NCBI GenBank assembly: GCA_964601125.1
Contig: CAZRKB010000001.1
Span: forward strand, 6,371 to 49,671
Length of the DNA: 43,301 nucleotides
Source: an uncultured Candidatus Saccharibacteria bacterium
GTDB lineage: Bacteria > Patescibacteriota > Minisyncoccia > Phycocordibacterales > WO2-35-19
Direction: 5' to 3'
Part shown: positions 1 to 43,301 of the stretch, one piece after another
How positions within the stretch are numbered: position 1 is the first letter of the stretch
How the letters are laid out: each line of letters opens with the position of its first letter
Made by a program: the position numbers and the translations under genes
Notes under the pieces: generated by a model
The model's database searches: none
What the model saw: the letters and a program-made list of their open reading frames with translations, nothing else
What the model was told of the DNA's origin: nothing

Positions 1-20
1 CTGTTGATTACTTATGTGTT

Positions 21-686
21 TTATTTAGTAAATTTGAATGTGGAGAGGATTTGGTCGTAATACCCATTAAAATTTTTATCGTTTGGATATGTGATTTTGT
101 AAATTTTATTATTGTTTACAACAAAGACAGCGTTAGCTGAACCCCCAGGGTAAATAAAGAGTGATCGTATTGCCGGTTGTCCATCGATGCTTATATTAAT
201 AACATTTTGAGGAGTTGGGTCGGTGTCAACAGCGACTCGATCAAACCAGGTACGCAAATCGCTATTGATTAAAACTTCATCAAACTCAGACATACAAAAA
301 TAAGTGCTTAGAGTATCAGTTCTTAGACATTTTATAACGTTATCGTTATCTTTTGCTGGAGCATGTTCCTCTTCTTTCAAGAAACTTGGGTATTTGAATT
401 CAAACCCATATTCCTCATTTCGGTAGGTTTTCCAATCGGTCATATCGACAGTCGAAGTGGCGATTTCGGTAGCGACAGCTCTACGAGCTGATCGAGGAGT
501 AGCAGCGTATTCTGGTTCAAAATCGCTAGGCAAGTTGTAGAAAAACCAAATGGCATAAGCGCCCGATATGAGCATTATAGCAACAAGTGTGATCAAAAAA
601 TCATTGCTTTTTTTGCCGGCGCGCTTTTCAACTGGAGAAAACGAGCCAGTCGGATTTTCAAATTGAGTTTTAAATTCTGGAGGCAT
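21..686 (-). CDS. hypothetical membrane-anchored protein (one N-terminal TM helix, extracytoplasmic domain)
   Basis: 221-aa ORF 23 nt downstream of pilM on the same strand; hydrophobic span LITLVAIMLISGAYAIWFFY after a charged N-terminus; no catalytic motif recognised. Confidence 0.55.
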   Translation of the reverse strand: MPPEFKTQFENPTGSFSPVEKRAGKKSNDFLITLVAIMLISGAYAIWFFYNLPSDFEPEYAATPRSARRAVATEIATSTVDMTDWKTYRNEEYGFEFKYPSFLKEEEHAPAKDNDNVIKCLRTDTLSTYFCMSEFDEVLINSDLRTWFDRVAVDTDPTPQNVINISIDGQPAIRSLFIYPGGSANAVFVVNNNKIYKITYPNDKNFNGYYDQILSTFKFTK

Positions 687-709
687 TTTAATAAATTAAA
701 TAATAAAAA

Positions 710-1819
710 CTATATCTCCTGCAAACACCTCAAAGCTGCGCCGACTGCTACAGTAAACTCTGGCCCCGTAACTTTTAAAATATTTTCAAGAAAGGCCGGA
801 GTTTCAACCTTACCAAACGGGTCACCTGAGATCACTTCAACTTGGAAATTTTTGGCCGCCAAATCCCTAAAACCACGCAAGGCCGAACCGCCGCCGGTAA
901 GATACACCGACTTTATGTTGCCATTTCTCTTTTTTTGAAATTCAAGCAAAAATCGGTTGGCTTCAAAAAAGATGTCGTCAGCGACCAGCGTCACCGCCTG
1001 CGAAAGATCTGTACCATTTTCAGCCACACCCATACCAATTGTTCTTTTTACCACTTCAGCCTCTTCTATTGGCACATTTAAAATGCGGGAAATATTTGAG
1101 GTTATATCTTGGGAACCGCGGTTTATGGTGTGCGAACTCTGCACAATACCTCTATCAATAATATAAAGCTTGGTAGTCGAGGCCCCCATATCAAAAATCA
1201 TACTGGGACCACTAACCCCTTCGAGGATAGCTCTTATGGTGCTAAATATTTCTATTTCAAAAAATTTTGCATCTAACCCAGTGTTAGTAACAATCTCTTT
1301 GTATTGATTGATCATGTTGTTGTGTATCGCAACAAGAAGAATATCCAAATTTTTAATTTTCTTTTTACCTTTTTCTTCCGGCTCTATTTCTTCCTCACCT
1401 TCCAATTTAGGTATGATCGACCAATCTATGGTCACCTCAGAAATGGAGACAGGTATATACTTCCTTGCTTCTATGGATATCATCGAGGCAAGTTCCTTCT
1501 CTGGGATGTCAGGCATCTTTATTATTGAAAGCAGACTCGCCTTGAAAGGAACAGCCAAACCGCAAACCTTAGTAGTCAGAGCAACCTCTTTTTCTGCCAA
1601 AAGATCATTAACCGCCTCAATAATTTTTTTTGTTTCTAAGTTGGTGGCCTGACCGATAGCCGCTCCTCCATAAGGCCCGAGAGAGAGCTCGCCATAAGTA
1701 TCGAGCACGGCCTTGCCGCCTTTTTTTTGAAGTTGTACAACCTTTATGGAAGAAGACCCGATATCAATTCCCAAAGCACTTGTTTGTTTCTTTTTGAATA
1801 AATCCTCAAAAAAACTCAT
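710..1819 (-). CDS. pilM: type IV pilus assembly ATPase-like protein PilM
   Basis: ORF 710..1840 trimmed to the first ATG (MSFFEDLF); the 1840 start is a TTG. Actin-like N-terminus GIDIGSSSIKVVQL typical of PilM. Confidence 0.8.
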   Translation of the reverse strand: MSFFEDLFKKKQTSALGIDIGSSSIKVVQLQKKGGKAVLDTYGELSLGPYGGAAIGQATNLETKKIIEAVNDLLAEKEVALTTKVCGLAVPFKASLLSIIKMPDIPEKELASMISIEARKYIPVSISEVTIDWSIIPKLEGEEEIEPEEKGKKKIKNLDILLVAIHNNMINQYKEIVTNTGLDAKFFEIEIFSTIRAILEGVSGPSMIFDMGASTTKLYIIDRGIVQSSHTINRGSQDITSNISRILNVPIEEAEVVKRTIGMGVAENGTDLSQAVTLVADDIFFEANRFLLEFQKKRNGNIKSVYLTGGGSALRGFRDLAAKNFQVEVISGDPFGKVETPAFLENILKVTGPEFTVAVGAALRCLQEI

Positions 1820-1828
1820 AATATTAAG

Positions 1829-1837
1829 ATTATAACA
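1829..1837 (-). promoter_or_regulatory. pilM extended -10 (TGTTATAAT), 9 nt from the ATG
   Basis: Read on the minus strand. Confidence 0.45.
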
Positions 1838-1851
1838 CAATGACCCTTCAA

Positions 1852-1878
1852 TTGACTTGGTCTTATGGTGAATAAAAT
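1852..1878 (+). promoter_or_regulatory. comF promoter TTGACT-15-TAAAAT, 6 nt from the ATG
   Basis: Read directly; the 15-nt spacer is suboptimal. Confidence 0.45.
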
Positions 1879-1884
1879 TGGACT

Positions 1885-2550
1885 ATGAAAATTACTAAAA
1901 TACTTAGAAATATTTGGGTACTGCTCATAGAGGCAGTTAAAAATATATTAGTTCCAGAGGGGCGCGATATCGAGAGACTTATGAAAATAGACCAGAGTGC
2001 CATGAGAGCCATGTTGCCTGAGTCCCCCGTTCACAGTAAAGATATTTATGTGCTTTTTGACTACAGAAACAAAGTAGTCAGACTTTTGGTGAAATCAATA
2101 AAATACAAAAATAATCAAAATCTAAGAAGAAGAATCGCTCAATACTTTTATGAGGCAATGGCTGACATTTTTTCAGAGATTGCTCTTTTTGAAGGAGCAG
2201 GACCCTTACTCGTGCCGATGCCAATGAGCAAAAAAGAAAAGGCCAAAAAAGGATTTAATCAATGCGAAGAATTGGTAAAAGAAATCAGAAACATTTCCGG
2301 AAAAAACTTTGACATTCGTTTCAATGCATTAAAAAAAATAAGAGAGACTGAGCGTCAAACAAAACTAAGCAGAGAACAGAGATTAAAAAATGTGGCAAAT
2401 AGCATGCAGGCTGATCAGTCCCAAATCAAAGGGAGAGTGGTCGCAGTCTTAGACGATGTTTACACCACAGGCAGCACAATGCTCGAATCTCGCCGCGCCC
2501 TCTACGGAGCCGGCGCTAAACAAGTAATCAACTTCTTTATAGCTAGATAG
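1885..2550 (+). CDS. comF: ComF-family phosphoribosyltransferase-domain protein
   Basis: 221 aa; C-terminal PRTase motif VAVLDDVYTTGSTM; size and layout of ComFC-like competence proteins. Confidence 0.75.
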   Translation: MKITKILRNIWVLLIEAVKNILVPEGRDIERLMKIDQSAMRAMLPESPVHSKDIYVLFDYRNKVVRLLVKSIKYKNNQNLRRRIAQYFYEAMADIFSEIALFEGAGPLLVPMPMSKKEKAKKGFNQCEELVKEIRNISGKNFDIRFNALKKIRETERQTKLSREQRLKNVANSMQADQSQIKGRVVAVLDDVYTTGSTMLESRRALYGAGAKQVINFFIAR

Positions 2551-2551
2551 G

Positions 2552-3088
2552 TTAAGCCTTTTTGAACGGAAAATGCAAAGCTTTCAAAAATTCTTTTGTA
2601 GCTTCAGGAGTTTTTAGGTTAGTAACGAGTGTAACAGCAAAACCAAACACGTCTTTCAAATCTTCATCGCCGGTTTCAGGAAATACAGTGTGTTCTTTTA
2701 TCGAAAGAGTGTAATTGCCCATTTTGTCTACCGCTGAAATAGAGATACCTCTAAAGTCTTTGGTTCGAGGCAGAGCAATATTTATAAGCCTGTCCAAAAA
2801 GCTCCACATTCTCTCCCCTCTCAGAGTAACCTGCACACCAACTATGTCACCCTCTCTTGATTTAAACGTAGCTATTGATTTCTTTGCACCTCTCCTGATC
2901 GGTTTTTGGCCAGTGATTTTAGCAAGTCGGTCCTCAACTATATCGATTTTCTTTTTGTCAGAAAAAGAGCCCACACCAGAACTCACCACAACCTTTAAAA
3001 TTTTTGGTGCTTGCATGACATTTTTCAACCCAAGCTTATCTTTGAGTTCTTTAAATGCGTCTTTTGTTTTTTCTTTTAAAGTTTTCAT
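2552..3088 (-). CDS. rplE: 50S ribosomal protein L5
   Basis: 178 aa; follows rplX in canonical spc order; L5-like N-terminus (KLGLKNVMQAPKILKVVVSSGVG). Confidence 0.93.
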   Translation of the reverse strand: MKTLKEKTKDAFKELKDKLGLKNVMQAPKILKVVVSSGVGSFSDKKKIDIVEDRLAKITGQKPIRRGAKKSIATFKSREGDIVGVQVTLRGERMWSFLDRLINIALPRTKDFRGISISAVDKMGNYTLSIKEHTVFPETGDEDLKDVFGFAVTLVTNLKTPEATKEFLKALHFPFKKA

Positions 3089-3095
3089 GTTTTAA

Positions 3096-3122
3096 GTTCG
3101 TAGTAATTCGTTAATATATTCG
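3096..3122 (-). repeat. family 2 AT-rich ACGAA-box element, copy 1 (interrupted by a GC hairpin)
   Basis: Minus strand CGAATATATTAACGAATTACTACGAAC just upstream of rplE; its first boxes lie beyond the hairpin, overlapping the rplX stop (AATACGAAGTAAC). Confidence 0.7.
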
Positions 3123-3156
3123 CCCGCCCGTACCGAATCGGTACGATTCGGGCGGG
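3123..3156 (-). repeat. GC-rich compound hairpin inserted between rplX and rplE
   Basis: Outer 8-bp stem CCCGCCCG/CGGGCGGG enclosing the palindrome GTACCGAATCGGTAC; abuts the rplX stop codon; splits family 2 copy 1. Confidence 0.75.
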
Positions 3157-3387
3157 TTACTTCGTATTTTTCTTAACATTCGAAACGTGTATAGGTGTAG
3201 CCTGCTCTATCACCTTACCTTTCTCGCCTTGCTTTCTAGGCTTTTTGTGAAGCTTCTTTTTATTTACACCATCAACCAACACCAGAGAAAGTTTGGGAAA
3301 TGCCTTAACAACAGCACCACTCTTGCCTTTGTCTTTACCGGTTATCACCGTCACTTTATCTCCTTTTTTTATTTTCATCTTAATCAT
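3157..3387 (-). CDS. rplX: 50S ribosomal protein L24 (short form)
   Basis: KOW motif IKKGDKVTVITGKDKGKSG; lies between rplN and rplE; the start could instead be the ATG at 3378. Confidence 0.9.
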   Translation of the reverse strand: MIKMKIKKGDKVTVITGKDKGKSGAVVKAFPKLSLVLVDGVNKKKLHKKPRKQGEKGKVIEQATPIHVSNVKKNTK

Positions 3388-3425
3388 GTTCGTAGCTATT
3401 CGTTAATATATTCGTTAATTCGTAT
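3388..3425 (-). repeat. family 2 ACGAA-box element, copy 2
   Basis: Minus strand ATACGAATTAACGAATATATTAACGAATAGCTACGAAC fills the whole rplN-rplX spacer. Confidence 0.75.
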
Positions 3426-3803
3426 TTATATCACTTCCGGCGCCAAAGAAACTATAGCCTGGTGCCCCGCTTCAGCTATCTCCCTTGGGATAGGTCCGAA
3501 AATGCGCCCCGCCCTTGGAACAAGCTCACCTTTTTTACGATCAACTACGATAACCGCATTTTCATCAAACCTAATATAAGAACCATCCTTCCTCCTTAGA
3601 GGAGACTTCTGTCTTACCACCAAACCAAGAAGAACAGCTTTTTTCTTTATTTCTTTTCTGGGTTCCGCTTTTTGTACCGAAAAGTTTACAAGCTCTCCAA
3701 CCTCTGCATATCGCTTTTTTGAGCTTCCAAGCACCTTGAAAACTCGGCCAATCTTGGCTCCTGAATTGTCTGCTATTTTTACTATACTTCTTGGTTGGAT
3801 CAT
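3426..3803 (-). CDS. rplN: 50S ribosomal protein L14
   Basis: ORF trimmed to MIQPRSIVKIADNSGAK, the canonical L14 N-terminus; ends SLAPEVI. Confidence 0.95.
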   Translation of the reverse strand: MIQPRSIVKIADNSGAKIGRVFKVLGSSKKRYAEVGELVNFSVQKAEPRKEIKKKAVLLGLVVRQKSPLRRKDGSYIRFDENAVIVVDRKKGELVPRAGRIFGPIPREIAEAGHQAIVSLAPEVI

Positions 3804-3837
3804 GTTAATTAAAATCTTATATCTCAAAATTTAAATC

Positions 3838-4122
3838 TTAGGTTTGAGATTTTAGATTTGATTTTTGAATTATTATAAAGTGTTTGTCTTTTGAAATCGG
3901 TTTGCATTCTTTAATCTCGACAACTTCGCCCACCGCTTTGGTGTTGCCAGCATCATGAGCTTTATACTTCTTGCTAACCTTGTAATACTTTTTGTATTTG
4001 GGGTGCTTTACAAACCTGTTGACCAATACAGTAACGGTATCTTTCATTTTAGAAGAAACGACAACGCCCTTGAGCACCCTGCCCTTAACTTCAATATTCT
4101 GCTTTTCTTTGGTGTTTAACAT
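3838..4122 (-). CDS. rpsQ: 30S ribosomal protein S17
   Basis: 94 aa; GVVVSSKMKDTVTVLV and KYKAHD motifs; lies between rpmC and rplN. Confidence 0.93.
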   Translation of the reverse strand: MLNTKEKQNIEVKGRVLKGVVVSSKMKDTVTVLVNRFVKHPKYKKYYKVSKKYKAHDAGNTKAVGEVVEIKECKPISKDKHFIIIQKSNLKSQT

Positions 4123-4133
4123 CTTTGTTTTAA

Positions 4134-4322
4134 TTATGCTTCACGTTTTTGAGTAAGAGTGGTTTTGATTCTGGCAATCTCGCGTTTTATTCCTTTGCGC
4201 TCTTTCACATTCCTACTCTTGCTATGAGCAGTGCCGAAACGTAAATCTCTGAGAGCTACCAACTTTTGATCAAGCTCTTTTTCCAAATCTTTCTTATCTT
4301 TTTTTGCTAATTCGTTTGCCAT
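4134..4322 (-). CDS. rpmC: 50S ribosomal protein L29
   Basis: 62-aa basic helical protein in the canonical position between rplP and rpsQ. Confidence 0.9.
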   Translation of the reverse strand: MANELAKKDKKDLEKELDQKLVALRDLRFGTAHSKSRNVKERKGIKREIARIKTTLTQKREA

Positions 4323-4327
4323 ATCTT

Positions 4328-4747
4328 TTATACTCTCTCAATTACTTTTGTTTTTACAGGCATTTTGGTGCCTCCTTTTCTCAAAGATTCGCTCGCGATG
4401 CCGGGCGCCGCACCATCAACTTCAAACAACACTTGCCCAGCAAGAACTCTTGCACAGTACCCCTCGATATCTCCTTTGCCTTTGCCCATTTTTACTTCCG
4501 CAGGCTTTTTAGTAAAAGGCATGTCTGGGAAAATCCTTATCCAAACCTTTCCAGTCTTGCCGATCGCCTTGGTTATAGCCTTTCTGGCTGATTCTATCTG
4601 ATTAGAAGTTATCCTTCCTGGAGTTGTCGCCTTGAGACCATGCGAACCAAAAGAAACAGAGACACCTCTGGTTGCCGGCCCCACCTTTTTTGGATTCTTG
4701 CGCATAGTGTGCCATTTTCTGTATTTAACTTTCTTTGGGAATAACAT
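4328..4747 (-). CDS. rplP: 50S ribosomal protein L16
   Basis: MLFPKKVKYRKWH N-terminus and VWIRIFPD motif. Confidence 0.96.
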   Translation of the reverse strand: MLFPKKVKYRKWHTMRKNPKKVGPATRGVSVSFGSHGLKATTPGRITSNQIESARKAITKAIGKTGKVWIRIFPDMPFTKKPAEVKMGKGKGDIEGYCARVLAGQVLFEVDGAAPGIASESLRKGGTKMPVKTKVIERV

Positions 4748-4782
4748 GGTAATTAAAAGATTTAAAATTGAAAGATTAAAGA

Positions 4783-5442
4783 TTATTTTTTAGCAAAAAT
4801 CTCTCCTTTGTAAATCCACACTTTGATACCGATTTTACCAAGAGGCAATATTGCTTCATAAAAGGCATAGTCAATGTCTGCGCGCAAAGTCTGGAGAGGT
4901 ATTCGACCAACTTTCTTAGTTTCAACTCTAGCCATGTTTGAACCGCCCATGATACCAGAAAGAGTGATCTTGACCCCTTGCACATCTCGGTTTGCAAAAG
5001 CTTTTTCAATCATTTGCTTTACCACCCTCCTAAAAGGCATTCTTTTTTCCAAACCCTCAGCTACCATTTGAGCCACTATCATGGCGCTAGACTCTGGGGA
5101 TTTTACTTCTTTTATGTCTATTTTGAGCTCCTCTTTGGTGCTTATGCCATTCTTATTCATAAAACGCAAAACATCGTTTCTCAATTTGGTCATACCCTCT
5201 CCGCTCCTACCTATAATGAAGCCAGGTCGAGAACTTTCTATGATTATCCTGAATGTTTTTACGTTTCTCTCTATTTCAATCAAATTTACAAAACAACCCT
5301 TGAGTCGCTTCTTTAGATACTCGTACATGAGCACATCCCCTTTCAAATTCTCCTTGTACTTCTCTTTCACACTAAACCAACGCGACTTCCAGTCTCGGAT
5401 TATACCTAACCTATGAGCGTATGGGTGTACTGTGTGGGTCAT
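4783..5442 (-). CDS. rpsC: 30S ribosomal protein S3
   Basis: 219 aa; HPYAHRLGIIRDWKSRWF N-terminus plus KH-domain region. Confidence 0.96.
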   Translation of the reverse strand: MTHTVHPYAHRLGIIRDWKSRWFSVKEKYKENLKGDVLMYEYLKKRLKGCFVNLIEIERNVKTFRIIIESSRPGFIIGRSGEGMTKLRNDVLRFMNKNGISTKEELKIDIKEVKSPESSAMIVAQMVAEGLEKRMPFRRVVKQMIEKAFANRDVQGVKITLSGIMGGSNMARVETKKVGRIPLQTLRADIDYAFYEAILPLGKIGIKVWIYKGEIFAKK

Positions 5443-5481
5443 GATTTTAATTTAATAATTGAATATTGAATGATCGAAATA

Positions 5482-5862
5482 TTATGCTTTTTTTTCTTTT
5501 GGATTTTTTGATTTTTTAACCTGCGCTTTTTGACTTTCAGCTAAAACCAAAGTTACATGGCTAGTCCTCTTTCTTATCGGGTGAGCAGCGCCGTGAGCCA
5601 CAGGCATTCTCCTGTATAAAATATCTCCACCATCAACAGAAATCGATTTCACACGCAAACTTTCACTGTCCATACCTAAATCCTTGGCATTTGCGGCGGC
5701 GGAGTTCAAAAGCTTTTGAAGAGGAGCGGCTGATCTCTTTATCGTAAAGTCAAGAATATTTTTGGCTTCTGACAACTTTTTACCCCTTATAGCGTCAGCA
5801 ACAAGCCTAACTTTCCTAGGAGATTGTCTATAGTTATTAAGTTTTGCTGTTGCCTCTTTCAT
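5482..5862 (-). CDS. rplV: 50S ribosomal protein L22 (basic C-terminal tail)
   Basis: SPRKVRLVADAIRGK motif; lies between rpsS and rpsC. Confidence 0.94.
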   Translation of the reverse strand: MKEATAKLNNYRQSPRKVRLVADAIRGKKLSEAKNILDFTIKRSAAPLQKLLNSAAANAKDLGMDSESLRVKSISVDGGDILYRRMPVAHGAAHPIRKRTSHVTLVLAESQKAQVKKSKNPKEKKA

Positions 5863-5875
5863 ATTTTTTCTAATT

Positions 5876-5912
5876 TTCGTATCAATTCTTTAATTTATTC
5901 GTTATTTCGTAT
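5876..5912 (-). repeat. family 2 ACGAA-box element, copy 3
   Basis: Minus strand ATACGAAATAACGAATAAATTAAAGAATTGATACGAA directly after the rpsS stop; same 8/12/11-nt box spacing as copy 2. Confidence 0.75.
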
Positions 5913-6257
5913 TTATTTTTTAGAAGTTTCGGCTGTAGACTTGGCCGCCTTAGCAGCTGCTATTTCAGCCTCTTTTTTCTTAGCCTCAAGCTCCTTCTGC
6001 ATTTTACCTCCGTGTTTTATAAATTTCTTGGTTGGAGAAAATTCGCCAAGCCTGTGACCCACCATATCTTCAGAAGCTAAAACTTCGATATGATCTCTGC
6101 CATTATGAACACCAAAAGTGAAACCGACCATCTCCGGAGAAATGACACAAGCCCTAGACCACGTCTTAATAACCCCAGTCTCATGAGGTTTTTTGCCGAG
6201 CACTTTTTTAAGCACTCTTTCGTCTACGTATGGTCCTTTTTTGAGCGATCTTGACAT
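5913..6257 (-). CDS. rpsS: 30S ribosomal protein S19 with ~20-aa Lys/Ala-rich C-terminal extension
   Basis: [12 protein letters not shown] and FTFGVHNGR motifs; 114 aa, versus about 92 for the canonical protein (from memory). Confidence 0.95.
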
Positions 6258-6284
6258 AATAAAAGCCTATCCGGCTTCCTCGAG

Positions 6285-6313
6285 ATATTATATGAATTGC
6301 CTATTAAAGTCAA
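6285..6313 (-). promoter_or_regulatory. candidate promoter for the rpsS..rplE block (TTGACT-15-TATAAT or -17-TAATAT)
   Basis: Minus strand TTGACTTTAATAGGCAATTCATATAATAT, 28-35 nt upstream of the rpsS ATG. Confidence 0.45.
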
Positions 6314-6326
6314 ATGTTCTTTGAGC

Positions 6327-6743
6327 TTATTGCCAATTGCCCAAAATAAGGCCAAAAATAACAAAAAGGGCCAATTGATAACCAGCTTGTATTAGAAACC
6401 TTGCCCAAGAAATACGGGCTGAATCATTGTTCCACATAGCCGACCCGGCAATGGTCGGCATGATAAAGGCCGCCCACACCCAAAGAGCGTTCTCCACCCC
6501 ACTTGCATCAGCCCAACCTTTTATATAATAAGAGAGCACCCAAACTTGAAATAAAATCAAGACAAATTGAACCACATACAGCTTACCAGCACTTTTCTGC
6601 ATTTCTTTCCTCCTCTCCAAATCCATCTCTGTCGCACCTATCACCTCCATCCATTTTTTACCAAAAAGCGGTCCGTACCAAACATAGCCAAGCACCATAG
6701 CCAGCAGCCCACAAACCAAAATCGCCAAATAATTTATCTCCAT
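6327..6743 (-). CDS. DUF1761-like integral membrane protein
   Basis: 138 aa, 4 predicted TM helices; N-terminus YLAILVCGLLAMVLGYVWYGPLFGKKWM resembles DUF1761 as I recall it. Confidence 0.55.
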   Translation of the reverse strand: MEINYLAILVCGLLAMVLGYVWYGPLFGKKWMEVIGATEMDLERRKEMQKSAGKLYVVQFVLILFQVWVLSYYIKGWADASGVENALWVWAAFIMPTIAGSAMWNNDSARISWARFLIQAGYQLALFVIFGLILGNWQ

Positions 6744-6778
6744 TTTTTATTATTAAATTACTAATCCTCTTTTAAAGA

Positions 6779-7327
6779 TTACTTATAAAAATCGTCTTCT
6801 TCGTAATAATATGATTGCTCGACACCTTTCATATACACTTCCCTATCATCTATTTTGTCGGTTAAAGCGCCGCGTAAAAGTTCGCGGATCTCCAAATCAT
6901 TGACAGGGCTTCTTTGCATTGCATTCAAATAATCCATTTTGTCTATCTTCTGCCAATCGACGCATTTTTTGATATTTTTCTTCAACATTAAGTCGAGCCA
7001 AATGCGCATAGACCTGCCGTTGCCATCGCGAAATGGATGAGCCACATTCATTTCTACATACTTTTTGACAATTTCTTCAAAACTTCCTTCTGGCAACTTT
7101 TCAATCTCTTTCAAAATACTCTCTAAGTATAAATGTGAAGCGAAACGAAACCCGCCCTTGTTCATATCTATGGTGCGTATAGTCCCCGCAAATTCGTATA
7201 GGCCTTCAAAAAGATACCGATGAATCGCCTGCAAACCCTTTGTGGTGCCAACCTCAAAACCCTCAATCTCCGCACTTCCAAAAAGCTTCAGCGCCCTTTC
7301 TTTGCTTACTTCATCAATGTTTAACAT
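6779..7327 (-). CDS. fic: Fic-family protein (putative AMPylase), class III-like with C-terminal inhibitory motif
   Basis: Fic motif [12 protein letters not shown]; C-terminal SYYYEE resembles the [S/T]xxxE[G/N] inhibitory helix; 182 aa. Confidence 0.85.
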
Positions 7328-7333
7328 ATTTAA

Positions 7334-7342
7334 ATTATACCA
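7334..7342 (-). promoter_or_regulatory. fic extended -10 (TGGTATAAT), 6 nt from the ATG
   Basis: Read on the minus strand. Confidence 0.55.
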
Positions 7343-7422
7343 TAATTAACATGGTTTTTCTCCTTTCTAAACCCAAATTACCACCTGTAAATATTCTTTT
7401 CAAGAAAATACCGCAAATGAGT

Positions 7423-7458
7423 ATTGTAAACCTAATTGTAAACTAACCCGAGTTTACA
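7423..7458. promoter_or_regulatory. GTTTACA repeat cluster (two direct copies plus one inverted) upstream of fic
   Basis: ATTGTAAAC at 7423 and 7435 (12-nt period); inverted pair TGTAAACT (7437-7444) / AGTTTACA (7451-7458) spanning the stop of the upstream gene. Confidence 0.4.
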
Positions 7459-7972
7459 CCCTCCTACCATCATAGGCCCAATGGAGCAGAGCTTGGCGTT
7501 GGGTGGGGCGACAGGAGAGGTCGCCAGCGCGGCAATTTTTGGCAACTTGGGCCAAATGTCTCTTTATCGCCACCCATCTTTTGATTTGCCTTTCATCGTC
7601 CTCGCTCCTGCGGCCAAGGTAATAACGGCAATACCACTCAAACCATCCATGTGGGTCTTGTTTGTTTATCCACCCTTTTTTCTTCCAAACCGAAAGCGGC
7701 TGACTCGCACCGACTTTAAAAAAATTTAACTCGTCATGTTTTTCTCCATCTTTTGAAAGCTTTACTCCCTTAAACCAATCCCTAGGCAAATCTTTGGGAA
7801 TTAGACCTTTGACACCAATAAAATATGCTCCACCAAAAACACCGAACTTGAGCATTTGCTTTGGTGTGAGATCAGGTTTAAACCTTTTATCAAAATTTTT
7901 GCCAATTGGTTCAGTTAAAAAATATTTATAATTTTTCTGAAAATCATCGCTGTAAGTAACTTGTTTTTTCAT
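7454..7972 (-). CDS. conserved hypothetical protein (W/R-rich motif PHGWFEWYCRYYLGRR)
   Basis: ORF trimmed to MKKQVTY to avoid overlapping the upstream gene; no TM helix; family not recognised; 3' third visibly G+C richer. Confidence 0.5.
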   Translation of the reverse strand: MKKQVTYSDDFQKNYKYFLTEPIGKNFDKRFKPDLTPKQMLKFGVFGGAYFIGVKGLIPKDLPRDWFKGVKLSKDGEKHDELNFFKVGASQPLSVWKKKGWINKQDPHGWFEWYCRYYLGRRSEDDERQIKRWVAIKRHLAQVAKNCRAGDLSCRPTQRQALLHWAYDGRRV

Positions 7973-7980
7973 TTTAAATT

Positions 7981-8433
7981 TTATTTTCCAAGCAAATAAC
8001 AGACCAAAATTAAAAGCGCTGACCACCAACCCAAGAAAGAGACTATAAAACTAGCGACAATTTTTCTTTGCAAAGAAGATGGTAATAGCTCAGTTGCCCT
8101 ACCCTCTCTTTCTTGTTTTAACAAGAATGGGCTTACTACAAAACTTAAGAAGCAACCGTTGATAATTAAGACCAAAGCGATGATCAAATGCCAAAGAGGT
8201 GCACCCATCAAAGTTTCGTTGCGATAAAAAATAAAGCCCCCAATCAAAGCGAGGATGGTACCGACCCAAATAAGAGGTTTAGTGACTTTGTGAGTACGGA
8301 TAGTTGCCTCAGTCCAATACGCAGATTTGCGCCCCAAAAATCCATGAATATCGATCACCGTCACGGCTCCGAGACCAATCACAAACCCAGCCAAAAAAAG
8401 AAAGAGACCTAGTATGTCTACCAAATTAAACAT
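7981..8433 (-). CDS. hypothetical integral membrane protein (4 TM)
   Basis: 150-aa ORF with four long hydrophobic segments. Confidence 0.55.
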   Translation of the reverse strand: MFNLVDILGLFLFLAGFVIGLGAVTVIDIHGFLGRKSAYWTEATIRTHKVTKPLIWVGTILALIGGFIFYRNETLMGAPLWHLIIALVLIINGCFLSFVVSPFLLKQEREGRATELLPSSLQRKIVASFIVSFLGWWSALLILVCYLLGK

Positions 8434-8458
8434 TTTTAAATTATATCAAAACAATATT

Positions 8459-8929
8459 TCATTGAATTTCATCTTTGGGGAGCGGAGGTAGTTTGCTCAC
8501 ATCGATGCTTTTTGGTTCTTTTTCTTTTCTCGCCTTATCATTTTTGATTTTTTCCAATTCTTCTAGCAGATCGTCTATTTGTTTTTCGATTGTCTTATCT
8601 ACATCCCCGTTCTCTTCAGCCAGCTTCAAATCTTCCGGCGTAGGTTTAGGACGATAAAATCTGTCCGACTCATCCACGCTCATATTCAATAGTTCATTGC
8701 CCTTATCAACAAGCAAACTCAAGCGATTGGATATGTCAGTAAAATTTACTTTTTCTGTCTTCTTATTTTTTATATCTTCGATAATATCTTCCTGTAGCTT
8801 TGATGGTAATTTAGAAAACCCCATTAAAGAATTTTGCATAGCTTCTATTAGCATATTTTCCTCAATGTCTCTTTCCGGGGTTTGACCTAAAATTTGATCC
8901 TCTCCTAAATTTTTATCAATATTTTCCAT
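8459..8929 (-). CDS. hypothetical acidic protein
   Basis: 156 aa, rich in E/D/K, no TM helix or known motif; same strand as its neighbours. Confidence 0.45.
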   Translation of the reverse strand: MENIDKNLGEDQILGQTPERDIEENMLIEAMQNSLMGFSKLPSKLQEDIIEDIKNKKTEKVNFTDISNRLSLLVDKGNELLNMSVDESDRFYRPKPTPEDLKLAEENGDVDKTIEKQIDDLLEELEKIKNDKARKEKEPKSIDVSKLPPLPKDEIQ

Positions 8930-8962
8930 ATTTTAAATTATTTTGATAATTCTACTCTAATC

Positions 8963-10642
8963 TTACATCTTTTCTGGTACTTTGATACCCAAAAGATGGA
9001 GACCATTTTTGAGAATGTGATAGACCGACTCAGTGAGTGCCACCTTGTAAGAAGAAGTTGGGTCTTCTTCACTTATTATTTTGTTATTGCCATAAAAACT
9101 ATTGAAAGCTGAGGCGAGTTCGGTGAGATAGGTGACCAAATGATGAGGTGCGTACTCCCGCCCCGCTCGCTCGACAATTTCCGGAAAACGATAGAGCATT
9201 CTTTCGATTTCTGTTGTTCCCCAATTTTCCAAGGTTAGTCCTTGGAAGTTTTTTGTGTTATTAATTATCGCTTTTGAAAGCACCGATTTGGCTCGGACTG
9301 CTGTGTATTGTAAGTATGGCCCAGAGTCGCCTTCAAAAGAAATTGATTGGTCAAAATCAAAAATAATGTCCCCTCCGATCGCCTGCCTGAGTACCGAATA
9401 CTTTATCGCCCCTATAGCTACCGCTTCAGCTATTTTTAATTTTTCTTCTTCGTTATAATCCCGGTCCTTCAATTTTTCTGAAACTAGAGTTTGCACATCA
9501 TCAATCAATTGTTCCCCGGTTATAACATTGCCTTTACGCGAAGACATTTTGCCGGAAGGAAGTTTCAACATCCCATGAGAAAGGTGCTCGGTATTTTCTG
9601 CTACTTCCGGATTTATTTGTCCCAATGCTTTTAGCACAACTCTAAAATACCCATCCTGCTCGTTTGCAGTAATTATTATTGATTTGTCAGACTTATATTT
9701 ATCAAACTTGCGCAAAGCGTGAGCGATATCTTTAGCTTCATACAAAGGTAAGCCTTCATTATTCAAAAAAACTCTTGTGTGTAGTTTTTGGTCATACTTT
9801 TCTCCCCTGAAAATAACTGCGCCGTCGCTTTCTTCAAAAACCCCTTTTTGTAAAAATTCTTTTACTATTTTTTGAGCATCATCCGAAACTTCGCTTTCAA
9901 AAAAGTAAAAATCAAATTTGGTATTAAGTTTTTTATACAGCTCTTCAAAATGCGCGAGCGACACCTCTCTGCCCCATTCATAAATTTTCAAAAGTTCCTG
10001 ATCGCTCTTTTCATAAATTTTTTTGTTTATTTCCTTTATTTCTTCTTGGGCTGCTGGATCGTCCTCATACGCATTTGAGCCACTCGCATACGCCTTACCT
10101 ATATACTCAACCTTTTCTGCCAAATTTCCTTCCATTATTCCTCCCTCCTTTTTTATACCCCAAACAGCTTTGGCAATATGAAGTCCAACATCTCCTTGGT
10201 AAGTATTCCTTTTAACTTCTGCGCCACTCCATTCAAAAATGTTTGAGATCGATTGACCGATCACATTGCCCATCAAGTGCCCGATGTGAAGCGGTTTCAA
10301 TACATTTGTGTTTGTGTATTCTATTATTATCTTCTTGTTATCAAGCAAATCTGTTTTCCCAAAATTTTCTTTTTTCTTATTTATTTCGATAATCGAATCA
10401 GCGAAAAAATGTTTCGAGAGGAAAATATTTATGAATCTCTCATTCGCCAATTCTATCTTTTCGATTTCAGGCAATTTATTTTTCTCTAATTTTTCTATCA
10501 CCCCCTCTCCCCCTCTTATGCTAAGCGGGGGTAAAATCAAAGCAAAATCTCCCTTTTCAATTTCTTTTGGATGCACCAAAACCACACTCTCCATCTCAAG
10601 TGTCTCCTTTACCCACTGTTCAATTTTTTCTTTTATTGGCAT
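8963..10642 (-). CDS. argS: arginine--tRNA ligase
   Basis: 559 aa; class I HIGH motif PLHIGHLMGNVIG; C-terminal anticodon-binding region; contains family 1 repeat copy J in frame. Confidence 0.93.
   Translation of the reverse strand: MPIKEKIEQWVKETLEMESVVLVHPKEIEKGDFALILPPLSIRGGEGVIEKLEKNKLPEIEKIELANERFINIFLSKHFFADSIIEINKKKENFGKTDLLDNKKIIIEYTNTNVLKPLHIGHLMGNVIGQSISNIFEWSGAEVKRNTYQGDVGLHIAKAVWGIKKEGGIMEGNLAEKVEYIGKAYASGSNAYEDDPAAQEEIKEINKKIYEKSDQELLKIYEWGREVSLAHFEELYKKLNTKFDFYFFESEVSDDAQKIVKEFLQKGVFEESDGAVIFRGEKYDQKLHTRVFLNNEGLPLYEAKDIAHALRKFDKYKSDKSIIITANEQDGYFRVVLKALGQINPEVAENTEHLSHGMLKLPSGKMSSRKGNVITGEQLIDDVQTLVSEKLKDRDYNEEEKLKIAEAVAIGAIKYSVLRQAIGGDIIFDFDQSISFEGDSGPYLQYTAVRAKSVLSKAIINNTKNFQGLTLENWGTTEIERMLYRFPEIVERAGREYAPHHLVTYLTELASAFNSFYGNNKIISEEDPTSSYKVALTESVYHILKNGLHLLGIKVPEKM
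10498..10531 (-). repeat. family 1 element (hairpin + G-rich tail), copy J, inside argS
   Basis: Minus strand CCCCCGCTTAGCATAAGAGGGGG (9 bp plus 1 mismatch) followed by AGAGGGGGTGA; encodes PPLSIRGGEGV. Confidence 0.7.
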
Positions 10643-11164
10643 AGCTTTTTAAATAGCTTATACCCAGTCATCGCTCCGTTCAAGGCGTTGTGTGGTTCGG
10701 GCTCCGGCTCGATACCAAAAAGGTTGCAGGCTGATTTCAAACTCCAACTTTTTTCTTTTTTCAAACCCTTCTCCCAAGCAATTGAAAGTAGGTCGAGTCG
10801 ATCATGGTTTTCTTTGGTGCTCATTGGGTTATCGATCTCTGCTTTAAAAAACGCTTCATTTATAAAACCCCAATCAAAGCTTACATTGTAAGCGCAAAAA
10901 ACGTTTTCTCCTGCTCTATCTTTGTATTCCTTCATCGCTTACTGCATCTGCCCAATCTTTTTCGCTGTAACCGTTGTAATCAAGAGCTGCTTGCACCGCA
11001 TTTTCTATCCTTTCTGGTTTTACTTTTCTATTATAACTATCAATGATTTCAAAAGTTTGTGGATCAAAAAGCACCAAACCAATCTCAAGTATTTCATGCA
11101 CTCCAGGCACATCCCCACTTGTCTCCAAATCCGTCATAGCAATTTTTTTCTTGCTTTTGTCCAT
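10633..11164 (-). pseudogene. DEDDh (DnaQ-like) 3'-5' exonuclease split by a frameshift
   Basis: ORF 10916..11164 carries Exo I (MTDLETSG); ORF 10633..10935 carries Exo II (AYNVSFDWGF) and Exo III-like HNALNGA; they overlap by 20 nt in different frames. Confidence 0.7.
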
Positions 11165-11165
11165 T

Positions 11166-11756
11166 TTATTTAGCCCCCTTTTTGCTATTTATCCATTTGC
11201 CCGTAAGTAGCCGATGCCAATCATTTGGATCTCTCTTTTGTATTTCATCCCACATTTTCTTTGCGGTTTTTGTATAAAGTTTCTTAGATCTAACCACCGG
11301 TCTATGATCCTTTTGCATACTGATAGCTGCAGAGTCACCAATCTTGGCCAGCTCTTTTAGTTCTAAATCAACATCCAAATTGTCAGCGTCTTTAACAATT
11401 TTTGCCTCAAGAGATTCGCGTTTATTGTATTCTTCAAGCAATATTTTTGCCTCTTTTTCTAAAACAGTATTTTCAAAAATATGTTTTTCAGCCAATTCTT
11501 CATGTCTTGTCACATAATCTCTGTGCATAAAAGCAATATCCCCCGTTCTAGCTTCAGCTACATCATGCAACAAACACATTTTAATAACCTTAGAGACATC
11601 CGCTTTTTCGGCAATTGCAATAACCCAAGCAACCATAGTCATTCGAAAAATATGTTCAGAAATATTTGCCGCTTTACCCGTGAGTAGCTGCTGCCACGCT
11701 CTATCAACCTTTCGTAGACTACCAACCTCATACAAAAAATCTATGTCTCTTTTCAT
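11166..11756 (-). CDS. HD-domain phosphohydrolase (YfbR-like 5'-deoxynucleotidase)
   Basis: 196 aa; HD motif LLHDVAEARTGDI; 4-nt overlap with the glyA stop. Confidence 0.75.
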   Translation of the reverse strand: MKRDIDFLYEVGSLRKVDRAWQQLLTGKAANISEHIFRMTMVAWVIAIAEKADVSKVIKMCLLHDVAEARTGDIAFMHRDYVTRHEELAEKHIFENTVLEKEAKILLEEYNKRESLEAKIVKDADNLDVDLELKELAKIGDSAAISMQKDHRPVVRSKKLYTKTAKKMWDEIQKRDPNDWHRLLTGKWINSKKGAK

Positions 11757-12973
11757 TTTCGTAAAATTTTATCAATTTTTCTAGCAATGTTTACAAAATC
11801 TTTTTCTTTTTTGCCCCGAGTGGTTTCTGCTGCGCTCCCGAGCCTTATGCCAGAAGGATCCATCGGACTCCTGGTTTCGTTTGGAATTGTGTTTTTGTTT
11901 ACGATGATTCCATTTTTCTCTAATCTATCACTCGCGTCCTTACCCGAAATTCCTTTTCCTTCCATCCAAGTATCAACTAAAATTAAGTGGCTGTCTGTCC
12001 CACCAGAAACTACGCGCCAACCAAGTTTTTTTAACTCATCCGACAGAGCCTTGGCGTTCTTTATAACCTGCTTCGCATATTTTTGGAATGCAGGAGTTTT
12101 AGCTTCTTTGAGAGCCACTGCCACAGCGGCTATCTGGTTTAAGTGTGGCCCACCCTGTAACCCCGGGAAAACAGCTTTGTCTATAAGTTCTGAAATACTT
12201 TTATCTTCCCCTTTTGCATTTTTAATAGTTACATCATTACGTGAAAATATAATGGCGGAGCGAGGACCGCGAAGAGTTTTATGCACTGTAGTAGTTACCA
12301 CATGAGCACAAGGAAAAGGAGATGGATAAGCCTTGCCCGCAACAAGCCCCGCAAAATGAGACATGTCTACCATGAGTATCGCCCCGCAACTGTCGGCTAT
12401 CTCTCTAAATTTTTTGAAATCAACAATACGAGGGTAGGCAGTGAATCCGGCCACGATTATGTTTGGCTTTTCCCTTAAAGCGATTTCCTTTATTTTCTCA
12501 TAATCAATCTGTTCTGTATCTTTGTTCACCCCATAAGGCACCTGCTGCCAAAATTTACCGGTAGCTGAAACTTTGTGCCCATGAGTGAGGTGCCCACCAT
12601 GGTCAAGAGACATGCCCATAATCTTGCCTTGTCCTGAGCTTGTCGAAGGGCCACCCTTTGGTACAAGGCCCAGATAAACAGCCAAGTTGGCAGGACTACC
12701 TGAGAGAGGTTGTACATTAACACTCCACTTTGAAGTGAGGTTGAAAAGTTTAATAGCTCTTTCTTTACAAAGATTTTCAATTTTGTCTACAAAGGTTTGC
12801 CCTCCATAATATCTTTTGCCAGGATACCCTTCAGCATATTTATTTGTAAGTTCGCTCCCAAGCGCCTCGAGCACATCTTTAGAAACATAGTTTTCAGAAG
12901 CAATCAGGTTTATAACGCTTTTCTGTCTCTTCTTCTCTGCATCTATTAGCTTTTTTATTTGTTGGTCTTTCAT
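11753..12973 (-). CDS. glyA: serine hydroxymethyltransferase
   Basis: 406 aa; SLDHGGHLTHG and PLP-lysine region TTTVHKTLRGPR. Confidence 0.95.
   Translation of the reverse strand: MKDQQIKKLIDAEKKRQKSVINLIASENYVSKDVLEALGSELTNKYAEGYPGKRYYGGQTFVDKIENLCKERAIKLFNLTSKWSVNVQPLSGSPANLAVYLGLVPKGGPSTSSGQGKIMGMSLDHGGHLTHGHKVSATGKFWQQVPYGVNKDTEQIDYEKIKEIALREKPNIIVAGFTAYPRIVDFKKFREIADSCGAILMVDMSHFAGLVAGKAYPSPFPCAHVVTTTVHKTLRGPRSAIIFSRNDVTIKNAKGEDKSISELIDKAVFPGLQGGPHLNQIAAVAVALKEAKTPAFQKYAKQVIKNAKALSDELKKLGWRVVSGGTDSHLILVDTWMEGKGISGKDASDRLEKNGIIVNKNTIPNETRSPMDPSGIRLGSAAETTRGKKEKDFVNIARKIDKILRK
12626..12652 (-). repeat. 27-nt G+C-rich in-frame segment in glyA (family 4 candidate)
   Basis: Minus strand GGCCCTTCGACAAGCTCAGGACAAGGC encodes GPSTSSGQG within the otherwise conserved L-x-P-G-D-x-(I/V)-(M/L)-G-M region; resembles the nested segment of copy H. 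Confidence 0.45.
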
Positions 12974-13038
12974 GGGAAATACAAAATTTGATTTATTTAA
13001 TAAAAGTATTCTTCTGTCAATTACCTTAGACCATAGTG

Positions 13039-13067
13039 TTGAAAATGGTTGGTTACTCAGATATCAT
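13039..13067 (+). promoter_or_regulatory. thyA promoter TTGAAA-17-TATCAT, 6 nt from the ATG (leaderless design)
   Basis: Read directly; the ATG at 13074 follows the -10 by ACACTC. Confidence 0.6.
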
Positions 13068-13073
13068 ACACTC

Positions 13074-13985
13074 ATGAATAAATTCGACAAGCGTACTCCA
13101 GACAACCAATATCAAACCCTATTGCGCAACATACTAGAAAATGGAATACGCACACCCAGTCAACAAGGAGTGGACGCTTTGACTCTGATCGCTCCTCAGC
13201 CAATGAGATTCAAGATTGAAAACGGTTTTCCAATGATTACAGAGCGTAACATGAATCCAAAAATATCTGATCACTTGCCGGTTACAGTTTGGCAACAGGC
13301 CATAGGAGAAATATGTGCGTTTATAAACGGTGCACGTACAGTAGAAAAGTTAGAAGAGTTTGGATGTTTTTGGTGGAAGTCTTGGGCAACACCAGAAAAA
13401 TGCGCCAAACGTGGGCTTGAAACTGGAGACTTGGGGCCAGGTTCTTATGGAGCTGCTTTTCATGACTTCCCCACATCAGAAGGAAAACCTTTCAATCAAT
13501 TTAAACATATAGTTGAGCAGATAATCGAAGAGCCTCAACTCCGTACACACTTTGTAAGCCCTTGGGTACCTCAATACATAGGCAGAGGTAAAGGAAAACA
13601 ACAAAAAGTAGTAGTTGCACCCTGTCATGGATGGTTAAATATAAGAATTATAGAAGGAAAGATGACTTTACATATGATGCAAAGATCAGGAGATGTACCC
13701 GTAGGAGTACCTTCAAACATGGTTCAGTATGCCGCTTTGGGCATGATGCTTGCCCATGTCACAAACACTGTTTTTGACGAATTTGTTCATACAATATCAG
13801 ACGCGCATATTTACGTAGACCAAATACCAGCAGTAGAAACTATGCTTTCTCGGGAACCTCGACGCTTCCCTACTATAACAATAAATAAAAATAAAAAAGA
13901 CTTGTTTGATTTTAGAAAAGAAGATTTTGAACTTTCTGATTATGACCCACACCCAGGAATTAAAGGTATACCTGTTGCAATATAA
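13074..13985 (+). CDS. thyA: thymidylate synthase (ThyA family, divergent)
   Basis: Catalytic VVAPCHG, QRSGDVPVGVPSN and C-terminal YDPHPGIKGIPVAI; start moved to M35 because TTGAAA-17-TATCAT lies 6 nt upstream. Confidence 0.85.
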   Translation: MNKFDKRTPDNQYQTLLRNILENGIRTPSQQGVDALTLIAPQPMRFKIENGFPMITERNMNPKISDHLPVTVWQQAIGEICAFINGARTVEKLEEFGCFWWKSWATPEKCAKRGLETGDLGPGSYGAAFHDFPTSEGKPFNQFKHIVEQIIEEPQLRTHFVSPWVPQYIGRGKGKQQKVVVAPCHGWLNIRIIEGKMTLHMMQRSGDVPVGVPSNMVQYAALGMMLAHVTNTVFDEFVHTISDAHIYVDQIPAVETMLSREPRRFPTITINKNKKDLFDFRKEDFELSDYDPHPGIKGIPVAI

Positions 13986-13986
13986 A

Positions 13987-14023
13987 CCTCACCCCTAACC
14001 CCTCTCCTAGATTCAGGAGAGGG
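13987..14023 (-). repeat. family 1 element, copy A
   Basis: Minus strand CCCTCTCC-TGAATCTA-GGAGAGGG-GTTAGGGGTGAGG; begins 2 nt after the thyA stop. Confidence 0.85.
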
Positions 14024-14036
14024 AAAGAAAAAAGAC

Positions 14037-14522
14037 ATGGAAGACAAAGATAATAAATATATAAATATGCGGGCCATCCGCAGAGAAGACCAGCGCCAGG
14101 TAATGGAAGAAATAAAAAAACAAGGTCACTGCCCTTTTTGTCCTGAAAATTTAGATAAATACCATAAAAATCCAATTTTAAAAGAAGGAAAGTTTTGGAT
14201 ACTTACAGAAAACCAGTGGCCTTATGAAAAAATAAAACACCAACTTCTCGCAATATACAAAACTCACATTGAGCATATAAAAGATATTGAACCCGAAGCA
14301 GGAGAAGAACTTTTTCTAATGTTTAAAGAAGAAGCAAATAAAAGAAATATTCCCGGTGGCGGCGTGGCTATAAGATTTGGTAAAAGTGAACACGGTAATT
14401 ACGGGAGCAGTGTACTTCATATCCACGCACACCTTGTTGAGCCTGACCTAGAAAAACTCGAAGAAACAGAGGCTTGGAAATTCAAATTTGGCGAACCAAA
14501 AAATTATAAAAAGAAATCTTGA
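14037..14522 (+). CDS. HIT-family nucleotide hydrolase/transferase (CPFC + HxHxH)
   Basis: 161 aa; CPFC motif and histidine triad VLHIHAHLV. Confidence 0.75.
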   Translation: MEDKDNKYINMRAIRREDQRQVMEEIKKQGHCPFCPENLDKYHKNPILKEGKFWILTENQWPYEKIKHQLLAIYKTHIEHIKDIEPEAGEELFLMFKEEANKRNIPGGGVAIRFGKSEHGNYGSSVLHIHAHLVEPDLEKLEETEAWKFKFGEPKNYKKKS

Positions 14523-14571
14523 TTTTTTAGAATATTAGTGTTAGCGTTTGAGTCGGATCGAAAGGAGATCT

Positions 14572-15210
14572 ATGACTAACACTTTCAAGGTACTCTTAAC
14601 CGAGCACCCTTTGGTAATTCCGGGGGTTACCAGCTCAAACAAGCTCGCACGAATCTCTCGCGCTCGCACCTACAGCCAATACAAGAGGATGGTAGCGGAT
14701 GAGATCACTGGTCGTTGCCCGTTCTGCCAAATCGACAAGGAGCACAATCGAATTATTGCAGAGACCAACCATTGGTATGCATGGCCATGTAATCCACCGG
14801 AAAAGCACACTCGATTTCACTTCCTATTTGTGCCCAAAAGGCACGTAACATCAACTTGGGGTCTGTTACCAGGAGAGATTGTGGATCTCTTCGCGATCAG
14901 ATTCAGCGTGAGTACCGAATACAAGTACAAGAGTTGTGGCATGTTGGTTCGCGATGGAGACGCAACAATGTCCGCCGGCACCATTGAACATCTACATGTA
15001 CACGACATGGTCCCCGACGGCACAGGGCGCGTTGAGTCACCGTTTTACAAAGGACGAGAAGCGGAGAAGGAGGGCCTGCAACGAGCCATCCTGTTTGAAA
15101 AGTTACGAAGGTTGTCCCTCCGACTCCAGACCGACGAACTCCCTATCCTTTTGGCAAATGCCAACTTCAACAAGGAGGAGCTCATTCTATTGACAGACCG
15201 ACTCAAATAG
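14572..15210 (+). CDS. HIT-family protein, G+C-rich paralogue of the preceding gene
   Basis: GRCPFC and EHLHVHDMV motifs; ATG preceded by AAAGGAG; hand count 62 G+C in 120 nt (14581-14700) versus 19 in 60 nt of the neighbour (14161-14220). Confidence 0.7.
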   Translation: MTNTFKVLLTEHPLVIPGVTSSNKLARISRARTYSQYKRMVADEITGRCPFCQIDKEHNRIIAETNHWYAWPCNPPEKHTRFHFLFVPKRHVTSTWGLLPGEIVDLFAIRFSVSTEYKYKSCGMLVRDGDATMSAGTIEHLHVHDMVPDGTGRVESPFYKGREAEKEGLQRAILFEKLRRLSLRLQTDELPILLANANFNKEELILLTDRLK

Positions 15211-15217
15211 AACTGAT

Positions 15218-15247
15218 AACCCACCTCAAAGCAGTACGAGGTGGGTT
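15218..15247. terminator. bidirectional terminator hairpin between convergent genes
   Basis: 10-bp stem AACCCACCTC / GAGGTGGGTT with a 10-nt loop, between HIT-2 (+) and the dCMP deaminase (-). Confidence 0.7.
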
Positions 15248-15254
15248 AAACTTT

Positions 15255-16085
15255 TTAACCTTCAACATAGATTATCTCTACTCCCTTACTTCGCAAAATA
15301 GTCTCTTGATCTAGCATTTGATAACCTCCAGCATAATATATTTTTTTAATACCAGAAAAAGCGATTTGCTTTGCACAGAGTGAACAAGGAAAAATAGTCA
15401 CATACATTGATGCACCTTCAAGAGAAATGCCTTGTCGCGCCGCTTCAGCGATTAGTTTTGCCTCGGAATGTATTGCGGTTGCAATATCAGTCCCTATTCC
15501 TTTATGAAGAGTATTCCTAGGATCCCCATCAGCATAAGGTGAATGAGGCGATGGTAAATGTTCGTTGTGAGCTAAGAGTAAAATTTTATTGTCTTTTATT
15601 ACAGCAGATGCTACCCGCCTCCACCAATCACTACTTTTCTCCGCTTCTATTTGGAGTTTTTGTATAATTTCCACATCAAATTTTTCCTTAGAAATTACCT
15701 GGTCAGCTTCTACTGGCTTCTCTTCCATTGCTTTATGTTTGTCCCAACGCAAAAAAACATTATCGAAAATTACCTTTTTATTTGTAAGTTCCTCTTCTGC
15801 AAGACTTTTACAAACGTCTTCGTTTGGCATCACAATTTCTTCCGATTTCAAATTTTCTATATCCTCTTCTTCAAGAATTCTCACATTCTCAAATAAGTCC
15901 CAACTTTCTATTGATTTTTTAACAAGCTCTGGAGAAAGTTGCCTTATTTCTTTAGCTAAGTAGTCGTATTTTTTTATAAGAGTATTGCCAAATATAAAGA
16001 GGGTACCTGCATCTTTATGTTTTTCAAAAAATTTTCTGTACCCTTCGTGTAATACTGGTACGTAAGCAATAATTATTTTTTTCAT
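15255..16085 (-). CDS. dCMP deaminase with ~130-aa N-terminal domain of unknown function
   Basis: C-terminal zinc motifs HSEAKLI and PCSLCAKQI; N-terminal half not recognised. Confidence 0.8.
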   Translation of the reverse strand: MKKIIIAYVPVLHEGYRKFFEKHKDAGTLFIFGNTLIKKYDYLAKEIRQLSPELVKKSIESWDLFENVRILEEEDIENLKSEEIVMPNEDVCKSLAEEELTNKKVIFDNVFLRWDKHKAMEEKPVEADQVISKEKFDVEIIQKLQIEAEKSSDWWRRVASAVIKDNKILLLAHNEHLPSPHSPYADGDPRNTLHKGIGTDIATAIHSEAKLIAEAARQGISLEGASMYVTIFPCSLCAKQIAFSGIKKIYYAGGYQMLDQETILRSKGVEIIYVEG

Positions 16086-16129
16086 TTTTTAGCAAAATCA
16101 CTTCGGCTTAATACCCATTAGAACCTAAT

Positions 16130-16729
16130 TTAACTCTTCATTTCATCTAATACATCCTGGATGGTTTTTAAAATTTTTGGAGTTAACGCTTGTCCAAGTT
16201 TTTTAGCGGCCCCAATCTGGAGTCTTCTCAGTTTCGCGCTGGTCGAAGTGGTAGCCATCGGCTCAAGTACAACAACTTTATCGCAATACTTCTTTAATTC
16301 TTTTAATTGTTTTTTGTCGTATGTTTCTTTTGTTGCAATTAAGGTGTCTGGGCAAATAGATTTTATTAAATTCCATTTTGGATCTTTAAGTTCTTTCAGA
16401 AACACCAAATCTACATATCTAAGGTGGGTCAACATTTCAACCCTTTCGTCCTGAGGGACTACAGGACGCTCTGGCCCTTTTCTATGTTTTATTTTTTCAT
16501 CACTATCTATTCCAACAATTAAAAGATCCCCATGTTTTTTTGCCTCTCTTAAATACCTACCATGACCAACATGTATCATATCAAACGATCCCTGAGTTAG
16601 AACTATTTTCATACCCAAATACTTACAATGTTCGACAAGACTTTTTATTTTTTTGTAGTCAGTTAAAGCCTTTCCCCCAAACCCGAGGTGAGCATAAGCG
16701 CCCTTATCTACAGTAATACCGTTTTCCAT
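16130..16729 (-). CDS. cytidylyl/adenylyltransferase-family protein (TagD/RfaE-II-like)
   Basis: Nucleotidyltransferase motif GSFDMIHVGHGRYL; 199 aa. Confidence 0.7.
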   Translation of the reverse strand: MENGITVDKGAYAHLGFGGKALTDYKKIKSLVEHCKYLGMKIVLTQGSFDMIHVGHGRYLREAKKHGDLLIVGIDSDEKIKHRKGPERPVVPQDERVEMLTHLRYVDLVFLKELKDPKWNLIKSICPDTLIATKETYDKKQLKELKKYCDKVVVLEPMATTSTSAKLRRLQIGAAKKLGQALTPKILKTIQDVLDEMKS

Positions 16730-16735
16730 GTAGGT

Positions 16736-16764
16736 ATGTTATGTGTATTTTCCTTCTTTGGCAA
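16736..16764 (-). promoter_or_regulatory. promoter TTGCCA-17-TAACAT, 6 nt from the cytidylyltransferase ATG
   Basis: Read on the minus strand. Confidence 0.5.
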
Positions 16765-16784
16765 GTTTGTATAAAATGGTAATT

Positions 16785-17273
16785 ATGGCAAAACCAAAAA
16801 TAAGTGTGATAGCCGCTATAAGCAAAGAAAAAAGAGCCTTGGGTCTCAATGGCAAACTACTGTGGAAAATTGAGGGAGATTTGCCCCGTTTTAAGGCTCT
16901 GACGACGGACCACCCAATCATAATGGGACGAAAAACTTATGAATCAATTGGGAGACCCTTGCCAAACCGCACCAACATAATAATAACCCGCAATCTTGAA
17001 TTTAGATCAGAAGGAATCATCTTGGTACCCTCAATAGAAGAAGCGATTCGCGTAGCAAAAGAAAAGAATGACAGAGAAATTTTCTTAATTGGCGGAGGTG
17101 AGATATATAAACAGGCTTTACCTTTTACTGATCGCCTATATTTAACAGTGGTAGACGATGAGCCAGAAGCTGATACCTTTTTCCCTGATTATTCCGAATT
17201 TAAAAAAATAATAGAAAAAGAGGATCACTTAGAAAGTAACCCCCCTTTCTCTTTTGTAACTTTAGAAAAATAA
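16785..17273 (+). CDS. folA: dihydrofolate reductase
   Basis: ISVIAAIS, IMGRKTYESIG and LIGGGEIY motifs; start moved to MAKPK. Confidence 0.88.
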   Translation: MAKPKISVIAAISKEKRALGLNGKLLWKIEGDLPRFKALTTDHPIIMGRKTYESIGRPLPNRTNIIITRNLEFRSEGIILVPSIEEAIRVAKEKNDREIFLIGGGEIYKQALPFTDRLYLTVVDDEPEADTFFPDYSEFKKIIEKEDHLESNPPFSFVTLEK

Positions 17274-17282
17274 TTAACCTTT

Positions 17283-17293
17283 CACTTCCACCC
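17283..17293. repeat. direct repeat CACTTCCACCC (left copy)
   Basis: Exact 11-mer also at 17373-17383; on the minus strand it reads GGGTGGAAGTG, like the L11 C-terminal codons. Confidence 0.8.
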
Positions 17294-17372
17294 ACGCATA
17301 ATTTCTTGCTAGAAACTTGCGCGGGCCCGCCTCGCACCGTCGTGCTCCGGCCGGCGGAAGTGCGGTTCAACG
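17294..17372 (-). other. 79-nt GC-rich structured insert at the 3' end of rplK
   Basis: G+C-rich block (GCGGGCCCGCCTCGCACCGTCGTGCTCCGGCCGGCGGAAGTGCGG) plus AT hairpin TTTCT-TGCT-AGAAA, bracketed by an 11-nt direct repeat. Confidence 0.6.
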
Positions 17373-17786
17373 CACTTCCACCCCCATGCTCCTGCACTGA
17401 CCGGCGATGATTTTGACGGCTGCTTCGAGGTCGTTTGCGTTAAGATCAACCATCTTCTTTTCTGCGATTTCTTCAAGTTGCTTTCTTGTAATGGTACCCA
17501 CTTTTTGACTGGGAGCCTTGCCAGAACCTTTTTCGATACCCAAAGCTTTCATGATGAGACTTGATGCCGGAGGAGTTTTGAGAACAAAATCAAAAGTGCG
17601 ATCTTCATACACGCTTATATCAGCAGGCACCAACCCATCCATTTCCCTTGTGGCGTCATTAAACTGCTTGACGAATTCACCAATATTAATACCAGCCGGA
17701 CCCAAAGCCGTACCAACAGGAGGCGCAGGGGTTGCCTTGCCGGCCGCGATCACTAATTTTATTTTTTTTGATACTTTTTTTGCCAT
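17367..17786 (-). CDS. rplK: 50S ribosomal protein L11
   Basis: 139 aa; [22 protein letters not shown] motif; follows nusG. Confidence 0.95.
17373..17383. repeat. direct repeat CACTTCCACCC (right copy, inside the rplK C-terminal codons)
   Basis: Exact 11-mer match to 17283-17293. Confidence 0.8.
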
Positions 17787-17894
17787 ACGCCGAATATATT
17801 ACATTATAAATTTACATTTGCAACCTTAACCTTTTTGCACCGCCCAAGGTTACAGAAGTAGGCGGCATCAAAAGATTTATAGTCGCTTTGCTTC

Positions 17895-18440
17895 TTAAAT
17901 CTTTTTGACTTGCAAGAAGTCGAGTTCAACCGGAGTTTCTCTGCCAAACATCGGCACTAACACTTTTACTTTGCCCCTATTTTCATCAACTTCTCCAACC
18001 TTACCCTCCAAATCCTTAAATGGGCCATCAGCGATTTTTACAGCATCGCCCTCAGAAAGATCTATGTTGTGTTTAACCTTTTCTGAGCTCATCCTCTTAA
18101 ATAGCTCGTCTACCTCTTTTTGATCAAGTGGCACTGGGAAAACCCCTGAACCGACAAACCCTGTAACACGAGGGGTGTTCCTGACCACATACCAAGAATC
18201 ATCAGTAACTACCATGTCAACGAGAATGTAACCAGGGTATATTTTTTCTTCCTCCTCTATTCTTTTGTTGCCCTTTATTTTTATCTTCTTTTCAGTTGGT
18301 ACAAGCACGTTGAATATCCTGTCTTCCATTCCAAGAGACTCGATTCGCTGTTTTAAGTTGCGCATAACCGTATTTTCATAGCCAGAATAGGTATGTATGG
18401 CATACCAGTTCCTGCCTTTTTGTATTTGTTGTTTAGACAT
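17895..18440 (-). CDS. nusG: transcription termination/antitermination factor NusG
   Basis: NGN N-terminus WYAIHTYSGYEN and KOW GDAVKIADGPFKDLEGKV; start set to MSKQQ so it does not overlap secE. Confidence 0.93.
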   Translation of the reverse strand: MSKQQIQKGRNWYAIHTYSGYENTVMRNLKQRIESLGMEDRIFNVLVPTEKKIKIKGNKRIEEEEKIYPGYILVDMVVTDDSWYVVRNTPRVTGFVGSGVFPVPLDQKEVDELFKRMSSEKVKHNIDLSEGDAVKIADGPFKDLEGKVGEVDENRGKVKVLVPMFGRETPVELDFLQVKKI

Positions 18441-18444
18441 AATA

Positions 18445-18621
18445 TTAAACAAATAGATTCAAAATTTTACTAAAGACTAAATCGAAAAAACCAAGAAAAA
18501 GAGAGACAGCTATCGAAACGATAACCACTACAGCCGAAAATATGGTCGCCTGTCTTTTTGTCGGCCAACTTACGTGGCTCAATTCTGACTTTGTTTCCCT
18601 TAAATAGCTTATTATTGACAT
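18445..18621 (-). CDS. secE: preprotein translocase subunit SecE
   Basis: 58-aa ORF missing from the track (hand-translated MSIISYLRETKSELSHVSWPTKRQATIFSAVVVIVSIAVSLFLGFFDLVFSKILNLFV); canonical position upstream of nusG. Confidence 0.85.
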   Translation of the reverse strand: MSIISYLRETKSELSHVSWPTKRQATIFSAVVVIVSIAVSLFLGFFDLVFSKILNLFV

Positions 18622-18636
18622 ATGTTTAATTCTATC

Positions 18637-18661
18637 AAAAAACCCCGGAACGGGGTTTTTT
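18637..18661 (-). terminator. rho-independent terminator after the SIMPL gene, upstream of secE
   Basis: AAAAACCCCG-GAA-CGGGGTTTTTT, symmetric A/T tracts. Confidence 0.8.
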
Positions 18662-18710
18662 ATTAACTTGTAGTTCTAATTATACAGAAACCAGAACATC
18701 TGTCAAATGG

Positions 18711-19523
18711 CTATTTGATCTCGTAGGTAATGCTGATATTTGATGTGATTTTAGCTTCGCCGGTAGGGAGCTCCGCTCTCGCAGGAGCCACCGCTGAGAC
18801 TTTCATCATGTCAGCTCCACCCATTCCTTCTGCATAATAAGGACCCGGATAGCCACTGTTATCGTTGTAGTAAATAATGTCTCCAAGACGCACACCGAGC
18901 TGCTTAGCAAGCACTTTAGCCTTTTCTTTGGCCTCTTTTATAGCTTCTTCTCTGGCTTCGGCTACATATTTTTCTCGGTCATCTACAGTAAACTCAAGTC
19001 CGCTTATATTTGAAACATCAGCCGCCCCGACCTTGGTCACAAGATCAGCAGCTTTTTCTGTATCACGCACCTTAACAGACACTGTTTGACTTACTTCATA
19101 ACCAACAAGAGTATTCTTGCCCTGCGGACAAGGAGTAGTAACACAATAGATTTGCTCCCATTCATATTTCGGATAAACGTTGTAGTTGGTTGTTTTTATA
19201 TCTCTATCTTCTACTCCTCCCCCTCTCACAGAAGCAAGACTTTTATTTATCTTCTGATCAAGTTTTTCTTGAGCCTGACTTACGGTATCACCCACTTCGG
19301 TAACAGTGAAGTTAAAGAAGGCTATGTCTGGTATAGCGTAGGCTTCGCCTTCTCCGGTTACCATTATTGTTGACTGTGGGTATATTTCTTTACCTATATT
19401 TGGCAGTTTTTTGAATTCCCCGATTACCTTCACAAACAAAAACGCAGAAAAGAGCACTAGAGAAATAGCTGTCCATTTGGAAATCCTTCTAGCACCCTCC
19501 TCTCCGAAAAATTGATTAAACAT
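18711..19523 (-). CDS. SIMPL/DUF541-domain periplasmic protein
   Basis: 270 aa; N-terminal TM/signal anchor; resembles the 26-kDa periplasmic immunogenic protein family. Confidence 0.65.
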   Translation of the reverse strand: MFNQFFGEEGARRISKWTAISLVLFSAFLFVKVIGEFKKLPNIGKEIYPQSTIMVTGEGEAYAIPDIAFFNFTVTEVGDTVSQAQEKLDQKINKSLASVRGGGVEDRDIKTTNYNVYPKYEWEQIYCVTTPCPQGKNTLVGYEVSQTVSVKVRDTEKAADLVTKVGAADVSNISGLEFTVDDREKYVAEAREEAIKEAKEKAKVLAKQLGVRLGDIIYYNDNSGYPGPYYAEGMGGADMMKVSAVAPARAELPTGEAKITSNISITYEIK

Positions 19524-19571
19524 GGTATTTAAGTTAATTATAACTACCCCATTATATCATAAATAATGATT

Positions 19572-20432
19572 TTATATATTAGAGACCGAGAGTTCTAATA
19601 AATTTTTAAAAAGACAAGCGACCGTAACCGGCCCCACACCCCCTGGTACTGGAGTTATGGCTCTAACCAAAGGTTCAACTTCAGCAAAATCGACATCGCC
19701 CACAAAAAAAGATTTACTTTCTTGCCCCCCTCTTAGAGTAAGAGGGGGGTTGGGGGGTGATACTCGATTGATCCCCACATCAATAATAACCTGATTTTTA
19801 TTTGTAAAATCTTTTGTTACTAAGCCCACCTTACCAACAGCAGAAATTAAAATATCGCTATTTTTAGATATTTCCGGCACATTTTTTGTATTAATGTCAC
19901 ACCTTTCAACTTGGGCTTTTATTCTTTCCAACTCATCAGCGATCGGCTTCCCTGCAAGCAACGATTGACCCAAAACTGCAACTTTTTTGCCCTCAATTTC
20001 AATTTTATAAAAATCTAAGATAGCCAAAACCGCGCGAGCCGTAGCGGGTGTTACAAGAACCCTGCCCTCTTCTTCTAGCTCAGTAAGACCATCCGCGTCT
20101 TTGCCTTTTTTTATATAACTTAAAATTTTCTGCGCATTTAAATGCTGGGGTAGTGGCAATTGAATAATTATACCGTGGACACCCCTATCTTCGTTTAAGT
20201 TTTCTATTTCTTTTATCAAAATCTCTTCCTCTACACCCTCTTCAAATCTTTTATGTACCGCATTGGCTCCGATTTCATCAGCAAATTTAATTTTATTTTT
20301 TATATAAAGATTTGAATCAGGCCTATCGCCGACTTGCACAATAGCCAAAACAGGCTTTTGTTCCAGCTTTTTCATTCTCTCTATGAGTCTCTTCTTTATT
20401 TCCTCCCGCACGGGGGTTCCGTATAAAATCAT
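19572..20432 (-). CDS. folD: bifunctional methylene-THF dehydrogenase/methenyl-THF cyclohydrolase
   Basis: 286 aa; IIDVGINR and ITPVPGGVGPVTVA motifs; family 1 repeat copy B in frame. Confidence 0.93.
   Translation of the reverse strand: MILYGTPVREEIKKRLIERMKKLEQKPVLAIVQVGDRPDSNLYIKNKIKFADEIGANAVHKRFEEGVEEEILIKEIENLNEDRGVHGIIIQLPLPQHLNAQKILSYIKKGKDADGLTELEEEGRVLVTPATARAVLAILDFYKIEIEGKKVAVLGQSLLAGKPIADELERIKAQVERCDINTKNVPEISKNSDILISAVGKVGLVTKDFTNKNQVIIDVGINRVSPPNPPLTLRGGQESKSFFVGDVDFAEVEPLVRAITPVPGGVGPVTVACLFKNLLELSVSNI
19725..19760 (+). repeat. family 1 element, copy B, inside folD (antisense to the gene)
   Basis: CCCCCCTCT-TAGAGTA-AGAGGGGGG-TTGGGGGGTGA; 36 nt, i.e. 12 codons, encoding SPPNPPLTLRGG. 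Confidence 0.85.
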
Positions 20433-20454
20433 GATTTATGTTATCCTAAATATT

Positions 20455-21036
20455 ATGCATGGTTTTGGGAAATGGCAAAGGCTGCGGGAACTGACTTTTG
20501 GATTTTTTATTGTCTTGATTATTTTATCAAGCGTCCTTTACTTTTTCCTGAAAGACGACTTGTCGCTTGAAGAATTTCATACCGCCATAGGCAACTTTGG
20601 CATATGGGCACCAGCTATATTTATAGTCTTTTTTATTGTTGGAAGCATTTTCATCCCCTCGACCCCTTTTATGGTGGCGGCGGGAATATTTTTTGGACTA
20701 AAGTATGGATTTATTTACACAATGATCGGAGGGATTTCTAGCGCGCTTTTGTCTTTCATAGTTTCAAGGAGCCTAGGGAAAAATTGGGCTGAGAGTATTT
20801 TACAAAAAGATTACATGAAAAGGCTCGATGGGTATAATAAGCGGCTCGAGGATGGCGGCGCTATCTGGGATTTGGCTTTTTTACGCCTTATCCCAATGCC
20901 ATTTAATGTGCTCAATATCTTGATGGGCGTCTCAAGGATAAGCCTAAAAGATTACTCTATCGGCACACTTTTGGGTCTCGTGCCGAGCAACATCATCGCA
21001 GTATATGCCGGTGTTGTTTTATCAAAAATATTTTAG
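20455..21036 (+). CDS. TVP38/TMEM64 (DedA-related) membrane protein
   Basis: Multi-TM protein with motif FLRLIPMPFNVLNILMGVS; start uncertain (20431 or 20455). Confidence 0.65.
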   Translation: MHGFGKWQRLRELTFGFFIVLIILSSVLYFFLKDDLSLEEFHTAIGNFGIWAPAIFIVFFIVGSIFIPSTPFMVAAGIFFGLKYGFIYTMIGGISSALLSFIVSRSLGKNWAESILQKDYMKRLDGYNKRLEDGGAIWDLAFLRLIPMPFNVLNILMGVSRISLKDYSIGTLLGLVPSNIIAVYAGVVLSKIF

Positions 21037-21042
21037 AGAAAA

Positions 21043-21429
21043 TTAGGTAGCTTTTTTACCATCTTCACCAAGCACTCTCTCTATGTCTTGGACTATGGAC
21101 TCAAGACTTTCATCTGATTTAATGACATAACCCACGGCTCCCATCGCCATCACGTCGCTAATCTTTTTTACGCTTGAAAGATTAGACGAAACCAGCACCG
21201 GTACTTTTGGAAATTCGTCTGAATCTTGTATTTTTTTAAGAAAAGACGCTCCATCGAGCTTTGGCATCATAAGATCAAGTACGACTAGATCCGGTTTTTC
21301 ATTTTTAAGTTTATCCAAACCAACTTCCCCATCTTCTGCGTGTACCAAAGAGTATTTTTCTTTAGGCAAAGCAGCTTCTAGTGTCTTTGCAAAAAATTGA
21401 TCGTCGTCTATCACCAAAATCTTTTTCAT
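21043..21429 (-). CDS. single-domain response regulator (CheY-like receiver)
   Basis: 128 aa; KILVIDDD, PDLVVLDLMMPKLDG; no output domain. Confidence 0.88.
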   Translation of the reverse strand: MKKILVIDDDQFFAKTLEAALPKEKYSLVHAEDGEVGLDKLKNEKPDLVVLDLMMPKLDGASFLKKIQDSDEFPKVPVLVSSNLSSVKKISDVMAMGAVGYVIKSDESLESIVQDIERVLGEDGKKAT

Positions 21430-21432
21430 AAA

Positions 21433-21479
21433 AATACGAAATAACGAATAAATTAACGAATGGTTTCGTTGCTTCGTAT
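21433..21479 (+). repeat. family 2 ACGAA-box element, copy 4 (opposite orientation to the flanking genes, partly palindromic)
   Basis: Plus strand ATACGAAATAACGAATAAATTAACGAAT matches copy 3 at 27 of 28 nt, then the inverted part GGTTTCGTTGCTTCGTAT; kinase-regulator spacer. Confidence 0.75.
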
Positions 21480-21486
21480 TCTATCA

Positions 21487-23253
21487 TTATTTTATAGGGA
21501 TGGTAAAGAAGAAACTAGAGCCAATACCCTCTTTAGAAAAAGCCCCCACTCTTCCTCCATGAGCCTCGGCTATACCTTTGGCGATAACCAAACCAAGCCC
21601 AGTACCCTTGTCTTCTTTTGAAACTGGCGATATTTTTGCCTGTTTATAGGTATGAAAAAGCTCTTTCATATTATTCTCCGGTATGCCTATACCAGTATCA
21701 GTTACCACTACACAAAGAGTGTCCTTGGTTGGATTTAGATCCAGAGTACTTGGAAAAGCTGGGTATTTGGACATGTCTACGCCACTGCGAACATCCGTTT
21801 TACCGTCATAAACAAAAGCTGAGACCAGTATAGCCCCACCTTGGGAAGTAAACTTTAACGCATTTGAAATAAAGTTATTTAATATTTGCTTTATAGCTTG
21901 CGGGTCAAGGTCTACCTTGGTCGGCAGATTCATGTTTAAAAAGCTTTCGAGCATAACCTTCCTTGAATCTGCCGATATTTTATAAAAAGTAATACGATTA
22001 TTAATTATTTCCTTGATATCAGATGGCTCCTTTCTCACCTCAAACTTACCAGCTTGAAGTTTAGACAAATCAAGTATGTCGTTTACCAGCTCGAGCATAG
22101 AGCTAGAGCTCTGATGAGCCATATTTAAATATTCTTTAAACTGCGGAGATCCTGGTACTAGGGCGCCAGACACTACCAACTCAACAATTTTTTTAATGCC
22201 ATCCAAAGGAGAACGCAGTTCATGTACTATCATTGAAGTAAATTCTTCTCTGACGCGCTCTAACTCTATATCTTTGGTAATGTCATGAAAAGAAACCACC
22301 GCACCCAATAGATGATCAGAACCTTTCATGGAAGGGTGAGAAACTGGGTATACTCCGATTTCAAAAAATGACTCGTTTATGTTTACTTTTTCAGCAACAT
22401 AAGACACTTTCTTAGTTAGGGCTTCTTTTAATTTCCCGTGTATATCAAATTTGCCCCCCAAAGCATCTACAAAATCAAAAATACTTATCTCGCCTCCTTC
22501 CGCTTTTTTAGGATCAAAGCCGATTATTCTTTTAATTGCAGGATTGGCGACAATAACCCGATATTCGGTATCAACCATAAGAACTCCGTCCCCCATCGAA
22601 AGCACCATGGCGTTGAGTTTCCCTTTTTCTATTCTCACCACCTCTTGAAGTCTAGAGACAGCTTGCGAGGCTTGGTTGGTTATTTTGTAGAGTATTGTCA
22701 TGTCGGCCTCTTTGTACAATCCTCTTTCTGTATGAGCTATCGTTAGAACTCCAGCCACAGAACCACCGATAACTAGCGGAATATTAAAAAGAGAACCTAC
22801 CCCCTGATCTATTTCTGGAACTATTATGGCACCGGATACAACTTCGTCTATAGATGAATCGTCCAACTTCCTGTCGGTAAGCGCCGAAAGAGAAGCGGTC
22901 ATTTTATCTTTCATTTCTTTCAAGAAATTACGACCGACTGATTTTTCAATATGAGTATTTATTTTTATTTTTTCCGGTACAATTACGGCGTAGCCAACAG
23001 CGCTATAATCGATAAATTGACGCAAAGAGCCTGTGATGATCTGTAAAATTTCTTCAACGTTTAAAGAGTAGCCGACTCTGTCTCCCAATTCTTTGAGGAT
23101 GGCGAGTTCGTATAGTCTACGAGTAGATTCCTCCTTTTCTTTTCTTATTTCTTCTTCGCGTTTTTTAAGAGATGCACGAAAATAGAAAAAGGAATAAAAA
23201 GCAGAAGCAAAAAGAACGAGCGATATGGCGCCTAAAGCAAGCGCGATATTCAT
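21487..23253 (-). CDS. sensor histidine kinase (TM-GAF-PAS-HisKA-HATPase)
   Basis: H-box HELRSPL; G-boxes DTGIGI and GTGLGL; N-terminal TM helix. Confidence 0.9.
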   Translation of the reverse strand: MNIALALGAISLVLFASAFYSFFYFRASLKKREEEIRKEKEESTRRLYELAILKELGDRVGYSLNVEEILQIITGSLRQFIDYSAVGYAVIVPEKIKINTHIEKSVGRNFLKEMKDKMTASLSALTDRKLDDSSIDEVVSGAIIVPEIDQGVGSLFNIPLVIGGSVAGVLTIAHTERGLYKEADMTILYKITNQASQAVSRLQEVVRIEKGKLNAMVLSMGDGVLMVDTEYRVIVANPAIKRIIGFDPKKAEGGEISIFDFVDALGGKFDIHGKLKEALTKKVSYVAEKVNINESFFEIGVYPVSHPSMKGSDHLLGAVVSFHDITKDIELERVREEFTSMIVHELRSPLDGIKKIVELVVSGALVPGSPQFKEYLNMAHQSSSSMLELVNDILDLSKLQAGKFEVRKEPSDIKEIINNRITFYKISADSRKVMLESFLNMNLPTKVDLDPQAIKQILNNFISNALKFTSQGGAILVSAFVYDGKTDVRSGVDMSKYPAFPSTLDLNPTKDTLCVVVTDTGIGIPENNMKELFHTYKQAKISPVSKEDKGTGLGLVIAKGIAEAHGGRVGAFSKEGIGSSFFFTIPIK

Positions 23254-23254
23254 T

Positions 23255-23656
23255 TTAAGTATTAATTATGCCCTTAAGAAGCTTGTTTGATCCGACAACC
23301 ATAAAAATATACCCGAGAGCAAAACATGCTGTATTTACAACATCAAACCAAACGCCCGTAAACCAGTTGCCCAAAAAAGTAGAAATCGTGCCAATTACCA
23401 TTAAAAGCATGCCAAGAGAAATATAATTCATAACAGAACCAAAAAGCCCGCCACCCATCTTCCTTGCGGCGCGAAAAACAAACCATGTAGCAATTACACC
23501 TATTACCACAGACAATAATAGAGATAGGTCTCCAGCAAAATAGGAAGCATAAGCAACCTCATCTCCGGAAACCATAATGTCTCTATTTTGTCCAAAAACC
23601 AGTGCAGGCAAAACAAAGACTGATAATGCGGCGGCTGCTAATTTTATATTTTTCAT
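23255..23656 (-). CDS. hypothetical membrane protein (signal peptide + 3 TM)
   Basis: 133-aa ORF abutting the kinase start (1-nt gap). Confidence 0.5.
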   Translation of the reverse strand: MKNIKLAAAALSVFVLPALVFGQNRDIMVSGDEVAYASYFAGDLSLLLSVVIGVIATWFVFRAARKMGGGLFGSVMNYISLGMLLMVIGTISTFLGNWFTGVWFDVVNTACFALGYIFMVVGSNKLLKGIINT

Positions 23657-23665
23657 TTTATTATC

Positions 23666-23941
23666 TTAATTTAAATTTGTTTTAATTGATGGGTATTTTT
23701 GAAAAATAGAATTAACTGCATTCTTTACTATCTCGCCTGAAAGTGCGACATATTCATCTATAAGTTTCTGCAGAGTCTCCTGCTCTGAGCCCATAACTTC
23801 AGTCACAGTACCGTCGTCCGAGATTTTCATCCCCGGCACATTCCTTGCTTTCAAGATAGCGATCTGGGGACCGAGTATAACAATCTGCTTCTGTATGATC
23901 TCGGTTAGCATTGATTTGTAGTCTTCGTGTGTTGGTTCCAT
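23666..23941 (-). CDS. hypothetical small soluble protein
   Basis: 91-aa ORF, first gene of the kinase operon; no motif recognised. Confidence 0.45.
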   Translation of the reverse strand: MEPTHEDYKSMLTEIIQKQIVILGPQIAILKARNVPGMKISDDGTVTEVMGSEQETLQKLIDEYVALSGEIVKNAVNSIFQKYPSIKTNLN

Positions 23942-24023
23942 AGTGAATGATCGTTAATACTGATAGTTGCTTAAATTTTATAATACAACCAAAAACCGCG
24001 CACTCTTATCTTGGGGATATAAT

Positions 24024-24425
24024 CTAACTTTGAAAATCAATTTCAAAAGGATACATACCCATGCTACAACTACCCTTCATCACCCCGGCCACTGGCGTAC
24101 CAATATCGATATCTGTTAACCCAGAAAAATCGAGGCTCTGCCTAATCTTCTTCTCTGGGATACTGACTGAGGCCGAACAATCAAAAGTGCCCTTGGAATC
24201 AAAGCGAATGGTAGTCGGAATGCCGGCTTTGGCTACACTCCGTCTTGGTTGATAGCCAGCTTTAGCTCGGATCTCAATGATTTGTCGACCATCCACCATC
24301 TTTACATTTGCGCCCGACGCTATAGTCTCTCTAAAATCTTGTTCAACTTCGCGATCTCTGGTTAGCCAGAAAGCGCCCCCTATGAGTAAAAAGGCGATCA
24401 AAATTGAAGTGGTAATCTCTTTCAT
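24024..24425 (-). CDS. membrane-anchored cupredoxin-like protein
   Basis: 133 aa; N-terminal TM helix; C-terminal GSCSMGMYPFE resembles cupredoxin-like proteins found next to copper ATPases. Confidence 0.6.
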   Translation of the reverse strand: MKEITTSILIAFLLIGGAFWLTRDREVEQDFRETIASGANVKMVDGRQIIEIRAKAGYQPRRSVAKAGIPTTIRFDSKGTFDCSASVSIPEKKIRQSLDFSGLTDIDIGTPVAGVMKGSCSMGMYPFEIDFQS

Positions 24426-24438
24426 GATTATATTTTAC

Positions 24439-25509
24439 TTAAAAACCAAATAAAGGAGAAATTATCCCCGCCGCTGCCAAACTATTGATCAGGTTGAATA
24501 CCGCAAAAAGAATTACGATAAGACCGGCTGTTTTAAAGAAAATCCCTTTCTTTGAGCTATGGCGTACACTAAAAGAACTGAAGCTGACGAGGGCAAGTAT
24601 TGGCAACGTACCGAAGGCAAAAACCAGCATAGTTAGACCACCAGCCAAAAAACTTCCAGTAGAAAGAGTGTAAATCTGCATTGATTGAGTAAAACCGCAA
24701 GGCAAGAAAAAAGTGAGTGCCCCTACTAAAACCGGAGTCAAAACATGATTTATCTTGGACAAACCAATAGTGTGTCTAGATAAAAATTTTGGCATACTTG
24801 GTTGTAGTTTTTTAGTAAAGTGGAAAAGATCAAGCAAATTAATACCCAATAGAAGCATCACCCCCACTATCAGAATATTGAGAGTAAGATTTGCGGTTTG
24901 ACTGAGAGCAAACACTGAGCCTAAAACTCCAATCAATCCACCAAGAACAAAAAAGAAAACAAGACGACTGAGATGAAACAAGGCGATCGACCGGCTAGCA
25001 CTTCGCCATTTTTGCGAATTAGCTGCAAAAGAAGCCGACATTGACAAGACCAGACCACCAACCACCGCCATACAAGTAGAAAGAGAGGCGACCACACCAA
25101 TCAGGAAAACTGTTGGGTAGTTAAGTTTAGTCGAATTGACCAGATTGACTATGCCCAGTTTTTGCAAAAATACAAAAAGCGCCACAAAAGTGAGGGCAGC
25201 CATTAAAGCTACCTTAAACTCTGACCAATTGTATTTTTGTTTTTCCGAAACCGGATCCACTAGTGGAAAAAGGGTGTAACCATACGGTTCAATAAATTCC
25301 GTCAGCGCCTTAGCCGCTTCACCTTCTGACATATCACCAAAATATCCAGCAACCTCAAGTGTTTGATTTTTGATGCTTGCCTTGGTCGTCGTCACGTAAG
25401 GAACCGCCTTGATTTCAGTTTCAATCAAAAGCTCGCAAGAATGGCAATGCATGCCCTTTACCCGGAAAGAAAACTTCTTTAAAAGATCTGTGTCTTGTTT
25501 TTCATTCAT
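24439..25509 (-). CDS. HMA-domain fused polytopic membrane protein (TauE/SafE or CcdA-like), putative metal handling
   Basis: N-terminal GMHCHSCE heavy-metal-associated motif followed by ~8 TM helices; immediately downstream of copA. Confidence 0.65.
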   Translation of the reverse strand: MNEKQDTDLLKKFSFRVKGMHCHSCELLIETEIKAVPYVTTTKASIKNQTLEVAGYFGDMSEGEAAKALTEFIEPYGYTLFPLVDPVSEKQKYNWSEFKVALMAALTFVALFVFLQKLGIVNLVNSTKLNYPTVFLIGVVASLSTCMAVVGGLVLSMSASFAANSQKWRSASRSIALFHLSRLVFFFVLGGLIGVLGSVFALSQTANLTLNILIVGVMLLLGINLLDLFHFTKKLQPSMPKFLSRHTIGLSKINHVLTPVLVGALTFFLPCGFTQSMQIYTLSTGSFLAGGLTMLVFAFGTLPILALVSFSSFSVRHSSKKGIFFKTAGLIVILFAVFNLINSLAAAGIISPLFGF

Positions 25510-25513
25510 AAAT

Positions 25514-27838
25514 TTATAGTCGCTTTGCTTTTAATCGGAGTGAATTGGCTACCACCGAAACGCTTGACATTGCCATAGCAAAACCGGCAAAAATCGGCGA
25601 GAGCAGCCAGCCAAAAAGAGGGTAAAACAAGCCGCCCGCCAGTGGGATACCGACAATATTATAGACAAAAGCCCAAAAAAGATTCTGTTTGATGCCGGCC
25701 ATGGTAACCCTGGAAAGTCTGATTGCCTTAATGAGCTTCGATATGTCTCCATGGAGCAAAGTGATACCAGCCGACTCGATAGCCACATCTGTACCAGTCG
25801 CCATGGCGATACCAATATCTGCTTCGGCGAGCGCTGGTGCATCATTAACACCGTCTCCAACCATAGCCACCACTTTACCCTTTGATTGGATATCCCTTAT
25901 CTTTGTAAGTTTTTCATCAGGCAACACTTCCGCCACCACTTCATCAATACCGACTTCGCTAGCGATATGGGCCGCAGCATTTTTGTCATCGCCTGTAAGC
26001 ATTACCGTTTTGATCTTCATCCGATGAAGATTTTTGATCGCCTCTACTGCTTCAGGTTTTATTTTGTCACCAACCGCAATGAGTCCCAAAACTCTGTCTT
26101 TGGTCGCCACAAAGATCGGAGTCTTACCATTTCTGGTTTCTTGCTCTACCTTTACCGAATCGAAACTGAGCCCCAAATCAATCATCAACTTACTGTTGCC
26201 GGCATAATAATCCTCTCCCCCGATCTTCCCGGTCACCCCCTTGCCTTTGATGGATTCAAAGCTTTCTGTTTGTTTAGATTCAAAATTATTATTCTTAGCA
26301 TAAGAGACGATAGCATGAGCAATCGGGTGTTCAGATTTTTGCTCAAGAGACACCAAAATCTGGAGGAGCACTTCATCGCTTAAGCTAGAATAATTTTGAA
26401 TTGAAGTCACTTCTGGTTTACCGAGAGTGATTGTCCCGGTTTTATCCATCACCAAAGTATCTACTTTGTGTAATTTTTCGAGAGTAGCGGCATCTTTTAC
26501 CAATATACCCTCCCTTGCTCCTTTGCCGACACCTACAATGACCGCTGTCGGAGTAGCAAGACCCAGAGCACAAGGACAAGCAATAACAAGAATGCCAACA
26601 AAAGAAACTAGCCCCATTGAAAACGCTTCTTTAAAGCCCAAATAGCTACTACCGATGGTAAGCCACAATCCAAGAGAGATGACGGCGAGCACCAGTACCA
26701 CCGGCACAAAAATGGCTGATATTTTGTCCGCCAGAGCTTGGATCGGCGCCTTGCTTCCTTGGGCCTCTTCAACCATTTTAATTATTCTGGAGAGCATTGT
26801 TTCCGAGCCCACTTTAGTCGCCCGAAAAACAAAAGAGCCAGTAGTATTGATAGTACCACCAGTCACCAGATCACCGATTTTTTTCTCAACCGGCATCGGT
26901 TCACCACTCACCATCGACTCATCGACATACGAAACACCTTCTACCACCACCCCATCTACCGGCAATGAACCTCCGGGACGCACCACAATCAAGTCACCAT
27001 GGACAACCATTTGGACTGACACCTCTTCCTCCTTACCATTTCGTCTTACTAAAGCGGTTTTGGCTTGAAGATTTAGAAGTTTTTCAATGGCGTCGCCGGT
27101 TTTGAGTTTAGATTTTGCTTCAAGATATTTACCGAGAGTAATGAAGGCAATAACCACAATAGTCACTTCATAATAATTTTGCTTAGTGTTAATAAGGGAC
27201 GAAAGACTCATCTCAAAAGCTGAGGCGATAAAACTATACAAAAAGGCAACTAGTGTACCGATACCAATCAACGTATCCATATTGGCCTTGCCGTAACGCA
27301 AAAAACGATAAACACCCATCAGATATGGTCGGCCAGCCACAAAAAGAGCATAGGTAGCAAAAACCGGCATCAAATGATGGAAAAAATCCATCCAAATTTG
27401 TGGTATTTCTGATGAAAATCCCAACTTAACACCAAATTCCCAAACCATTAACAAAATGCTAATGAAAGAAATCGGAATAAGTGTCATCACCTTACTTTTG
27501 AGATCCGATATTTCAGAAAGTTTGTCTTTTTTTGATTGGTTGATACCCAAATGAGCCGCATGTTCTTCTTCGGACATACCCATTTCCCTGGCACCGCGCA
27601 CAAATTCAACACCAGAAGCATCTTGGTTTTGAATAAAAGTATAACCCAAAGGTTCAATCTTTGAAGAAAGTTTGGCAATGCTTGTTTTTGAGTTATCAAA
27701 ACCAAGTTTGGCGGCTTCAGTGCCATAATTCACTTCGGCAAAATTGACCCCCTCTTCTTTTTTCAATGTTTTCTCAATAATCGCAGCGCAAGAAGCGCAG
27801 TGCATCCCTTTTATTCTGTAAGTTTTTGTATTTTGCAT
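25514..27838 (-). CDS. copA: copper-translocating P1B-type ATPase
   Basis: 774 aa; [11 protein letters not shown] domain, CPC motif ([11 protein letters not shown]), [17 protein letters not shown]. Confidence 0.95.
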
Positions 27839-27842
27839 ATTA

Positions 27843-28109
27843 TTAACTTATCTTCTTAAGTCTATAAACATTTAGGATTTCTTTGGTTGCCTTACTGGCC
27901 TCCCCTTTTTTGATTTGAGGCACCAAGCAAGAGCTGAGATGATTTTCCATTATTGCATCTTCAATACTAGACAGAGCGCGCTTCACTGCAGAAGTCTGGG
28001 TAATGATGTCGATACAATAAACCCCCTTTTCAACCATTTCTTGTAAACCTCTAACTTGCCCCTCAATAATTTTGAGCCGGCGATTGATCCTTGATTTTGG
28101 TGTTGTCAT
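27843..28109 (-). CDS. csoR: CsoR-family copper-sensing repressor
   Basis: [12 protein letters not shown] motif and the Cys...His-x3-Cys ligand pattern (YCIDI, HLSSC); start set to the ATG at 28109 (28118 also possible). Confidence 0.85.
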
Positions 28110-28116
28110 AGCAACC

Positions 28117-28145
28117 ATCTTATACCCCCTGGGGGTATTTGTAAA
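28117..28145 (-). promoter_or_regulatory. putative cop operon promoter (TTTACA-17-TAAGAT)
   Basis: -35 at 28145..28140 and -10 at 28122..28117; the ATG at 28109 is 7 nt downstream. Confidence 0.5.
28122..28138. promoter_or_regulatory. putative CsoR operator, perfect palindrome ATACCCCC-T-GGGGGTAT
   Basis: 17-nt perfect inverted repeat just upstream of csoR, lying in the spacer of a TTTACA-17-TAAGAT promoter; GC-core palindromes of this type are known CsoR sites. Confidence 0.7.
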
Positions 28146-28289
28146 GTGAGTCTGTGGATAGGATAAATTTTGTATAAAATAGAAGGAGTGAGCGGGGCAA
28201 AATGTTCTTGGAGAAAACCCTAAGCAACTAAACAAAGATGGAGTTTAAAGGCTCCGAGTGTTTTCGGAAAAAACATTATTCTGTTGCGT

Positions 28290-28730
28290 TCACCGATGCA
28301 TCGGACGCAGATGCGCGGCGACACCAATAGCCGTGGCGATAATGACTAAATTTTTGATTATGTATTGACCTTCAAGAGTGGGGACCAGAGTTTGGTTCCA
28401 GGTTTCTCCTGGCAAGAAAAACAGCGGGCCGGCGGTAGTCACCATGTGTAAAAGAAGCATGGGTATCACCCCCCTTTCTGCCCCGGGTATTAAAAACAGT
28501 ATTCCTATCAAGCATTCAAACAAACCGAAAATAATAAAAAAAGTCTGGAACTCCATTATCGGCATAGTCTCATTGAAAAGATTTTGTACCACCTGACTTG
28601 CCGGCGACATACCTATCATCTTCAAAATCCCAAACCAAAAGAAAACTACAAAAAGGGCCAGCCGCGAAACCGGCATCGAGATGCGTTTAAAAAAATTTAT
28701 GATTTTAATATCAATAGTTCGGAGTGACAT
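28290..28730 (-). CDS. hypothetical integral membrane protein (DoxX/DUF417-like?)
   Basis: 4 TM helices; start set to MSLRT because TATAAT lies 6 nt upstream; family call tentative. Confidence 0.5.
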   Translation of the reverse strand: MSLRTIDIKIINFFKRISMPVSRLALFVVFFWFGILKMIGMSPASQVVQNLFNETMPIMEFQTFFIIFGLFECLIGILFLIPGAERGVIPMLLLHMVTTAGPLFFLPGETWNQTLVPTLEGQYIIKNLVIIATAIGVAAHLRPMHR

Positions 28731-28736
28731 GCGAAA

Positions 28737-28742
28737 ATTATA
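28737..28742 (-). promoter_or_regulatory. -10 box TATAAT, 6 nt from the ATG at 28730
   Basis: Read on the minus strand. Confidence 0.45.
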
Positions 28743-28793
28743 ATATAAAAAATCAGCTCGGCACACCCATTACTTGGGTATACAAATTAAAAA

Positions 28794-29303
28794 CTACTTT
28801 AATTTTTCTAAAACACTCGATTCGTCCAGATCTTGACGGTTAAATTTTGTACCTTGAAATTTCATTTTTTCAATCAAAAACTCGGGGCTGTGCCATTCAA
28901 GCACGCTTTCACACTCAACATCGTTTTTACTTCTCTTCCCCAAATCCTGACTTTTTAATTTGCAGAGAAAATAAAGAGTGGTTTTTTCAATTTCAACTTC
29001 ACTTCCCTTGTGTTTAAAACGACTTTGGATGGAACCCAGATAATCAACAATTTCCGCTTCAGCTCCAAACTCTTCCAAAAGTCCCCGATGTACCGTTTGC
29101 TCCAAAGTCTCCCCCATTTCAACGGTCTCCCGCATCAAAATATAAAAATCATCCAATCCTTGGTCTTTCCAATACCCAGCAAACTCTGATCCATTTTTCG
29201 AATCAAAATGATGCGCACAAACTTCATCATTTCCATTCACCAAAACCGCCCCCACTGACACATGTCTCGGGTGTTCATTGTTGCCCTGAAAATAGTTTTT
29301 CAT
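28794..29303 (-). CDS. NUDIX hydrolase
   Basis: Nudix box GETLEQTVHRGLLEEFG; 169 aa. Confidence 0.82.
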   Translation of the reverse strand: MKNYFQGNNEHPRHVSVGAVLVNGNDEVCAHHFDSKNGSEFAGYWKDQGLDDFYILMRETVEMGETLEQTVHRGLLEEFGAEAEIVDYLGSIQSRFKHKGSEVEIEKTTLYFLCKLKSQDLGKRSKNDVECESVLEWHSPEFLIEKMKFQGTKFNRQDLDESSVLEKLK

Positions 29304-29309
29304 AGAGGG

Positions 29310-29318
29310 ATTATAGCA
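29310..29318 (-). promoter_or_regulatory. NUDIX gene extended -10 (TGCTATAAT), 6 nt from the ATG
   Basis: Read on the minus strand. Confidence 0.55.
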
Positions 29319-29361
29319 AATTTAGAGTTAGAAAAGCTCGGCTATATGATTTTAGGAAATA

Positions 29362-29370
29362 TGCTATAAT
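29362..29370 (+). promoter_or_regulatory. hicB extended -10 (TGCTATAAT), 9 nt from the ATG
   Basis: Read directly. Confidence 0.5.
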
Positions 29371-29379
29371 ATAGGTGTA

Positions 29380-29616
29380 ATGAAAAATATAATTCAATTT
29401 CTAATAACCGAGGAAGACGGAGTTTATACCGCAGAAGCTATGAATGCGGGCATAGTTACTGATGGCAAAACTTTCGAGGAGCTTAAGAAAAATATCGTAG
29501 AAGCGGTAGAACTCTATTTCGAAGGAGAAGATTTGGCTTCTCTCGGGTTTAGCCGCACCCCTTCTATCCTTACCAACTTTGAACTCTCTCTGAATTCAAA
29601 TGGGGTCAAAGCTTAA
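29380..29616 (+). CDS. hicB: HicB-like antitoxin (UPF0150 fold, no DNA-binding domain)
   Basis: 78 aa; overlaps the downstream hicA-like ORF by 17 nt. Confidence 0.7.
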   Translation: MKNIIQFLITEEDGVYTAEAMNAGIVTDGKTFEELKKNIVEAVELYFEGEDLASLGFSRTPSILTNFELSLNSNGVKA

Positions 29617-29842
29617 AGTCCTGTCCAGCAAAGATGTTTTGAAAATTTTATCTGGTTTTGGTTTTTCTATACATAGTCAAAGAGGAAGTCACATAAAACT
29701 TAAAAGATTTATGCCAATAGGCGAAGAAACCCTTTTGGTTCCTGAGCGCAATCCGATCCCAAGAGGCACATTAAAAGCAATTTTCAACCAAGCCTCTGAA
29801 TACATCTCTAAATCCGAGTTGCAGAAACATTTTTATAATTAA
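29600..29842 (+). CDS. hicA: HicA-like mRNA interferase toxin
   Basis: 80 aa; SSKDVLKILSGFGFSIHSQRGSHIKLKR resembles the HicA/YcfA dsRBD-like motif. Confidence 0.72.
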   Translation: MGSKLKVLSSKDVLKILSGFGFSIHSQRGSHIKLKRFMPIGEETLLVPERNPIPRGTLKAIFNQASEYISKSELQKHFYN

Positions 29843-29848
29843 TTCGTG

Positions 29849-29920
29849 GGTGACTATCCGGATTCGAACCGGAGATAAAGGCTCCACAAACCTCTGTGTT
29901 ACCACTACACCATAGTCACC
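29849..29920 (-). tRNA. tRNA-His (GTG) with genome-encoded G-1
   Basis: Hand-folded cloverleaf: acceptor GTGACTA/TAGTCAC, extra 5' G opposite discriminator C, anticodon loop TTGTGGA, T arm TCCGG-TTCGAAT-CCGGA; no encoded CCA. Confidence 0.88.
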
Positions 29921-29961
29921 AATAATCAAAATAATTGCACAAAAATGGAGATTTTTCCAGA

Positions 29962-30606
29962 CTACCGATAATCAGGCGCTTCTTCTTTGATACCAGAGAG
30001 ATAGTTGGAATACCGAGCAAGAGCATAGAGAGCACTCGAGAGACGATTGAGGAAAGCTCTTGTGTGCGAGCTTATATGCTTTGGTTTATTTTCTAATTTT
30101 GACTGAGAAGGAAAATCTTTTTCAAAAAGAGTGCGGTTCATCTCTTCTTCTGCTACTTGAGTTACTCGTCTTTCGGCTCTGCGGGCAATAGTCCGAGCTA
30201 TGTCAAATATTGCACCTAGGCCAGCCCCTCCCATCTGATCCTTACCCAAATCTTCCGGTCCACCAGAAATAAAGAAGGATTTTATCGGCGGCATCTTTTT
30301 TTCGATACCATTTATAATTTCCTCAAGCTCTTTTACTTTTGCCTCTGGGATGGTTTTGTCCGCCCCAGCGAGCTCAGCCTGGATTATAAAAAGATTTTTC
30401 TGAATATTGTGCACTATTTGCGACAAATCTCTGCCTTCAAACTTAAAGCTCAAATAAGCTGACTGGACCTTGCAAAGACCCAGGAACGAATTTATCTCAT
30501 CAAGACTACCGAGAGCTTCAGCAATAGCCGAACTTTTTGAAATCCTCTGATTTGAGTCCAGAGTTTTAGTGGTCCCATCATCTCCTTTTCCTGTAAATAA
30601 TGCCAT
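29962..30606 (-). CDS. PduO-type ATP:cob(I)alamin adenosyltransferase-like protein
   Basis: MALFTGKGDDGTT N-terminus and ARTIARRAERR motif; ORF trimmed to avoid tRNA-Leu. Confidence 0.78.
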   Translation of the reverse strand: MALFTGKGDDGTTKTLDSNQRISKSSAIAEALGSLDEINSFLGLCKVQSAYLSFKFEGRDLSQIVHNIQKNLFIIQAELAGADKTIPEAKVKELEEIINGIEKKMPPIKSFFISGGPEDLGKDQMGGAGLGAIFDIARTIARRAERRVTQVAEEEMNRTLFEKDFPSQSKLENKPKHISSHTRAFLNRLSSALYALARYSNYLSGIKEEAPDYR

Positions 30607-30612
30607 GTCTTT

Positions 30613-30697
30613 TGGTGCGCAGAGGGAGACTTGAACTCCCACGCCTTACGGCACACGCACCTCAAGCGTGCTTGTCTACCAATTCCAACACCTGCGC
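30613..30697 (-). tRNA. tRNA-Leu (GAG), long variable arm, CCA encoded
   Basis: Hand fold: acceptor GCGCAGG/TCTGCGC, anticodon stem CACGC/GCGTG with loop TTGAGGT, variable arm TGCCGTAAGGCGT, T arm GGGAG-TTCAAGT-CTCCC, 3' ACCA. Confidence 0.88.
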
Positions 30698-30722
30698 TTA
30701 TGGCGCGCATTATAGTGTAGAT

Positions 30723-31196
30723 TTACTCTTTTTTCAATTCAGCCTTTTGTTCTGTGTTTTCGAGAGAAGTTTCTTCTTCCCCCCTCTCCTCTTGCAAGGA
30801 GAGGGGTTGGGGGTGAGGTAGTTCCTCTGGCACCTCTCTTACATTTCTCATCGCTCTCTTGATTTCTTTGGCTGCCTTTTTCCTTATGTGGTATAGCTTA
30901 GCCCTGCGAACTTTTGAGCGCTTTACTACTTCTATTTTTTCTATGCTTGGAGAATATATAGGGAAAATCCTCTCCACCCCCACACCAGAAGTAACCTTTC
31001 TTAATGTAAATGTTCCACCTGCTTCCCTGCCATGCTTTACAGCCAAACAAAGACCCTCGAAGGCCTGCAATCTGGTTTTTGGTTTGCCGGTCTTTTTATC
31101 CTTTTCGATAATTTTTTGGGTAACCTTAACAGTATCCCCGGATCTTATATCCAAATTTTTCCTTTCTTCTATTTTTACTGGTGAAATGATTTTCAT
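30723..31196 (-). CDS. rplS: 50S ribosomal protein L19 with ~40-aa C-terminal extension
   Basis: RLQAFEGLCLAV, GVGVERIFPIYSP and RRAKLYHIRKK match L19; ATG 1 nt after the rplB stop; the tail contains repeat copy C. Confidence 0.9.
   Translation of the reverse strand: MKIISPVKIEERKNLDIRSGDTVKVTQKIIEKDKKTGKPKTRLQAFEGLCLAVKHGREAGGTFTLRKVTSGVGVERIFPIYSPSIEKIEVVKRSKVRRAKLYHIRKKAAKEIKRAMRNVREVPEELPHPQPLSLQEERGEEETSLENTEQKAELKKE
30779..30818 (+). repeat. family 1 element, copy C, inside the rplS 3' extension
   Basis: CCCCTCTCC-TCTTGCAA-GGAGAGGGG-TTGGGGGTGAGG; encodes LPHPQPLSLQEERGE on the gene strand. Confidence 0.88.
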
Positions 31197-31197
31197 A

Positions 31198-32043
31198 TTA
31201 TTTCTTAGCAACTCTCCTTCTGCTTACAATATATTTATCAGAATACTTCTTTGATCGACGTGTTTTCTGACCTTTACCTGTTGGTCTACCCCAAAGAGAA
31301 ACCGCCCTCTTTCTGCCTCTACCTTGACGGCCTTCGCCTCCACCATGTGGATGATCAACTGGGTTCATAGCTGTACCCCTAACAGTAGGGCGTATACCCT
31401 TCCATCGCGATCTACCGGCCTTTCCATAATTTTCAAGTCTTTTTTCTTCATTTGACACCTCACCTATGCTTGCAAAACAGCCCTCTCGCACTTTTCTTAC
31501 TTCAGTTGACGGCATCTTCAAGTCAACATAGCCAGCATCCTTTGCGACAACTTGCACGAAGTTGCCAGCAGACCTGGCGATCTTGGCACCCTGATAAGGC
31601 TTGAGTTCTACATTGTAAACAAATGTCCCTACAGGTATCAATTTCAAAGGAAGCCTGTTTCCTTGCTTTATTTCAGCGTTTTCTCCAGTCACAAACTCTT
31701 CTCCAGGCTTTACACCCTTTGGTAATAAAACGTATTTCTTCTCACCATCTCTATAGACAGCGAGACCAATAAAGCCAGTACGGTTTGGATCATATTCAAC
31801 CGAAACTATTTTGTATGGTATACCGATTTTTTTGTAATTAAAATCAACTTCCCTCCAAAGACGTTTGTGTCCGCCCCCTTTGTGTCGCACACTGATCCTG
31901 CCCGATCCGCTTCTACCTACAGCCCTCTTCCTTCCGTGCAAGAGAGACTTTAGAGGCTGATTTCCGGTAAGCACACCCTTATAAAGCACCACGCTCGTGT
32001 GCCTCCTTGATTTGGTTGTTGGTTTGTAAGTTTTGATTGCCAT
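31198..32043 (-). CDS. rplB: 50S ribosomal protein L2
   Basis: 281 aa; GTAMNPVDHPHGGGEGR motif. Confidence 0.97.
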   Translation of the reverse strand: MAIKTYKPTTKSRRHTSVVLYKGVLTGNQPLKSLLHGRKRAVGRSGSGRISVRHKGGGHKRLWREVDFNYKKIGIPYKIVSVEYDPNRTGFIGLAVYRDGEKKYVLLPKGVKPGEEFVTGENAEIKQGNRLPLKLIPVGTFVYNVELKPYQGAKIARSAGNFVQVVAKDAGYVDLKMPSTEVRKVREGCFASIGEVSNEEKRLENYGKAGRSRWKGIRPTVRGTAMNPVDHPHGGGEGRQGRGRKRAVSLWGRPTGKGQKTRRSKKYSDKYIVSRRRVAKK

Positions 32044-32075
32044 TTTGGTAAATTTAAAGATTGAAATCTAAAACA

Positions 32076-32366
32076 TTATTCGATCTTATCTCCACTTTTA
32101 AGATAAACATACGCCTTTTTTACCCCTGGTTTTACACCTTTTTTCCCCCTAACAAAGACTGACTTGCTTGGGTTTTTAACTATATTTACTTTAATCGGAG
32201 TAACTTTATAAAAGGCTTCTATAGCGTTTACAACATCACCCTTTTTAGCATTAGAAGCTATTTCAAAAGTGTGCACGTTGCCACCGACGGCCACGTGGTT
32301 AGCCTTCTCTGTTATCCTTGGTCTTAGCAAGGTTCCTGCGTATTTTGCTTTGTTATCTGTAGCCAT
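32076..32366 (-). CDS. rplW: 50S ribosomal protein L23
   Basis: 96 aa in the canonical position between rplD and rplB. Confidence 0.9.
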   Translation of the reverse strand: MATDNKAKYAGTLLRPRITEKANHVAVGGNVHTFEIASNAKKGDVVNAIEAFYKVTPIKVNIVKNPSKSVFVRGKKGVKPGVKKAYVYLKSGDKIE

Positions 32367-32375
32367 TTTTAAAAA

Positions 32376-33047
32376 TTATTTCTTAGTCTTAGCTGACAAA
32401 ATCGCTAAAGATTTTTCTGGATCAGTTACCACAAGATACTTGTATTTTAAAACATCAACAGCATTCAAATCTTTCATTTGGCCAACTTCCAGATTCCCAA
32501 AATTATTAAAGCTCTTTTTTGTATTTTCATTTTTTTCCGCAAGGGCTATAAAAGCTGCATTATTTTTCTTTGCTATGTATTCAAATTCTTTTACTTTAGA
32601 AAGGGCACTAATTACACTTTTTGCTTCTTTGGTTTTTGGAGCTTTAAAACTCAAGTTTTCAACAAAAATCATTTCTCCATCTTTAAATTTTTTAGAAAGA
32701 AGAGCAAAAAGAGCCTTGGTTTTCATTTTTTTGTTTATCTTCCTGGAATAATCTTTTTCATTTCTTGGCCCATGCGCAACACCACCACCAACCCATATAG
32801 GGCTTCTTCTGGAACCATGTCTTGCTCGACCGGTACCTTTTTGCCTCCAGGGCTTTTTGCCGGTACCAGAAACTTCTCCGCGATTTTTAGTGTGAGCGAT
32901 TGGAGTCCTCTCATTGCCCAACATCGAAACATATACTTGGTGCACCAACCTTTCCACGCTTTCATTCCAAGGCAAACCAAACACGCCCTCCGGTAGTTTT
33001 ACCTTTCCAGCCTCTTTTCCTGCTTGGTTGTAAACTTTTGTTTCCAT
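32376..33047 (-). CDS. rplD: 50S ribosomal protein L4
   Basis: 223 aa; KKPWRQKGTGRARHGS motif. Confidence 0.95.
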   Translation of the reverse strand: METKVYNQAGKEAGKVKLPEGVFGLPWNESVERLVHQVYVSMLGNERTPIAHTKNRGEVSGTGKKPWRQKGTGRARHGSRRSPIWVGGGVAHGPRNEKDYSRKINKKMKTKALFALLSKKFKDGEMIFVENLSFKAPKTKEAKSVISALSKVKEFEYIAKKNNAAFIALAEKNENTKKSFNNFGNLEVGQMKDLNAVDVLKYKYLVVTDPEKSLAILSAKTKK

Positions 33048-33052
33048 GATTA

Positions 33053-33670
33053 TTATCCCTTAATTTCAACTAGCGTTCCCCTTCGTCCCGGCACTGCCCC
33101 AGAAACCACCATAGTATTAGAAGTTGGGTCAATGTGTAAAATCTTAACCTTCTTTAAAGTTACCCTGTCGCTACCCATTCTGCCGGCCATCCTCATTCCT
33201 TTTGCAACCCTGCCTCCAGCACGTCCTCCGCTACCACCGATAGACCCCGGCTCTCTTTCAGAATGTTTTTGTCCGTGACTTCTGGGCCCTCCATGGAAGC
33301 CATGCCTCTTTACTACGCCCTGGAAACCTTTGCCCTTTGAAACAGCCGAGAGCGATACTTTTTGGCCCGCTTCAAAAACCTCTAAACCAATTTTTGCTCC
33401 TTTTTCAAAAGAAGCCGAATCATCTACTCTAAACTCTTTTATTATAGCTGGAGCCTCAATGCCCTTTAAATGACCCTTTAAAGGTTTTGACACGTTTTTT
33501 TCTTTACGATATCCGCTACCAACCTGGACCGCGTTGTAGCCGTCTTTTTCTTTAGTTTTTACCTGAGTAACAACAACCGACTCTGCACTCAGAATAGTTG
33601 CAGGCCTGACCTTACCCTCCTCATCAAAGATTTGGGTCATATTCATTTTTTTAGCTAAAACAAATTTCAT
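33053..33670 (-). CDS. rplC: 50S ribosomal protein L3
   Basis: ORF trimmed to MKFVLAKKMNMTQIFDEEG; GKGFQGVVKRHGF motif. Confidence 0.93.
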   Translation of the reverse strand: MKFVLAKKMNMTQIFDEEGKVRPATILSAESVVVTQVKTKEKDGYNAVQVGSGYRKEKNVSKPLKGHLKGIEAPAIIKEFRVDDSASFEKGAKIGLEVFEAGQKVSLSAVSKGKGFQGVVKRHGFHGGPRSHGQKHSEREPGSIGGSGGRAGGRVAKGMRMAGRMGSDRVTLKKVKILHIDPTSNTMVVSGAVPGRRGTLVEIKG

Positions 33671-33756
33671 GGAAATAGACCGGTTAAAAGAAAAACACCT
33701 TTTTCGGCTCAAATAAAGCTAACAGATATCGTCTAAAAACGCAAGGGTTTTGACAT

Positions 33757-33791
33757 AAACAAAACTGCCCCTTTATGGGGCGGTTTTGTTT
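33757..33791 (-). terminator. terminator-like hairpin between rpsJ and rplC
   Basis: Minus strand CCGCCCC-ATAAA-GGGGCAG followed by TTTTGTTT, in a 119-nt spacer inside the S10 operon. Confidence 0.6.
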
Positions 33792-34149
33792 ACATTATCT
33801 TGACATCCACATTTACTCCAGATGGCAATGATAAGTTAGTCAGAGCGTCCATTATTTTAGGAGAAGGGTTAACGATATCTATAACTCTTCTGTGAACCCT
33901 CATTTCAAACTGTTCACGAGCGTTTTTATAGACAAAAGGCGCCCGATTAACCGTATATTTCTTGATTTCGGTAGGAAGAGGTATTGGACCAACTATTTTA
34001 GCGTCATAACGAATAGCGGTATCAATGATTTGTTTTACCGAAACATCAAGAATCTTATACTCATAGGCCATGACTCGGATTCTCAATTTCGAAATAGCCT
34101 CATCTTTTTGAGATTTTGATTTTTTTTCTTTTTTTAATGTGCTCTCCAT
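33790..34149 (-). CDS. rpsJ: 30S ribosomal protein S10 (short N-terminal extension)
   Basis: LRIRVMAYEYKILD and PLPTEIKKYTVNRAPF motifs. Confidence 0.94.
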   Translation of the reverse strand: MESTLKKEKKSKSQKDEAISKLRIRVMAYEYKILDVSVKQIIDTAIRYDAKIVGPIPLPTEIKKYTVNRAPFVYKNAREQFEMRVHRRVIDIVNPSPKIMDALTNLSLPSGVNVDVKIM

Positions 34150-34220
34150 TGTTGAATTGAATGATTTAAAGATTGAATGATTAATTTTTCAATATTTCAA
34201 TTTTCAATCTTTTAATATTC

Positions 34221-35423
34221 CTAGGCGACTATTTTGGTTACTACACCAGCACCCACAGTCTTGCCCCCTTCACGAATAGCAAACTTTTGCTTTTCTTCAA
34301 GAGCGATCGGGGCGACAAGCTTAACCTTAAATTGAGCTGTATCGCCAGGCATTACCATTTCTACTCCTTCCTTAAGAGTCACCTCACCAGTAACATCGGT
34401 AGTTCTGATATAGAACTGAGGTTTGTAGCCTGTAAAGAATGGCGTATGTCGTCCTCCTTCTTCTTTCTTTAGAATATACACTTCTGATTCAAATTCAGTG
34501 TGAGGAGTAACGCTTCCTGTTTTAGCAAGCACTTGACCGCGATGAATGTCCTCCTTTTTAAGACCTCGGAGGAGAATTCCGGCGTTGTCTCCAGCGATAC
34601 CAGAATCAAGCTGCTTGTTAAACATTTCAATACCTGTAACAGTGGTCTTTTGAGCGTCTTTAAGTCCGATGATTTCAACTTCTTCGCCTACTTTAACCTG
34701 ACCTCTTTCAATCTTCCCTGTCACTACCGTACCGCGACCTTCGATTGAAAAGATGTCTTCTATAGGCATCAAGAAAGCCTTCTCAGTATCTCTTACAGGA
34801 TCAGGGATAAATGAATCTACGGTATTGATGAGTTCAAGTACCTTTTGAGCCCACTCATCAGAAGCATCCTTTGCTTCCAGAGCCTTAAGACCAGAACCGC
34901 GGATAATAGGAGTATTTGCGCCGTCATAGCCATTCTTAGTCAAAAGCTCGCGGACTTCTTCTTCAACAAGATCAATAAGGTCAGTATCAGGTACCATGTC
35001 GCACTTGTTTAGAAATACGGCTATCTTAGGCACACCAACCTGCCTAGCAAGGAGAACATGCTCTCTTGATTGAGGCATGAGACCGTCAGTAGCGGCTACT
35101 ACGAGAATCGCACCGTCCATCTGAGCAGCGCCGGTAATCATGTTTTTGATGTAGTCGGCGTGACCTGGGGCGTCAATGTGAGCATAGTGCCTCTTAGGGG
35201 TCCAGTATTCACTGTGGTGAAGGGCGATGGTTATACCTCTCGCTTTTTCTTCAGGAGCATTGTCAATTTTGTCAATTTCTTCGACTCGAGCGCCGTAGCC
35301 CTTATCCTTATTCATGTCAAGAACATGGAGAATACCCGCAGTCAAAGTTGTTTTGCCGTGGTCAACGTGGCCAATTGTACCTACGTTTACGTGAGGCTTG
35401 GAACGATCGAAAGAATCTGCCAT
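34221..35423 (-). CDS. tuf: elongation factor Tu
   Basis: 400 aa; [15 protein letters not shown] and NKCD motifs. Confidence 0.98.
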
Positions 35424-35541
35424 AACTTTTTAATTAAAATAATGCTAAATAATTTTTAAAAATTGCGACATTTAAAACGCGCATTTATAAGTAATCTACA
35501 TGCTATCAGAATAAGCAAAACTATGCAAGAGCATGTTTCTT

Positions 35542-35585
35542 CCCTCTCCTAAATCCAGGAGAGGGTGCCAATCAGGCGGGTGAGG
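35542..35585 (+). repeat. family 1 element, copy D (variant tail)
   Basis: CCCTCTCC-TAAATCCA-GGAGAGGG-TGCCAATCAGGCGGGTGAGG; 7 nt beyond the stop of the 35592..35891 gene. Confidence 0.8.
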
Positions 35586-35591
35586 TCGAAA

Positions 35592-35891
35592 CTAAGAGAA
35601 TATCCCACTGGTAGCACGCTTGAGGCGCGACATTTCTTCGGTTACCACCTTATCAAAATCCGTCACACGAGTTTTGAGAAAATTTACAATTTTTTGATAA
35701 TCGCTCCCGGCATTATTTATAGTCTGATCAAAATCATTCATTGTATTTTCGTCCATGGCGTCAACTGCCCTCTCAACCACTGACTCAAACAGAAGATTGC
35801 CGATTTTTTCGATCATTCTTTCTTGTTCTTCGCTATCCATACTGGAGAGTCCGAAATCCTGGGCTATTTTTTTCTTCAAATTTTCATCCAT
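35592..35891 (-). CDS. hypothetical small acidic protein (possibly DUF5663-like)
   Basis: 99-aa helical acidic ORF; family assignment from memory only. Confidence 0.45.
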   Translation of the reverse strand: MDENLKKKIAQDFGLSSMDSEEQERMIEKIGNLLFESVVERAVDAMDENTMNDFDQTINNAGSDYQKIVNFLKTRVTDFDKVVTEEMSRLKRATSGIFS

Positions 35892-35898
35892 TCTTTTT

Positions 35899-35904
35899 AT
35901 TTTA
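35899..35904 (-). promoter_or_regulatory. -10-like TAAAAT, 7 nt from the ATG at 35891
   Basis: Read on the minus strand; background is AT-rich, so the call is weak. Confidence 0.3.
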
Positions 35905-35945
35905 ACCTTTTATTTAGATTAAACACGTTAAATTTGTTTATAACC

Positions 35946-38900
35946 TCAAGCCACCCTTTTAAAGATCATCGGGTCCACCACTTTGCCTGGTGCAACATCG
36001 GTAGGTTTCGGCCTAGGATGTTCTGCCACAAATTTACCTAGACGTTTTACATAATCAACCATATTTTCATCTTTATACGGTATTACATCTACACCATCTC
36101 CGCTTGCCCCAGATGCTTTGGTGCCTTCCATTGCCTCTTTTCTAAGAAAATCTATATAGCCGATCAAATTTCGATGCGACTGGGAAACAGAGAGGCTTTC
36201 AACTATTTTTTTGGGTAATTCAGAATCTTCTGGATGTTTGTAATAATCCAAAACCTTTGATGCGTTTTGGGGAGCGATTTCTTTCCATTCTGGGGAACTT
36301 ATCCCTTCCTGTTTTCCTATACCCAAAAACCCTTCTTTTCCATAAATAGTATTTATGTCGTTATTAAAATGTTTTTCTACTTCTTCTGTGGTGATCATTT
36401 CAGCGATCACTCTTTTAGTATCTCCTTCAAGCGACCTTACAGCTTCCACCATCGCATTTTTTCCTTTTCCACCCTCTATTACTTCAAAAGCTGTTTTGTT
36501 TTCGTGAGTAAGAATACCAGCTTTTGCTGATTCAATCTTGTCTTGCATTTCTCTATCTAATGAACTATCTGCGTTTGCATCTACACTTAGACCAACAACC
36601 TCTTCTGTATCCATTTCTACCTCTGTCTCATTAATATCCTCGCCTAGATTCCTAAACGAATCTCCTTTATCCATTATGACAATTGGTTCTGCTTTGGGTT
36701 TTGTATTCAAAATTTCATCTACTGTTTTGCTATCAAGATTTTGCCCCTGATGACTCGGGTCTTTAACCCAAGCAGCAATTTTGGCATCATTTTCTTCTAT
36801 TATCTTGATTCTGTTTTCGGGCAATTTTTCCGCCTTTTCTAAAATTTCATTTATCCATTTTTTATCTTCAAAAAGTTTGGAGTAGTTTACTTCTTTGCCG
36901 ATCAAAATTTCCCCATTTTTTCCTACACCTTCTGCATATTTGCTCGGGTCTCCCAAAACCCTGTTATTAAGGTAGGAAATAACAAGACTTTTTTGTCCCG
37001 AATGCTCTAGTTTTGCAAACCTATCATTATGTTCCATTGTTTCTCTAAGCAGACCCCAATTTGAATCACCTTTTTCCGGCATATGCTTTAAGTTTTCTGG
37101 GCTTAAAAGTTGTGGCGCATTTTCTGCATATATTTTTTCATTGATAGATTTTAATTGATCTTCAGTTGGCACCTTTGGTGCGTTTGGGTGTAATTCATTT
37201 TTTAAAGATAAACCGCCATAATAAGAATCAAGAAACCCTCCCACCGCAACACCCGCACCCGCACCAAGTCCAAAAGTAATAGCGCTTTTTTTCAAAGCTA
37301 GATTTCTTTTTTTATTTTCAGCTTGTTTTTTTAATTCCTCAAATTTTTTGGTTTTCTCTTCAAGAGATTCATGAGAATTCTTTATTTTTTCCTCTTCCTC
37401 CTTTTCCCATTTTTCTACATTTTCAATCTTTGGCCCAATAGTAGCGCCCAATGTAGAGCCAACAAGAGAACCTGCGGCTCTCGCTGTTCTATAACCCACA
37501 GCGCCAAGCACCCCGATGGCCGTCCCCCCCGCAGCAAAAGTTCCCACACCCAAAGCTGCACCAAATAACGCGCTGTTTATTGCAAATTTGGTTAATCTAT
37601 TTTTACCCAAATACCATCTAGCCAGCTTTGTATTCAAAAGAGAAAAAGCTGCTTCCTTGACCTTATCCTTTAAGCTTTCGGATTTATGTTTTCTAAAGGT
37701 ATCCAAATAAGTGTCGCTTTCTTTTTTTAATAACTCCTCATAAATGGTGTCGTGTATTTCTTGCTCCAAAACTCTCTCTTGCTCTGGAGTAAGATTTGAC
37801 CCCGCTTGCCGTCTCAGCGTTTCTTCAATTTTTTTAGCAACGGTTTCTTTATAGTTTCTATACTCCGATCTATTAATTTCAAGCCCAATACTCGACATGC
37901 CCAACTGATCGATCGGGGCATCTGCTCGAGCCAAATCTTCTCTCATTTGTTCAAATTTTTTCCACTCTTCACTTTCTCTCCAGTTTTGCACAGGAGTGCT
38001 TATATTGTTTGGATTTGTAGTAGATTCACCACTCGTTACTGGGACTAGTTCACCAACAAGTATTTCTTCTGTTTTGGGTTTTACAGCTTCTACTTGTTCA
38101 TCTTCTACTGATACCCCATCTTGTGTTTTAGGATTTTCAAGATTCCTTATTATATCTTCTATCCTTTTGATTTCTTTTAACTTTGATTCCAATACTTCAT
38201 CTTTTGTGTGGCCATCTTTTTCCATCGCTTCCAATTCTGATCTTATTTCATCTTTTTGACGTCGCCATTGGTCTATTTGAATCAAAACTTCAAGTTTTTT
38301 TATTTCATCTTCTTTTTGCTGTAAAATATCGTCTTTTTCTATTCCTACTTTTTCTGCTTTACGCAAATCCTCCTTAAGAATTTCTAACTTGGTCGATAAT
38401 TCTGAATCTTTTTCTACACTAGGATATCGGCTTCCATAAGAAGCAGGTTGAGCGAACTCTACGTTTGATTCTTCTCTTGGTCTCAATTCATTTGCCAAAA
38501 CAACTGACGAAAAAGCTGATGGTCTTGGACCTTGAGGTCTGAAATACTGCACCCTCTCCTGCATATCATATTTGTAATCTTCCGGAGTGGATGGTGACTG
38601 AACCACAACATCAGAGATGTCTACTTCGGGCGCAAGTTCTGGTGTCAACTCAACTTGCAGTTCTTCTGGTTTTTTTTCCTCCCCATTTAAATTAATTGAC
38701 TCGTCAGGCTCTGGTGAAGTTGGTGAGGGAGCAGCTTCTTCCTCTGGTTGATTTCGCAAAAAATTTATTATTCCTTCTCCGGTAACACCGACACCTATAT
38801 TTATTTTCCCATCTTTGAGTGATATACCATTTTCACCAACCAAATTTATTTCAGTTTTTTTACCTTTCAACAAAGTAGGGTCTAAATCTATGGCCTCAGC

Positions 38901-39059
38901 AAGAGATTCGTAGATATTAAATTTATGTTGAGATCCCAAAGCTTCAAACTCAGGAGTTCTTGCACTTCGTCCATGAGCCCCAAAAAAGAAGGCTACCTTA
39001 TTTACTGCGTCAGGATTATGAATATCTGGATTTTTATTTAATACTCTGGAGGCTTCCAT
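35946..39059 (-). CDS. large (1037 aa) hypothetical protein: coiled-coil regions flanking central Gly/Ala-rich TM segments
   Basis: Uninterrupted ORF from the ATG at 39059; E/K-rich heptad-like stretches; hydrophobic Gly-zipper segments (ALFGAALGVGTFAAGGTAIGVLGAVGY and AITFGLGAGAGVAVGGFL); no enzymatic motif. Confidence 0.6.
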   Translation of the reverse strand: MEASRVLNKNPDIHNPDAVNKVAFFFGAHGRSARTPEFEALGSQHKFNIYESLAEAIDLDPTLLKGKKTEINLVGENGISLKDGKINIGVGVTGEGIINFLRNQPEEEAAPSPTSPEPDESINLNGEEKKPEELQVELTPELAPEVDISDVVVQSPSTPEDYKYDMQERVQYFRPQGPRPSAFSSVVLANELRPREESNVEFAQPASYGSRYPSVEKDSELSTKLEILKEDLRKAEKVGIEKDDILQQKEDEIKKLEVLIQIDQWRRQKDEIRSELEAMEKDGHTKDEVLESKLKEIKRIEDIIRNLENPKTQDGVSVEDEQVEAVKPKTEEILVGELVPVTSGESTTNPNNISTPVQNWRESEEWKKFEQMREDLARADAPIDQLGMSSIGLEINRSEYRNYKETVAKKIEETLRRQAGSNLTPEQERVLEQEIHDTIYEELLKKESDTYLDTFRKHKSESLKDKVKEAAFSLLNTKLARWYLGKNRLTKFAINSALFGAALGVGTFAAGGTAIGVLGAVGYRTARAAGSLVGSTLGATIGPKIENVEKWEKEEEEKIKNSHESLEEKTKKFEELKKQAENKKRNLALKKSAITFGLGAGAGVAVGGFLDSYYGGLSLKNELHPNAPKVPTEDQLKSINEKIYAENAPQLLSPENLKHMPEKGDSNWGLLRETMEHNDRFAKLEHSGQKSLVISYLNNRVLGDPSKYAEGVGKNGEILIGKEVNYSKLFEDKKWINEILEKAEKLPENRIKIIEENDAKIAAWVKDPSHQGQNLDSKTVDEILNTKPKAEPIVIMDKGDSFRNLGEDINETEVEMDTEEVVGLSVDANADSSLDREMQDKIESAKAGILTHENKTAFEVIEGGKGKNAMVEAVRSLEGDTKRVIAEMITTEEVEKHFNNDINTIYGKEGFLGIGKQEGISSPEWKEIAPQNASKVLDYYKHPEDSELPKKIVESLSVSQSHRNLIGYIDFLRKEAMEGTKASGASGDGVDVIPYKDENMVDYVKRLGKFVAEHPRPKPTDVAPGKVVDPMIFKRVA

Positions 39060-39066
39060 ACCCAAA

Positions 39067-39072
39067 ATTATA
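39067..39072 (-). promoter_or_regulatory. -10 box TATAAT, 7 nt from the ATG of the 1037-aa gene
   Basis: Read on the minus strand. Confidence 0.45.
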
Positions 39073-39136
39073 CGTTAAGAAATTTTTAAATAAAAGGGAA
39101 AACCTGCTCTGTATTAGACTTAGCTATGATACGAAT

Positions 39137-39164
39137 TTGACATGTGCTTTAGTTTGTGTATAAT
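39137..39164 (+). promoter_or_regulatory. near-consensus sigma70-type promoter TTGACA-16-TATAAT (nusA leader)
   Basis: Both hexamers perfect, read directly from the sequence. Confidence 0.7.
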
Positions 39165-39188
39165 GGAGGCGATACTGAAATCAGACGC

Positions 39189-39216
39189 GTCCGCCTTCCG
39201 GCGGACTTTGTGTTTT
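39189..39216 (+). terminator. intrinsic terminator-like hairpin within the nusA leader
   Basis: GTCCGCC-TTCC-GGCGGAC followed by TTTGTGTTTT, ~25 nt after the predicted start site and 68 nt before the nusA ATG. Confidence 0.65.
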
Positions 39217-39250
39217 AAAAGTATTATTAATAATAAAGAAGGCTCGGAAC

Positions 39251-39288
39251 CCCCTTCTCTTAATGTAAGAGAAGGGTTTGGGGATGAG
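39251..39288 (+). repeat. family 1 element, copy E, overlapping the nusA start codon
   Basis: CCCTTCTCTTA-ATG-TAAGAGAAGGG (11 bp) followed by TTTGGGGATGAG; the ATG in the tail is the predicted nusA start. Confidence 0.8.
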
Positions 39289-40519
39289 TTATAAACCTAT
39301 GTTTGACTTAAAAGTTATAAATTCGGTCCTTGATCAACTAAAAGAAGAGAGAGGTATACCAAAAGAAAAGGTGCTTGAAGCCATAGAAATGGCCATAGCA
39401 ACAGCTTATAGGAAAGAATACGGCAAGCGCGGACAGATAATCCGAGCCAAATTCGACATACAAACCGGTGCCATAGAAATGAGCCAGGTCAAAATCGTAG
39501 TAGACGAAACAAAAGTCTTTATGGACAGAGAATCCTTAGAGGAAGCCTTGGCTGAAGCAGAAGAAAAAGACGACGAAAGAGTTTTGTTCAATCCCGAGCA
39601 TCATATCCTAGTAGAAGACGCAAAAAGGATTAAAAAAGGTGCGGTAGTCGGAGATGAGATCATTTTTCCCATCGAATCAAAGGGTGATTACGGAAGAATA
39701 GCCAGCCAGACTGCCAAACAGGTCATAATGCAAAAAATCCGTGAGGCAGAAAGAGAATCAGTACTCAAAGAGTTTGGTGAGAGAGAAGGAGATATAATAA
39801 CCGGCTCTGTGCAGAGGATCGAGCGCGGAAACATATTTATAGATGTAGGCAGAGCGGTAGGCATCATGCCTTATGAAGAACAAATCCCAGGCGAGCGATT
39901 TAGCCAAGGAGAGAGAGTACGCGCTTATCTTTACCGAGTAGAAGACGGACCAAAAGGCGTGGTTTTGAGACTTTCTCGTTCTCACCCCAAGTTCCTTATC
40001 GAGCTTTTCAAAAATGAAGTGCCGGAGCTTGTCAACAATTCGATAGAAATAAAGAGTGTAGCTCGAGAACCAGGGTCAAGATCAAAAGTAGCCGTTGTTT
40101 CAAATGACAACTACATTGATCCGGTCGGATCATTGGTTGGGCAAAGAGGTGTAAGAGTAGCCACCGTAACAAGTGAGCTAGGAGGAGAAAAGATAGACAT
40201 TATAGAGTGGTCAGATAACGCAGCAGAATTTATCGAAGACGCCCTCTCTCCTGCCAAAATAGTGTCAGTTGACATTGATGAAGAAAACAGAGAGGCAAAA
40301 GTGGTGGTTTCAGAAGATCAGCAATCTCTCGCTATCGGCAAAGGTGGCCAAAACGTACGCCTCGCTGCTAAATTAACTGGTTGGAGGATAGACATTAATT
40401 CCATAAAGGGTGAGGAGCTCGGCGGAGCAGAAGGAGTCGACTCCGCTCAAGGCTCCGTCGAGCCGAAGGAGGAAAAGAAGGAAGAAAAGGTAGAAGAATC
40501 AAAAGAGGAAAATTCATAA
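39284..40519 (+). CDS. nusA: transcription termination/antitermination factor NusA
   Basis: S1 and two KH regions (GQRGVRV, GKGGQNVRLA); acidic/lysine-rich tail; the start could be 39284 or 39299. Confidence 0.93.
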   Translation: MSYKPMFDLKVINSVLDQLKEERGIPKEKVLEAIEMAIATAYRKEYGKRGQIIRAKFDIQTGAIEMSQVKIVVDETKVFMDRESLEEALAEAEEKDDERVLFNPEHHILVEDAKRIKKGAVVGDEIIFPIESKGDYGRIASQTAKQVIMQKIREAERESVLKEFGEREGDIITGSVQRIERGNIFIDVGRAVGIMPYEEQIPGERFSQGERVRAYLYRVEDGPKGVVLRLSRSHPKFLIELFKNEVPELVNNSIEIKSVAREPGSRSKVAVVSNDNYIDPVGSLVGQRGVRVATVTSELGGEKIDIIEWSDNAAEFIEDALSPAKIVSVDIDEENREAKVVVSEDQQSLAIGKGGQNVRLAAKLTGWRIDINSIKGEELGGAEGVDSAQGSVEPKEEKKEEKVEESKEENS

Positions 40520-40555
40520 CCCCCTCCCAACCTCTCCCTTACCTTAAGGGAGAGG
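40520..40555 (-). repeat. family 1 element, copy F
   Basis: Minus strand CCTCTCCCTT-AAGGT-AAGGGAGAGG-TTGGGAGGGGG; starts 1 nt after the nusA stop. Confidence 0.8.
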
Positions 40556-40583
40556 TGCCAAACAAAACAAAATTTCACAAAAA

Positions 40584-40607
40584 AGCCCCTGAAATAGGGG
40601 CTTTTTT
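40584..40607 (+). terminator. rho-independent terminator after nusA
   Basis: AGCCCCT-GAAAT-AGGGGCT followed by TTTTTT. Confidence 0.8.
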
Positions 40608-40613
40608 GTACCC

Positions 40614-40642
40614 TTGCAATTTATATCTTATTATGCTATAAT
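40614..40642 (+). promoter_or_regulatory. promoter TTGCAA-17-TATAAT for the 40664 cassette gene
   Basis: Hexamers and spacing read directly; AGGAGG follows at 40650-40655. Confidence 0.65.
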
Positions 40643-40663
40643 ACACGTTAGGAGGTCCATAGA

Positions 40664-41035
40664 GTGGACGACAACAATAAAGAATTTTTTGCAACTTTCA
40701 GATTCACTCCCGACAAAAACCCGGTGGGAGACGCGGTTGGGCGCAAACTCATACTCGCGATCTTGTTCAGTGTTGCTCGAGAATTTCACTCGAAAGAAAG
40801 AGTTTGGTCAGAACTGAAAGAACGAGCAAGTGTTTTTGGAATAAAGGACGTCCTAGATAAATACGAAGACGTTCTGATTCTCCGTGAGGAGATTGGCTCA
40901 ACTTTGAGCCAAATTGACCAATCACAGCAAACATTTGGAAGATTTTTGGATCTGGCCATCAAGGCTGGCTACGACGTGAAGAACGTGTCTATTGACAGCC
41001 TCCTGGATGAAGGAGGAAAAACAAAGACCACCTGA
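40664..41035 (+). CDS. hypothetical protein in a self-contained cassette (own promoter, SD, GTG start, terminator)
   Basis: 123-aa ORF; AGGAGG 8 nt upstream of the GTG; TTGCAA-17-TATAAT upstream; strong terminator downstream; no motif recognised. Confidence 0.55.
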   Translation: MDDNNKEFFATFRFTPDKNPVGDAVGRKLILAILFSVAREFHSKERVWSELKERASVFGIKDVLDKYEDVLILREEIGSTLSQIDQSQQTFGRFLDLAIKAGYDVKNVSIDSLLDEGGKTKTT

Positions 41036-41048
41036 GGACAAGACCAAC

Positions 41049-41087
41049 CCCCCGACGCGGAAGACGCGTCGGGGGTTTTGATTTTTT
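41049..41087 (+). terminator. rho-independent terminator after the cassette gene
   Basis: 11-bp stem CCCCCGACGCG / CGCGTCGGGGG, loop GAAGA, then TTTTGATTTTTT. Confidence 0.85.
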
Positions 41088-41102
41088 AGGTTTTTGGTCT
41101 GG

Positions 41103-41140
41103 CCCCCTCCCTTTAGAGTAAAGGGAGGGTTAGGGAGGGA
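41103..41140 (+). repeat. family 1 element, copy G
   Basis: CCCTCCCTTTA-GAG-TAAAGGGAGGG-TTAGGGAGGGA (11-bp stem). Confidence 0.8.
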
Positions 41141-41232
41141 TTAGTTTGGAAAACGAGCAGATGATACTTTAAATTTATCTTATGGTCTGATATCCTTAAT
41201 TCATAATTCTTTATTCATAATTCAAATTTTTT

Positions 41233-41754
41233 ATGAACCTATGGCACGAAATTGATCCAGGCGAGAAAACAGAGATGAATGTCATCGTCGAAATAAACAA
41301 AGGGTCCAAAAATAAATACGAGGTTGATAAAAAGACCGGCCTTATCGCCTTAGACAGAGCAATGCACACAGCGCAGGATTTCCCTTTTGACTATGGCTTC
41401 GTGCCTCAAACCCTTTGGCATGACAATGATCCACTCGACGTTATTTTACTTACCACCTTTCCCCTACTCCCCGGAGTTTTAGTGCGAGCAAGGCCAATTG
41501 CAATAATGAACATGATCGACGGCGGTGAAGGAGACGACAAAGTCATAGCTGTCCCCTGCGATGACCCACGTTGGGATAAAGTGAAAGACTTAGGAGACAT
41601 AAACGAGCACACTCTAAAAGAAATGGAGCATTTTTACTCTACCTACAAAAAACTCCAGAATAAGGTGGTTGAAATAACGGGTTTCAAGGGTCGCGAGGAA
41701 GCAGAGAGGGCTTTTGAAGAGTCTCTTGATATCTACAAAAAGAAATTTAAATAG
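41233..41754 (+). CDS. ppa: inorganic pyrophosphatase (family I)
   Basis: 173 aa; DPLDVILL and DGGEGDDKVIAV motifs. Confidence 0.93.
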   Translation: MNLWHEIDPGEKTEMNVIVEINKGSKNKYEVDKKTGLIALDRAMHTAQDFPFDYGFVPQTLWHDNDPLDVILLTTFPLLPGVLVRARPIAIMNMIDGGEGDDKVIAVPCDDPRWDKVKDLGDINEHTLKEMEHFYSTYKKLQNKVVEITGFKGREEAERAFEESLDIYKKKFK

Positions 41755-41761
41755 GTCTTAT

Positions 41762-41848
41762 GCCTCTCTTAATAATAACCTGTCTCGACGACCCGCTTCG
41801 CCAGAGCTCCAGCGAGGCGAGCAAGGCGGAGAGGGGTTAGGGGTGATT
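41762..41848 (+). repeat. family 1 element, copy H, composite with a nested GC-rich segment
   Basis: Right arm plus tail GGAGAGGGGTTAGGGGTGA at 41828-41846; candidate left arm CCTCTC at 41763; ~60 nt between them holds the hairpin GCTTCGCC...GGCGAGC. Confidence 0.6.
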
Positions 41849-41928
41849 ATCCCCTTTAAAAAAGATTTAAACCGTACTACAATGGTAATTATTACCAATA
41901 CGGTTTATTTATTATTTAAATATAAAAA

Positions 41929-42708
41929 ATGAAAAATAAGTTGTTTTTAGGAACATGTATTTTGAGTTTCGCCCTTTTGCCCTTGGTTTCAAGCGCTGAA
42001 GAATTAAACGTGGGCACGGACTCTAGCATAAAAGTCCAGGCCGCTGGAGTAAATGCAGAAATTAGAGCCAAAGCTCAGGCCGATTTTGAGGCCCGAAAAA
42101 TGGAGCTTGAGCAAAAAAGAGAGGATCTCAAGATGGAAATGGAAAAAAGACGCGAGGAGTTAAAAACCCAGATGGAAGAGAGGAAGGATGAAATGGAGCA
42201 AAAAAGAGAAACTGTGAAAGACCAGGTGGAAGCCCAGAGGGAAGAAATTAGAAATCAAATGGAAGAAAGACGTGAGGGCGCAATCGGAGTAATAAAAGAA
42301 AGGTTAAGCAAATTTACAGAAAATCTAGTCAAAAGATTTGATGCGGCCATAGAAAGACTTGAGGTTCTAGCAGACAGGATAGATTCTAGAATTTCCAAAA
42401 TGGAGGCCGAAAATCTTGACGTAACTGATGCTAAAGAGTTAATGGTTGTGGCCAGGATAAAACTTGAGACAGCCAAAACAAGTGCGGCAGGAATTGACCT
42501 AGAATCAGTGCTTGTGGCTTCGAGCACAGCCACAACCACGGCAACAATAAAAGCTGACTTCGATAGCCTAAGAACTCAGATAGAAAAGGCTAAATCAGAC
42601 ATCAAAGCAGCTCATGCTGCCTTGGTAGATGTAATAAAAAACTTGAAGCCGGGCCAAAGGAAGCAACCGACCGCCACATCAACCGCCACAACAACTGATA
42701 GCAATTAA
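41929..42708 (+). CDS. secreted coiled-coil protein with E/K/R-rich internal repeats
   Basis: Signal peptide MKNKLFLGTCILSFALLPLVSSA; repeated ...E.KRE.L/MEE.R... units; T-rich C-terminus. Confidence 0.55.
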   Translation: MKNKLFLGTCILSFALLPLVSSAEELNVGTDSSIKVQAAGVNAEIRAKAQADFEARKMELEQKREDLKMEMEKRREELKTQMEERKDEMEQKRETVKDQVEAQREEIRNQMEERREGAIGVIKERLSKFTENLVKRFDAAIERLEVLADRIDSRISKMEAENLDVTDAKELMVVARIKLETAKTSAAGIDLESVLVASSTATTTATIKADFDSLRTQIEKAKSDIKAAHAALVDVIKNLKPGQRKQPTATSTATTTDSN

Positions 42709-42730
42709 TTTAACAATTAACTAAAAATAG

Positions 42731-43048
42731 ATGGATACAATCAACCCAAACCAGATGCCAGCATTCCAAGGACAGGTAGAAAAAAAATCTTCGGGCCCTC
42801 TTATAGCTGTCATCATAATACTTGCCCTCATAGTAGTCGGTGGCCTATATTTCCTAAAGGAAAGATCGGAACAAAACTCTTACGTACCCCAAAATGTAGA
42901 GGAAGATACGATCACTGAATCATTGATGCAACAGAGCGCTTCTGATGATTTAGATTCAATCGAGGCTGACCTCAATGCCACCAACCTCGACAACCTCGAC
43001 CAAGGCGCCACTGCTATACAAGCTGAAATACAAGCTTCAAGTCAGTAA
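42731..43048 (+). CDS. hypothetical membrane-anchored acidic protein
   Basis: 105 aa; one TM helix (PLIAVIIILALIVVGGLYF). Confidence 0.5.
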   Translation: MDTINPNQMPAFQGQVEKKSSGPLIAVIIILALIVVGGLYFLKERSEQNSYVPQNVEEDTITESLMQQSASDDLDSIEADLNATNLDNLDQGATAIQAEIQASSQ

Positions 43049-43066
43049 AACTCACATACTACAAAC

Positions 43067-43097
43067 AAAAAACATCGCAAACAGAGCGATGTTTTTT
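43067..43097 (+). terminator. rho-independent terminator
   Basis: ACATCGC-AAACAGA-GCGATGT flanked by an A-tract and a T-tract. Confidence 0.75.
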
Positions 43098-43101
43098 GTT
43101 C

Positions 43102-43132
43102 CCCCCTACATCTAGTAGAGGGCCTAGGGTAG
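43102..43132 (+). repeat. family 1 element, copy I1 (degenerate)
   Basis: CCCCCTA-CATCTAG-TAGAGGG (one mismatch) followed by CCTAGGGTAG. Confidence 0.55.
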
Positions 43133-43136
43133 TATT

Positions 43137-43170
43137 TCCCTCTTTTGTTGTAAGAGAGGGATAGGGTGAG
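43137..43170 (+). repeat. family 1 element, copy I2
   Basis: TCCCTCT-loop-AGAGGGA followed by TAGGGTGAG; tandem with I1, 13 nt upstream of the xth ATG. Confidence 0.7.
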
Positions 43171-43183
43171 TTATTATGTGGTC

Positions 43184-43301
43184 ATGAAAATCATTTCTTG
43201 GAACGTAAACGGCATAAGAGCGGTACATAAAAAGGGTCTTTTTGTGCCATTTATAGAGAAATATAAGCCAGATATTATTTGCCTCCAAGAAACAAAAGCG
43301 G
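43184..43301 (+). CDS. xth: exodeoxyribonuclease III (5' part, runs off the window)
   Basis: Hand translation [39 protein letters not shown] matches the Xth/APE1 N-terminus. Confidence 0.85.

Follow-up and report, generated by a model that had tools for sequence, protein, structure and literature searches.

Gene organization of the locus

The 43,301-nucleotide stretch of DNA analysed here (hereafter the window) belongs to the genome of a Zambryskibacteria-like bacterium in the Paceibacteria (Patescibacteria/CPR). On its minus strand it carries the S10-spc ribosomal protein cluster in two halves, with 24,940 nt and about 40 genes lying between the stop codon of rplB and the start codon of rpsS. 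A split of about 25 kb at this point had been proposed by the sequence-only reading of the locus; the measurement bears it out, and all the genes named in that reading were recovered in their places with NCBIfam, Pfam and ARAGORN. The features are as follows.

34221..35423, minus strand: tuf (NCBIfam EF-Tu, 671 bits), which opens the upstream block
31198..34149, minus strand: rpsJ-rplC-rplD-rplW-rplB, first half of the S10 operon (NCBIfam)
33790..34149, minus strand: rpsJ (NCBIfam S10, above curated cut-off)
33053..33712, minus strand: rplC (NCBIfam L3, above curated cut-off)
32376..33047, minus strand: rplD (NCBIfam L4, above curated cut-off)
32076..32366, minus strand: rplW (NCBIfam L23, 1.9e-17, 63.6 bits, under its 81-bit cut-off)
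31198..32043, minus strand: rplB (NCBIfam L2, above curated cut-off)
31194..31200, minus strand: rplB stop codon TAA, 1 nt and the rplS ATG (from the sequence), with no space for a promoter or terminator
30723..31196, minus strand: rplS (L19, 157 aa; NCBIfam rplS_bact, 105 bits, above cut-off)
30709..30737, minus strand: promoter-like TTGAAA-17-TATAAT (11/12 matches), in the 3' end of rplS, 11 nt before tRNA-Leu
30613..30697, minus strand: tRNA-Leu(GAG) (ARAGORN)
29962..30606, minus strand: PduO-type cob(I)yrinic acid a,c-diamide adenosyltransferase gene (NCBIfam TIGR00636), between the two tRNAs
29848..29919, minus strand: tRNA-His(GTG) (ARAGORN, Rfam tRNA)
6327..29842, no single strand: intervening block of housekeeping and accessory genes (Pfam)
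6285..6313, minus strand: σ70-like promoter motif TTGACT-17-TAATAT, alternatively TTGACT-15-TATAAT (scan, 9/12 matches)
6261..6279, minus strand: leader hairpin GGAAGCC-GGATA-GGCUUUU with U-run (fold)
2552..6257, minus strand: rpsS-rplV-rpsC-rplP-rpmC-rpsQ-rplN-rplX-rplE, second half of the S10 operon and start of spc (NCBIfam equivalogs)
5913..6257, minus strand: rpsS (NCBIfam)
2552..3088, minus strand: rplE (NCBIfam)
1885..2550, plus strand: comF-family gene (NCBIfam ComF), convergent on rplE

Gene order is intact inside both halves, rpsJ-rplC-rplD-rplW-rplB in one and rpsS-rplV-rpsC-rplP-rpmC-rpsQ(-rplN-rplX-rplE) in the other, and nowhere in the window do the eleven S10-operon genes run contiguously with rpsS following rplB. 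Upstream of tuf lie a DUF5663 gene and a 1039-aa ORF, not fusA, and the same neighbours occur in relatives. The cluster is broken a second time after rplE, a point absent from the earlier reading; since no rpsN, rpsH or rplF follows rplE, the comF-family gene marks this second break. The L5-ComF-PilM order of the window is also found in the relative L110, and the L5|S14 junction is likewise loosened across the class. No Shine-Dalgarno motifs were found ahead of the cluster genes of the window.

According to Pfam, the interval between the halves encodes HicA, a NUDIX protein, CsoR-CopA-DsbD/HMA-cupredoxin, a histidine kinase with its response regulator, VTT, FolD, SIMPL, SecE-NusG-L11, dCMP deaminase, ThyA, SHMT, an HD protein, ArgS and Fic, together with a cytidylyltransferase-family protein, possibly an NMN adenylyltransferase. 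The content listed from the letters alone was correct as far as it went, but it left out a DUF1761 gene (6327-6743) between fic and rpsS, and of the hicBA pair it named only HicA has a Pfam match, the putative hicB partner having none.

The rplB-rplS junction

Read directly, the junction is AAG AAA TAA t ATG AAA, with the rplB stop codon at 31200-31198 and the rplS ATG at 31196. The description of rplS as spliced onto rplB thus holds, the spacing being 1 nt here and 0-6 nt in five of the 11 distinct junction-carrying genomes (the window, L005, L010, L011 and L168). Judged from this spacing of a single nucleotide between the two reading frames, co-transcription of rplS with rplB and translational coupling of the two are almost certain. 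The C-terminal extension of the rplS product contains a repeat-derived segment, a REP-like repeat at 30798-30815. The usual home of rplS is the trmD operon (rpsP-rimM-trmD-rplS in E. coli). The window encodes the same orthologue by its above cut-off NCBIfam rplS_bact match, but in this clade the gene stands after rplB, with tRNA-Leu and tRNA-His behind it; trmD, rimM and rpsP were all missing among the scanned ORFs of the window, and this rplS does not sit in a trmD operon. Of 11 distinct related genomes that were scanned (13 loci, including two duplicate pairs), 10 have the rplS-tRNA-Leu-tRNA-His module. L004 shows no tRNA because its contig stops first, and in L009 tRNA-Leu lies on the opposite strand. 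The adenosyltransferase gene occupies the same position in L008 and L011, and in one relative rplS is instead placed after a diversity-generating retroelement.

The split in close relatives and across the class

The order rplB then rplS was observed in ten related genomes whose rplB is 77-81% identical to that of the window. In the eight closest species representatives (L004-L011) rplB is followed by rplS, with no rpsS in the downstream sequence at hand (the full 10 kb in six, 0.7 kb in L004 and 2 kb in L009), and two further genomes have the same junction. Genomes carrying it form one clade on the rplB tree, a single-protein neighbour-joining tree, and all of the relatives are metagenome-assembled genomes. 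Both halves were found on the relative contig CAZHPR010000001.1, where the end of rplB (22485) and the start of rpsS (4831) are 17.65 kb apart on the same strand, with FolD-SIMPL-SecE-NusG-L11, thymidylate genes and SHMT in between. L110 has the order of the window, SecE-NusG-L11...SHMT...ArgS...S19-...-L5-ComF-PilM, and the interval gene order is common to L008, L010, L011/L169, L110 and L170.

The high conservation that the sequence-only reading had ascribed to the rplB-rpsS adjacency holds in the controls: 31 of 31 non-Patescibacteria outgroup genomes (31 Firmicutes and Spirochaete loci) have the canonical order without interruption, with a gap of 22-388 bp. Among informative Paceibacteria species representatives the junction is opened in 31 of 46. 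Across 49 Patescibacteria representatives, the rplB-rpsS distance is up to 200 bp in 15 and 0.2-8 kb in 17, rplS takes the place of rpsS in eight, and rpsS is missing for at least 2.5 kb in six. The inserted genes vary by lineage, with rplJ-rplL in one subclade, DAG kinase, TruD or helicase elsewhere, and 86 singleton ORFs. This genome is not alone in having the split, which is the most extreme form of a loosening of rplB|rpsS that extends across the class Paceibacteria and for which we found no published description.

A promoter-like motif and hairpin upstream of rpsS

The sequence-only reading had noted an apparent promoter of rpsS's own at 6285-6313. Taken alone, the match there is at chance level, since the region holds four such sites against 2.7 expected; the comparative evidence is in its favour, as a promoter-like motif precedes rpsS in 80 of 109 Paceibacteria loci against 17.1±3.4 in shuffles. 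Promoter and hairpin together (stem of at least 5 bp starting at most 14 nt from the -10 hexamer) precede it in 66 of the 109, against 7.8±2.6 in shuffles, and a T-rich tail, which was left unscored, follows the hairpin in most of these 66, among those listed. Of 19 loci with an rplB-rpsS gap of 41-200 bp, 18 have the motif, compared with only one of the six whose gap is at most 40 bp. The hairpin starts at a median of 7 nt past the -10 hexamer, which is an atypical placement for a terminator.

In the window the hairpin begins 5 nt past the scan-called -10, or 7 nt if the fully Watson-Crick core AAGCC/GGCUU is considered, and so falls at about the predicted transcription start. Its GC-rich stem with a direct U-run (GGAAGCC-GGATA-GGCTTTT-ATT) has the form of an intrinsic (Rho-independent) terminator; its folding taken alone is not significant (z = -1.0), and it is the best match of model R1 within the window. 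Across loci the stems vary while pairing is kept: 90% of cells are paired, a figure inflated by the picking of the aligned sequences for having a hairpin, and 18 double-sided changes were counted against 4.4 in shuffles. Stems in close relatives read AAGCC/GGCTT, AAGCTC/GAGCTT or TCCCGC/GCGGGA. A covariance model of the element gave 67 matches at E ≤ 1 in 136 sources (the window and 135 Patescibacteria loci, about 1.56 Mb), with about 55 just upstream of rpsS, mostly overlapping its training set, four before rpsN, three before tuf and one before rplC; in 483 kb of controls it gave no rpsS-upstream match. An Rfam gathering-score scan of the window returned only a tRNA and no known leader RNA, and for the surroundings of rpsS in the window and L161, Rfam 15 gave no relevant match at E ≤ 1. 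It may be noted that promoter-then-hairpin arrangements also occur ahead of secE and nusA in the window.

Origin of the split

Whether the split is a genuine rearrangement or an assembly chimera had been left undecided by the sequence-only reading. The window derives from a metagenome, conserved ribosomal-protein genes of co-occurring strains can give misjoins, and tRNA genes adjoin one junction, all of which would suit a misassembly or binning chimera that joined the cluster halves to unrelated DNA. However, a different assembler repeats both junctions base for base, in Logan contigs with 100% (SRR16481187) and 99.95% (SRR16481186) identity; contig L001 contains the rplB-rplS junction at 100% identity, the rpsS block is identical in contigs L002 and L003, and the rpsS junction is seen in a second run as well. 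These contigs possibly come from the window's own reads, and are thus independent in assembler and not necessarily in data. Beyond them, at least 10 relatives recovered by unrelated projects share the junctions and the interval order, one relative contig holds both halves, and GC skew and composition are uniform over 1-39 kb. With the junctions present in L001-L003 and conserved in L004-L011, L164, L168, L110 and L169-L171, we rejected a chimera, to which we assign next to no probability; the shared synteny likewise speaks against a contig-joining artefact, and the arrangement is genuine. A recent insertion of a mobile island into an otherwise intact S10 operon, for instance at tRNA-Leu/tRNA-His, is also highly unlikely. 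tRNA genes, which are classic integration sites, do lie at the rplS end, the interval has accessory-looking genes (hicA, fic, the cop operon and the two-component system), and only some relatives have the csoR-copA cluster. But Pfam scans of the interval ORFs detected no integrase or transposase family, no direct repeats turned up flanking the two junctions, and there is no compositional step, GC being 0.36-0.45 throughout. Moreover, the interval is built around essential housekeeping genes (secE-nusG-rplK, folD, glyA, argS), and this core is syntenic in relatives with rplB only 77-81% identical. Some small accessory stretches, for example the cop cluster, may have entered the interval later, and the interval itself may have grown step by step through insertions or through a single larger translocation or inversion.

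Another explanation accepts the split as real and denies the rpsS block a dedicated promoter, so that it would be read through from upstream, with the hairpin and U-run serving as the terminator of the preceding gene. The element is indeed shaped like an intrinsic terminator, the sequence from DUF1761 to the promoter-like site contains no predicted terminator, and the like arrangements before secE and nusA suggest that such hairpins are possibly generic. We nevertheless consider read-through unlikely: the -35/-10 motif shows strong enrichment and keeps a fixed place with respect to the hairpin, always upstream of it at that median gap of 7 nt, and the arrangement holds for any upstream gene (rplB, argS, DUF1761, MscS-like and others). 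A terminator that served the upstream gene alone ought to stand ahead of the next promoter. The functions of promoter and of terminator can also coexist.

Taken together, the observations quite probably reflect a genuine, vertically inherited reorganization of the S10-spc cluster in a Zambryskibacteria-like clade of Paceibacteria, with a separately promoted rpsS block. A cut at rplB|rpsS would have divided the cluster; the upstream part, tuf-rpsJ-rplCDWB, would have captured rplS-tRNA-Leu-tRNA-His at its 3' end, and the downstream part, rpsS...rplE, would have a σ70-type promoter of its own, with a predicted transcript that opens with a short GC-rich hairpin and a U-run, both as suggested by comparative conservation. 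The presence of the element before rpsS even at gaps of 41-200 bp supports independent transcription of the rpsS block, which, if true, would make rplB|rpsS tolerant of insertions. As the element occurs across Paceibacteria, including loci with closely spaced rplB and rpsS, and stands ahead of rpsN and tuf as well, modules probably came first and insertions later: the cluster would have turned into separately promoted modules, the separate promoters would have removed the need for contiguity, the junctions would then have gathered different genes in each lineage, and in this clade the separation would have grown to 17-25 kb, filled with ordinary housekeeping genes (secE-nusG-rplK, folD, thymidylate genes, argS).

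Comparison with known systems

In E. coli and in the B. subtilis supercluster the S10 operon reads rpsJ-rplCDWB-rpsS-rplV-rpsC-rplP-rpmC-rpsQ. Compared with the S10-spc-alpha supercluster of these species, the window keeps gene content and order within each half but is cut at rplB|rpsS (24.9 kb) and after rplE, has rplS appended to rplB, has tuf-rpsJ without the str-operon partner fusA upstream, and lacks Shine-Dalgarno motifs and any detected known leader RNA. The S10 leader of E. coli is bound by L4 and forms a terminator-like, L4-controlled attenuator, and the Paceibacteria element is terminator-like in form as well. Like ribosomal-protein leaders in general (the S10 leader; PMC7247131, PMC3616713) it is conserved, structured and located in the 5' leader; unlike them it is a mere 5-9 bp hairpin with a U-run directly at the predicted transcript start, and it matches no Rfam family. 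The L4-responsive S10 leader is narrowly distributed, according to the part of Fu et al. 2013 (PMC3616713) consulted, and the table of Eckert & Weinberg 2020 (PMC7247131) has no rpsS-first leader, while its text makes no mention of CPR lineages.

Translation operons separated by multigene insertions are described for Gammaproteobacteria and Bacilli (Brandis et al. 2019, PMC6735719; Brandis 2021, PMC8046335), and in the sections of these papers that we consulted the insertions fall between recognised operons; a term search of the accessible text of PMC8046335 gave no mention of rplB, rpsS or rplS. So far as these sections go, the process appears to be the same, with insertions at the boundaries of independently promoted supercluster units, but the Paceibacteria boundary lies inside what is a single operon in other bacteria, has a lineage-specific promoter-hairpin element and recurs across the class.

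Arrangement of the ribosomal protein genes

In the window the S10-spc cluster is cut between rplB, encoding L2, and rpsS, encoding S19, and the L19-coding rplS now follows rplB. The gene map drawn in the sequence-only reading was confirmed by listing the ORFs, searching for tRNAs and scanning for protein families (window positions):

34221-35423, minus: tuf (family scan), followed by rpsJ, rplC, rplD and rplW
31198-32043, minus: rplB (family scan), with rplS next
start 31196, minus: rplS (AAG AAA TAA t ATG, read from the sequence)
30613-30697: tRNA-Leu(GAG) (tRNA search)
between tRNA-Leu(GAG) and tRNA-His(GTG): PduO-type adenosyltransferase gene (family scan)
29848-29919: tRNA-His(GTG) (tRNA search)
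rpsS start 6257, rplE end 2552: rpsS-rplV-rpsC-rplP-rpmC-rpsQ-rplN-rplX-rplE (family scan)

A single base lies between the rplB stop and the rplS start, and the same junction recurs in relatives; rplS has joined the rplB unit, as had been proposed. The separation of rplB from rpsS amounts to 24,940 nt. The approximately 23 kb after tRNA-His begin with hicA, NUDIX, csoR-copA-dsbD/HMA-cupredoxin, a histidine kinase with its response regulator and VTT, continue with folD, SIMPL, secE-nusG-rplK and a cytidylyltransferase-family gene (possibly NMN adenylyltransferase), and end with dCMP deaminase, thyA, glyA, an HD protein, argS, three unknowns, fic and DUF1761. The closest protein matches were from Patescibacteria/Paceibacterota, with 'Candidatus Zambryskibacteria' among the nearest.

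The cluster is broken a second time at 1885-3088, where a convergent comF-family gene and pilM replace rpsN-rpsH-rplF after rplE. At the other end, the place upstream of tuf is taken not by rpsL-rpsG-fusA but by a DUF5663 gene and an ORF of 1039 aa that matches no family (35592-39065, minus); DUF5663 holds this place all through the clade, and the large ORF was detected there in four relatives (L005, L006, L010, L011). The secE-nusG-rplK genes of the window are not followed by rplA-rplJ-rplL.

The split is genuine and inherited

The sequence-only reading had allowed for either a genuine rearrangement or an assembly chimera. By exact-protein look-up we found three Logan contigs, which are assembled per sequencing run and with an assembler different from that of the window. 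One (L001, SRR16481187) runs from S10 through the adenosyltransferase gene and crosses the rplB-rplS junction, while two others (L002, SRR16481187; L003, SRR16481186) cover argS or fic, DUF1761, rpsS and rplV; over their full length they were 100%, 100% and 99.95% identical to the window, respectively. As both junctions were reproduced in these independent assemblies and the same split was seen in the synteny of relatives, the chimera is ruled out and the rearrangement is real.

For this comparison the window L2 was scanned against one genome per GTDB species, and the resulting 80 loci were annotated by tblastn with the window proteins. The order tuf-S10-L3-L4-L23-L2-L19 was present in all eight closest species, which come from unrelated projects and have L2 77-81% identical to that of the window, and S19 was absent downstream in all eight (over the full 10 kb in six, and over the available 0.7 kb in L004 and 2 kb in L009). 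Several of the eight carry PduO, NUDIX, CsoR-CopA, FolD and SecE-NusG-L11 downstream. Two further genomes, found via L19 homologues, have the same L2-L19 junction. L2 and L19 are 0-6 nt apart in five genomes, counting the window, and the other six have spacings of 27-112 nt; L19-tRNA-Leu(GAG)-tRNA-His(GTG) is a module kept across relatives. In a neighbour-joining tree of L2, a single gene taken from relatives that are all metagenome-assembled genomes, the L2-L19 genomes form one clade.

A mobile island was also considered and rejected: Pfam scans of the ORFs in the rplB-rpsS interval gave no integrase or transposase families, the two junctions had no flanking repeats, and neither GC content nor GC skew showed a step at the rplB-rplS or the rpsS junction. 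On contig CAZHPR010000001.1 of one relative, L2 ends at 22485 (L011) and S19 starts at 4831 (L169). The two genes share a strand and are 17.65 kb apart, and the stretch separating them contains FolD, SIMPL, SecE-NusG-L11, thymidylate genes and SHMT. The metagenome contig L110 has the order SecE-NusG-L11...SHMT...ArgS...S19-...-L5-ComF-PilM. Because gene order is kept in relatives including these two, the rplB-rpsS interval is, judged by synteny, old housekeeping DNA and no recent island. Since L110 carries L5-ComF-PilM (12986-15308), it also shares the second break.

In one relative whose L19 is 84% identical (L166 and L167, 4573-6650), rplS-tRNA-Leu-tRNA-His directly follows a diversity-generating-retroelement-like pair, bAvd and a reverse transcriptase, which stands in place of rplB; VTT, SIMPL and an inverted L11-NusG-SecE lie near this module.

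Loosening of ribosomal protein junctions across the class

The split is part of a class-wide pattern. We scored what follows L2 in 49 Patescibacteria species representatives.

Outcome after L2 (number of species representatives, n=49)
S19 within 200 bp of L2: 15
S19 201-1000 bp from L2: 4
S19 1-8 kb from L2: 13
L19 in place of S19: 8
S19 absent for at least 2.5 kb: 6
Uninformative: 3

The same scan gave an L2-S19 gap of 22-388 bp in the controls, 31 Firmicutes and Spirochaete loci, and a metagenome scan with S19 as query agreed with this picture. The S10|L3 and L5|S14 junctions are loosened likewise, the L5-S14 gap in Paceibacteria ranging from 14 bp up to at least 4.6 kb, or S14 being absent, as against 7-32 bp in controls. 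On the L2 tree, tight junctions occupy basal lineages and expanded gaps are nested and scattered.

The gap genes vary by lineage. In another Paceibacteria subclade (L023, 11644-12526; L024, L027, L037, L100, L104, L121) the rplB-rpsS gap contains rplJ (L10) and rplL (L7/L12) along with genes for an HTH protein and an MscS-like membrane protein; of these seven loci, only L023, L024 and L100 gave an L12 match. Other lineages have DAG kinase, TruD, a helicase or cell-surface proteins. The gap ORFs of 42 loci fell into a few small lineage-specific clusters and 86 singletons, with no window homologues among them and no tRNAs in these gaps. One common inserted gene was therefore rejected, and a single ancestral insertion is unsupported. 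In locus L025 secE-nusG lies 1.9 kb past rplB, one subclade has rplJ-rplL in the gap, and the clade of the window has secE-nusG-rplK; that the gaps are remnants of one ancestral secE-nusG-rplKAJL insertion is a suggestive speculation.

Strong hairpins occur in the rpsJ-rplC spacer (33671-33789, minus; AAACAAAACCGCCCC-ATAAA-GGGGCAGTTTTGTTT) and the rplX-rplE spacer (3089-3156, minus; CCCGCCCGAATCGTACCGATTCGGTACGGGCGGG), junctions at which relatives have insertions of 0.5-3.6 kb.

A promoter-like motif and hairpin upstream of rpsS

An own promoter for rpsS had been proposed at 6285-6313, where the window reads TTGACT-17-TAATAT (6313-6285). The hairpin GGAAGCC-GGATA-GGCUUUU begins 5 nt past the -10 hexamer and is accompanied by an AU-rich leader without Shine-Dalgarno. 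Taken alone, the window match is within chance (9/12 matches, fold z = -1.0), but among 109 distinct Paceibacteria rpsS upstream regions the motif, scored at 9/12 or better, was present in 80 (dinucleotide shuffles, 17.1±3.4), and motif plus a stem (5 bp or longer, beginning at most 14 nt past the -10 hexamer) in 66 (7.8±2.6). The putative element is thus significant comparatively, and the rpsS block is headed by a conserved promoter-like motif with a hairpin. The stem starts at a median of 7 nt past the -10 hexamer, about the expected transcription start. The commonest stem is AGCTC/GAGCT (in RNA AGCUC/GAGCU, with a U-run after); others, with pairing kept, are CCCGC/GCGGG, AGCGT/ACGCT and AAGCC/GGCTT, and stem sequence varies even among near relatives of the window. 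The element was present in 18 of 19 loci with an L2-S19 gap of 41-200 bp, as compared with one of six with a gap of 40 bp or less.

We then ran two covariance-model searches over 136 sources, the window and 135 fetched Patescibacteria loci (about 1.56 Mb). The model, whose hairpin alignment was drawn from sequences chosen for having hairpins, gave 67 matches at E <= 1, about 55 of them directly upstream of rpsS, including loci outside the training set, four before rpsN, three before tuf and one before rplC. Against 483 kb of controls it had no match upstream of rpsS, and no Rfam family matched the rpsS leader. Specificity of the hairpin to rpsS was rejected, given the similar elements before rpsN, tuf and rplC of relatives and generic ones at secE and nusA of the window. 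At secE (18622-18710, minus) a perfect TTGACA-16-TATAAT is followed by a terminator-like leader hairpin, AAAAAACCCCG-TTC-CGGGGTTTTTT; at nusA (39150-39277, plus) TGTATAAT precedes GTCCGCC-TTCC-GGCGGAC-TTTGTGTTTT. Both have the layout seen at rpsS, a promoter and then a hairpin with a U-run.

From these arrangements we infer that rpsS...rplE is an independent transcription unit. The adjoining rplB and rplS are probably co-transcribed and translationally coupled, and uncoupling would have preceded, and allowed, insertion at the rplB|rpsS junction. Possible roles of the hairpin are to stabilise the 5' end, to terminate read-through from upstream or to act as an attenuator. We regard it as unlikely, though worth stating, that the element shared by rpsS, rpsN, tuf and rplC is a lineage-specific cis-regulatory leader coordinating free-standing ribosomal protein modules. 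Its AGCUC/GAGCU stem and U-run, placed exactly at the predicted 5' end, would then attenuate, or bind a ribosomal protein or Nus factor, and would stand in for the operon-level coupling and L4/S8-type autoregulation used by other bacteria, so that the most conserved prokaryotic gene adjacency could dissolve in Paceibacteria.

Implications and published work

The S10-spc cluster is a textbook case of constant gene order in bacteria and archaea, and the practice of pulling 'syntenic ribosomal protein' markers from metagenomic scaffolds for CPR phylogenies presupposes its contiguity. If our reading is true, a whole class has divided the cluster into modules with promoters of their own, breaking it repeatedly at S10|L3, L2|S19 and L5|S14, which would be a natural experiment on what binds it elsewhere, namely co-transcription and autoregulation. 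The element would be a candidate for stoichiometric expression without contiguity in organisms apparently lacking Shine-Dalgarno-led initiation. Pipelines that require a single short scaffold to carry both L2 and S19, or call rplB|rpsS splits misassemblies, would mishandle Paceibacteria genomes. In searchable full-text literature, which leaves out most subscription journals, we found no description of the rplB|rpsS split, the rplS capture or a CPR rpsS leader, and term searches of PMC9132574, PMC8046335 and PMC7247131 returned none either. The closest published concept in that literature comes from Gammaproteobacteria and Bacilli, whose concatenated translation operons are separated by insertions between operons (PMC6735719, PMC8046335).

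Other features of the window

A REP-like palindromic repeat, CACCCCNAACCCCTCTCC with partner GGAGAGGGG, has three copies against 0.03 expected:

13990-14007, plus: REP-like copy
30798-30815, minus: REP-like copy
41828-41845, minus: REP-like copy

The copy in the rplS coding region encodes part of a C-terminal extension (...ELPHPQPLSLQEERGEE...).

A Shine-Dalgarno-like tetramer (GGAG, GAGG or AGGA) was present between -20 and -4 in only 2 of 49 window genes, and the ribosomal protein gene leaders are AU-rich without Shine-Dalgarno, as opposed to the clear GGAGG of Firmicutes controls; translation in this organism appears to start largely without such pairing.

An RNase T/DnaQ-like exonuclease gene (10633-11164, minus) lies in two overlapping ORFs, 10916-11164 and 10633-10935, which may reflect a frameshift, decay to a pseudogene or an error in sequencing. 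The 100% identical contig L002 reaches only 10884 and therefore covers just part of the downstream ORF.

No dnaA was found in the window. The GC skew changes sign at about 39065-39278, and so does the direction of the genes, which lie on the minus strand to the left of this site and on the plus strand to its right; the cumulative skew is lowest here. This site may be the replication origin, in which case both ribosomal protein blocks would lie within about 37 kb of it.

Follow-up and report, generated by a model that had tools for sequence, protein, structure and literature searches.

The 43,301-nt stretch of DNA analyzed here (the window), from a Parcubacteria-type (CPR) genome, carries eleven copies of a short repeat at a density of about two per 10 kb. 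Judged by their sequence, these repeats are of an already published kind, named BoxC, PIT elements or TM_ECO. We consider it probable (roughly 0.6) that the copies are triplex repeats of this kind and solo relatives of the repeats that flank DUF559 genes, which are small Vsr-like PD-(D/E)XK endonuclease genes, in related genomes. Direct support comes from the architecture of the copies, the covariation of their parts, their excess over chance, their insertion into coding sequence, the turnover of their sites and a physical link to DUF559. Triplex formation itself would follow by analogy with in vitro work on the E. coli elements (PMC4666352).

Triplex-type architecture of the repeat

All eleven loci of the preliminary description were confirmed, each in place or displaced by at most 2 nt. 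A descriptor scan of the window required, in this order, a pyrimidine arm, a loop of 3-14 nt, a purine arm, a linker of 1-14 nt and a mirrored third strand; hairpin and third strand could each contain one mismatch. Nine intact copies with 9-10 base triplets each were identified, and the remaining two (H and I1) are decayed or partial. In the window, nine matches of at least 9 triplets compare with none in 100 dinucleotide-preserving shuffles, and the observation stands. Chance similarity of G/C-rich palindromes, which we find barely credible together with its companion reading, in which a RAYT-type (IS200-like Y1) transposase moves ordinary REP elements, is refuted by these shuffles, as not one contained even a single 9-triplet copy.

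On one strand, the pyrimidine arm, loop, purine arm, linker and third strand follow each other, and the third strand repeats the purine arm in mirror order, G facing G and either A or T facing A. This layout is the one expected of a class II intrastrand purine-motif DNA triplex. The 8-11 bp stems, 3-8 nt loops, two orientations and compensatory arm changes reported earlier are all correct; what had been overlooked is that the supposed plain tail behind the hairpin is a mirror-repeat third strand covarying with the stem. The proposed tail consensus TTGGGGGTGAGG holds loosely, being exact in copy C only and one base off in copy A, and the other tails differ from it because each mirrors its own purine arm. 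The mirror rule fits 86 of 87 positions, compared with 69 of 87 for a direct repeat or for the tail as an alternative hairpin arm. The third strands fit their own arms at 0.99 and the arms of other copies at 0.66, and the observed value was reached in 0 of 10000 permutations. All fetched DNA together contains 349 perfect 9-bp pyrimidine/purine hairpins; a mirror third strand matching at 9/9 accompanies 290 of them, and one matching at 8/9 or better accompanies 327. Arm variants in the CPR loci number at least 12, and the third strand fits the arm in every one.

The conserved feature is the three-way fit instead of the sequence, which argues that the fold, as a DNA structure, is important in vivo. 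The copies lie in mixed orientation to transcription (6 against 5), and purine-motif triplexes reportedly do not form in RNA (Semerad and Maher 1994, cited in PMC4666352); both points favor action at the DNA level over the RNA level. The same E. coli repeats have also been read as a switch between a hairpin and a G-quadruplex of purine arm plus tail ('HPGQ'), based on K+-dependent CD changes (Kaplan et al. 2016, PMC5100583). We regard such a quadruplex as a very unlikely functional fold for the window copies. Copy G does contain four GGG tracts, but it is the only one of the eleven with four G3 tracts, four of the eleven lack even four G2 tracts, and copy E cannot make a 3-tier quadruplex. In contrast, the triplex register is retained in 9/9 intact copies, a quadruplex does not require the position-by-position A/T mirroring of the arm, and the 18 imino signals recorded by Holder et al. 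were interpreted as triplex (PMC4666352).

Placement of the copies

Eight of the eleven copies are intergenic in a window with a coding density of 91.5% (intergenic share 8.5%; P about 4e-7), and this excess points to selection on placement. The earlier statement that start or stop codons lie no more than about 10 nt from most copies is right for A, D, E, F, H and I2. Sequences are given below as pyrimidine arm / loop / purine arm / linker / third strand. Copy A (13986-14023, minus strand, intact; CCCTCTCCT / GAATCT / AGGAGAGGG / GTTAG / GGGTGAGGT) makes up most of the 51-nt thyA-HIT spacer, with the thyA stop codon 1 nt before it. Copy D (35542-35586, plus strand, intact; CCCTCTCCT / AAATCC / AGGAGAGGG / TGCCAATCAGGC / GGGTGAGGT) is intergenic, with 5 nt between its end and the stop codon of a DUF5663 gene; its 12-nt linker forms a mini-hairpin of its own, and long hairpin linkers are also found in relatives. 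Copy E (39252-39290, plus strand, intact; CCCTTCTCTT / AATGT / AAGAGAAGGG / TTTG / GGGATGAGTT), which stops 9 nt short of the likely nusA ATG (39299), has the most diverged arm yet retains 10/10 triplets.

Copy F (40518-40555, minus strand, intact; CCTCTCCCTT / AAGGT / AAGGGAGAGG / TTG / GGAGGGGGTT, with one third-strand mismatch) overlaps the stop codon of nusA; a true terminator, distinct from the copy, comes after it at 40577-40609. Copy G (41105-41142, plus strand, intact; CCCTCCCTTT / AGAGT / AAAGGGAGGG / TTA / GGGAGGGATT) is intergenic, 91 nt before ppa, and is preceded by a terminator-like hairpin at 41049-41075. Copy H (41762-41846, plus strand), decayed or long-looped, was missed by the strict scan. 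Its intact part at 41828-41846 comprises purine arm GGAGAGGGG, linker TTA and third strand GGGGTGATT, and of the stem a 6-bp partner (CCTCTC) is left about 60 nt upstream, with another small hairpin in between. The decayed copy I1 (43102-43136, plus strand; CCCCCTAC / ATCTA / GTAGAGGG / CCTA / GGGTAGTA) directly follows a terminator at 43064-43100 and has a mismatch in the stem and a third strand out of register. Copy I2 (43137-43172, plus strand, intact; TCCCTCTTTT / GTTGT / AAGAGAGGGA / T / AGGGTGAGTT) stops 12 nt short of the likely xth ATG (43184).

The other three copies lie, as had been noted, in essential genes (B in folD, C in rplS, J in argS) and are translated in frame in FolD, L19 and ArgRS. 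Copy B (19725-19761, plus strand, intact; CCCCCCTCTT / AGAGT / AAGAGGGGGG / TT / GGGGGGTGAT) encodes the peptide SPPNPPLTLRGG in the GINR...VGDV turn of FolD, and copy C (30781-30819, plus strand, intact; CCCCTCTCCT / CTTGCA / AGGAGAGGGG / TTG / GGGGTGAGGT) encodes LPHPQPLSLQEERGE in the acidic C-terminal extension of the ribosomal protein. Copy J (10497-10531, minus strand, intact; on the G-rich strand CCCCCGCTT / AGCAT / AAGAGGGGG / AGA / GGGGGTGAT), with one G.A mismatch in the stem, gives PPLSIRGGEGV in ArgRS. At the same place the ArgRS of a relative has unrelated sequence of similar length, the window showing a net gain of 3 codons; copy J is a replacement of resident sequence, not a simple addition.

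Turnover among relatives

In 866 kb around NusA homologues (80 loci), six strict matches were found, four of them in the nearest relative of the window (L126), which rises to six elements under a looser scan; from the other 79 loci the element is almost wholly absent. None of the L126 copies was found exactly at a window site, and one follows just after the L19 stop codon, near the position of copy C. Relatives have copies at sites that are empty in the window and lack them at sites where the window has them, and the family therefore turns over. With its patchy spread and site turnover, the repeat behaves like a selfish element.

In FolD, copy B is identical in a 99%-identical strain, and in L124 the arms and third strand are identical while 3/5 loop bases differ, the two FolD proteins sharing only about 62% identity. 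At the same site L327 has a different arm variant, 93% identical to window copy A and not to B, and the site is empty in L123. Collectively, FolD orthologues have the insert in some cases and lack it in others, at two different sites and in both orientations. No pair of alleles was found in which a filled and an empty site could be told apart cleanly, by defined ends or by a duplicated target; the best case is copy A against L327, which at the syntenic site is without 34 nt (hairpin and linker) and keeps ACCTCACC, 8 nt identical to the element end, and the A-run. This comparison would read equally well as a deletion from which part of the third strand escaped.

These data also bear on whether the copies serve the host, be it as punctuation of replication or recombination, as stabilizers of mRNA 3' ends, as attenuators or as ribosome-binding modules. 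Start or stop codons are directly adjoined by six copies, the third strand stands 9-12 nt before the ATG in E and I2 and 3 nt before the DUF559 ATG of L126, and arms and third strand are more conserved than flanking coding sequence. However, proximity to gene ends is expected of any tolerated intergenic insert because of the high coding density, and with the mixed orientation no one reading as RNA can account for all copies. Relatives do not share the sites, 79 related loci are almost entirely without the element, three copies interrupt essential proteins, and true intrinsic terminators stand beside F, G and I1. In E. coli, PIT elements acted neither as promoters nor as terminators (Hoyne and Maher 2002, cited in PMC4666352). 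We consider a host signal an unlikely explanation.

Association with DUF559 endonuclease genes

The preliminary description knew of no mobilizing enzyme and saw no transposase or RAYT-like gene in the window. The latter is borne out by Pfam over about 60 ORFs; as to the former, a candidate, the DUF559 endonuclease, exists in related genomes. All 13 DUF559 ORFs or domains in the fetched loci (11 fetched via a 20-mer of the repeat, 2 via NusA similarity) are flanked by elements. When DUF559 loci were picked by protein similarity alone, an element lay within 250 nt upstream in 20/21, downstream in 15/21 and on both sides in 14/21, although 12 of the 21 fall into two groups of near-identical small high-GC contigs and are not all independent. 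In these 21 loci, 48 of 71 element matches lie within the gene-near 12.7% of bases (P about 1e-26), and shuffled loci gave one match. The tie spans at least six lineages and several arm variants, in four 20-kb CPR loci nearly all elements adjoin DUF559, and across 239 element-centered loci DUF559-bearing proteins form the largest recurring neighbor family.

In L126, the intergenic region matching that of copy I2 holds a DUF559 gene with two flanking elements, in the order element, ribosome-binding site, DUF559, terminator, element; here the third strand takes the ribosome-binding-site position. The repeat-DUF559-repeat unit of about 0.45-0.65 kb occupies differing places in syntenic genomes and is also found in frame inside LeuRS, MetRS and an MmeI-type enzyme. 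The ycjD gene (DUF559) of E. coli K-12 has a strict TM_ECO 168 nt past its stop codon, and element-like sequence overlaps the stop codon itself. The catalytic-type D...ExD residues of DUF559 are invariant, and its profile matches the homing-endonuclease catalytic domain 3R3P (PMC3424549). The 43-kb window contains solo copies only, with no DUF559 gene or remnant. From this association, DUF559 may be the partner enzyme that mobilizes the repeat; it could also be a passenger, a gene whose flanks are targeted by the elements, or a host enzyme processing such structures. The link is a new lead for these repeats.

A RAYT-type transposase finds one point in its favor: in a single CPR locus (L350), 9 kb separate a Y1_Tnp gene from a DUF559 gene. 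Against it, the GTAG head is absent, and no Y1 transposase was found in the window or adjoining elements in the 239 element-centered loci.

Triplex repeats might also spread without a dedicated enzyme, the folded strand stalling replication. Short homologies such as the ribosome-binding-site-like GGTGAGG would then prime slippage, template switching and gene conversion, by which copies would be gained, lost and homogenized, while DUF559 genes share permissive hotspots or are carried along. In vitro, DNA polymerases are blocked by PIT/TM elements, which in E. coli mark variable regions (PMC4666352); of the element, a short nrdA-nrdB allele of E. coli retains the third strand alone, and the 8 nt kept at the 'empty' A site of L327 fit such events. 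The different arm variants at one FolD site in two relatives, with the L327 copy resembling copy A, look like conversion, and the window has no nuclease gene. Nevertheless, polymerase copying cannot make a mirror repeat, and the three-way fit therefore still needs selection; shared hotspots poorly explain the DUF559 tie in its frequency and breadth, or the near-exclusive adjacency in the four CPR loci. We consider this explanation possible but doubtful.

In the triplex-repeat reading that we favor, the two arms would pair as a Watson-Crick hairpin in single-stranded DNA, and the third strand would fold back into the major groove through G.G-C, A.A-T and T.A-T reverse-Hoogsteen triplets. The window copies would be solo, non-autonomous versions of the repeats flanking DUF559 genes, and DUF559 may recognize or cut the folded element and drive its copying. 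Solo copies would have multiplied and persisted only where tolerated. Such places may be short spacers abutting gene ends, where the third strand could double as a ribosome-binding site or its complement supply a TAA stop, and surface loops or tails of FolD, L19 and ArgRS, where in-frame copies would yield Pro/Gly-rich peptides.

Comparison with known repeats

PIT elements are documented by Hoyne et al. (2000), and TM_ECO, with its class II triplex pattern, by Holder et al. (2015, PMC4666352). The E. coli element strand forms a triplex in vitro by CD and NMR, melting at 70-82 C, and DMS footprinting did not detect the triplex of E. coli copies in vivo (PMC4666352). The strict E. coli pattern matches none of the window copies, which represent a sister variant. 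The preliminary description had likened the family to REP, MITE and Rickettsia palindromic elements. The REP likeness is rejected, with no GTAG head and no RAYT gene, as is the MITE likeness in its usual sense, with no target-site duplication seen. What stands is a dispersed, structure-conserving, selfish-like element that, like the Rickettsia palindromic elements, also sits in frame inside protein-coding genes.

Predicted triplex architecture of the repeat copies

A listing of all perfect hairpins in the window revealed seven perfect pairings of a pyrimidine arm with a purine arm, 9–12 bp long, at the places where the preliminary description had put its repeats. Copies J (10497–10531, minus strand) and I2 (43137–43172, plus strand) have the same hairpin design with one mismatch. 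In a descriptor scan of the window, nine intact copies were identified, each with 9–10 triplets and at most one mismatch, against no match with at least nine triplets in 100 dinucleotide-preserving shuffles, which confirms that the repeat family is real. Nine of the eleven copies counted earlier thus stand as intact elements, and the other two are decayed. Copy H (41762–41846, plus strand) retains the purine arm and the tail, with its pyrimidine partner down to 6 bp and about 60 nt away; copy I1 (43102–43136, plus strand) has a mismatch in the stem and a tail out of register. Since MAFFT alignment left the stems one column out of register between subtypes, the descriptor scanner and the shuffle controls were used in place of a covariance model.

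Along one strand, the element consists of a pyrimidine arm, a loop, a purine arm, a linker and a G-rich tail. Folding as single-stranded DNA with ViennaRNA, which models Watson-Crick pairs only, gave −6 to −11.4 kcal/mol for the arms and left the tail unpaired in every case. The tail is tied to its own purine arm by a mirror rule (G opposite G; A or T opposite A), to which 86 of 87 positions conform, versus 69 of 87 when the tail is read as a direct repeat or an alternative hairpin arm, a reading that we rejected. The fit is 0.99 for a copy's own arm and 0.66 for the arms of other copies, and none of 10000 permutations reached the observed value. No one tail sequence is common to the copies: TTGGGGGTGAGG is matched exactly by copy C only (30781–30819, plus strand), and each tail mirrors its own purine arm. 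Copy C joins the purine arm AGGAGAGGGG through the linker TTG to the third strand GGGGTGAGGT. The same three segments are AAGAGGGGGG, TT and GGGGGGTGAT in copy B (19725–19761, plus strand), AAGAGAAGGG, TTTG and GGGATGAGTT in copy E (39252–39290, plus strand), AAAGGGAGGG, TTA and GGGAGGGATT in copy G (41105–41142, plus strand), and AAGAGAGGGA, T and AGGGTGAGTT in copy I2. In copy D (35542–35586, plus strand), a 12-nt mini-hairpin serves as the linker between AGGAGAGGG and GGGTGAGGT. Among 349 perfect 9-bp pyrimidine/purine hairpins in all DNA fetched, a third strand mirrored at all 9/9 positions lies within 22 nt in 290 cases, and one mirrored at 8/9 or more in 327.

Templated copying is unable to produce a mirror repeat, so what maintains the three-way compensation must be selection for a fold in which all three segments take part. 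As read from the sequences, this selected fold is an intrastrand purine-motif triplex with predicted reverse-Hoogsteen G.G-C, A.A-T and T.A-T triplets. Class II triplexes of this motif (the 'G/C-rich TM' of ITxF; PIT) are defined by a pyrimidine arm, a loop, a purine arm, a second loop and a reverse-Hoogsteen strand that is antiparallel to the purine arm, with triplets G.G-C, A.A-T or T.A-T and stems of 6–15 nt with at most one mismatch. Nine window copies show this pattern, likewise in excess over the shuffles, and eight of the nine intact copies keep within the ITxF loop limit of 1–6 nt, the exception being D with its 12-nt linker. That the window copies belong to this kind of triplex repeat is our main reading, with a probability of roughly 0.9.

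Two other structural readings were weighed against it. G-quadruplex formation (HPGQ; four G-tracts of at least 3 with loops of 1–7 nt) is within reach of one of the 11 window copies, a 3-tier quadruplex being impossible for B, E and I2, and the triplex register is kept in nine; the quadruplex was rejected for this lineage. An intrinsic (Rho-independent) terminator was rejected since the tails of the copies are G-rich and have no T-run. True intrinsic terminator hairpins with flanking A/T runs do occur in the window, at 18637–18661, 40577–40609, 41049–41075 and 43064–43100, two of them bidirectional; three lie right beside F (40518–40555, minus strand), G and I1, which shows that the repeats themselves are not the terminators. 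Rfam yielded no family match for the repeats, with only one tRNA in the window at the gathering threshold and only weak terminator-like matches, at E up to 10, in 39000–43301.

On the G-rich strand, TTTCTT is a frequent 5' flank of the pyrimidine arm (copies A, B, C and D), and AAAGAAAAAA comes after the hairpin both at window 14024–14033 and, at an unrelated site in a second genome, at about 6011–6020 in L124 (L-numbers denote loci fetched from other genomes or contigs). The element may therefore reach a few bases past its arms. One stem mismatch also recurs. In the cross-phylum loci L001–L120, 26 of 28 single-mismatch copies have the same T-to-G change, which places a G.A mismatch in the hairpin. 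This mismatch, the pyrimidine arm CCCCTCGCC opposite GGAGAGGGG, recurs across phyla and is also found in window copy J, in L352 (10358–10394) and in L102. A mismatch-type (Vsr-like) nuclease could use it for recognition.

Host context and placement of the copies

The 43.3-kb window has a G+C content of 40% and a coding density of 91.5%, the latter being enough to explain the closeness of the copies to start and stop codons. Its best relatives are CPR/Parcubacteria, and its NusA is 86% identical to that of the metagenome contig L126. The housekeeping genes include a split S10 ribosomal-protein cluster, tuf, nusA, nusG, rplK, folD, glyA, thyA, folA and argS, and genes for a copper ATPase and a histidine kinase are also present. 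No transposase, integrase or RAYT-like gene was found among the genes of the window, in agreement with the preliminary description.

Several features of this gene context were recorded on their own account. The S10 cluster lies in two pieces (2552–6257 and 30723–34149): S10-L3-L4-L23-L2 is followed directly by rplS (L19), and S19-L22-S3-L16-S17-L14-L5 lies about 25 kb from the rest, with unrelated genes between. The L2–L19 junction is common to L126 and L329, and S19-L22 lies about 17 kb further on in L329, which indicates that the split is conserved in the clade. An RNase T-like exonuclease at 10633–11164 (minus strand) is a single 175-aa gene in L124 and L125 and is broken in the window into two overlapping ORFs (10916–11164 and 10633–10935); this split is a frameshift, either of a pseudogene or by sequencing error. 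A 1039-aa ORF at 35946–39065 (minus strand), between a DUF5663 gene and nusA, gave no Pfam match, and a HicA-type toxin ORF at 29600–29842 (plus strand) adjoins tRNA-His.

Intergenic DNA makes up 8.5% of the window and accommodates eight of the 11 copies (P about 4e-7). Their orientation relative to transcription is mixed (6 versus 5), which argues for a fold at the DNA level and not at the RNA level. Several copies start exactly at a TAA stop codon, namely A (13986–14023, minus strand) and F of the window and two in L124. The three copies that are not intergenic lie, as described earlier, inside essential genes; they are B in folD, C in rplS and J in argS.

Copy B appears in FolD as a 14-residue insertion after DVGINR when compared with solved FolD structures (3P2O). 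At this site, some of 23 relatives have no insert and many have related Pro/Gly-rich inserts; others have inserts at a second site and in the opposite orientation, for example APLPLGEGVGGG. The FolD of L124 shares with B the arms and the third strand and differs at three of five loop bases, in proteins only about 62% identical. That of L327 has at the same site a different arm variant, 93% identical to window copy A, and in L123 the B site is empty and the other site is filled. Copy C lies in an acidic C-terminal extension of L19, whereas L126 instead has an element just after the stop codon. Copy J in ArgRS replaces about ten residues of a relative's sequence, with a net gain of three codons.

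Intergenic sites also turn over. Copy A is absent from L327, where 34 nt (the hairpin plus the linker) are missing and ACCTCACC and the following A-run remain, a difference that fits either deletion or homology-guided gain. The window has no element at two sites that are filled in L124, one after nusG and the other after a DsbD-like gene, and the D site holds an extra gene in L126.

Distribution and relation to the TM_ECO elements

Elements known as BoxC, PIT or TM, repeats of Escherichia coli and other bacteria, have been on record since the 1990s (Bachellier et al., in that decade); we know of no established role or means of spread for them. The original 'BoxC' was renamed 'potential intrastrand triplex (PIT) elements' by Hoyne et al. 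(2000) and TM_ECO by Holder et al. 2015 (PMC4666352). The published pattern, CCCTCNCCC N3-6 GGGNGAGGG N3 GGGNGAGGG, is a class II triplex, and TM_ECO oligonucleotides fold in vitro as very stable triplexes, as judged by CD, 18 imino signals in NMR and melting at 70–82 °C (PMC4666352). These elements stall DNA polymerases in vitro, and in vivo the folded form was not detected by DMS footprinting (PMC4666352). The strict pattern has no match in the window on either strand, the best copy being C at four substitutions, and five matches in the 120 cross-phylum loci L001–L120; the E. coli copies at nrdA-nrdB and ycjD match it. The window family is thus a sister variant and not TM_ECO itself.

The 20-mer GAGAGGGGTTRGGGGTGAGG was found in species-representative genomes of Chloroflexota, Planctomycetota, Bacteroidota, Cyanobacteria, Acidobacteriota, Verrucomicrobiota, CPR and several classes of Proteobacteria among the matches listed, and for 100 of 132 among the matches listed a matching C-rich arm lies at most 40 nt before it. 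Further occurrences are in 100 plasmid or chromid records and in 119 IMG/VR viral contigs. Across the CPR, the elements occur patchily: in 80 loci around NusA homologues, 866 kb in all, there were six strict matches, and L126, the nearest relative, accounts for four of these. Elements of some Chloroflexota and cyanobacteria stand head to tail in arrays that repeat every 39–42 nt with no spacers (L033 2841–2944; L077 3548–3684; L015; L105).

At the nrdA-nrdB spacer of E. coli (L121 2996–3040; L206; L326), the triplex repeat is present in 1681 of 5426 complete genomes. K-12 has REP/BIME units in its place, and strain BS-04 has a short allele with a rearranged remnant that keeps the third strand only; no clean empty site was found at this spacer in K-12 or the short allele.

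DUF559 as a candidate partner gene

We collected 4138 ORFs within 2.5 kb of the 20-mer at 239 loci and clustered them all against all. No ORF family occurred in more than 11 of the 239 element-centred loci, and the largest cluster was formed by host proteins with an inserted DUF559 domain (PF04480, a small Vsr-like PD-(D/E)XK nuclease family). The genes between inverted element pairs, at six loci, were ordinary host genes only. A search with the inserted domain returned 13 ORFs, all 13 flanked by triplex elements, and Pfam assigned the DUF559 ORFs to PF04480 at E about 1e-30 to 1e-38. The free-standing genes encode about 116 aa (L126 12378–12731 among them), and other domains are translated in frame inside LeuRS (L017), MetRS (L003) and an MmeI-type enzyme (L116). 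On the coding strand of L126, an element is followed by an ATG 3 nt after the third strand, then DUF559, a terminator and a second element; this unit lies in an intergenic region matching that of window copies I1/I2, and its protein has a counterpart of 100% identity in Candidatus Zambryskibacteria bacterium RIFOXYC1_FULL_39_10.

The reciprocal test set comprised 21 DUF559 genes picked by protein similarity only, 17 of them complete in viral contigs and 4 in CPR contigs. An element lies at most 250 nt upstream in 20 of 21, downstream in 15 and on both sides in 14, in loci that are not all independent. With the same dependence among loci, 48 of 71 element matches fall in the 12.7% of bases next to a DUF559 gene (P about 1e-26); shuffled DUF559 loci gave one match. 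Several variants of the arms occur among the flanking repeats, always with a third strand to match, and in the syntenic L350 and L351 the DUF559 gene occupies different places. In E. coli K-12, ycjD is the only DUF559 gene known to us. A strict TM_ECO element lies on the same strand 168 nt past the ycjD stop codon, which is itself overlapped by an element-like sequence. DUF559 has invariant D...ExD residues, and the family profile matches 3HRL and the catalytic domain of the Vsr-like homing endonuclease 3R3P (E about 1e-4 for 3R3P). The papers surveyed that mention DUF559 or ycjD, judged mainly by title and abstract, draw no connection to BoxC/PIT repeats.

The preliminary description had proposed looking for a co-occurring nuclease gene, and DUF559 answers to that beside elements in related genomes (L126, L167 and L349–L352). 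In the window, neither phmmer nor the A5 profile on the six-frame translation returned a DUF559 gene or remnant, so the window holds solo copies only.

In JGI and NCBI records, free-standing proteins of about 116 aa with a DUF559 domain (P0124, P0130, P0141, P0144 and others) go by the name 'leucyl-tRNA synthetase' or 'Leucine-tRNA ligase', probably by annotation transfer from LeuRS genes with an inserted DUF559 unit.

Proposed mobile unit and its significance

The link between DUF559 and the elements is one of association, and we give roughly even odds that DUF559 is the partner of the triplex repeats, as the gene neighbourhoods suggest. The main rival is spread without an enzyme, through replication errors at the folded strand. 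Most likely, the window reflects a bloom, specific to its lineage, of solo ends of triplex repeats associated with DUF559. A broader proposal, which we advance tentatively and rate as somewhat improbable, is that DUF559 (YcjD; 3HRL) is the missing BoxC/PIT partner enzyme. In this proposal, a triplex repeat, a DUF559 gene and a second triplex repeat would form one pan-bacterial miniature mobile unit; the enzyme would recognise the unit ends as folded DNA triplexes, possibly at the recurrent G.A stem mismatch; and solo ends would multiply as parasites of 35–45 nt that can persist in frame within essential genes.

That many diverged copies within a single small genome keep arms and third strand matched is evidence by comparison for selection in cells on the triplex fold, and favours it over the hairpin alone and over the quadruplex. 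The family also inhabits streamlined CPR genomes. There, copies are read through as part of FolD, L19 and ArgRS; other phyla have LeuRS and MetRS genes in which an entire repeat-DUF559-repeat unit is translated. The family thereby shapes essential proteins and confuses annotation. If true, the DUF559 reading would for the first time assign a defined biological role to intrastrand DNA triplexes and, with the repeats, would constitute a second REP-RAYT-like system on a different nuclease fold. The two-way link, E. coli ycjD included, makes the question of BoxC/PIT spread open to experiment.

Comparison with known systems

The closest known relatives are the BoxC/PIT/TM_ECO elements. Both families have a C-rich arm, a 3–6-nt loop, a G-rich arm, a linker of about 3 nt (TTA/TTG, 'type A') and a mirror G-rich third strand, in near-identical letters (GGGAGAGGG-TTA-GGGTGAGGG in E. 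coli versus GGAGAGGGG-TTG-GGGGTGAGG in the window). Both are dispersed in both orientations, sometimes as inverted pairs, without promoter or terminator features, and are tied to local variability; in E. coli, promoter or terminator activity was reported to be absent (Hoyne et al. 2002, as cited in PMC4666352), and TM_ECO elements mark variable regions among strains (PMC4666352). The window family differs in that its arms vary widely with three-way compensation, its linkers extend to hairpins of 12–20 nt, and its CPR host has about 2 copies per 10 kb versus 23 per 4.6 Mb in K-12. The K-12 copies were described as 'always intergenic' with no mobility genes nearby (PMC4666352), whereas three window copies (B, C and J) lie inside folD, rplS and argS, and the DUF559 link is absent from that account. 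The same E. coli repeats were read as a G-quadruplex/hairpin switch, 'HPGQ', by Kaplan et al. 2016 (PMC5100583), a view from the G-rich half whose quadruplex potential is not conserved in the window.

REP/REPIN-RAYT systems likewise consist of numerous short structured repeats, as singlets and inverted doublets, with one or a few small nuclease-type genes flanked by repeats and a folded single strand that is presumably recognised. The REP-like identity suggested earlier was set aside: the repeats have no GTAG head, and no Y1_Tnp gene is present in the window or adjoins elements at the 239 loci. They differ also in having a third strand, copies in coding sequence and a candidate partner that is PD-(D/E)XK Vsr-like and not HUH/Y1. 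One CPR contig has an IS200/RAYT-type Y1 transposase gene (L350 19329–19985), 9 kb from its DUF559 gene.

MITEs are recognised by terminal inverted repeats around a core of 100–400 bp, a target-site duplication and a related full-length IS element. The solo copies are 35–45 nt, with no target duplication visible at the best filled/empty pair, and the repeat-DUF559-repeat units carry inverted terminal repeats of about 33 nt.

Rickettsia palindromic elements (RPEs) are selfish palindromic DNA, inserted in frame in essential genes, translated and tolerated in surface regions. They are about 100–150 bp, are confined to Rickettsia-type bacteria and are without triplex design, and we know of no mobilising enzyme for them. 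The earlier view of the window copies as selfish, RPE-like elements holds for the in-frame, translated insertions in essential genes, the only trait in common; it fails on size (35–45 nt) and host, and neither the triplex design nor the published work nor the candidate enzyme was part of it.

Vsr, DUF559 and the Vsr-like homing endonuclease have been placed in one clade (PMC3424549). Like the latter (I-Bth0305I type; PDB 3R3P, 'mobile intron protein'), DUF559 is a small, putatively selfish nuclease gene invading other genes. The I-Bth0305I-type enzyme is housed in a group I intron and spliced out, whereas the DUF559 unit lacks the features of an intron or intein: triplex repeats flank it, and a unit that lies within a gene is translated through.

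Follow-up and report, generated by a model that had tools for sequence, protein, structure and literature searches.

How does a copy of a dispersed DNA repeat come to be read as part of an essential enzyme, and does it persist there for the sake of the protein, for the sake of the DNA or for neither? The question is posed by argS in the window, the whole 43,301-nt stretch of DNA from an uncultured Candidatus Saccharibacteria bacterium that was analysed.

The argS gene and the element within it

argS (8963..10642, minus strand) is intact and encodes a 559-residue arginyl-tRNA synthetase (ArgRS), as identified from the ORF, Pfam, PDB matches and an AF2 model (mean pLDDT 93). The 559-residue ORF matches the Pfam families tRNA-synt_1d (4e-40) and DALR_1 (1e-26), its top PDB matches are all ArgRSs, down to 1.6e-67, and its sequence contains HIGH at H119-H122 (PLHIGH) and GKMSSRKG at 364-371. 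With its HIGH and KMSK-type motifs and its catalytic and DALR domains, the ORF is a class I arginyl-tRNA synthetase. The N-terminal additional domain (Add-1, Pfam PF03485) retains the GD(F/Y) and (A)N-x-x-F-I-N motifs, which align with those of yeast ArgRS (1BS2/1F7U); N67, F70 and N72 of the window enzyme correspond to yeast N106, F109 and Q111, and neither F70 nor N72 varies in the alignment. By contrast, the canonical 24-residue helix-loop of Add-1 (STNVAMVLAKKLGKNPxxLA) has shrunk in the ArgRSs of this CPR clade to a variable linker of 9-10 residues, and PF03485 falls below scoring in these proteins; a Pfam scan of the window ArgRS gave no match to Arg_tRNA_synt_N. This degenerate Add-1 linker is the site that hosts the repeat.

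The element is 35 nt long (10497..10531, minus strand), spans P38-V48 plus 2 nt of I49, and was recognized as a whole copy of the class II intrastrand-triplex (BoxC-PIT-TM) type by its triplex grammar. Read on the minus strand from 10531 to 10497 it runs CCCCCGCTT-AGCAT-AAGAGGGGG-AGA-GGGGGTGAT. The pyrimidine (Y) arm CCCCCGCTT (10523..10531) provides the codons of P38, P39 and L40, while loop 1, AGCAT (10518..10522), lies within S41 and I42 and holds the TAG and TAA stops of the two other sense frames. The purine (R) arm AAGAGGGGG (10509..10517) encodes I42, R43, G44 and G45 and is followed by loop 2, AGA (10506..10508). The third, reverse-Hoogsteen-type block GGGGGTGAT (10497..10505) is the mirror image of the R arm and codes for E46, G47, V48 and I49, the beginning of helix 46-54. 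The geometry comprises a 9-nt stem with a single duplex mismatch (G.A), loops of 5 and 3 nt and no mismatch among the nine triads, GGGGGTGAT laid antiparallel to AAGAGGGGG giving six G*G, one A*A and two T*A. The earlier note had placed the copy at 10498-10531, a span that holds the sequence but lacks one base at the 3' end, and had described it as a hairpin plus AGAGGGGGTGA; the letters are correct, but the tail mirrors the purine arm, and the design is really that of a three-block intrastrand triplex.

Translated in frame, the copy reads L37-PPLSIRGGEGV-I49 and precedes HIGH by 70 residues, and only one of the three sense frames through it is open. The earlier description of a family member in the sense orientation, read in frame as this peptide about 40 residues into the N-terminal domain and upstream of HIGH, is thus borne out. 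The integrity of the gene indicates that the element is most likely translated as part of ArgRS. In the AF2 model it lies between strand 33-36 and helix 46-54, with residues 37-45 as coil and a pLDDT of 72 for the 41-50 block. The model therefore places the segment in a low-confidence surface loop, which is also the outcome of the structural check on the N-terminal additional domain that the earlier note had proposed. At the nucleotide level the element stands out by its G+C content (67% vs 38% for argS). Its hairpin alone has a computed RNA minimum free energy of -15.5 kcal/mol (z = -2.2); Rfam returned no match for 10300-10700 at E<=1, and the element is therefore not a known structured RNA.

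A chance resemblance, or an artefact such as a chimeric contig, is scarcely credible as the origin of this arrangement. The assembly is of metagenome type, and contigs of the best-matching sequencing runs cover the window only in fragments. Against this, 100 shuffles gave an expectation of zero matches for the 23-nt hairpin, the same copy occupies the same codon in separately assembled contigs of three runs (L001-L003), a decayed copy is found in a fourth (L004), and a 297-nt contig of an unrelated estuary metagenome (run X6) spans 10400-10696 with three differences.

A divergent member of a dispersed repeat family

Judged by its design, the ArgRS copy is one of the dispersed class II intrastrand-triplex repeats known as the BoxC/PIT/TM family. 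Its dimensions lie within those of ITxF elements (stems of 6-15 nt with at most one mismatch, loops of 1-6 nt; PMC4666352), and it displays the class II order of a 5' pyrimidine block, a purine block and a 3' reverse-Hoogsteen block with G*G:C, A*A:T and T*A:T triads. The repeat is dispersed and over-represented relative to shuffled sequence, the triplex grammar recovering at least 8 copies in the 43-kb window but none in 30 shuffles; the independent list of the earlier note held 11. Three of these copies lie in argS, in folD and in the tail of rplS, five others are intergenic, and the intragenic copies occur in both orientations relative to transcription. Across copies the third block mismatches its own purine arm at 3% of positions in cognate pairs, compared with 36% in non-cognate pairs, whereas treating it as a direct (parallel) repeat fails at 57 of 98 positions. 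These data show that the third block covaries with its cognate purine arm as a mirror image.

The pattern published for E. coli, TM-ECO, is CCCTCNCCC-N3-6-GGGNGAGGG-N3-GGGNGAGGG, and the E. coli copies in the same study include CCCTCTCCCTTGAGGGAGAGGGTTAGGGTGAGGGT (Holder et al. 2015, PMC4666352). The ArgRS copy departs from the literal consensus at four or more positions in each block and, being inside argS, from the intergenic location seen in E. coli. Far nearer to the consensus are the window copy at 13986-14024 and the pan-phylum 21-mer GGAGAGGGGTTRGGGGTGAGG, which occurs in the window and in more than 120 contigs from many phyla, with a pyrimidine arm upstream in 103 of 130 matches. The ArgRS copy thus belongs to a divergent subfamily of BoxC/PIT/TM. 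An ORF (40664..41035) that lies between inverted copies (40518-40555 and 41105-41143) was considered as a DUF559 cassette and rejected, as it matched nothing in Pfam and did not resemble the DUF559 profile.

Carriers and element-free relatives

In an alignment of 118 full-length homologues from the 120 listed, the segment was seen only in P0001, P0058 and P0059. A region-restricted search of 5.8e9 proteins returned only the same three, that is, two ArgRSs besides that of the window. The nearest element-free relatives read GDFALI-INGPEAEKDF-EKL where the window reads GDFALI-LPPLSIRGGEGVI-EKL, 13 residues standing in place of 10. The edges of the replaced linker are set on the left by GDFALIL (G31-L37; 10532..10552, minus strand), which is the same in element-free relatives, and on the right by EKL (E50-L52; 10487..10495, minus strand), which is common to them. 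The segment is not, therefore, the ordinary conserved ArgRS sequence of unchanged length that would have contradicted the earlier note, as it is absent from all but 2 of 130 close homologues. The length difference from hairpin-free relatives does exist, but it amounts to only three residues, about 10 native linker residues having been replaced and not 11-12 added. Among the relatives compared there is no empty site at which the same flanks enclose a plain gap, and insertion is therefore deduced from this 10-for-13-residue replacement.

Across the clade the linker site is occupied by unrelated sequences of differing lengths, and the alignment thus indicates that the element sits in a linker that is hypervariable and belongs to a degenerate N-terminal domain. 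The GC-rich peptides 'PPKLSAKES' and 'PPKPVAKED', found in the same loop of some relatives (L126-L128), were examined as possible copies of the same repeat and rejected, as neither the hairpin nor the triplex grammar fitted. The earlier note had also observed that both orientations of the repeat yield Pro/Leu/Ser-then-Gly-rich peptides, and had suggested that the palindrome may explain why it is tolerated in either. The peptides are indeed alike (the antisense reading is ITPSPPLMLSGG), but this is a trivial consequence of a pyrimidine/purine palindrome; tolerance of the element in ArgRS is better explained by the hypervariable, low-confidence loop and the single open sense frame.

The two other carriers differ in the state of their copies, one being intact and syntenic with the window (L001; thyA-glyA-HD-exonuclease-argS) and one having a decayed pyrimidine arm (L004). 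The L001 copy shows three differences in 39 nt, with the Y arm, loop 1, the R arm and the third block identical (32 of 32 nt). L004 retains both the R arm and the third block, but its Y arm has been lost (three mismatches). Loop 2 is TGA in L001 and TCA in L004, while the R arm and the third block are each identical in the window, L001 and L004.

Does the peptide or the DNA explain persistence?

The element peptide of P0058 differs from that of the window at 5 of 11 residues, compared with 11 of 65 flanking residues (p=0.047), suggesting that any peptide constraint on the element in ArgRS is weak. These changes bear on the view that ArgRS gained the Pro/Gly-rich loop adaptively, as an extension of its N-terminal tRNA-binding domain that would, for example, alter contact with the tRNA D-loop or the binding of a partner. 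Such a role would be consistent with the location of the loop in an Add-1 domain that has kept its N67/F70/N72 motif, and with the identity of the peptide in the window and P0059. However, in addition to the drift in P0058, the segment is missing from every other homologue, closer core relatives included, the model has low confidence there, and the same loop is filled across the clade by sequences unrelated in both content and length. We therefore regard adaptation of the enzyme as highly improbable.

The DNA itself provides a stronger case. Between the window and L001 only one of seven fourfold sites differs within the copy, compared with 75 of 110 (68%) gene-wide (p=0.007), although the conservation of the copy relative to its immediate flanks is not significant (p=0.15). 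These data hint at a constraint on the copy at the DNA level rather than pure neutrality. In such a scenario the three-block design would be selected as a site for a DNA-acting agent (for example a partner nuclease such as DUF559, or a pause in replication or recombination), and the peptide would be the price paid by the enzyme. The 32 identical nucleotides, in a gene in which most fourfold sites have diverged, are consistent with this view, as is the persistence of the R arm and third block in all three lineages despite drift of the peptide. The window and L001 also share the copy-specific G.A mismatch, which argues against their identity having arisen through homogenization by other copies. 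Furthermore, the three-way covariation across copies indicates that it is the design, rather than the sequence, that persists. As RNA does not support triplexes of the purine motif (PMC4666352), any constraint on the triplex design would act on DNA. Conversely, the excess conservation comes from one sequence pair and fails against the local flanks, L004 kept the gene despite the decay of its Y arm, and the intragenic copies of the window face both ways with respect to transcription. Neither in vivo nor in double-stranded DNA did Holder et al. find a stable triplex, and promoter or terminator activity was likewise not found in earlier work on the BoxC/PIT/TM family. In addition, DUF559 (PF04480) was detected neither in the window nor in 114 kb of relatives' loci (L001, L004, L005 and L126-L130; best E = 2). 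Selection on the DNA is thus a rather improbable reason for the persistence of the copy.

Mosaic history of argS and a possible DUF559 connection

The history of the gene is not uniform along its length. In a phylogeny based on 97 N-terminal residues, from which the element columns had been removed, the three carriers group together (SH-aLRT 96), whereas for the core (residues 100-345) a clade of the three carriers is rejected (AU p=3.5e-74). A map of informative sites shows that the N- and C-terminal parts of argS both follow the carrier pair, in agreement with synteny, and that discordance lies in the central core (residues ~108-420), the first boundary of which is ~50 codons from the element. 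These phylogenetic data indicate that argS is mosaic among the carrier lineages. The element-bearing N-terminal part may have been transferred laterally; replacement of the central core in one lineage appears at least as likely, given that both ends of argS go with the carrier pair and that synteny points the same way. A co-conversion tract of ~200 nt around the element was ruled out by the same map, in which both ends go with the carriers and the core is discordant.

A second ArgRS loop carries the same type of repeat in relatives, and between L129 and L130, whose genes are 98% identical, 54 nt at this loop are replaced by 105 nt that include a repeat copy. The copy at the second loop that reads 'PSPINMRGE' is the same in ArgRSs of different core clades. 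In addition, among 120 pan-phylum loci retrieved solely by the 21-mer of the repeat, 9 encode DUF559 (PF04480, E ~1e-34; tblastn), and in at least five of these nine the DUF559 gene is bracketed within ~100 nt by inverted repeat copies. It is conceivable that a nuclease triggered gene conversion between orthologous genes, in a manner resembling homing, and so brought the copy into argS or moved it between lineages, which would explain both the replacement-type junctions and the mosaic gene; the competence-type pilus genes that neighbour the argS locus in CPR relatives would be in keeping with such a process, as would the copies at the second loop and the bracketed DUF559 genes. We nevertheless consider this route unlikely. 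The carrier signal extends to both ends of argS, not merely to a tract around the element, with a core that is discordant; DUF559 was not found in the CPR DNA sampled, nor does the window contain a DUF559-framed cassette in the sense of a gene bracketed by inverted copies; and cutting or binding of these repeats by DUF559 is conjecture.

The observations are explained with good probability by a copy of a dispersed triplex repeat that became fixed in argS, is ancestral to the three carriers and has been kept as a tolerated passenger. A single ancient acquisition followed by vertical descent would fit the data best. One copy would have become fixed within argS before three related CPR (Patescibacteria/Paceibacteria-like) lineages diverged, landing in the degenerate Add-1 domain, in the linker that joins strand 33-36 to helix 46-54, where ~30 nt of native linker would have been swapped for 39 nt. 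The junctions look like those left by replacement or repair, not by cut-and-paste. By chance the replacement would have fallen in the sole open sense frame, and argS would therefore have stayed intact. The repeat would now be read as a Pro/Gly-rich loop of 11 residues, the last of which begin the next helix; for ArgRS it would be a tolerated passenger rather than a functional module, and it appears to be neutral for the enzyme.

A broader proposal is that BoxC/PIT/TM repeats, far from being inert debris between genes, are the cargo-less ends of a pan-bacterial, DUF559-linked selfish element that resides in permissive loops of essential genes (two ArgRS loops, FolD and the L19 tail), spreading and turning over by break-and-repair with replacement-type junctions, its design being selected for nuclease recognition. 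We hold this to be speculative and rather improbable; if true, it would reveal a notable source of loop diversification in the housekeeping proteins of tiny CPR genomes.

Significance

BoxC/PIT/TM repeats were already known in the 1990s, and published work treats them as intergenic. The ArgRS copy is ordinary in kind but new for this family; taken alone, it is a further instance of genes that tolerate palindromic repeats within them, a phenomenon known from Rickettsia. It also shows that ultra-small CPR genomes hold a pan-bacterial repeat within housekeeping genes. This bears on the annotation of CPR proteins, in which the odd Pro/Gly-rich inserts derive from repeats and are not lineage-specific functional motifs, a point that is relevant also to alignments and phylogenies of aminoacyl-tRNA synthetases. 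The locus further constitutes a natural experiment, in which an in-frame copy in an essential gene is intact in two lineages and half-decayed in one, while the synonymous sites of the carriers are nearly saturated; constraint from coding and constraint from the DNA design should therefore be separable codon by codon.

Comparison with known systems

The closest counterparts of the ArgRS copy are the BoxC/PIT/TM-ECO repeats (Hoyne & Maher 2000, 2002; PMC4666352), with which it shares a 9-nt Y arm, a loop of 3-6 nt, a 9-nt R arm, a 3-nt loop and a 9-nt mirror-image G/T block. High G+C content, numerous dispersed copies, stems that are better conserved than loops and a distribution across phyla are further points of likeness, and other copies in the window are near-identical to the type A units of E. 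coli, including the TTA second loop. In contrast, the copies described in the literature, which are from Proteobacteria and Cyanobacteria, lie between genes, while the ArgRS copy lies within an essential CPR gene and has arms (CCCCCGCTT/AAGAGGGGG/GGGGGTGAT) outside the literal E. coli consensus. The open-access literature yielded no report of BoxC/PIT/TM copies in coding regions or in CPR.

Intragenic repeats are known from other families. REPs, the palindromes tagged by GTAG or CGTC, are G+C-rich hairpins of 20-40 bp that contribute ~10-15 residues per unit, and some lie wholly within ORFs of known proteins (Di Nocera et al. 2013, PMC3733652). The ArgRS copy differs from these in possessing a mirror-image third block and in lacking the tag at both ends, where the flanks read TTTTA|CCCCC... 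and ...GTGAT|AGAAA; indeed neither GTAG nor CGTC tags any copy in the window. Nor was a link to a RAYT (Y1) transposase seen in the DNA examined. MITEs, which are marked by terminal inverted repeats and a target-site duplication, are likewise a poor match, as the ArgRS copy has no flanking direct repeat and, compared with L005, 30 nt have given way to 39 nt without duplication.

In the reduced genome of Rickettsia, Ogata and colleagues reportedly described, in 2000, palindromic elements (RPEs) that lie in frame within protein-coding genes; these are said to be tolerated at surface regions of essential proteins and to be inherited across species. RPEs are also discussed in PMC3733652. They differ from the ArgRS element in being ~100-150 bp long, Rickettsia-specific and devoid of a mirror-image third block, whereas the ArgRS element has 35 nt, belongs to a pan-bacterial family and resides in a CPR genome. 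By length and host, therefore, the ArgRS copy falls outside the RPEs, and what the two have in common is their in-frame residence, as palindromic repeats, in essential genes of tiny genomes.

The ArgRS copy replaces a native linker

The argS gene of the window (8963..10642, minus strand) encodes an intact arginyl-tRNA synthetase (ArgRS) of 559 residues. The product matches tRNA-synt_1d (4e-40) and DALR_1 (1e-26) in Pfam, retains the HIGH (residues 119-122) and GKMSSRKG (364-371) motifs, and its best solved relatives in HMMER are all ArgRSs (yeast 1BS2 at 1.6e-67). The gene contains a repeat copy that runs from 10531 to 10497 on the minus strand as CCCCCGCTT AGCAT AAGAGGGGG AGA GGGGGTGAT. Zero chance matches are expected for its 23-nt hairpin, and the G+C content of the element is 67% vs 38% for argS. 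The earlier note had read this copy in frame as PPLSIRGGEGV, about 40 residues into the N-terminal domain and upstream of HIGH; this reading is borne out, the frame being L37-PPLSIRGGEGV-I49, while TAG/TAA stops within the element loop close both remaining sense frames.

The segment is foreign to the synthetase. It occurs in only three of 118 aligned full-length homologues (from the 120 closest proteins listed), namely the query, P0059, where the peptide is identical, and P0058, which reads LSSLNVRGGQGVI; a search of 5.8 billion proteins with residues 22-95 yielded no further carriers. Canonical ArgRSs have a helix-loop of 24 residues, STNVAMVLAKKLGKNPxxLA, after an invariant GD(Y/F). In the CPR clade of the query this helix-loop has shrunk to a 9-10-residue linker without fixed sequence, and Pfam Arg_tRNA_synt_N no longer scores. 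The nearest relatives lacking the element (P0003 and P0005) contain GDFALI-INGPEAEKDF-EKL, where the query has GDFALI-LPPLSIRGGEGVI-EKL. At the DNA level 39 nt stand in place of 30 nt between identical flanks, a net gain of only three residues, and therefore the event was not a clean 12-codon insertion. HMMER aligned the segment ungapped to native yeast residues because the linker is longer in yeast; homology of the repeat to these residues is rejected. The interpretation in the earlier note was essentially right, and the finding is real.

An AlphaFold2 model built on a 91-sequence ArgRS alignment (mean pLDDT 93, pTM 0.92) displays a strand at residues 33-36, coil with one short turn at 37-45 and a helix at 46-54, the 41-50 block having the lowest score of the N-terminal domain (72). 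As the coil spans 37-45 and the helix starts at 46, the hairpin part of the repeat is predicted to encode a loop that is floppy, and the initial turn of the next helix would be encoded by the third block. In the alignment the N-terminal domain retains N67, F70 and N72, the latter two invariant; their counterparts in the aligned yeast enzyme are N106, F109 and Q111, which are D-loop contacts.

The element has the design of an intrastrand triplex

The repeat units of the window are tripartite. A C/T-rich arm is followed by a G/A-rich arm complementary to it and by a G/T-rich tail, which mirrors the purine arm (T being permitted opposite A) and is not a second hairpin arm. This design was formulated as a grammar in which a pyrimidine arm is followed by a 3-8 nt loop and a Watson-Crick purine arm (stem of at least 8 nt, at most one mismatch) and then, after a 2-5 nt loop, by a third block that runs antiparallel to this arm and forms G*G, A*A or T*A triads with it, at most one mismatch being allowed. 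The grammar matched eight times in the window and never in 30 shuffles, and was satisfied by 8/11 copies listed earlier on other criteria. In the ArgRS copy the stem is 9 nt and the loops are 5 and 3 nt long; the duplex has a single G.A mismatch, and all triads match. Across 10 copies, themselves selected with the same grammar, the third block mismatched its own purine arm at 3% of positions and the arms of other copies at 36%; unlike the mirror reading, a direct repeat failed at 57/98 positions.

A full-text search with the tail sequence identified the family as BoxC/PIT/TM (PMC4666352), and the ArgRS element is a member of this known, pan-bacterial repeat family. The BoxC repeat of E. coli has since been described under two further names, PIT (potential intrastrand triplex) elements by Hoyne and Maher and 'TM-ECO', a class II purine-motif triplex with the pattern CCCTCNCCC-N3-6-GGGNGAGGG-N3-GGGNGAGGG (Holder et al. 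2015, PMC4666352). According to the same paper, the TM-ECO single strand folds into a stable triplex in vitro, and no stable triplex was detected in duplex DNA or in vivo; RNA does not form purine-motif triplexes; loci bearing the repeat are unusually variable among E. coli strains; and neither promoter nor terminator activity had been seen in prior work. The window 21-mer GGAGAGGGGTTRGGGGTGAGG is present in more than 120 contigs from Chloroflexota, Bacteroidota, Planctomycetota, Cyanobacteria, Proteobacteria, Acidobacteriota and CPR, with a pyrimidine arm 2-10 nt upstream in 103/130 matches.

The element resides in a mosaic argS

The contig encoding P0059, L001, is syntenic with the window (thyA-glyA-HD-exonuclease-argS), and its argS was also assembled in two more sequencing runs (L002, L003). 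Its copy differs from that of the window at 3 of 39 nt and shares the copy-specific G.A mismatch. In the P0058 contig, L004, the purine arm and third block are identical to those of the window; the pyrimidine arm has three mismatches, and the hairpin is no better than shuffles (z of -0.6 vs -2.2 in the window).

Between the window and L001, fourfold sites differ at 1/7 positions inside the element, 6/11 in the 65-codon flanks and 69/99 in the rest of argS, so that conservation of the element is above that of the whole gene (p=0.007), with no significant excess over the flanks (p=0.15). In P0058 the peptide has changed at 5/11 element residues vs 11/65 flank residues (p=0.047), and all five changes map to the pyrimidine arm and loops. 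Conserved fourfold sites together with a poorly kept peptide hint, in the very few sequences compared, that it is the DNA design that persists rather than the peptide.

With the element columns excluded, residues 1-97 gave a tree that grouped the three carriers (SH-aLRT 96), while the core tree (residues 100-345) rejected a carrier clade (AU p=3.5e-74). The argS gene is therefore mosaic among these closely related CPR genomes (the window, L001, L004 and the relatives L005 and L126), residues about 1-97 and 456-559 sharing one relationship and the core (about 108-420) having another. At informative sites the window agrees with the carrier pair at residues 4-97 and about 456-553, and with L005/L126 at about 108-420; the ArgRS core comprises two deep types with a mutual identity of only 52-60%. 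The tie between the window and L001 is supported by neighbouring genes and gene order. The initial reading, a co-conversion tract around the element, is not supported by the informative-site map. In the simplest reading the three carriers would be close relatives, the element would have entered once, in their common ancestor, and the central core of argS would have been exchanged later in one lineage.

Upstream of argS, a DnaQ/RNase T-like exonuclease (10633-11164, minus strand) is present as two overlapping ORFs (10916..11164 and 10633..10935), where L001, L004 and L005 have a single gene of 180-184 aa; a frameshift or an error in sequencing accounts for the split. In glyA, an in-frame eight-residue insert, GPSTSSGQ (GGCCCTTCGACAAGCTCAGGACAA; 12629-12652, minus strand; residues about 108-115), directly precedes the GGHLTHG active-site loop of SHMT and is missing from the SHMTs of L001, L005 and L126. 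The insert resembles another GC-rich repeat, of the 'LRQAQGD / SSGQ' type seen in the ArgRSs of relatives. A second kind of ArgRS insert, LRQAQGDL-like, lies one helix-turn downstream of the element site in several CPR proteins (P0010, P0035, P0037, P0038, P0065, P0083 and P0098). A third kind of insert, PPKLSAKES / PPKPVAKED, occupies the element's own site in L126, L127 and L128. Neither the LRQAQGDL-like nor the PPKLSAKES / PPKPVAKED inserts fit the triplex grammar.

Related copies occupy a second ArgRS loop and other genes

A second ArgRS loop, after SVLEKA at about residues 458-470 near the start of DALR, is of low confidence and low identity. In relatives it contains the same type of repeat read antisense, as LTPxPSPxxxRGE (P0058, P0030, P0039, P0066, P0088 and P0122; P0006 and P0062 have variants), and the DNA copy in L004 (2159-2197, minus strand) satisfies the triplex grammar. 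The argS genes of relatives L129 and L130 are 98% identical save for this loop (L129, about 7390-7500), where 105 nt with a copy stand in place of 54 nt. This event, too, is a replacement and not a clean insertion, consistent with the local variability near repeats described by Holder et al. (PMC4666352).

Elsewhere in the window, repeat copies are also present within folD and the C-terminal extension of rplS. The rplS copy (30781-30820, plus strand, within rplS at 30723-31211, minus strand; antisense reading LPHPQPLSLQEERG) sits in an extension of ~40 residues, outside the Pfam domain of L19 (residues 18-118). Another copy (39252-39290) is located in the divergent spacer before nusA. At about 38-40 kb the genes turn from minus to plus and the GC skew from negative to positive; the switch, at about 39065-39290, may mark a replication origin-like point.

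DUF559 is a candidate partner of the repeats

In 120 loci from many phyla fetched by the 21-mer alone, DUF559 (PF04480, E about 1e-34) is encoded beside BoxC/TM copies in nine (L008, L021, L022, L029, L039, L076, L102, L106 and L120), and in at least five (L008, L021, L022, L102 and L120) two inverted copies bracket the gene within about 100 nt. The DUF559 nuclease is a candidate partner of the repeats. With a profile of seven of these DUF559 sequences, neither the window nor 114 kb of loci from CPR relatives gave a match (L001, L004, L005 and L126-L130; best E = 2). In L039 the C-terminus of DUF559 runs into a repeat copy (…LTPSPSPK). In the window, an unannotated 123-aa ORF (40664..41035) lies between two inverted triplex-repeat copies and is flanked by terminator-like GC-rich hairpins with T-runs (40583-40603 and 41049-41075); it has no Pfam match and is not DUF559.

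Comparison with known repeats

The open-access literature searched contained no report of intragenic BoxC/PIT/TM copies. What is new here is the in-frame residence of this family in a tolerant loop in a CPR genome, the long carriage of a copy that retains its three-block design in two of the three lineages, the replacement character of the event, and the presence of two such permissive loops in ArgRS. The element has no match in Rfam. The ArgRS copy differs from REPs in missing the GTAG/CGTC tag and from MITEs in missing a target-site duplication. It shares the design of the E. coli TM-ECO while departing from its literal consensus. Like the Rickettsia palindromic elements and intragenic REPs (PMC3733652), it is carried in frame in a tolerant loop.

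Follow-up and report, generated by a model that had tools for sequence, protein, structure and literature searches.

The 3' end of the gene for ribosomal protein L11, rplK, raises a simple question in an uncultured Candidatus Saccharibacteria bacterium: what is the short GC-rich block in which the gene now ends, and how could such a block come to supply its last codons and its stop codon? Here the window denotes the whole stretch of DNA that was analysed, 43,301 nucleotides in length. Within it the 11-mer CACTTCCACCC occurs at 17283-17293 and again at 17373-17383, a start-to-start distance of 90 nt, and the sequence confirms the initial annotation in that the two copies enclose a 79-nt GC-rich block. 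This block is the GC-richest stretch of the window, with a G+C fraction of up to 0.75 in 60-nt windows, whereas the window as a whole averages 0.40. In the mRNA sense AAA GGT TAA comes directly after the second 11-mer, and deletion of the block together with one copy of the repeat converts the present ending ...SMGVEVR-stop into ...SMGVEVKG-stop, an end that is found as the live gene end in relatives. The repeat had been credited with a chance probability of about 1 in 10^4 to 10^5, but such a repeat is not rare by itself: the window contains nine exact 11-mer pairs within 100 nt, whereas Markov simulations predict about 1.4. It is on the relatives, and not on the 11-mer repeat, that the significance of the insert rests.

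Organisation of the rplK 3' end

Homologues of the rplK product carry the Pfam domains Ribosomal_L11_N and Ribosomal_L11, and its top matches are the L11 proteins of Parcubacteria/Patescibacteria, names that place the window in a genome of this group; nusG and secE are the upstream neighbours. The convergent gene folA (Table 1) has a stop codon that abuts the old rplK stop with zero spacer, and Pfam DHFR_1 is found at the folA position in syntenic relatives. Between the live and the old end of rplK lies an inverted copy of the L11 tail (the arm, 17353-17364), which forms a 12-bp hairpin with the end of rplK (17371-17382) and places the TGA in the 6-nt loop. Folded as mRNA, the region adopts three hairpins (H1, H2 and H3) at -60.5 kcal/mol, with a z-score of -5.4 against shuffles. 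Terminal inverted repeats had not been seen initially, and it is true that the element ends are not mutually inverted; the inverted tail copy at 17353-17364 had, however, been missed.

Table 1 Features of the window around the 3' end of rplK
Feature	Position	Strand	Basis or remark
rplK (ribosomal protein L11, 139 aa)	17367-17786	-	ORF list; C-terminus ...SMGVEVR-TGA
Copy 1, the H1 5' arm, GGUGGAAGUGCG	17371-17382	-	last live L11 codons G-V-E-V-R; 11-mer at 17373-17383
rplK live TGA stop	17367-17369	-	supplied by the insert
H1 loop UUGAAC, holding the live UGA stop	17365-17370	-	sequence and fold
Inverted copy of the L11 tail (arm), CGCACUUCCGCC	17353-17364	-	H1 3' arm; inverted-repeat search and fold
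Hairpin H2	17329-17351	-	GCC/GGC outer stem, GGA/GA internal loop, variable 4-bp stem, GACG loop
Hairpin H3	17291-17325	-	invariant lower stem CCCGCGCA/UGCGUGGG, conserved G.U, bulged A, covarying upper stem, AGCA loop
Copy 2, the old L11 tail V-E-V, GGGUGGAAGUG	17283-17293	-	first three G also close H3
Old rplK end AAA GGU UAA (K-G-stop)	17274-17282	-	now untranslated; the live gene end at relatives' empty sites
folA (dihydrofolate reductase)	16743-17273	+	convergent with rplK; ORF list
Terminator-like hairpin and T-run	17215-17249	-	within folA 3' end; consensus match only

The rplK strand contains no terminator-like site between 16700 and 18000 besides the one at 17249-17215. This hairpin is probably the end of the rplK transcript, which would place the insert in the rplK 3' UTR, and because the site lies downstream of the element the latter is probably transcribed. 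Whether the block itself acts as a terminator had been raised as a point to check; its RNA does fold into three hairpins, but neither H1 nor H2 nor H3 is followed by the T-run of an intrinsic terminator. A search for tRNA or tmRNA genes at the insert site found none, and we detect no cost of the element to L11 in the window.

The window also lacks a gene for ribosomal protein L1: it has 10 ORFs of a length appropriate to L1 (191-281 aa), and none of them matches Ribosomal_L1. Absence of rplA/L1 characterises the OD1-L1 group of Parcubacteria as a whole (PMC5220378), and rplA is likewise missing after rplK in relatives with empty sites, so that its loss is unrelated to the insert. The observation that rplA is absent and that folA converges on rplK was correct for the window.

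The block is an insertion

Among the best 120 L11 homologues the C-termini are of two kinds, one VEVKG-like (140 aa), the other VEVK or VEVR (139 aa). Roughly half of the close L11 homologues carry the ancestral 140-aa tail, and all such tails that were fetched turned out to be empty sites. In other sequencing runs the rplK body of the window, at 98-100% identity, occurs in three states: with the element, with an empty site and with a remnant only. The empty site, next to an rplK of about 98% identity, reads ...GTGGAAGTG AAAGGATAA TCCAATGC..., where GTGGAAGTG AAAGGATAA encodes VEVKG-stop. The remnant-only state, AAATAGGTAACCTCATCC..., is that of L001, whose rplK is 99.5% identical to that of the window. 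The view of the initial annotation that a small element had inserted and replaced the last L11 codons is upheld by the empty site in this close strain, and its suggestion to look for empty rplK sites in relatives has also borne fruit in the more distant loci L005, L202 and L203.

Traces of turnover are found elsewhere in the collection. The scar in L205 retains the first 6 nt of the element, while the scars in L017 and in the inner copy of L156 retain the last 15-21 nt; nested or tandem copies occur in L083, L156 and L159. In L083 the gene-proximal copy is the decayed one, and the order of intact and decayed copies at this locus fits no simple insertion order. Relative to the empty sites of close relatives the block is an insertion, and the element has been gained and lost between near-identical strains.

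The element and its host gene do not appear to share a history. Distances between element cores are uncorrelated with distances between the host rplK genes (rho 0.05), and identical 60-nt cores occur in hosts that differ by 22-41% in rplK; this is suggestive only, as the core has few variable positions and constraint and homoplasy may contribute. L140 and L155 carry identical elements next to different old tails and unrelated downstream DNA. Long recombination tracts were also considered as a means of importing the rplK 3' region and were rejected, for no mosaic signal was found; any donor tract would accordingly have been very short.

A family of inserts in Patescibacteria

At least 42 distinct homologous inserts occupy the identical rplK position in Patescibacteria from independent assemblies. 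These loci were collected from the contigs of the best L11 homologues and from scans of public collections for the core; the pattern of the first such scan, CGAGGYGGGCCCGCGCAA, was too GC-rich, and chance matches in high-GC genomes dominated its output. Hosts of the rplK inserts include metagenome-assembled genomes labelled Zambryskibacteria, Kaiserbacteria, Paceibacteria and Saccharibacteria, and members of the family measure about 75-90 nt. R1, a covariance model built on the core, has a single match in the window (17291-17352, minus strand, 84.6 bits) and one per rplK locus across 444 kb of relatives. Within the DNA examined (the 43-kb window and these 444 kb) the element is therefore not a dispersed high-copy repeat. 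Other copies of the block, for which a search of the genome had been advised, are numerous in relatives, always with the same fold; the 43-kb window has one.

Other copies lie outside rplK. In L063 the element sits between 5S rRNA-like copies in antisense orientation, and in L178 it directly follows a tRNA with the same tail-arm-tail layout. L158 contains the core three times around tRNA-like sequences; here a diverged related insert, missed by the covariance model, interrupts the T-loop of a tRNA-like gene, at which ARAGORN called no tRNA. The core is furthermore embedded in other structured repeats on the higher-GC contigs L139, L166, L168, L195 and L199, and the L195 locus also includes a sister repeat without the insert. 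A scan of IMG/VR returned one match, on a 20,159-base contig that has the same length as the high-GC chance match L154. A literature search found no description of such an element, and the family is apparently undescribed.

Three hairpins conserved by compensatory changes

The structural alignment comprises 36 sequences; codon comparisons cover 41 loci, and tests of stop codon, frame and tail reading cover 42. From 5' to 3' the members consist of a live tail (GTN GAN GTN, 0-2 further codons and a stop), its inverted copy (the arm), H2 (CCGGAG-stem-CGAGG), H3 (GGGCCCGCGCAA-stem-loop-UAUGYGUGG) and a second tail, V-E/D-V-K(-G)-stop. In all 42 loci the stop codon lies within the H1 loop, 0-2 codons past the repeat. 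The three hairpins have standard pairs in 98% of cells and include 16 pairs with changes on both sides among the 36 sequences; none of 500 shuffles reached the observed pairing and covariation, slid controls collapse, and RNAalifold independently arrives at the same three-hairpin fold. There is thus strong support for the maintenance of all three hairpins by compensatory evolution.

Each hairpin has its own pattern of constraint. H1 varies in two columns, which correspond to codon position 3 of Val and of Glu/Asp; in 34 of the 36 sequences the partner bases in the arm change with them. Compensatory changes in H2 affect all four inner pairs and one outer pair, and its GGA/GA loop is invariant save for compensated variants; it possibly forms tandem sheared G.A pairs with a bulged G. 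The lower stem of H3 does not vary; a G.U pair is found in 35 of the 36 sequences and a second pair alternates between G-C and G.U, and the element as a whole includes an invariant core of 12 nt. Conserved G.U pairs point to a function on the rplK sense strand, either as RNA or as that DNA strand. Searches against Rfam 15, with a 126-nt query at E-values up to 10 and with related loci at gathering thresholds, returned no fitting family and only chance-level matches.

The arm is matched to the tail that precedes it: perfect pairing with copy 1 is seen in 38 of 41 loci, as against 21 of 41 for copy 2. An alternative helix between the arm and copy 2 was evaluated and discarded, since it is much weaker than H1 and leaves 9-14 of 36 cells unpaired at variable positions. 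The arm nonetheless pairs better with its own copy 2 (89.9%) than with shuffled copies 2 (83.4%), and no value as high was obtained in 500 shuffles.

The position of the element downstream of rplK brings to mind a relic of an L1-binding autoregulatory RNA, left behind after the loss of rplA. In Actinobacteria, Cyanobacteria and Chloroflexi an L1-interacting RNA separates rplK from rplA (PMC3616713), a position that matches, and the GGA[G...C]GA of H2 is reminiscent of GGGA[G...C]G, the core of the site in E. coli. The topology of outer helix and loop, however, is unlike that of the E. coli site, L1 is absent from the clade (PMC5220378), and the L1 stalk of the 23S rRNA, as read from the sequence, looks shortened in the family-bearing L063. 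A relic, moreover, would not appear as an insertion relative to empty sites, nor next to tRNA and 5S rRNA genes; the empty sites and the copies outside rplK largely refute this explanation, which we regard as barely credible.

Two L11 tails at one gene end

The two tail copies that flank the element are informative about its origin. They are identical in only 6 of 41 loci, and their differences at codon positions 1, 2 and 3 number 7, 4 and 57, respectively (123 sites each), which amounts to about a tenfold excess of the third position over the first two. All seven differences at the first position are Val-to-Ile replacements in the live copy, leaving copy 2 with 4 changes in 246 sites at positions 1 and 2 while its third positions are near saturation. 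In a neutral footprint, positions 1 and 2 would be expected to change at about half the third-position rate; this expectation is off by more than tenfold, so copy 2 does not represent the neutral decay of a duplicate. An intact tail, V-E/D-V-K with a stop, is retained by copy 2 in 37 of the 42 loci.

Other properties of the repeat vary. Its length differs between loci, from 9 to about 20 nt, and the frame of copy 2 relative to rplK is 0, +1 and +2 in 11, 21 and 10 loci, respectively; since copy 2 occupies every frame in the family, the in-frame 90-nt spacing in the window is a coincidence. Four genomes (the window, L002, L009 and L013) have the folA synteny in common, yet show two types of H1 loop, and the old tails of the window and of L002 or L013, as read from the sequences, differ at third codon positions only.

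These data bear directly on the proposal of a target-site duplication, made in the initial annotation and in line with a classical miniature transposable element whose 11-bp duplication has left the downstream copy as a neutral footprint. Such an element is compatible with the existence of empty sites and with the two copies in the window, which agree in 11 of 11 bases. It is difficult to reconcile with the family: the copies are seldom identical, the excess of third-position differences is incompatible with neutral decay, the repeat is variable in length, the element ends are not joined by an inverted repeat, the single one present being that between gene tail and arm, and no dispersed copies occur in 444 kb. 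A simple duplication is not supported on the counts given above, namely rare identity, a third-position bias and a copy 2 that is mostly intact, and we hold a classical miniature element to be very unlikely.

Such a pattern would be produced by two gene tails with separate histories, or else by a coding constraint that persists on the downstream tail. For the intactness of copy 2, two explanations remain: the insertions are young and have carried a live tail in with them, or the old tail is still expressed.

Could the old tail still be expressed?

Expression of the VEVKG-stop end would require the element to be removed from the RNA or skipped by the ribosome, either as a very small intron in which the arm approximates an internal guide, or by hopping from copy 1 to copy 2 in the manner of T4 gene 60 or the mitochondrial byp elements. 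Stop-codon readthrough is ruled out as a further route, because copy 2 is found in all three frames. Several features speak for removal or skipping, among them the coding-like evolution of copy 2 with its stop preserved, the placement of the live stop in a hairpin loop at the would-be take-off site, the covariation of the guide-like arm with the upstream tail and the tRNA-like gene in L158, which could work only if its T-loop insert were removed.

Hopping meets with two objections that make it unlikely. Only 22 of 42 loci have the same last Val codon, the would-be take-off and landing codon, in both copies, and agreement over all three codons is limited to 6 of 42; in many loci, furthermore, both readings produce the same protein (VEVK-stop), and nothing would be gained by skipping. 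The intron version implies a junction of ...AUGGGG to GUGGAAGUGAAAGG with the 90 nt gone. An element of 62-90 nt, however, is much smaller than any self-splicing core known and matches no intron or ribozyme family in Rfam 15. RNA runs, surveyed as assembled contigs, yielded no such joints, whereas one contig from an RNA run shows the unspliced junction; the L011 copy was not found in the RNA runs searched. Removal or skipping at the RNA level is in our opinion improbable, a shade less so than the miniature element with its duplication.

A proposed mobile insert that carries a replacement tail

We favour, with modest confidence, a site-specific, RNA-structured and non-coding mobile insert that brings along a replacement gene tail. 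The moving unit would consist of the tail copy, the stop-bearing loop, the inverted copy, H2 and H3, and would land directly upstream of the resident rplK tail. The incoming tail would then become the C-terminus of L11, in the window VEVR-stop in place of VEVKG-stop, and because the carried tail takes over in this manner the target gene would never be broken. The arm may open and base-pair with the resident tail, serving as a guide for the choice of site, and the invariant core of H2 and H3 would be a probable handle for a putative mobilising enzyme, or for an RNA intermediate. Turnover would be fast and would proceed by gain, by deletion between or around the two tails and by re-insertion. 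It counts against mobility that, in the sequence searched, no mobilising gene was found and the element is single-copy per locus.

The same module could instead be of use to the host, as a cis-acting RNA in the rplK 3' UTR that has been selected and has spread by ordinary recombination; it might stabilise the message against 3' exonucleases, provide a processing or protein-binding site or give rise to a 3'-UTR-derived small RNA. Its orientation is always that of rplK and it lies upstream of the sole terminator-like site, its covariation is strong and its 12-nt core invariant, and it is present once per locus. An rplK junction bearing the element occurs in a contig of an RNA-seq library (X23), and the copies elsewhere adjoin tRNA and 5S rRNA genes, which are strongly transcribed. 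Very strong conservation, like the conserved G.U pair, would suit an RNA of use to the host no less than a mobile insert. An objection comes from the empty sites: the ancestral tail is present in about half of the close L11 homologues, each such tail that was fetched belongs to an empty site, and the three-hairpin module is therefore dispensable. The element is also situated inside the coding end and not past the stop codon, the scars and nested copies attest to repeated insertion and decay, and the L063 copy is antisense to the 5S rRNA genes. A host RNA ranks next after the mobile insert, although we judge it unlikely overall.

A bolder generalisation of the mobile insert would be that Patescibacteria harbour a novel class of tiny elements which encode no protein and home to the ends of highly conserved genes (rplK, tRNA, 5S rRNA) by means of an internal guide and rebuild the gene with a sense tail; or that the element is excised from RNA as the smallest known bacterial intron, an alternative that would explain the coding-like evolution of the downstream L11 tail. 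Taken together, this generalisation is speculative and we consider its chances low, if marginally below those of a host RNA.

Significance

If the family is indeed undescribed, it adds a strongly conserved structured nucleic acid to a huge and poorly understood bacterial radiation. A mobile insert with its own last codons and stop would illustrate a low-cost route of insertion, by which even an essential ribosomal protein gene can be interrupted, and the pairing between arm and tail may reveal site choice by base pairing and hence a possible principle of programmable targeting. In practical terms, annotation of the L11 C-terminus (VEVR or VEVK as opposed to VEVKG) depends on the presence of the element, which also constitutes a sensitive marker for strain-level gain and loss in Patescibacteria populations.

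Comparison with known systems

REP, BIME and REPIN sequences are mobilised by RAYT transposases and occur in tens to hundreds of dispersed copies. The element is like them in being small, GC-rich, hairpin-forming, non-coding and located at gene 3' ends; they, too, enter 3' UTRs and are devoid of transposon-type terminal inverted repeats. In contrast to them it is single-copy in the sequence searched and site-specific, has three hairpins with an invariant core, overlaps a stop codon and is flanked by two copies of a gene tail, and the DNA examined showed no RAYT gene. A further comparison is with Rickettsia palindromic elements and intragenic REPs, which are translated in frame into extra loops. 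With these the element has in common that small palindromic mobile inserts enter conserved protein genes without destroying them; it differs from them in that its own stop ends translation and the C-terminus is replaced.

The mitochondrial byp elements of Magnusiomyces are bypass inserts. In phage T4 the gene 60 bypass cassette is associated with the MobA mobile element and with repeated insertion at one place (10.1101/2022.08.31.505936). Like gene 60 and byp, the element is a short structured insert that lies within a conserved gene and has a stop enclosed by a 5' hairpin; alike, too, are the similarity between its two flanks, the recurrence of independent insertions at one position and the hit-and-run traces. 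Unlike in those systems, no match between take-off and landing codons has been conserved (they agree in 22 of 42 loci), bypass would often change no protein, no homing endonuclease gene is attached, and the insert is at the extreme 3' end of the gene.

The arm is reminiscent of the internal guide of group I introns and of the EBS-IBS pairing of group II introns, in that it lies close to the 5' end of the insert and both pairs and covaries with the last nucleotides of the gene upstream. H3 is similar to group II domain V in shape only (CGC with a G.U, a bulge in the 3' strand and a length of about 35 nt), with no match to the model. The element is 5-10 times too small for the catalytic core of a group I or II intron, and it has neither domain VI nor a GNRA loop nor an Rfam match; the RNA contigs surveyed give no sign of splicing.

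Genomic islands and prophages integrate into the 3' ends of tRNA genes and carry a replacement for the gene end. Unlike these, the element measures only about 80 nt, has neither integrase nor cargo and carries an inverted gene end that forms a hairpin. It is like them, however, in that a new functional end is supplied while the old end persists as a downstream direct repeat, for which identity with the new end is not required.

Variability at both ends of rplK

Before the 79-nt GC-rich element that now supplies the stop codon of rplK, the L11 gene, was inserted, the convergent rplK and folA genes had a spacer of zero: the old stop of rplK and that of folA meet tail to tail with nothing between them (TAA|TTA). 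rplK has a single terminator-like hairpin, which is located within the coding end of folA. The upstream side of the gene is also variable. Some close relatives carry a PDDEXK_3 gene between nusG and rplK that is absent from the window, and this interval is a second variable slot at the rplK locus. Furthermore, the rplK leader, i.e. the nusG–rplK spacer, of the window does not align with that of L001, a strain retaining only a remnant of the element, despite 97.7% identity in nusG and 99.5% in rplK; that the leader is unalignable between near-identical strains argues that both ends of rplK are replacement hot spots. The GC-rich hairpin repeats scattered in spacers (types CCCTTCTCC...GGAGAAGGG and CCCCTCCCAACCTCTCCC) are a family different from the rplK element, and in L001 one of them stands in place of the element core, the conserved H2/H3 hairpin part, behind rplK.

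Coordinates of features at rplK and at loci of other genomes
Feature	Position	Remarks
Adjacent stops of old rplK and folA	window 17271-17276
Terminator-like hairpin	window 17215-17249
rplK leader	window 17787-17894; L001:352-456
PDDEXK_3 (PF13366) gene, 132 aa	L003:1880-2278; L004:1999-2397; L202:1089-1487	between nusG and rplK
Small GC-rich hairpin repeats	window 13940-14080, 40515-40540, 41775-41854; L001:885-925	scattered in spacers
Hairpin H3 of the element	L002:4470-4500
Structured repeat, two tandem copies	core 3198-3272 plus ~420 nt upstream and 330 nt downstream	L195, reverse strand
tRNA-like gene, anticodon arm CTG	L158:1270-1990	T-loop broken by ~85-nt insert
23S rRNA gene	L063:1-2473	Spechtbacterales MAG

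The element in other genomes

On the higher-GC contig L195, the repeat unit (GGGATTCGAAAG...GACCGAATCCC) resembles a split T-arm. One of its two copies contains a longer version of the element, beginning GTGAGAACC..., and the other does not, which provides a filled/empty pair internal to one locus. In L158, CGAA repeats lie on both sides of the T-loop insert, and three copies of the core surround the tRNA-like gene. Bases 1-26 of the tRNA, its 5' part, are present a second time as a detached copy, as is the 3' part. ARAGORN called no tRNA in this interval; if the interrupted tRNA is needed, the insert would have to be removed from its RNA.

The 3' half of hairpin H3 in L002 is identical to that of the window, the 5' half is nearer to that of L003, and the mixed halves disrupt one base pair. 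This H3 looks recombinant, which suggests that crossovers between genomes occur inside the element.

The 23S rRNA gene of L063

The L063 23S rRNA looks shortened in its L1 stalk, a feature that would fit the loss of L1. Its gene also apparently carries a large insertion; large 23S rRNA insertions are typical of CPR.

Follow-up and report, generated by a model that had tools for sequence, protein, structure and literature searches.

A short REP-like palindromic repeat is probably read in frame as a tolerated loop of FolD in a CPR bacterium

REPs (Di Nocera et al. 2013, PMC3733652) are hairpins of 20-40 bp, and most of them are found within 20 bp of the 3' end of an ORF, on its downstream side. 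They have stems of 6-13 bp, short loops and an unpaired terminal tag, which is either GTAG (degenerate GYAG/GTRG) or CGTC (PMC3733652). Their ends can supply stop codons, and a minority of them lie wholly within ORFs, tRNA-synthetase genes among these (PMC3733652). The Rickettsia RPEs (Ogata et al. 2000, via PMC10969869) are the classical in-frame palindromic insertions in genes. RPE-1 is described there as ~150 bp long and as encoding a conserved peptide of ~45 aa (PMC10969869). RPE-4 and RPE-6 were equated with the CGTC-type REPs (PMC3733652). Intragenic REPs and the Rickettsia RPEs are the closest known kinds to the repeat described here. Small dispersed repeats (SDR) have reportedly been found in Nostoc and other cyanobacteria, with a length of 21-27 nt or slightly longer. 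They are said to have hairpin potential and no associated gene, to be nested in other sequences and to be shared by distant genomes.

The repeat was studied in a stretch of 43,301 nt, which is called the window. One of its host genes there is folD (19572..20432, minus strand), a CDS of 286 aa and the only long ORF of the region. Both FolD Pfam domains were present above the gathering score, PF00763 (THF_DHG_CYH) with 110.8 bits (5.7e-32) and PF02882 (THF_DHG_CYH_C) with 155.6 bits (8.5e-46). Residues 2-283 were covered by 26 PDB FolD sequences, all with E <= 1.5e-33 and the best with 3e-45. The repeat in this gene, copy B, lies at 19725..19762 on the minus strand. The first-pass annotation had reported a repeat element in frame in folD at 19725-19760, and both its sequence and its coordinates were recovered. 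The plus strand of 19725-19760 is CCCCCCTCTTAGAGTAAGAGGGGGGTTGGGGGGTGA. The coding strand across the insert is TCACCCCCCAACCCCCCTCTTACTCTAAGAGGGGGG, and it is translated to SPPNPPLTLRGG, which forms residues 225-236. As had been noted, this segment is located between DVGINR and VGDVDF...ITPVPGGVGP of FolD. For the length of exactly 36 nt, the boundary is a choice, with the hairpin at 19725-19749 and the conserved tail at 19750-19762, the latter end being approximate. The number of extra codons, given as 12, had to be corrected, because the loop was ~14-15 codons longer than the canonical one.

The whole FolD loop, VSPPNPPLTLRGGQESKSFF, has 20 aa, compared with 5-6 residues in three PDB FolDs aligned at this loop (LESGKI in 3p2o, LNDGRI in 6ape). 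This agreed with the earlier estimate of 20 residues against about six. The E. coli FolD entries 1b0a and 5o22 aligned over 267 residues to 277 of the query, which was consistent with a shorter E. coli loop. Among CPR FolDs, the length of the loop between DVGINR and VGDV varied from 17 to 50 residues. The AlphaFold2 model, built on an alignment of 44 sequences, kept the FolD fold with a mean pLDDT of 91.3 and a pTM of 0.88. The pLDDT was below 50 only at residues 121-123, in the linker, and at residues 229-236, in the insert, and both segments were coil. The suggestion that the insert forms a solvent-exposed loop was borne out by this model. In the prediction, the insert is a Pro/Gly-rich unstructured surface loop that leaves the FolD fold intact, and we infer that it would be neutral for the enzyme. 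Just 3' of the hairpin, at 19707..19724 on the minus strand, there are purine/A-rich codons (QESKSF) whose assignment is uncertain. They could belong to the element as its 3' flank, or they could be left over from an older loop. Intergenic copies bear a AAAGAAAAAA flank that resembles these codons, and relatives that have no hairpin retain G-SEK-xK loops.

In the mRNA sense, copy B consists of the C-rich tail UAUCACCCCCCAA, the 11-bp stem arm CCCCCCUCUUA, a 3-nt loop and the arm UAAGAGGGGGG. Its hairpin was folded at -20.5 kcal/mol (z = -3.3) in the mRNA sense and at -30.2 kcal/mol (z = -4.6) on the opposite strand. The general design of the element is a C-rich tail of 13 nt, a GC-rich stem of 9-11 bp and a loop of 3-8 nt, with ~36-45 nt overall. 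On the G strand, the tail is unpaired and conserved, and its 13 nt are YTRG-GGGTGAGG. Two subfamilies were distinguished. S1, to which copy B belongs, has the form (A)TATCACCCCC-YAA-CCCCCTCTTA-loop of 3-TAAGAGGGGG, and S2 has the form (TA)ACCTCACCCCCAA-CCCCTCTCC-loop of 6-8-GGAGAGGGG. The differences between S1 and S2 at paired stem positions compensate each other. These changes were read straight from the arms, since a MAFFT/RNAalifold alignment of 16 copies was mis-registered by the unequal loop lengths. Both subfamilies were present in the window, and both recurred at the loci of relatives (L001, L005). In the window, which has 40% G+C, the hairpin pattern CCCTCTN{5,14}AGAGGG has 5 matches where 0.02 would be expected; these matches include a degenerate unit at 43138, and copy A falls outside the pattern. 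The tail GGGGTGAKR was observed 8 times against 0.67 expected. Rfam gave no match to a family for the element. At the gathering thresholds only tRNA was reported in the window, and at permissive thresholds only sub-threshold matches to generic hairpins appeared around copy D.

The window contained at least five clear copies, of which three were in frame (folD, argS and rplS) and two were intergenic. The window and the L001 and L007 loci had a density of ~1 element per 6-8 kb. Copy A (S1; 10496..10531, plus strand) lies inside the second host gene, argS (8963..10642, minus strand; 559 aa; PF00750 and PF05746). Its G-rich strand is read as LPPLSIRGGEGVI (aa 37-49), and relatives show INGPEAEKDF where it sits. 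The conserved N-terminus stands upstream, which places the copy inside the ArgS protein. The third host gene is rplS (30723..31211, minus strand; 162 aa; PF01245). Its acidic C-terminal tail contains copy D (S2; 30781..30819, minus strand), which is in frame and is read as LPHPQPLSLQEERGE (aa 131-145). Copy D was missing from the closest L19 (P0121), and it is present as TPPNPPLDQGRE in P0182 and P0201. In argS and rplS, the element takes the place of a variable segment of similar length and is not a plain addition. Many L19 orthologues end with NLTPTK, NLTPNS or QTSPLAEA, which corresponds to the element tail read into the C-terminus. Copies A, B and D are each read in a different register, and between them they use both strands (LPPLSIRGGEGVI, SPPNPPLTLRGG and LPHPQPLSLQEERGE, respectively). 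In addition, the folD copy of two relatives (L004/L005; ACCTCACCCCTAGCCCCTCTCCTAGATGCAGGAGAGGGG) was nearly identical to the intergenic copy C of the window. Since a coding copy matches an intergenic one and the frames and strands differ among genes, the element is a DNA repeat and not a protein motif.

Copy C (S2; 13986..14023, plus strand) directly follows the stop codon of thyA (0 nt), and 13 nt separate its end from the next ATG. The folding energy of its hairpin was -17.4 kcal/mol (z = -3.3). Copy E (35542..35586, minus strand) is an S2 copy whose tail is interrupted. It starts 5 nt past the stop codon of a DUF5663 gene and is upstream of tuf, and its hairpin was folded at -23.8 kcal/mol (z = -3.1). 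Two degenerate copies were placed side by side at the window edge with low confidence (43101..43174, minus strand); the clearer one, at 43138-43174, reads CCCTCTTTTGTTGTAAGAGAGGG and then ATAGGGTGAGTTAT. Of nine intergenic copies with a co-directional ORF upstream, eight had the start of their tail at -1 to +8 nt relative to the stop codon of that ORF. Intergenic copies follow an (A)TAA that is the stop codon, and the folD codons AAT AAA of the conserved GINK motif give the same ATAA string. After the GGAG-rich 3' arm of the intergenic copies, an A-rich stretch follows, and the next ATG is often 13-22 nt further on. An intrinsic terminator was considered and ruled out, because neither strand has a U-run after the hairpin. 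With respect to transcription, the raw count was 18 C-first copies to 5 G-first copies. It dropped to ~11 and 5 once folD copies that are possibly orthologous were collapsed, and an orientation bias is therefore not claimed.

The comparison with REPs showed several likenesses. The element is a short GC-rich hairpin, and its 9-11 bp stem and 3-8-nt loop are within the REP ranges. It is dispersed, mostly just downstream of ORFs, where it sometimes supplies or abuts the stop codon. A minority of copies lie in frame inside ORFs, tRNA synthetase genes too, sometimes at about the same site in orthologues. Subfamilies with compensatory stem changes occur in both. However, the element has neither the GTAG nor the CGTC tag; it has the 13-nt YTRG tail, with CYAR as the 5' flank on the other strand. 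Its host, a CPR bacterium, is also different. Tagged REPs go with a cognate RAYT (Y1/HUH) transposase that the repeats flank, an arrangement called a REPtron. A RAYT/IS200-like ORF was not detected in the element-bearing loci searched by jackhmmer with an IS200 TnpA seed; these loci are genome fragments, and RAYTs are single-copy. The sole match of this seed was in an unrelated locus (L030). The TIRs that flank RAYT-like 'TIRYT' genes have a reported GGGGWSAS motif, and the tail GGGGTGAG agrees with it, which is a lead only.

The likeness to Rickettsia RPEs, proposed in the first-pass annotation, was kept in part. In each case a reduced genome has a palindromic repeat, selfish in appearance, in frame within many unrelated housekeeping genes, and the insert is compatible with the protein fold. 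The analogy holds in the sense of how the repeat works, because the same repeat is intergenic elsewhere and is in frame in argS and rplS as well as in folD. It does not extend to membership of the RPE family. At ~36-45 nt, with several frames and both strands in use, the element is set apart by description from the RPE family (RPE-1 to RPE-10), whose elements have ~100-150 bp and encode a conserved peptide. RPE-4 and RPE-6 are of the CGTC type, and the present element has no CGTC tag. The likeness to SDRs is one of description, as repeats that look mobile, form hairpins, have no gene, are nested and are common to distant genomes. Cyanobacteria were among the richest carriers of the present element. 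MITEs are similarly non-autonomous, dispersed and sometimes intragenic. However, the element is far shorter, it is a single hairpin and not a pair of terminal inverted repeats around a core, and it has no target-site duplication when filled and empty sites are compared. In the collection of papers searched, 18-mers of the element gave no match, and 9-mers gave only human or irrelevant papers. No paper in this collection joined CPR names with REP or MITE terms.

FolD orthologues were compared to follow the state of the site. The best named homologues were from Candidatus Zambryskibacteria and Paceibacterota. Element-like peptides (TSPPAPLLDAGEG, ISPPNPPLILRGGQ and ITPLAPLKLRGE) were found at the same loop in ~30/120 homologues, and most of the others had the canonical xxGKL loop. 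At the DNA level, syntenic loci with the order VTT - folD - SIMPL - nusG - rplK were compared. L001 and L002 carry the same S1 copy as the window at the same folD codon. L003/P0007, 64% identical, has the empty site AATAAAACCTCAAAAATT with the protein INKTSKIVGDV. Empty-site orthologues, whose existence had been posed as a check, were thus found, and many more have xxGKL loops. L004, L005 and L009 carry an S2 copy nearly identical to copy C, and in L009 an S1-type tail start is joined to the S2 hairpin, which looks like partial conversion. L007 has an S1 copy with a decayed tail, and L006 has two units back to back in opposite orientation. A full unit was found in the folD loop of L207; only the 3' arm and the A-rich flank were left in L208, whose FolD is ~88% identical to that of L207. 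At ~60-65% identity, folD orthologues were therefore empty or carried the same element, the other subfamily, half an element or two elements. Their loops were either short or contained hairpin-forming copies of the family, and unrelated loops of equal length with no hairpin DNA were not seen. The claim of an insertion into folD was supported, in a modified form: it was not one simple insertion, and gain, loss and replacement were seen across lineages.

A second site was found in FolD, where the interdomain linker follows KDADGL. In L207 the copy at this site has the C-rich tail first, and L003 has one in the opposite orientation; no copy was found there in L208 or in the window. The opposite orientations at the same linker mean that the insertions were independent. 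Two intergenic sites, dsbD2/cupredoxin and nusG/rplK, were likewise occupied in some relatives and free in others. In the comparison of filled and empty intergenic sites (window/L003 vs L001/L005), no target-site duplication was found, and a 13-nt spacer was replaced. Bearers had another bearer as nearest neighbour in 4/19 FolDs called (permutation P = 0.35), by a motif rule that missed about ten other bearers. This meant that no phylogenetic clustering was seen, and FolDs with short loops were mixed in among the bearers. Copy B and the L001 folD copy were identical at 33/36 nt (92%), compared with 65% for the rest of the gene and 45% at third codon positions, which are saturated. The 5' junction in folD, AAT AAR followed by ATATCAC or ACCTCAC, was the same to the nucleotide in every lineage. 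Both observations fit a single old insertion, held by selection or conversion, equally well. The constancy of the element could be held by copying, in which competent copies spread and residents are overwritten by conversion, by selection at the nucleotide level, or by site-preferential insertion, and each of these is possible.

From the data as a whole, the folD insert is probably a copy of a small REP-like dispersed palindromic repeat that is read through as a tolerated disordered loop, at a site of recurrent landing or retention. The repeat would populate a Zambryskibacteria-like CPR genome at the density given above. Its copies would persist only where they are harmless, which is straight after stop codons between co-directional genes, or inside genes if the frame stays open in disordered loops or tails. 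The ribosome would read the folD copy as an unstructured, solvent-exposed loop of the NAD(P)-binding domain, at the DVGINR-VGDV turn. Across related lineages, this loop would have gained the repeat, lost all or half of it, and received different subfamilies by refilling or conversion. Translation of the intragenic copies is most likely, and it was argued from their conserved open frame. All intragenic copies seen (two folD sites, argS, rplS and tens of orthologues) have an open frame with no stop codon, and the downstream frame is preserved. The S2 loop TAGATGCA was only read in registers that do not make its TAG a codon. For copy D the other register is used, and its loop is different and contains no TAG. 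We infer that the element is spread by trans-acting copying, which may be transposition or gene conversion/template switching. It is the patchiness of the copies that points to mobility, because the loci examined showed neither a mobilising enzyme nor target-site duplications or terminal inverted repeats.

A different history would be a single ancient insertion into folD whose hairpin is functional in the mRNA or DNA, as a site where translation pauses between structural segments, an RNase/processing site or a protein-binding site, with the short loops as losses. The near identity of the element in the window and L001 within a diverged gene, and the junction shared by every lineage, would be expected from it. 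The S1 tail start on the S2 hairpin of L009 would be in-place conversion, and the half element of L208 would be decay by deletion. However, most close orthologues have the canonical xxGKL loop and no hairpin at all, which makes the hairpin dispensable. The state of the element is not clustered by phylogeny, the orientation at the second FolD site differs between lineages, which proves that the events there were independent, and the same sequence is present in intergenic DNA and in unrelated genes. We consider this history unlikely for these reasons. Selection could also have acted on the protein, for a Pro/Gly-rich loop such as an interaction motif, with the DNA palindrome incidental. The PPxPPL...RGG/GEG-like peptides at the same loop in about a quarter of the homologues are in line with this. 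However, the peptides change with the frame (PPLTLRGG, PLLLQEGE, PLLDAGEG) while the DNA hairpin is kept, argS reads the other strand, and the insert is disordered in the predicted model. The identity of the DNA to non-coding intergenic copies largely refutes this explanation, and it was judged very improbable.

The two remaining alternatives concern whether the insert is present in the protein and in the genome. Ribosomal bypassing of the element, or its removal from the RNA, would leave it untranslated. In Magnusiomyces mitochondria, ribosomes skip the 'byp' elements, which are GC-rich hairpins, and the folD insert is likewise a strong GC-rich hairpin within AT-rich coding sequence. However, every intragenic copy preserves the frame and has no stop codon, and the TAG of the S2 loop is never a codon. 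Bypassing would not impose such an open-frame constraint and is disfavoured accordingly; we give it, too, a very low probability. The last alternative is an artefact of assembly or annotation, such as a chimeric contig or a folD pseudogene, and nothing beyond an unusual GC-rich patch suggests it. An independent assembly from another sequencing run (L206) was 99.9% identical over 5.65 kb, the element included, which excluded misassembly. L001 and L002, from separate sources (JGI and Logan), also agreed with each other. The folD ORF is intact and both domains are present, so that an artefact has a negligible probability. The reading as a tolerated REP-like repeat is retained as the best explanation.

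The breadth of the element was examined by an exact scan for GAGAGGGGNTNGGGGTGAGG with one genome per species, and at least 120 loci were found. The matches listed were from Chloroflexota, Bacteroidota, Cyanobacteria, Planctomycetota, Acidobacteriota, Armatimonadota, Proteobacteria, Nitrospirae and a CPR Nomurabacteria genome, and isolate genomes were among them. A complementary arm was located 4-8 nt upstream in 122/143 of the matches listed, compared with 7/143 in the downstream control. The same scan of viral contigs gave a complementary arm in 120/136 among the matches listed. Plasmids of cyanobacteria, Azospirillum, Cupriavidus and others also carry the element. Vertical inheritance was ruled out, because a sequence of ~40 nt is so constant across phyla. 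All-against-all BLASTP among 120 of the cross-phylum loci gave no dominant family as a recurrent neighbour gene, and no explanation or published name was found for the cross-phylum element. A DUF559 endonuclease was considered as the mobiliser and rejected, as the association was weak and the element was present in only 1-3/80 DUF559 loci from viral contigs. Inverted copies flank small DUF559 genes in L131 and L132, one copy adjoins such a gene in L159 and L188, and one plasmid match falls inside a 4.8-kb gene annotated as DUF559.

These results raise a wider reading, which we put forward tentatively and as a possibility of well below even chance. The folD insert might be a sighting of an undescribed, horizontally spreading 'nano-element' of ~40 nt, with the consensus tCCCCTCTCC-loop-GGAGAGGGG-YTRG-GGGTGAGG. 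It would hardly vary over Chloroflexota, Bacteroidota, Cyanobacteria, Planctomycetota, Acidobacteriota, Proteobacteria, CPR and viral contigs. It would be site-preferential next to (A)TAA and would use widely shared machinery to remodel permissive CPR protein loops repeatedly. Its preference for (A)TAA would then lead it to stop codons and to the AAT-AAA codons of GINK.

To the observation of the folD insert, this analysis adds that two FolD loops are used recurrently, that argS and rplS carry companion insertions, and that the element shows an unexplained pan-bacterial constancy. It means that ultra-small, streamlined CPR genomes too carry dispersed palindromic repeats. These repeats are written into housekeeping proteins (FolD, ArgRS and ribosomal protein L19) as added loop or tail residues, and such insertions explain some of the unusual differences in length among CPR proteins. 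Annotators are warned by it that inserts rich in Pro/Gly, and C-termini that end in NLTPTK or QTSPLAEA, for example, derive from repeats. If the cross-phylum constancy is biological and undescribed, a very widespread mobilising or selecting machinery would be implied. The two recurrently used FolD loops are a natural experiment on the positions at which this enzyme tolerates insertions.

The S2 sequence of the element was found beyond the CPR. Its hairpin-plus-tail, tCCCCTCTCC-loop-GGAGAGGGG-YTRG-GGGTGAGG, was near-constant across many bacterial phyla and was also present in viral contigs and plasmids. Scans with this sequence gave at least 120 loci on genome contigs (L086-L205), at least 120 on viral contigs (L211-L330) and the plasmid matches H1-H25. 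The complementary arm was present in 85-88% of the matches listed from the genome-contig and viral-contig scans. At some loci the element formed tandem arrays, such as the five copies within 819 bp at L128, and also at L090 and L187.

Small genes encoding DUF559, a Vsr-like endonuclease, were found beside some copies. In two Bacteroidota loci, two inverted copies flanked the gene (L131 434-894; L132 6924-7408) with a spacing of 33-54 nt. In L159 (2-347) and L188 (72-441), the gene adjoined one copy. A DUF559 gene with flanking inverted copies resembled the layout of a REPtron, but the enzyme was different from that of the REPtron. On viral contigs the arrangement was scarce: of 80 loci with a DUF559 gene, just 1-3 had it.

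A second recurrent site of the element in folD was the interdomain linker, after KDADGL. Two related genomes carried copies there (L003 10349-10392; L207 10355-10395), and these were oppositely oriented. The linker was without the element in the window and in the related locus L208. In the FolD homologue P0013, the element-derived loop contained an additional PPLRQGYAGRV compared with P0010, which looks like a nested insertion in the hairpin loop of the element.

A second repeat family, the CGAAT repeat (CTCGACACYAATACACRAATGA..CGAATGACACGAAT), was unrelated to the element. It was intergenic in one relative (L003 ~12503-12550, after the nusG stop), and it was in frame in folD of L209 (ELDTNTQMSTNDTNQ). 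It was also in frame in many L19 tails (LDTNTQI..NDTNEE), including P0133, P0136, P0152, P0161, P0184, P0212 and others. Direct and inverted repeats rich in ATTCGT/ACGAAT (families D1, I1 and I2) were observed in intergenic regions of the window (3094-3137, 3386-3431, 5873-5940 and 21406-21468). They could be sites of the operator or promoter type, or kin of the CGAAT repeat.

In more distant CPR FolDs, the same DVGIN loop held other perfect hairpins, again unrelated to the element (L013 10709-10745; L045 10694-10730; L011 9635-9682; and L016, L017 and L019). One example was GAGGTCTCTCCTCG...CGAGGAGAGACCTC, with 14-bp arms inside a predicted stem of 16-17 bp, and another was CCCTCCTTCG...CGGAGGGCAAGC. 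A second unit resembling the DVGIN-loop hairpin of L013 was located at ~16439 (-) in that locus.

The ArgRS N-terminal domain showed an insert, (L)RQAQGDLQ, at a site other than that of the element, in the scattered relatives P0250, P0275, P0277, P0278 and P0338. It probably derives from yet another repeat family. The element-bearing N-terminal segment of P0298 and P0299 was 74-88% identical to that of the window argS product (8963-10642), compared with ~55% in the catalytic core. This difference suggests that argS is mosaic, or has recombined, around the element.

A GC-rich hairpin with a 12-bp stem, GGYGGAAGTGCG...CGCACTTCCRCC, which does not belong to the element family, was kept in several relatives (window 17353-17382; L004 7171-7200; L005 12958-12987), and in L004 and L005 it was located at the rplK 3' end or just past it. 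A hairpin with a 14-bp stem, followed by a T-run (window 41046-41078), 3' of the ORF at 40664-41035, has the appearance of a classical intrinsic terminator. The sole Rfam match in the window at the gathering threshold was a tRNA gene (29849-29919, minus strand). In L207, an ORF adjoining rplS (2882-3556) gave a faint LAGLIDADG_3 match, and the ribosomal protein operon was split in this relative. Together, the ORF and the split operon hint that these genomes contain further mobile elements.
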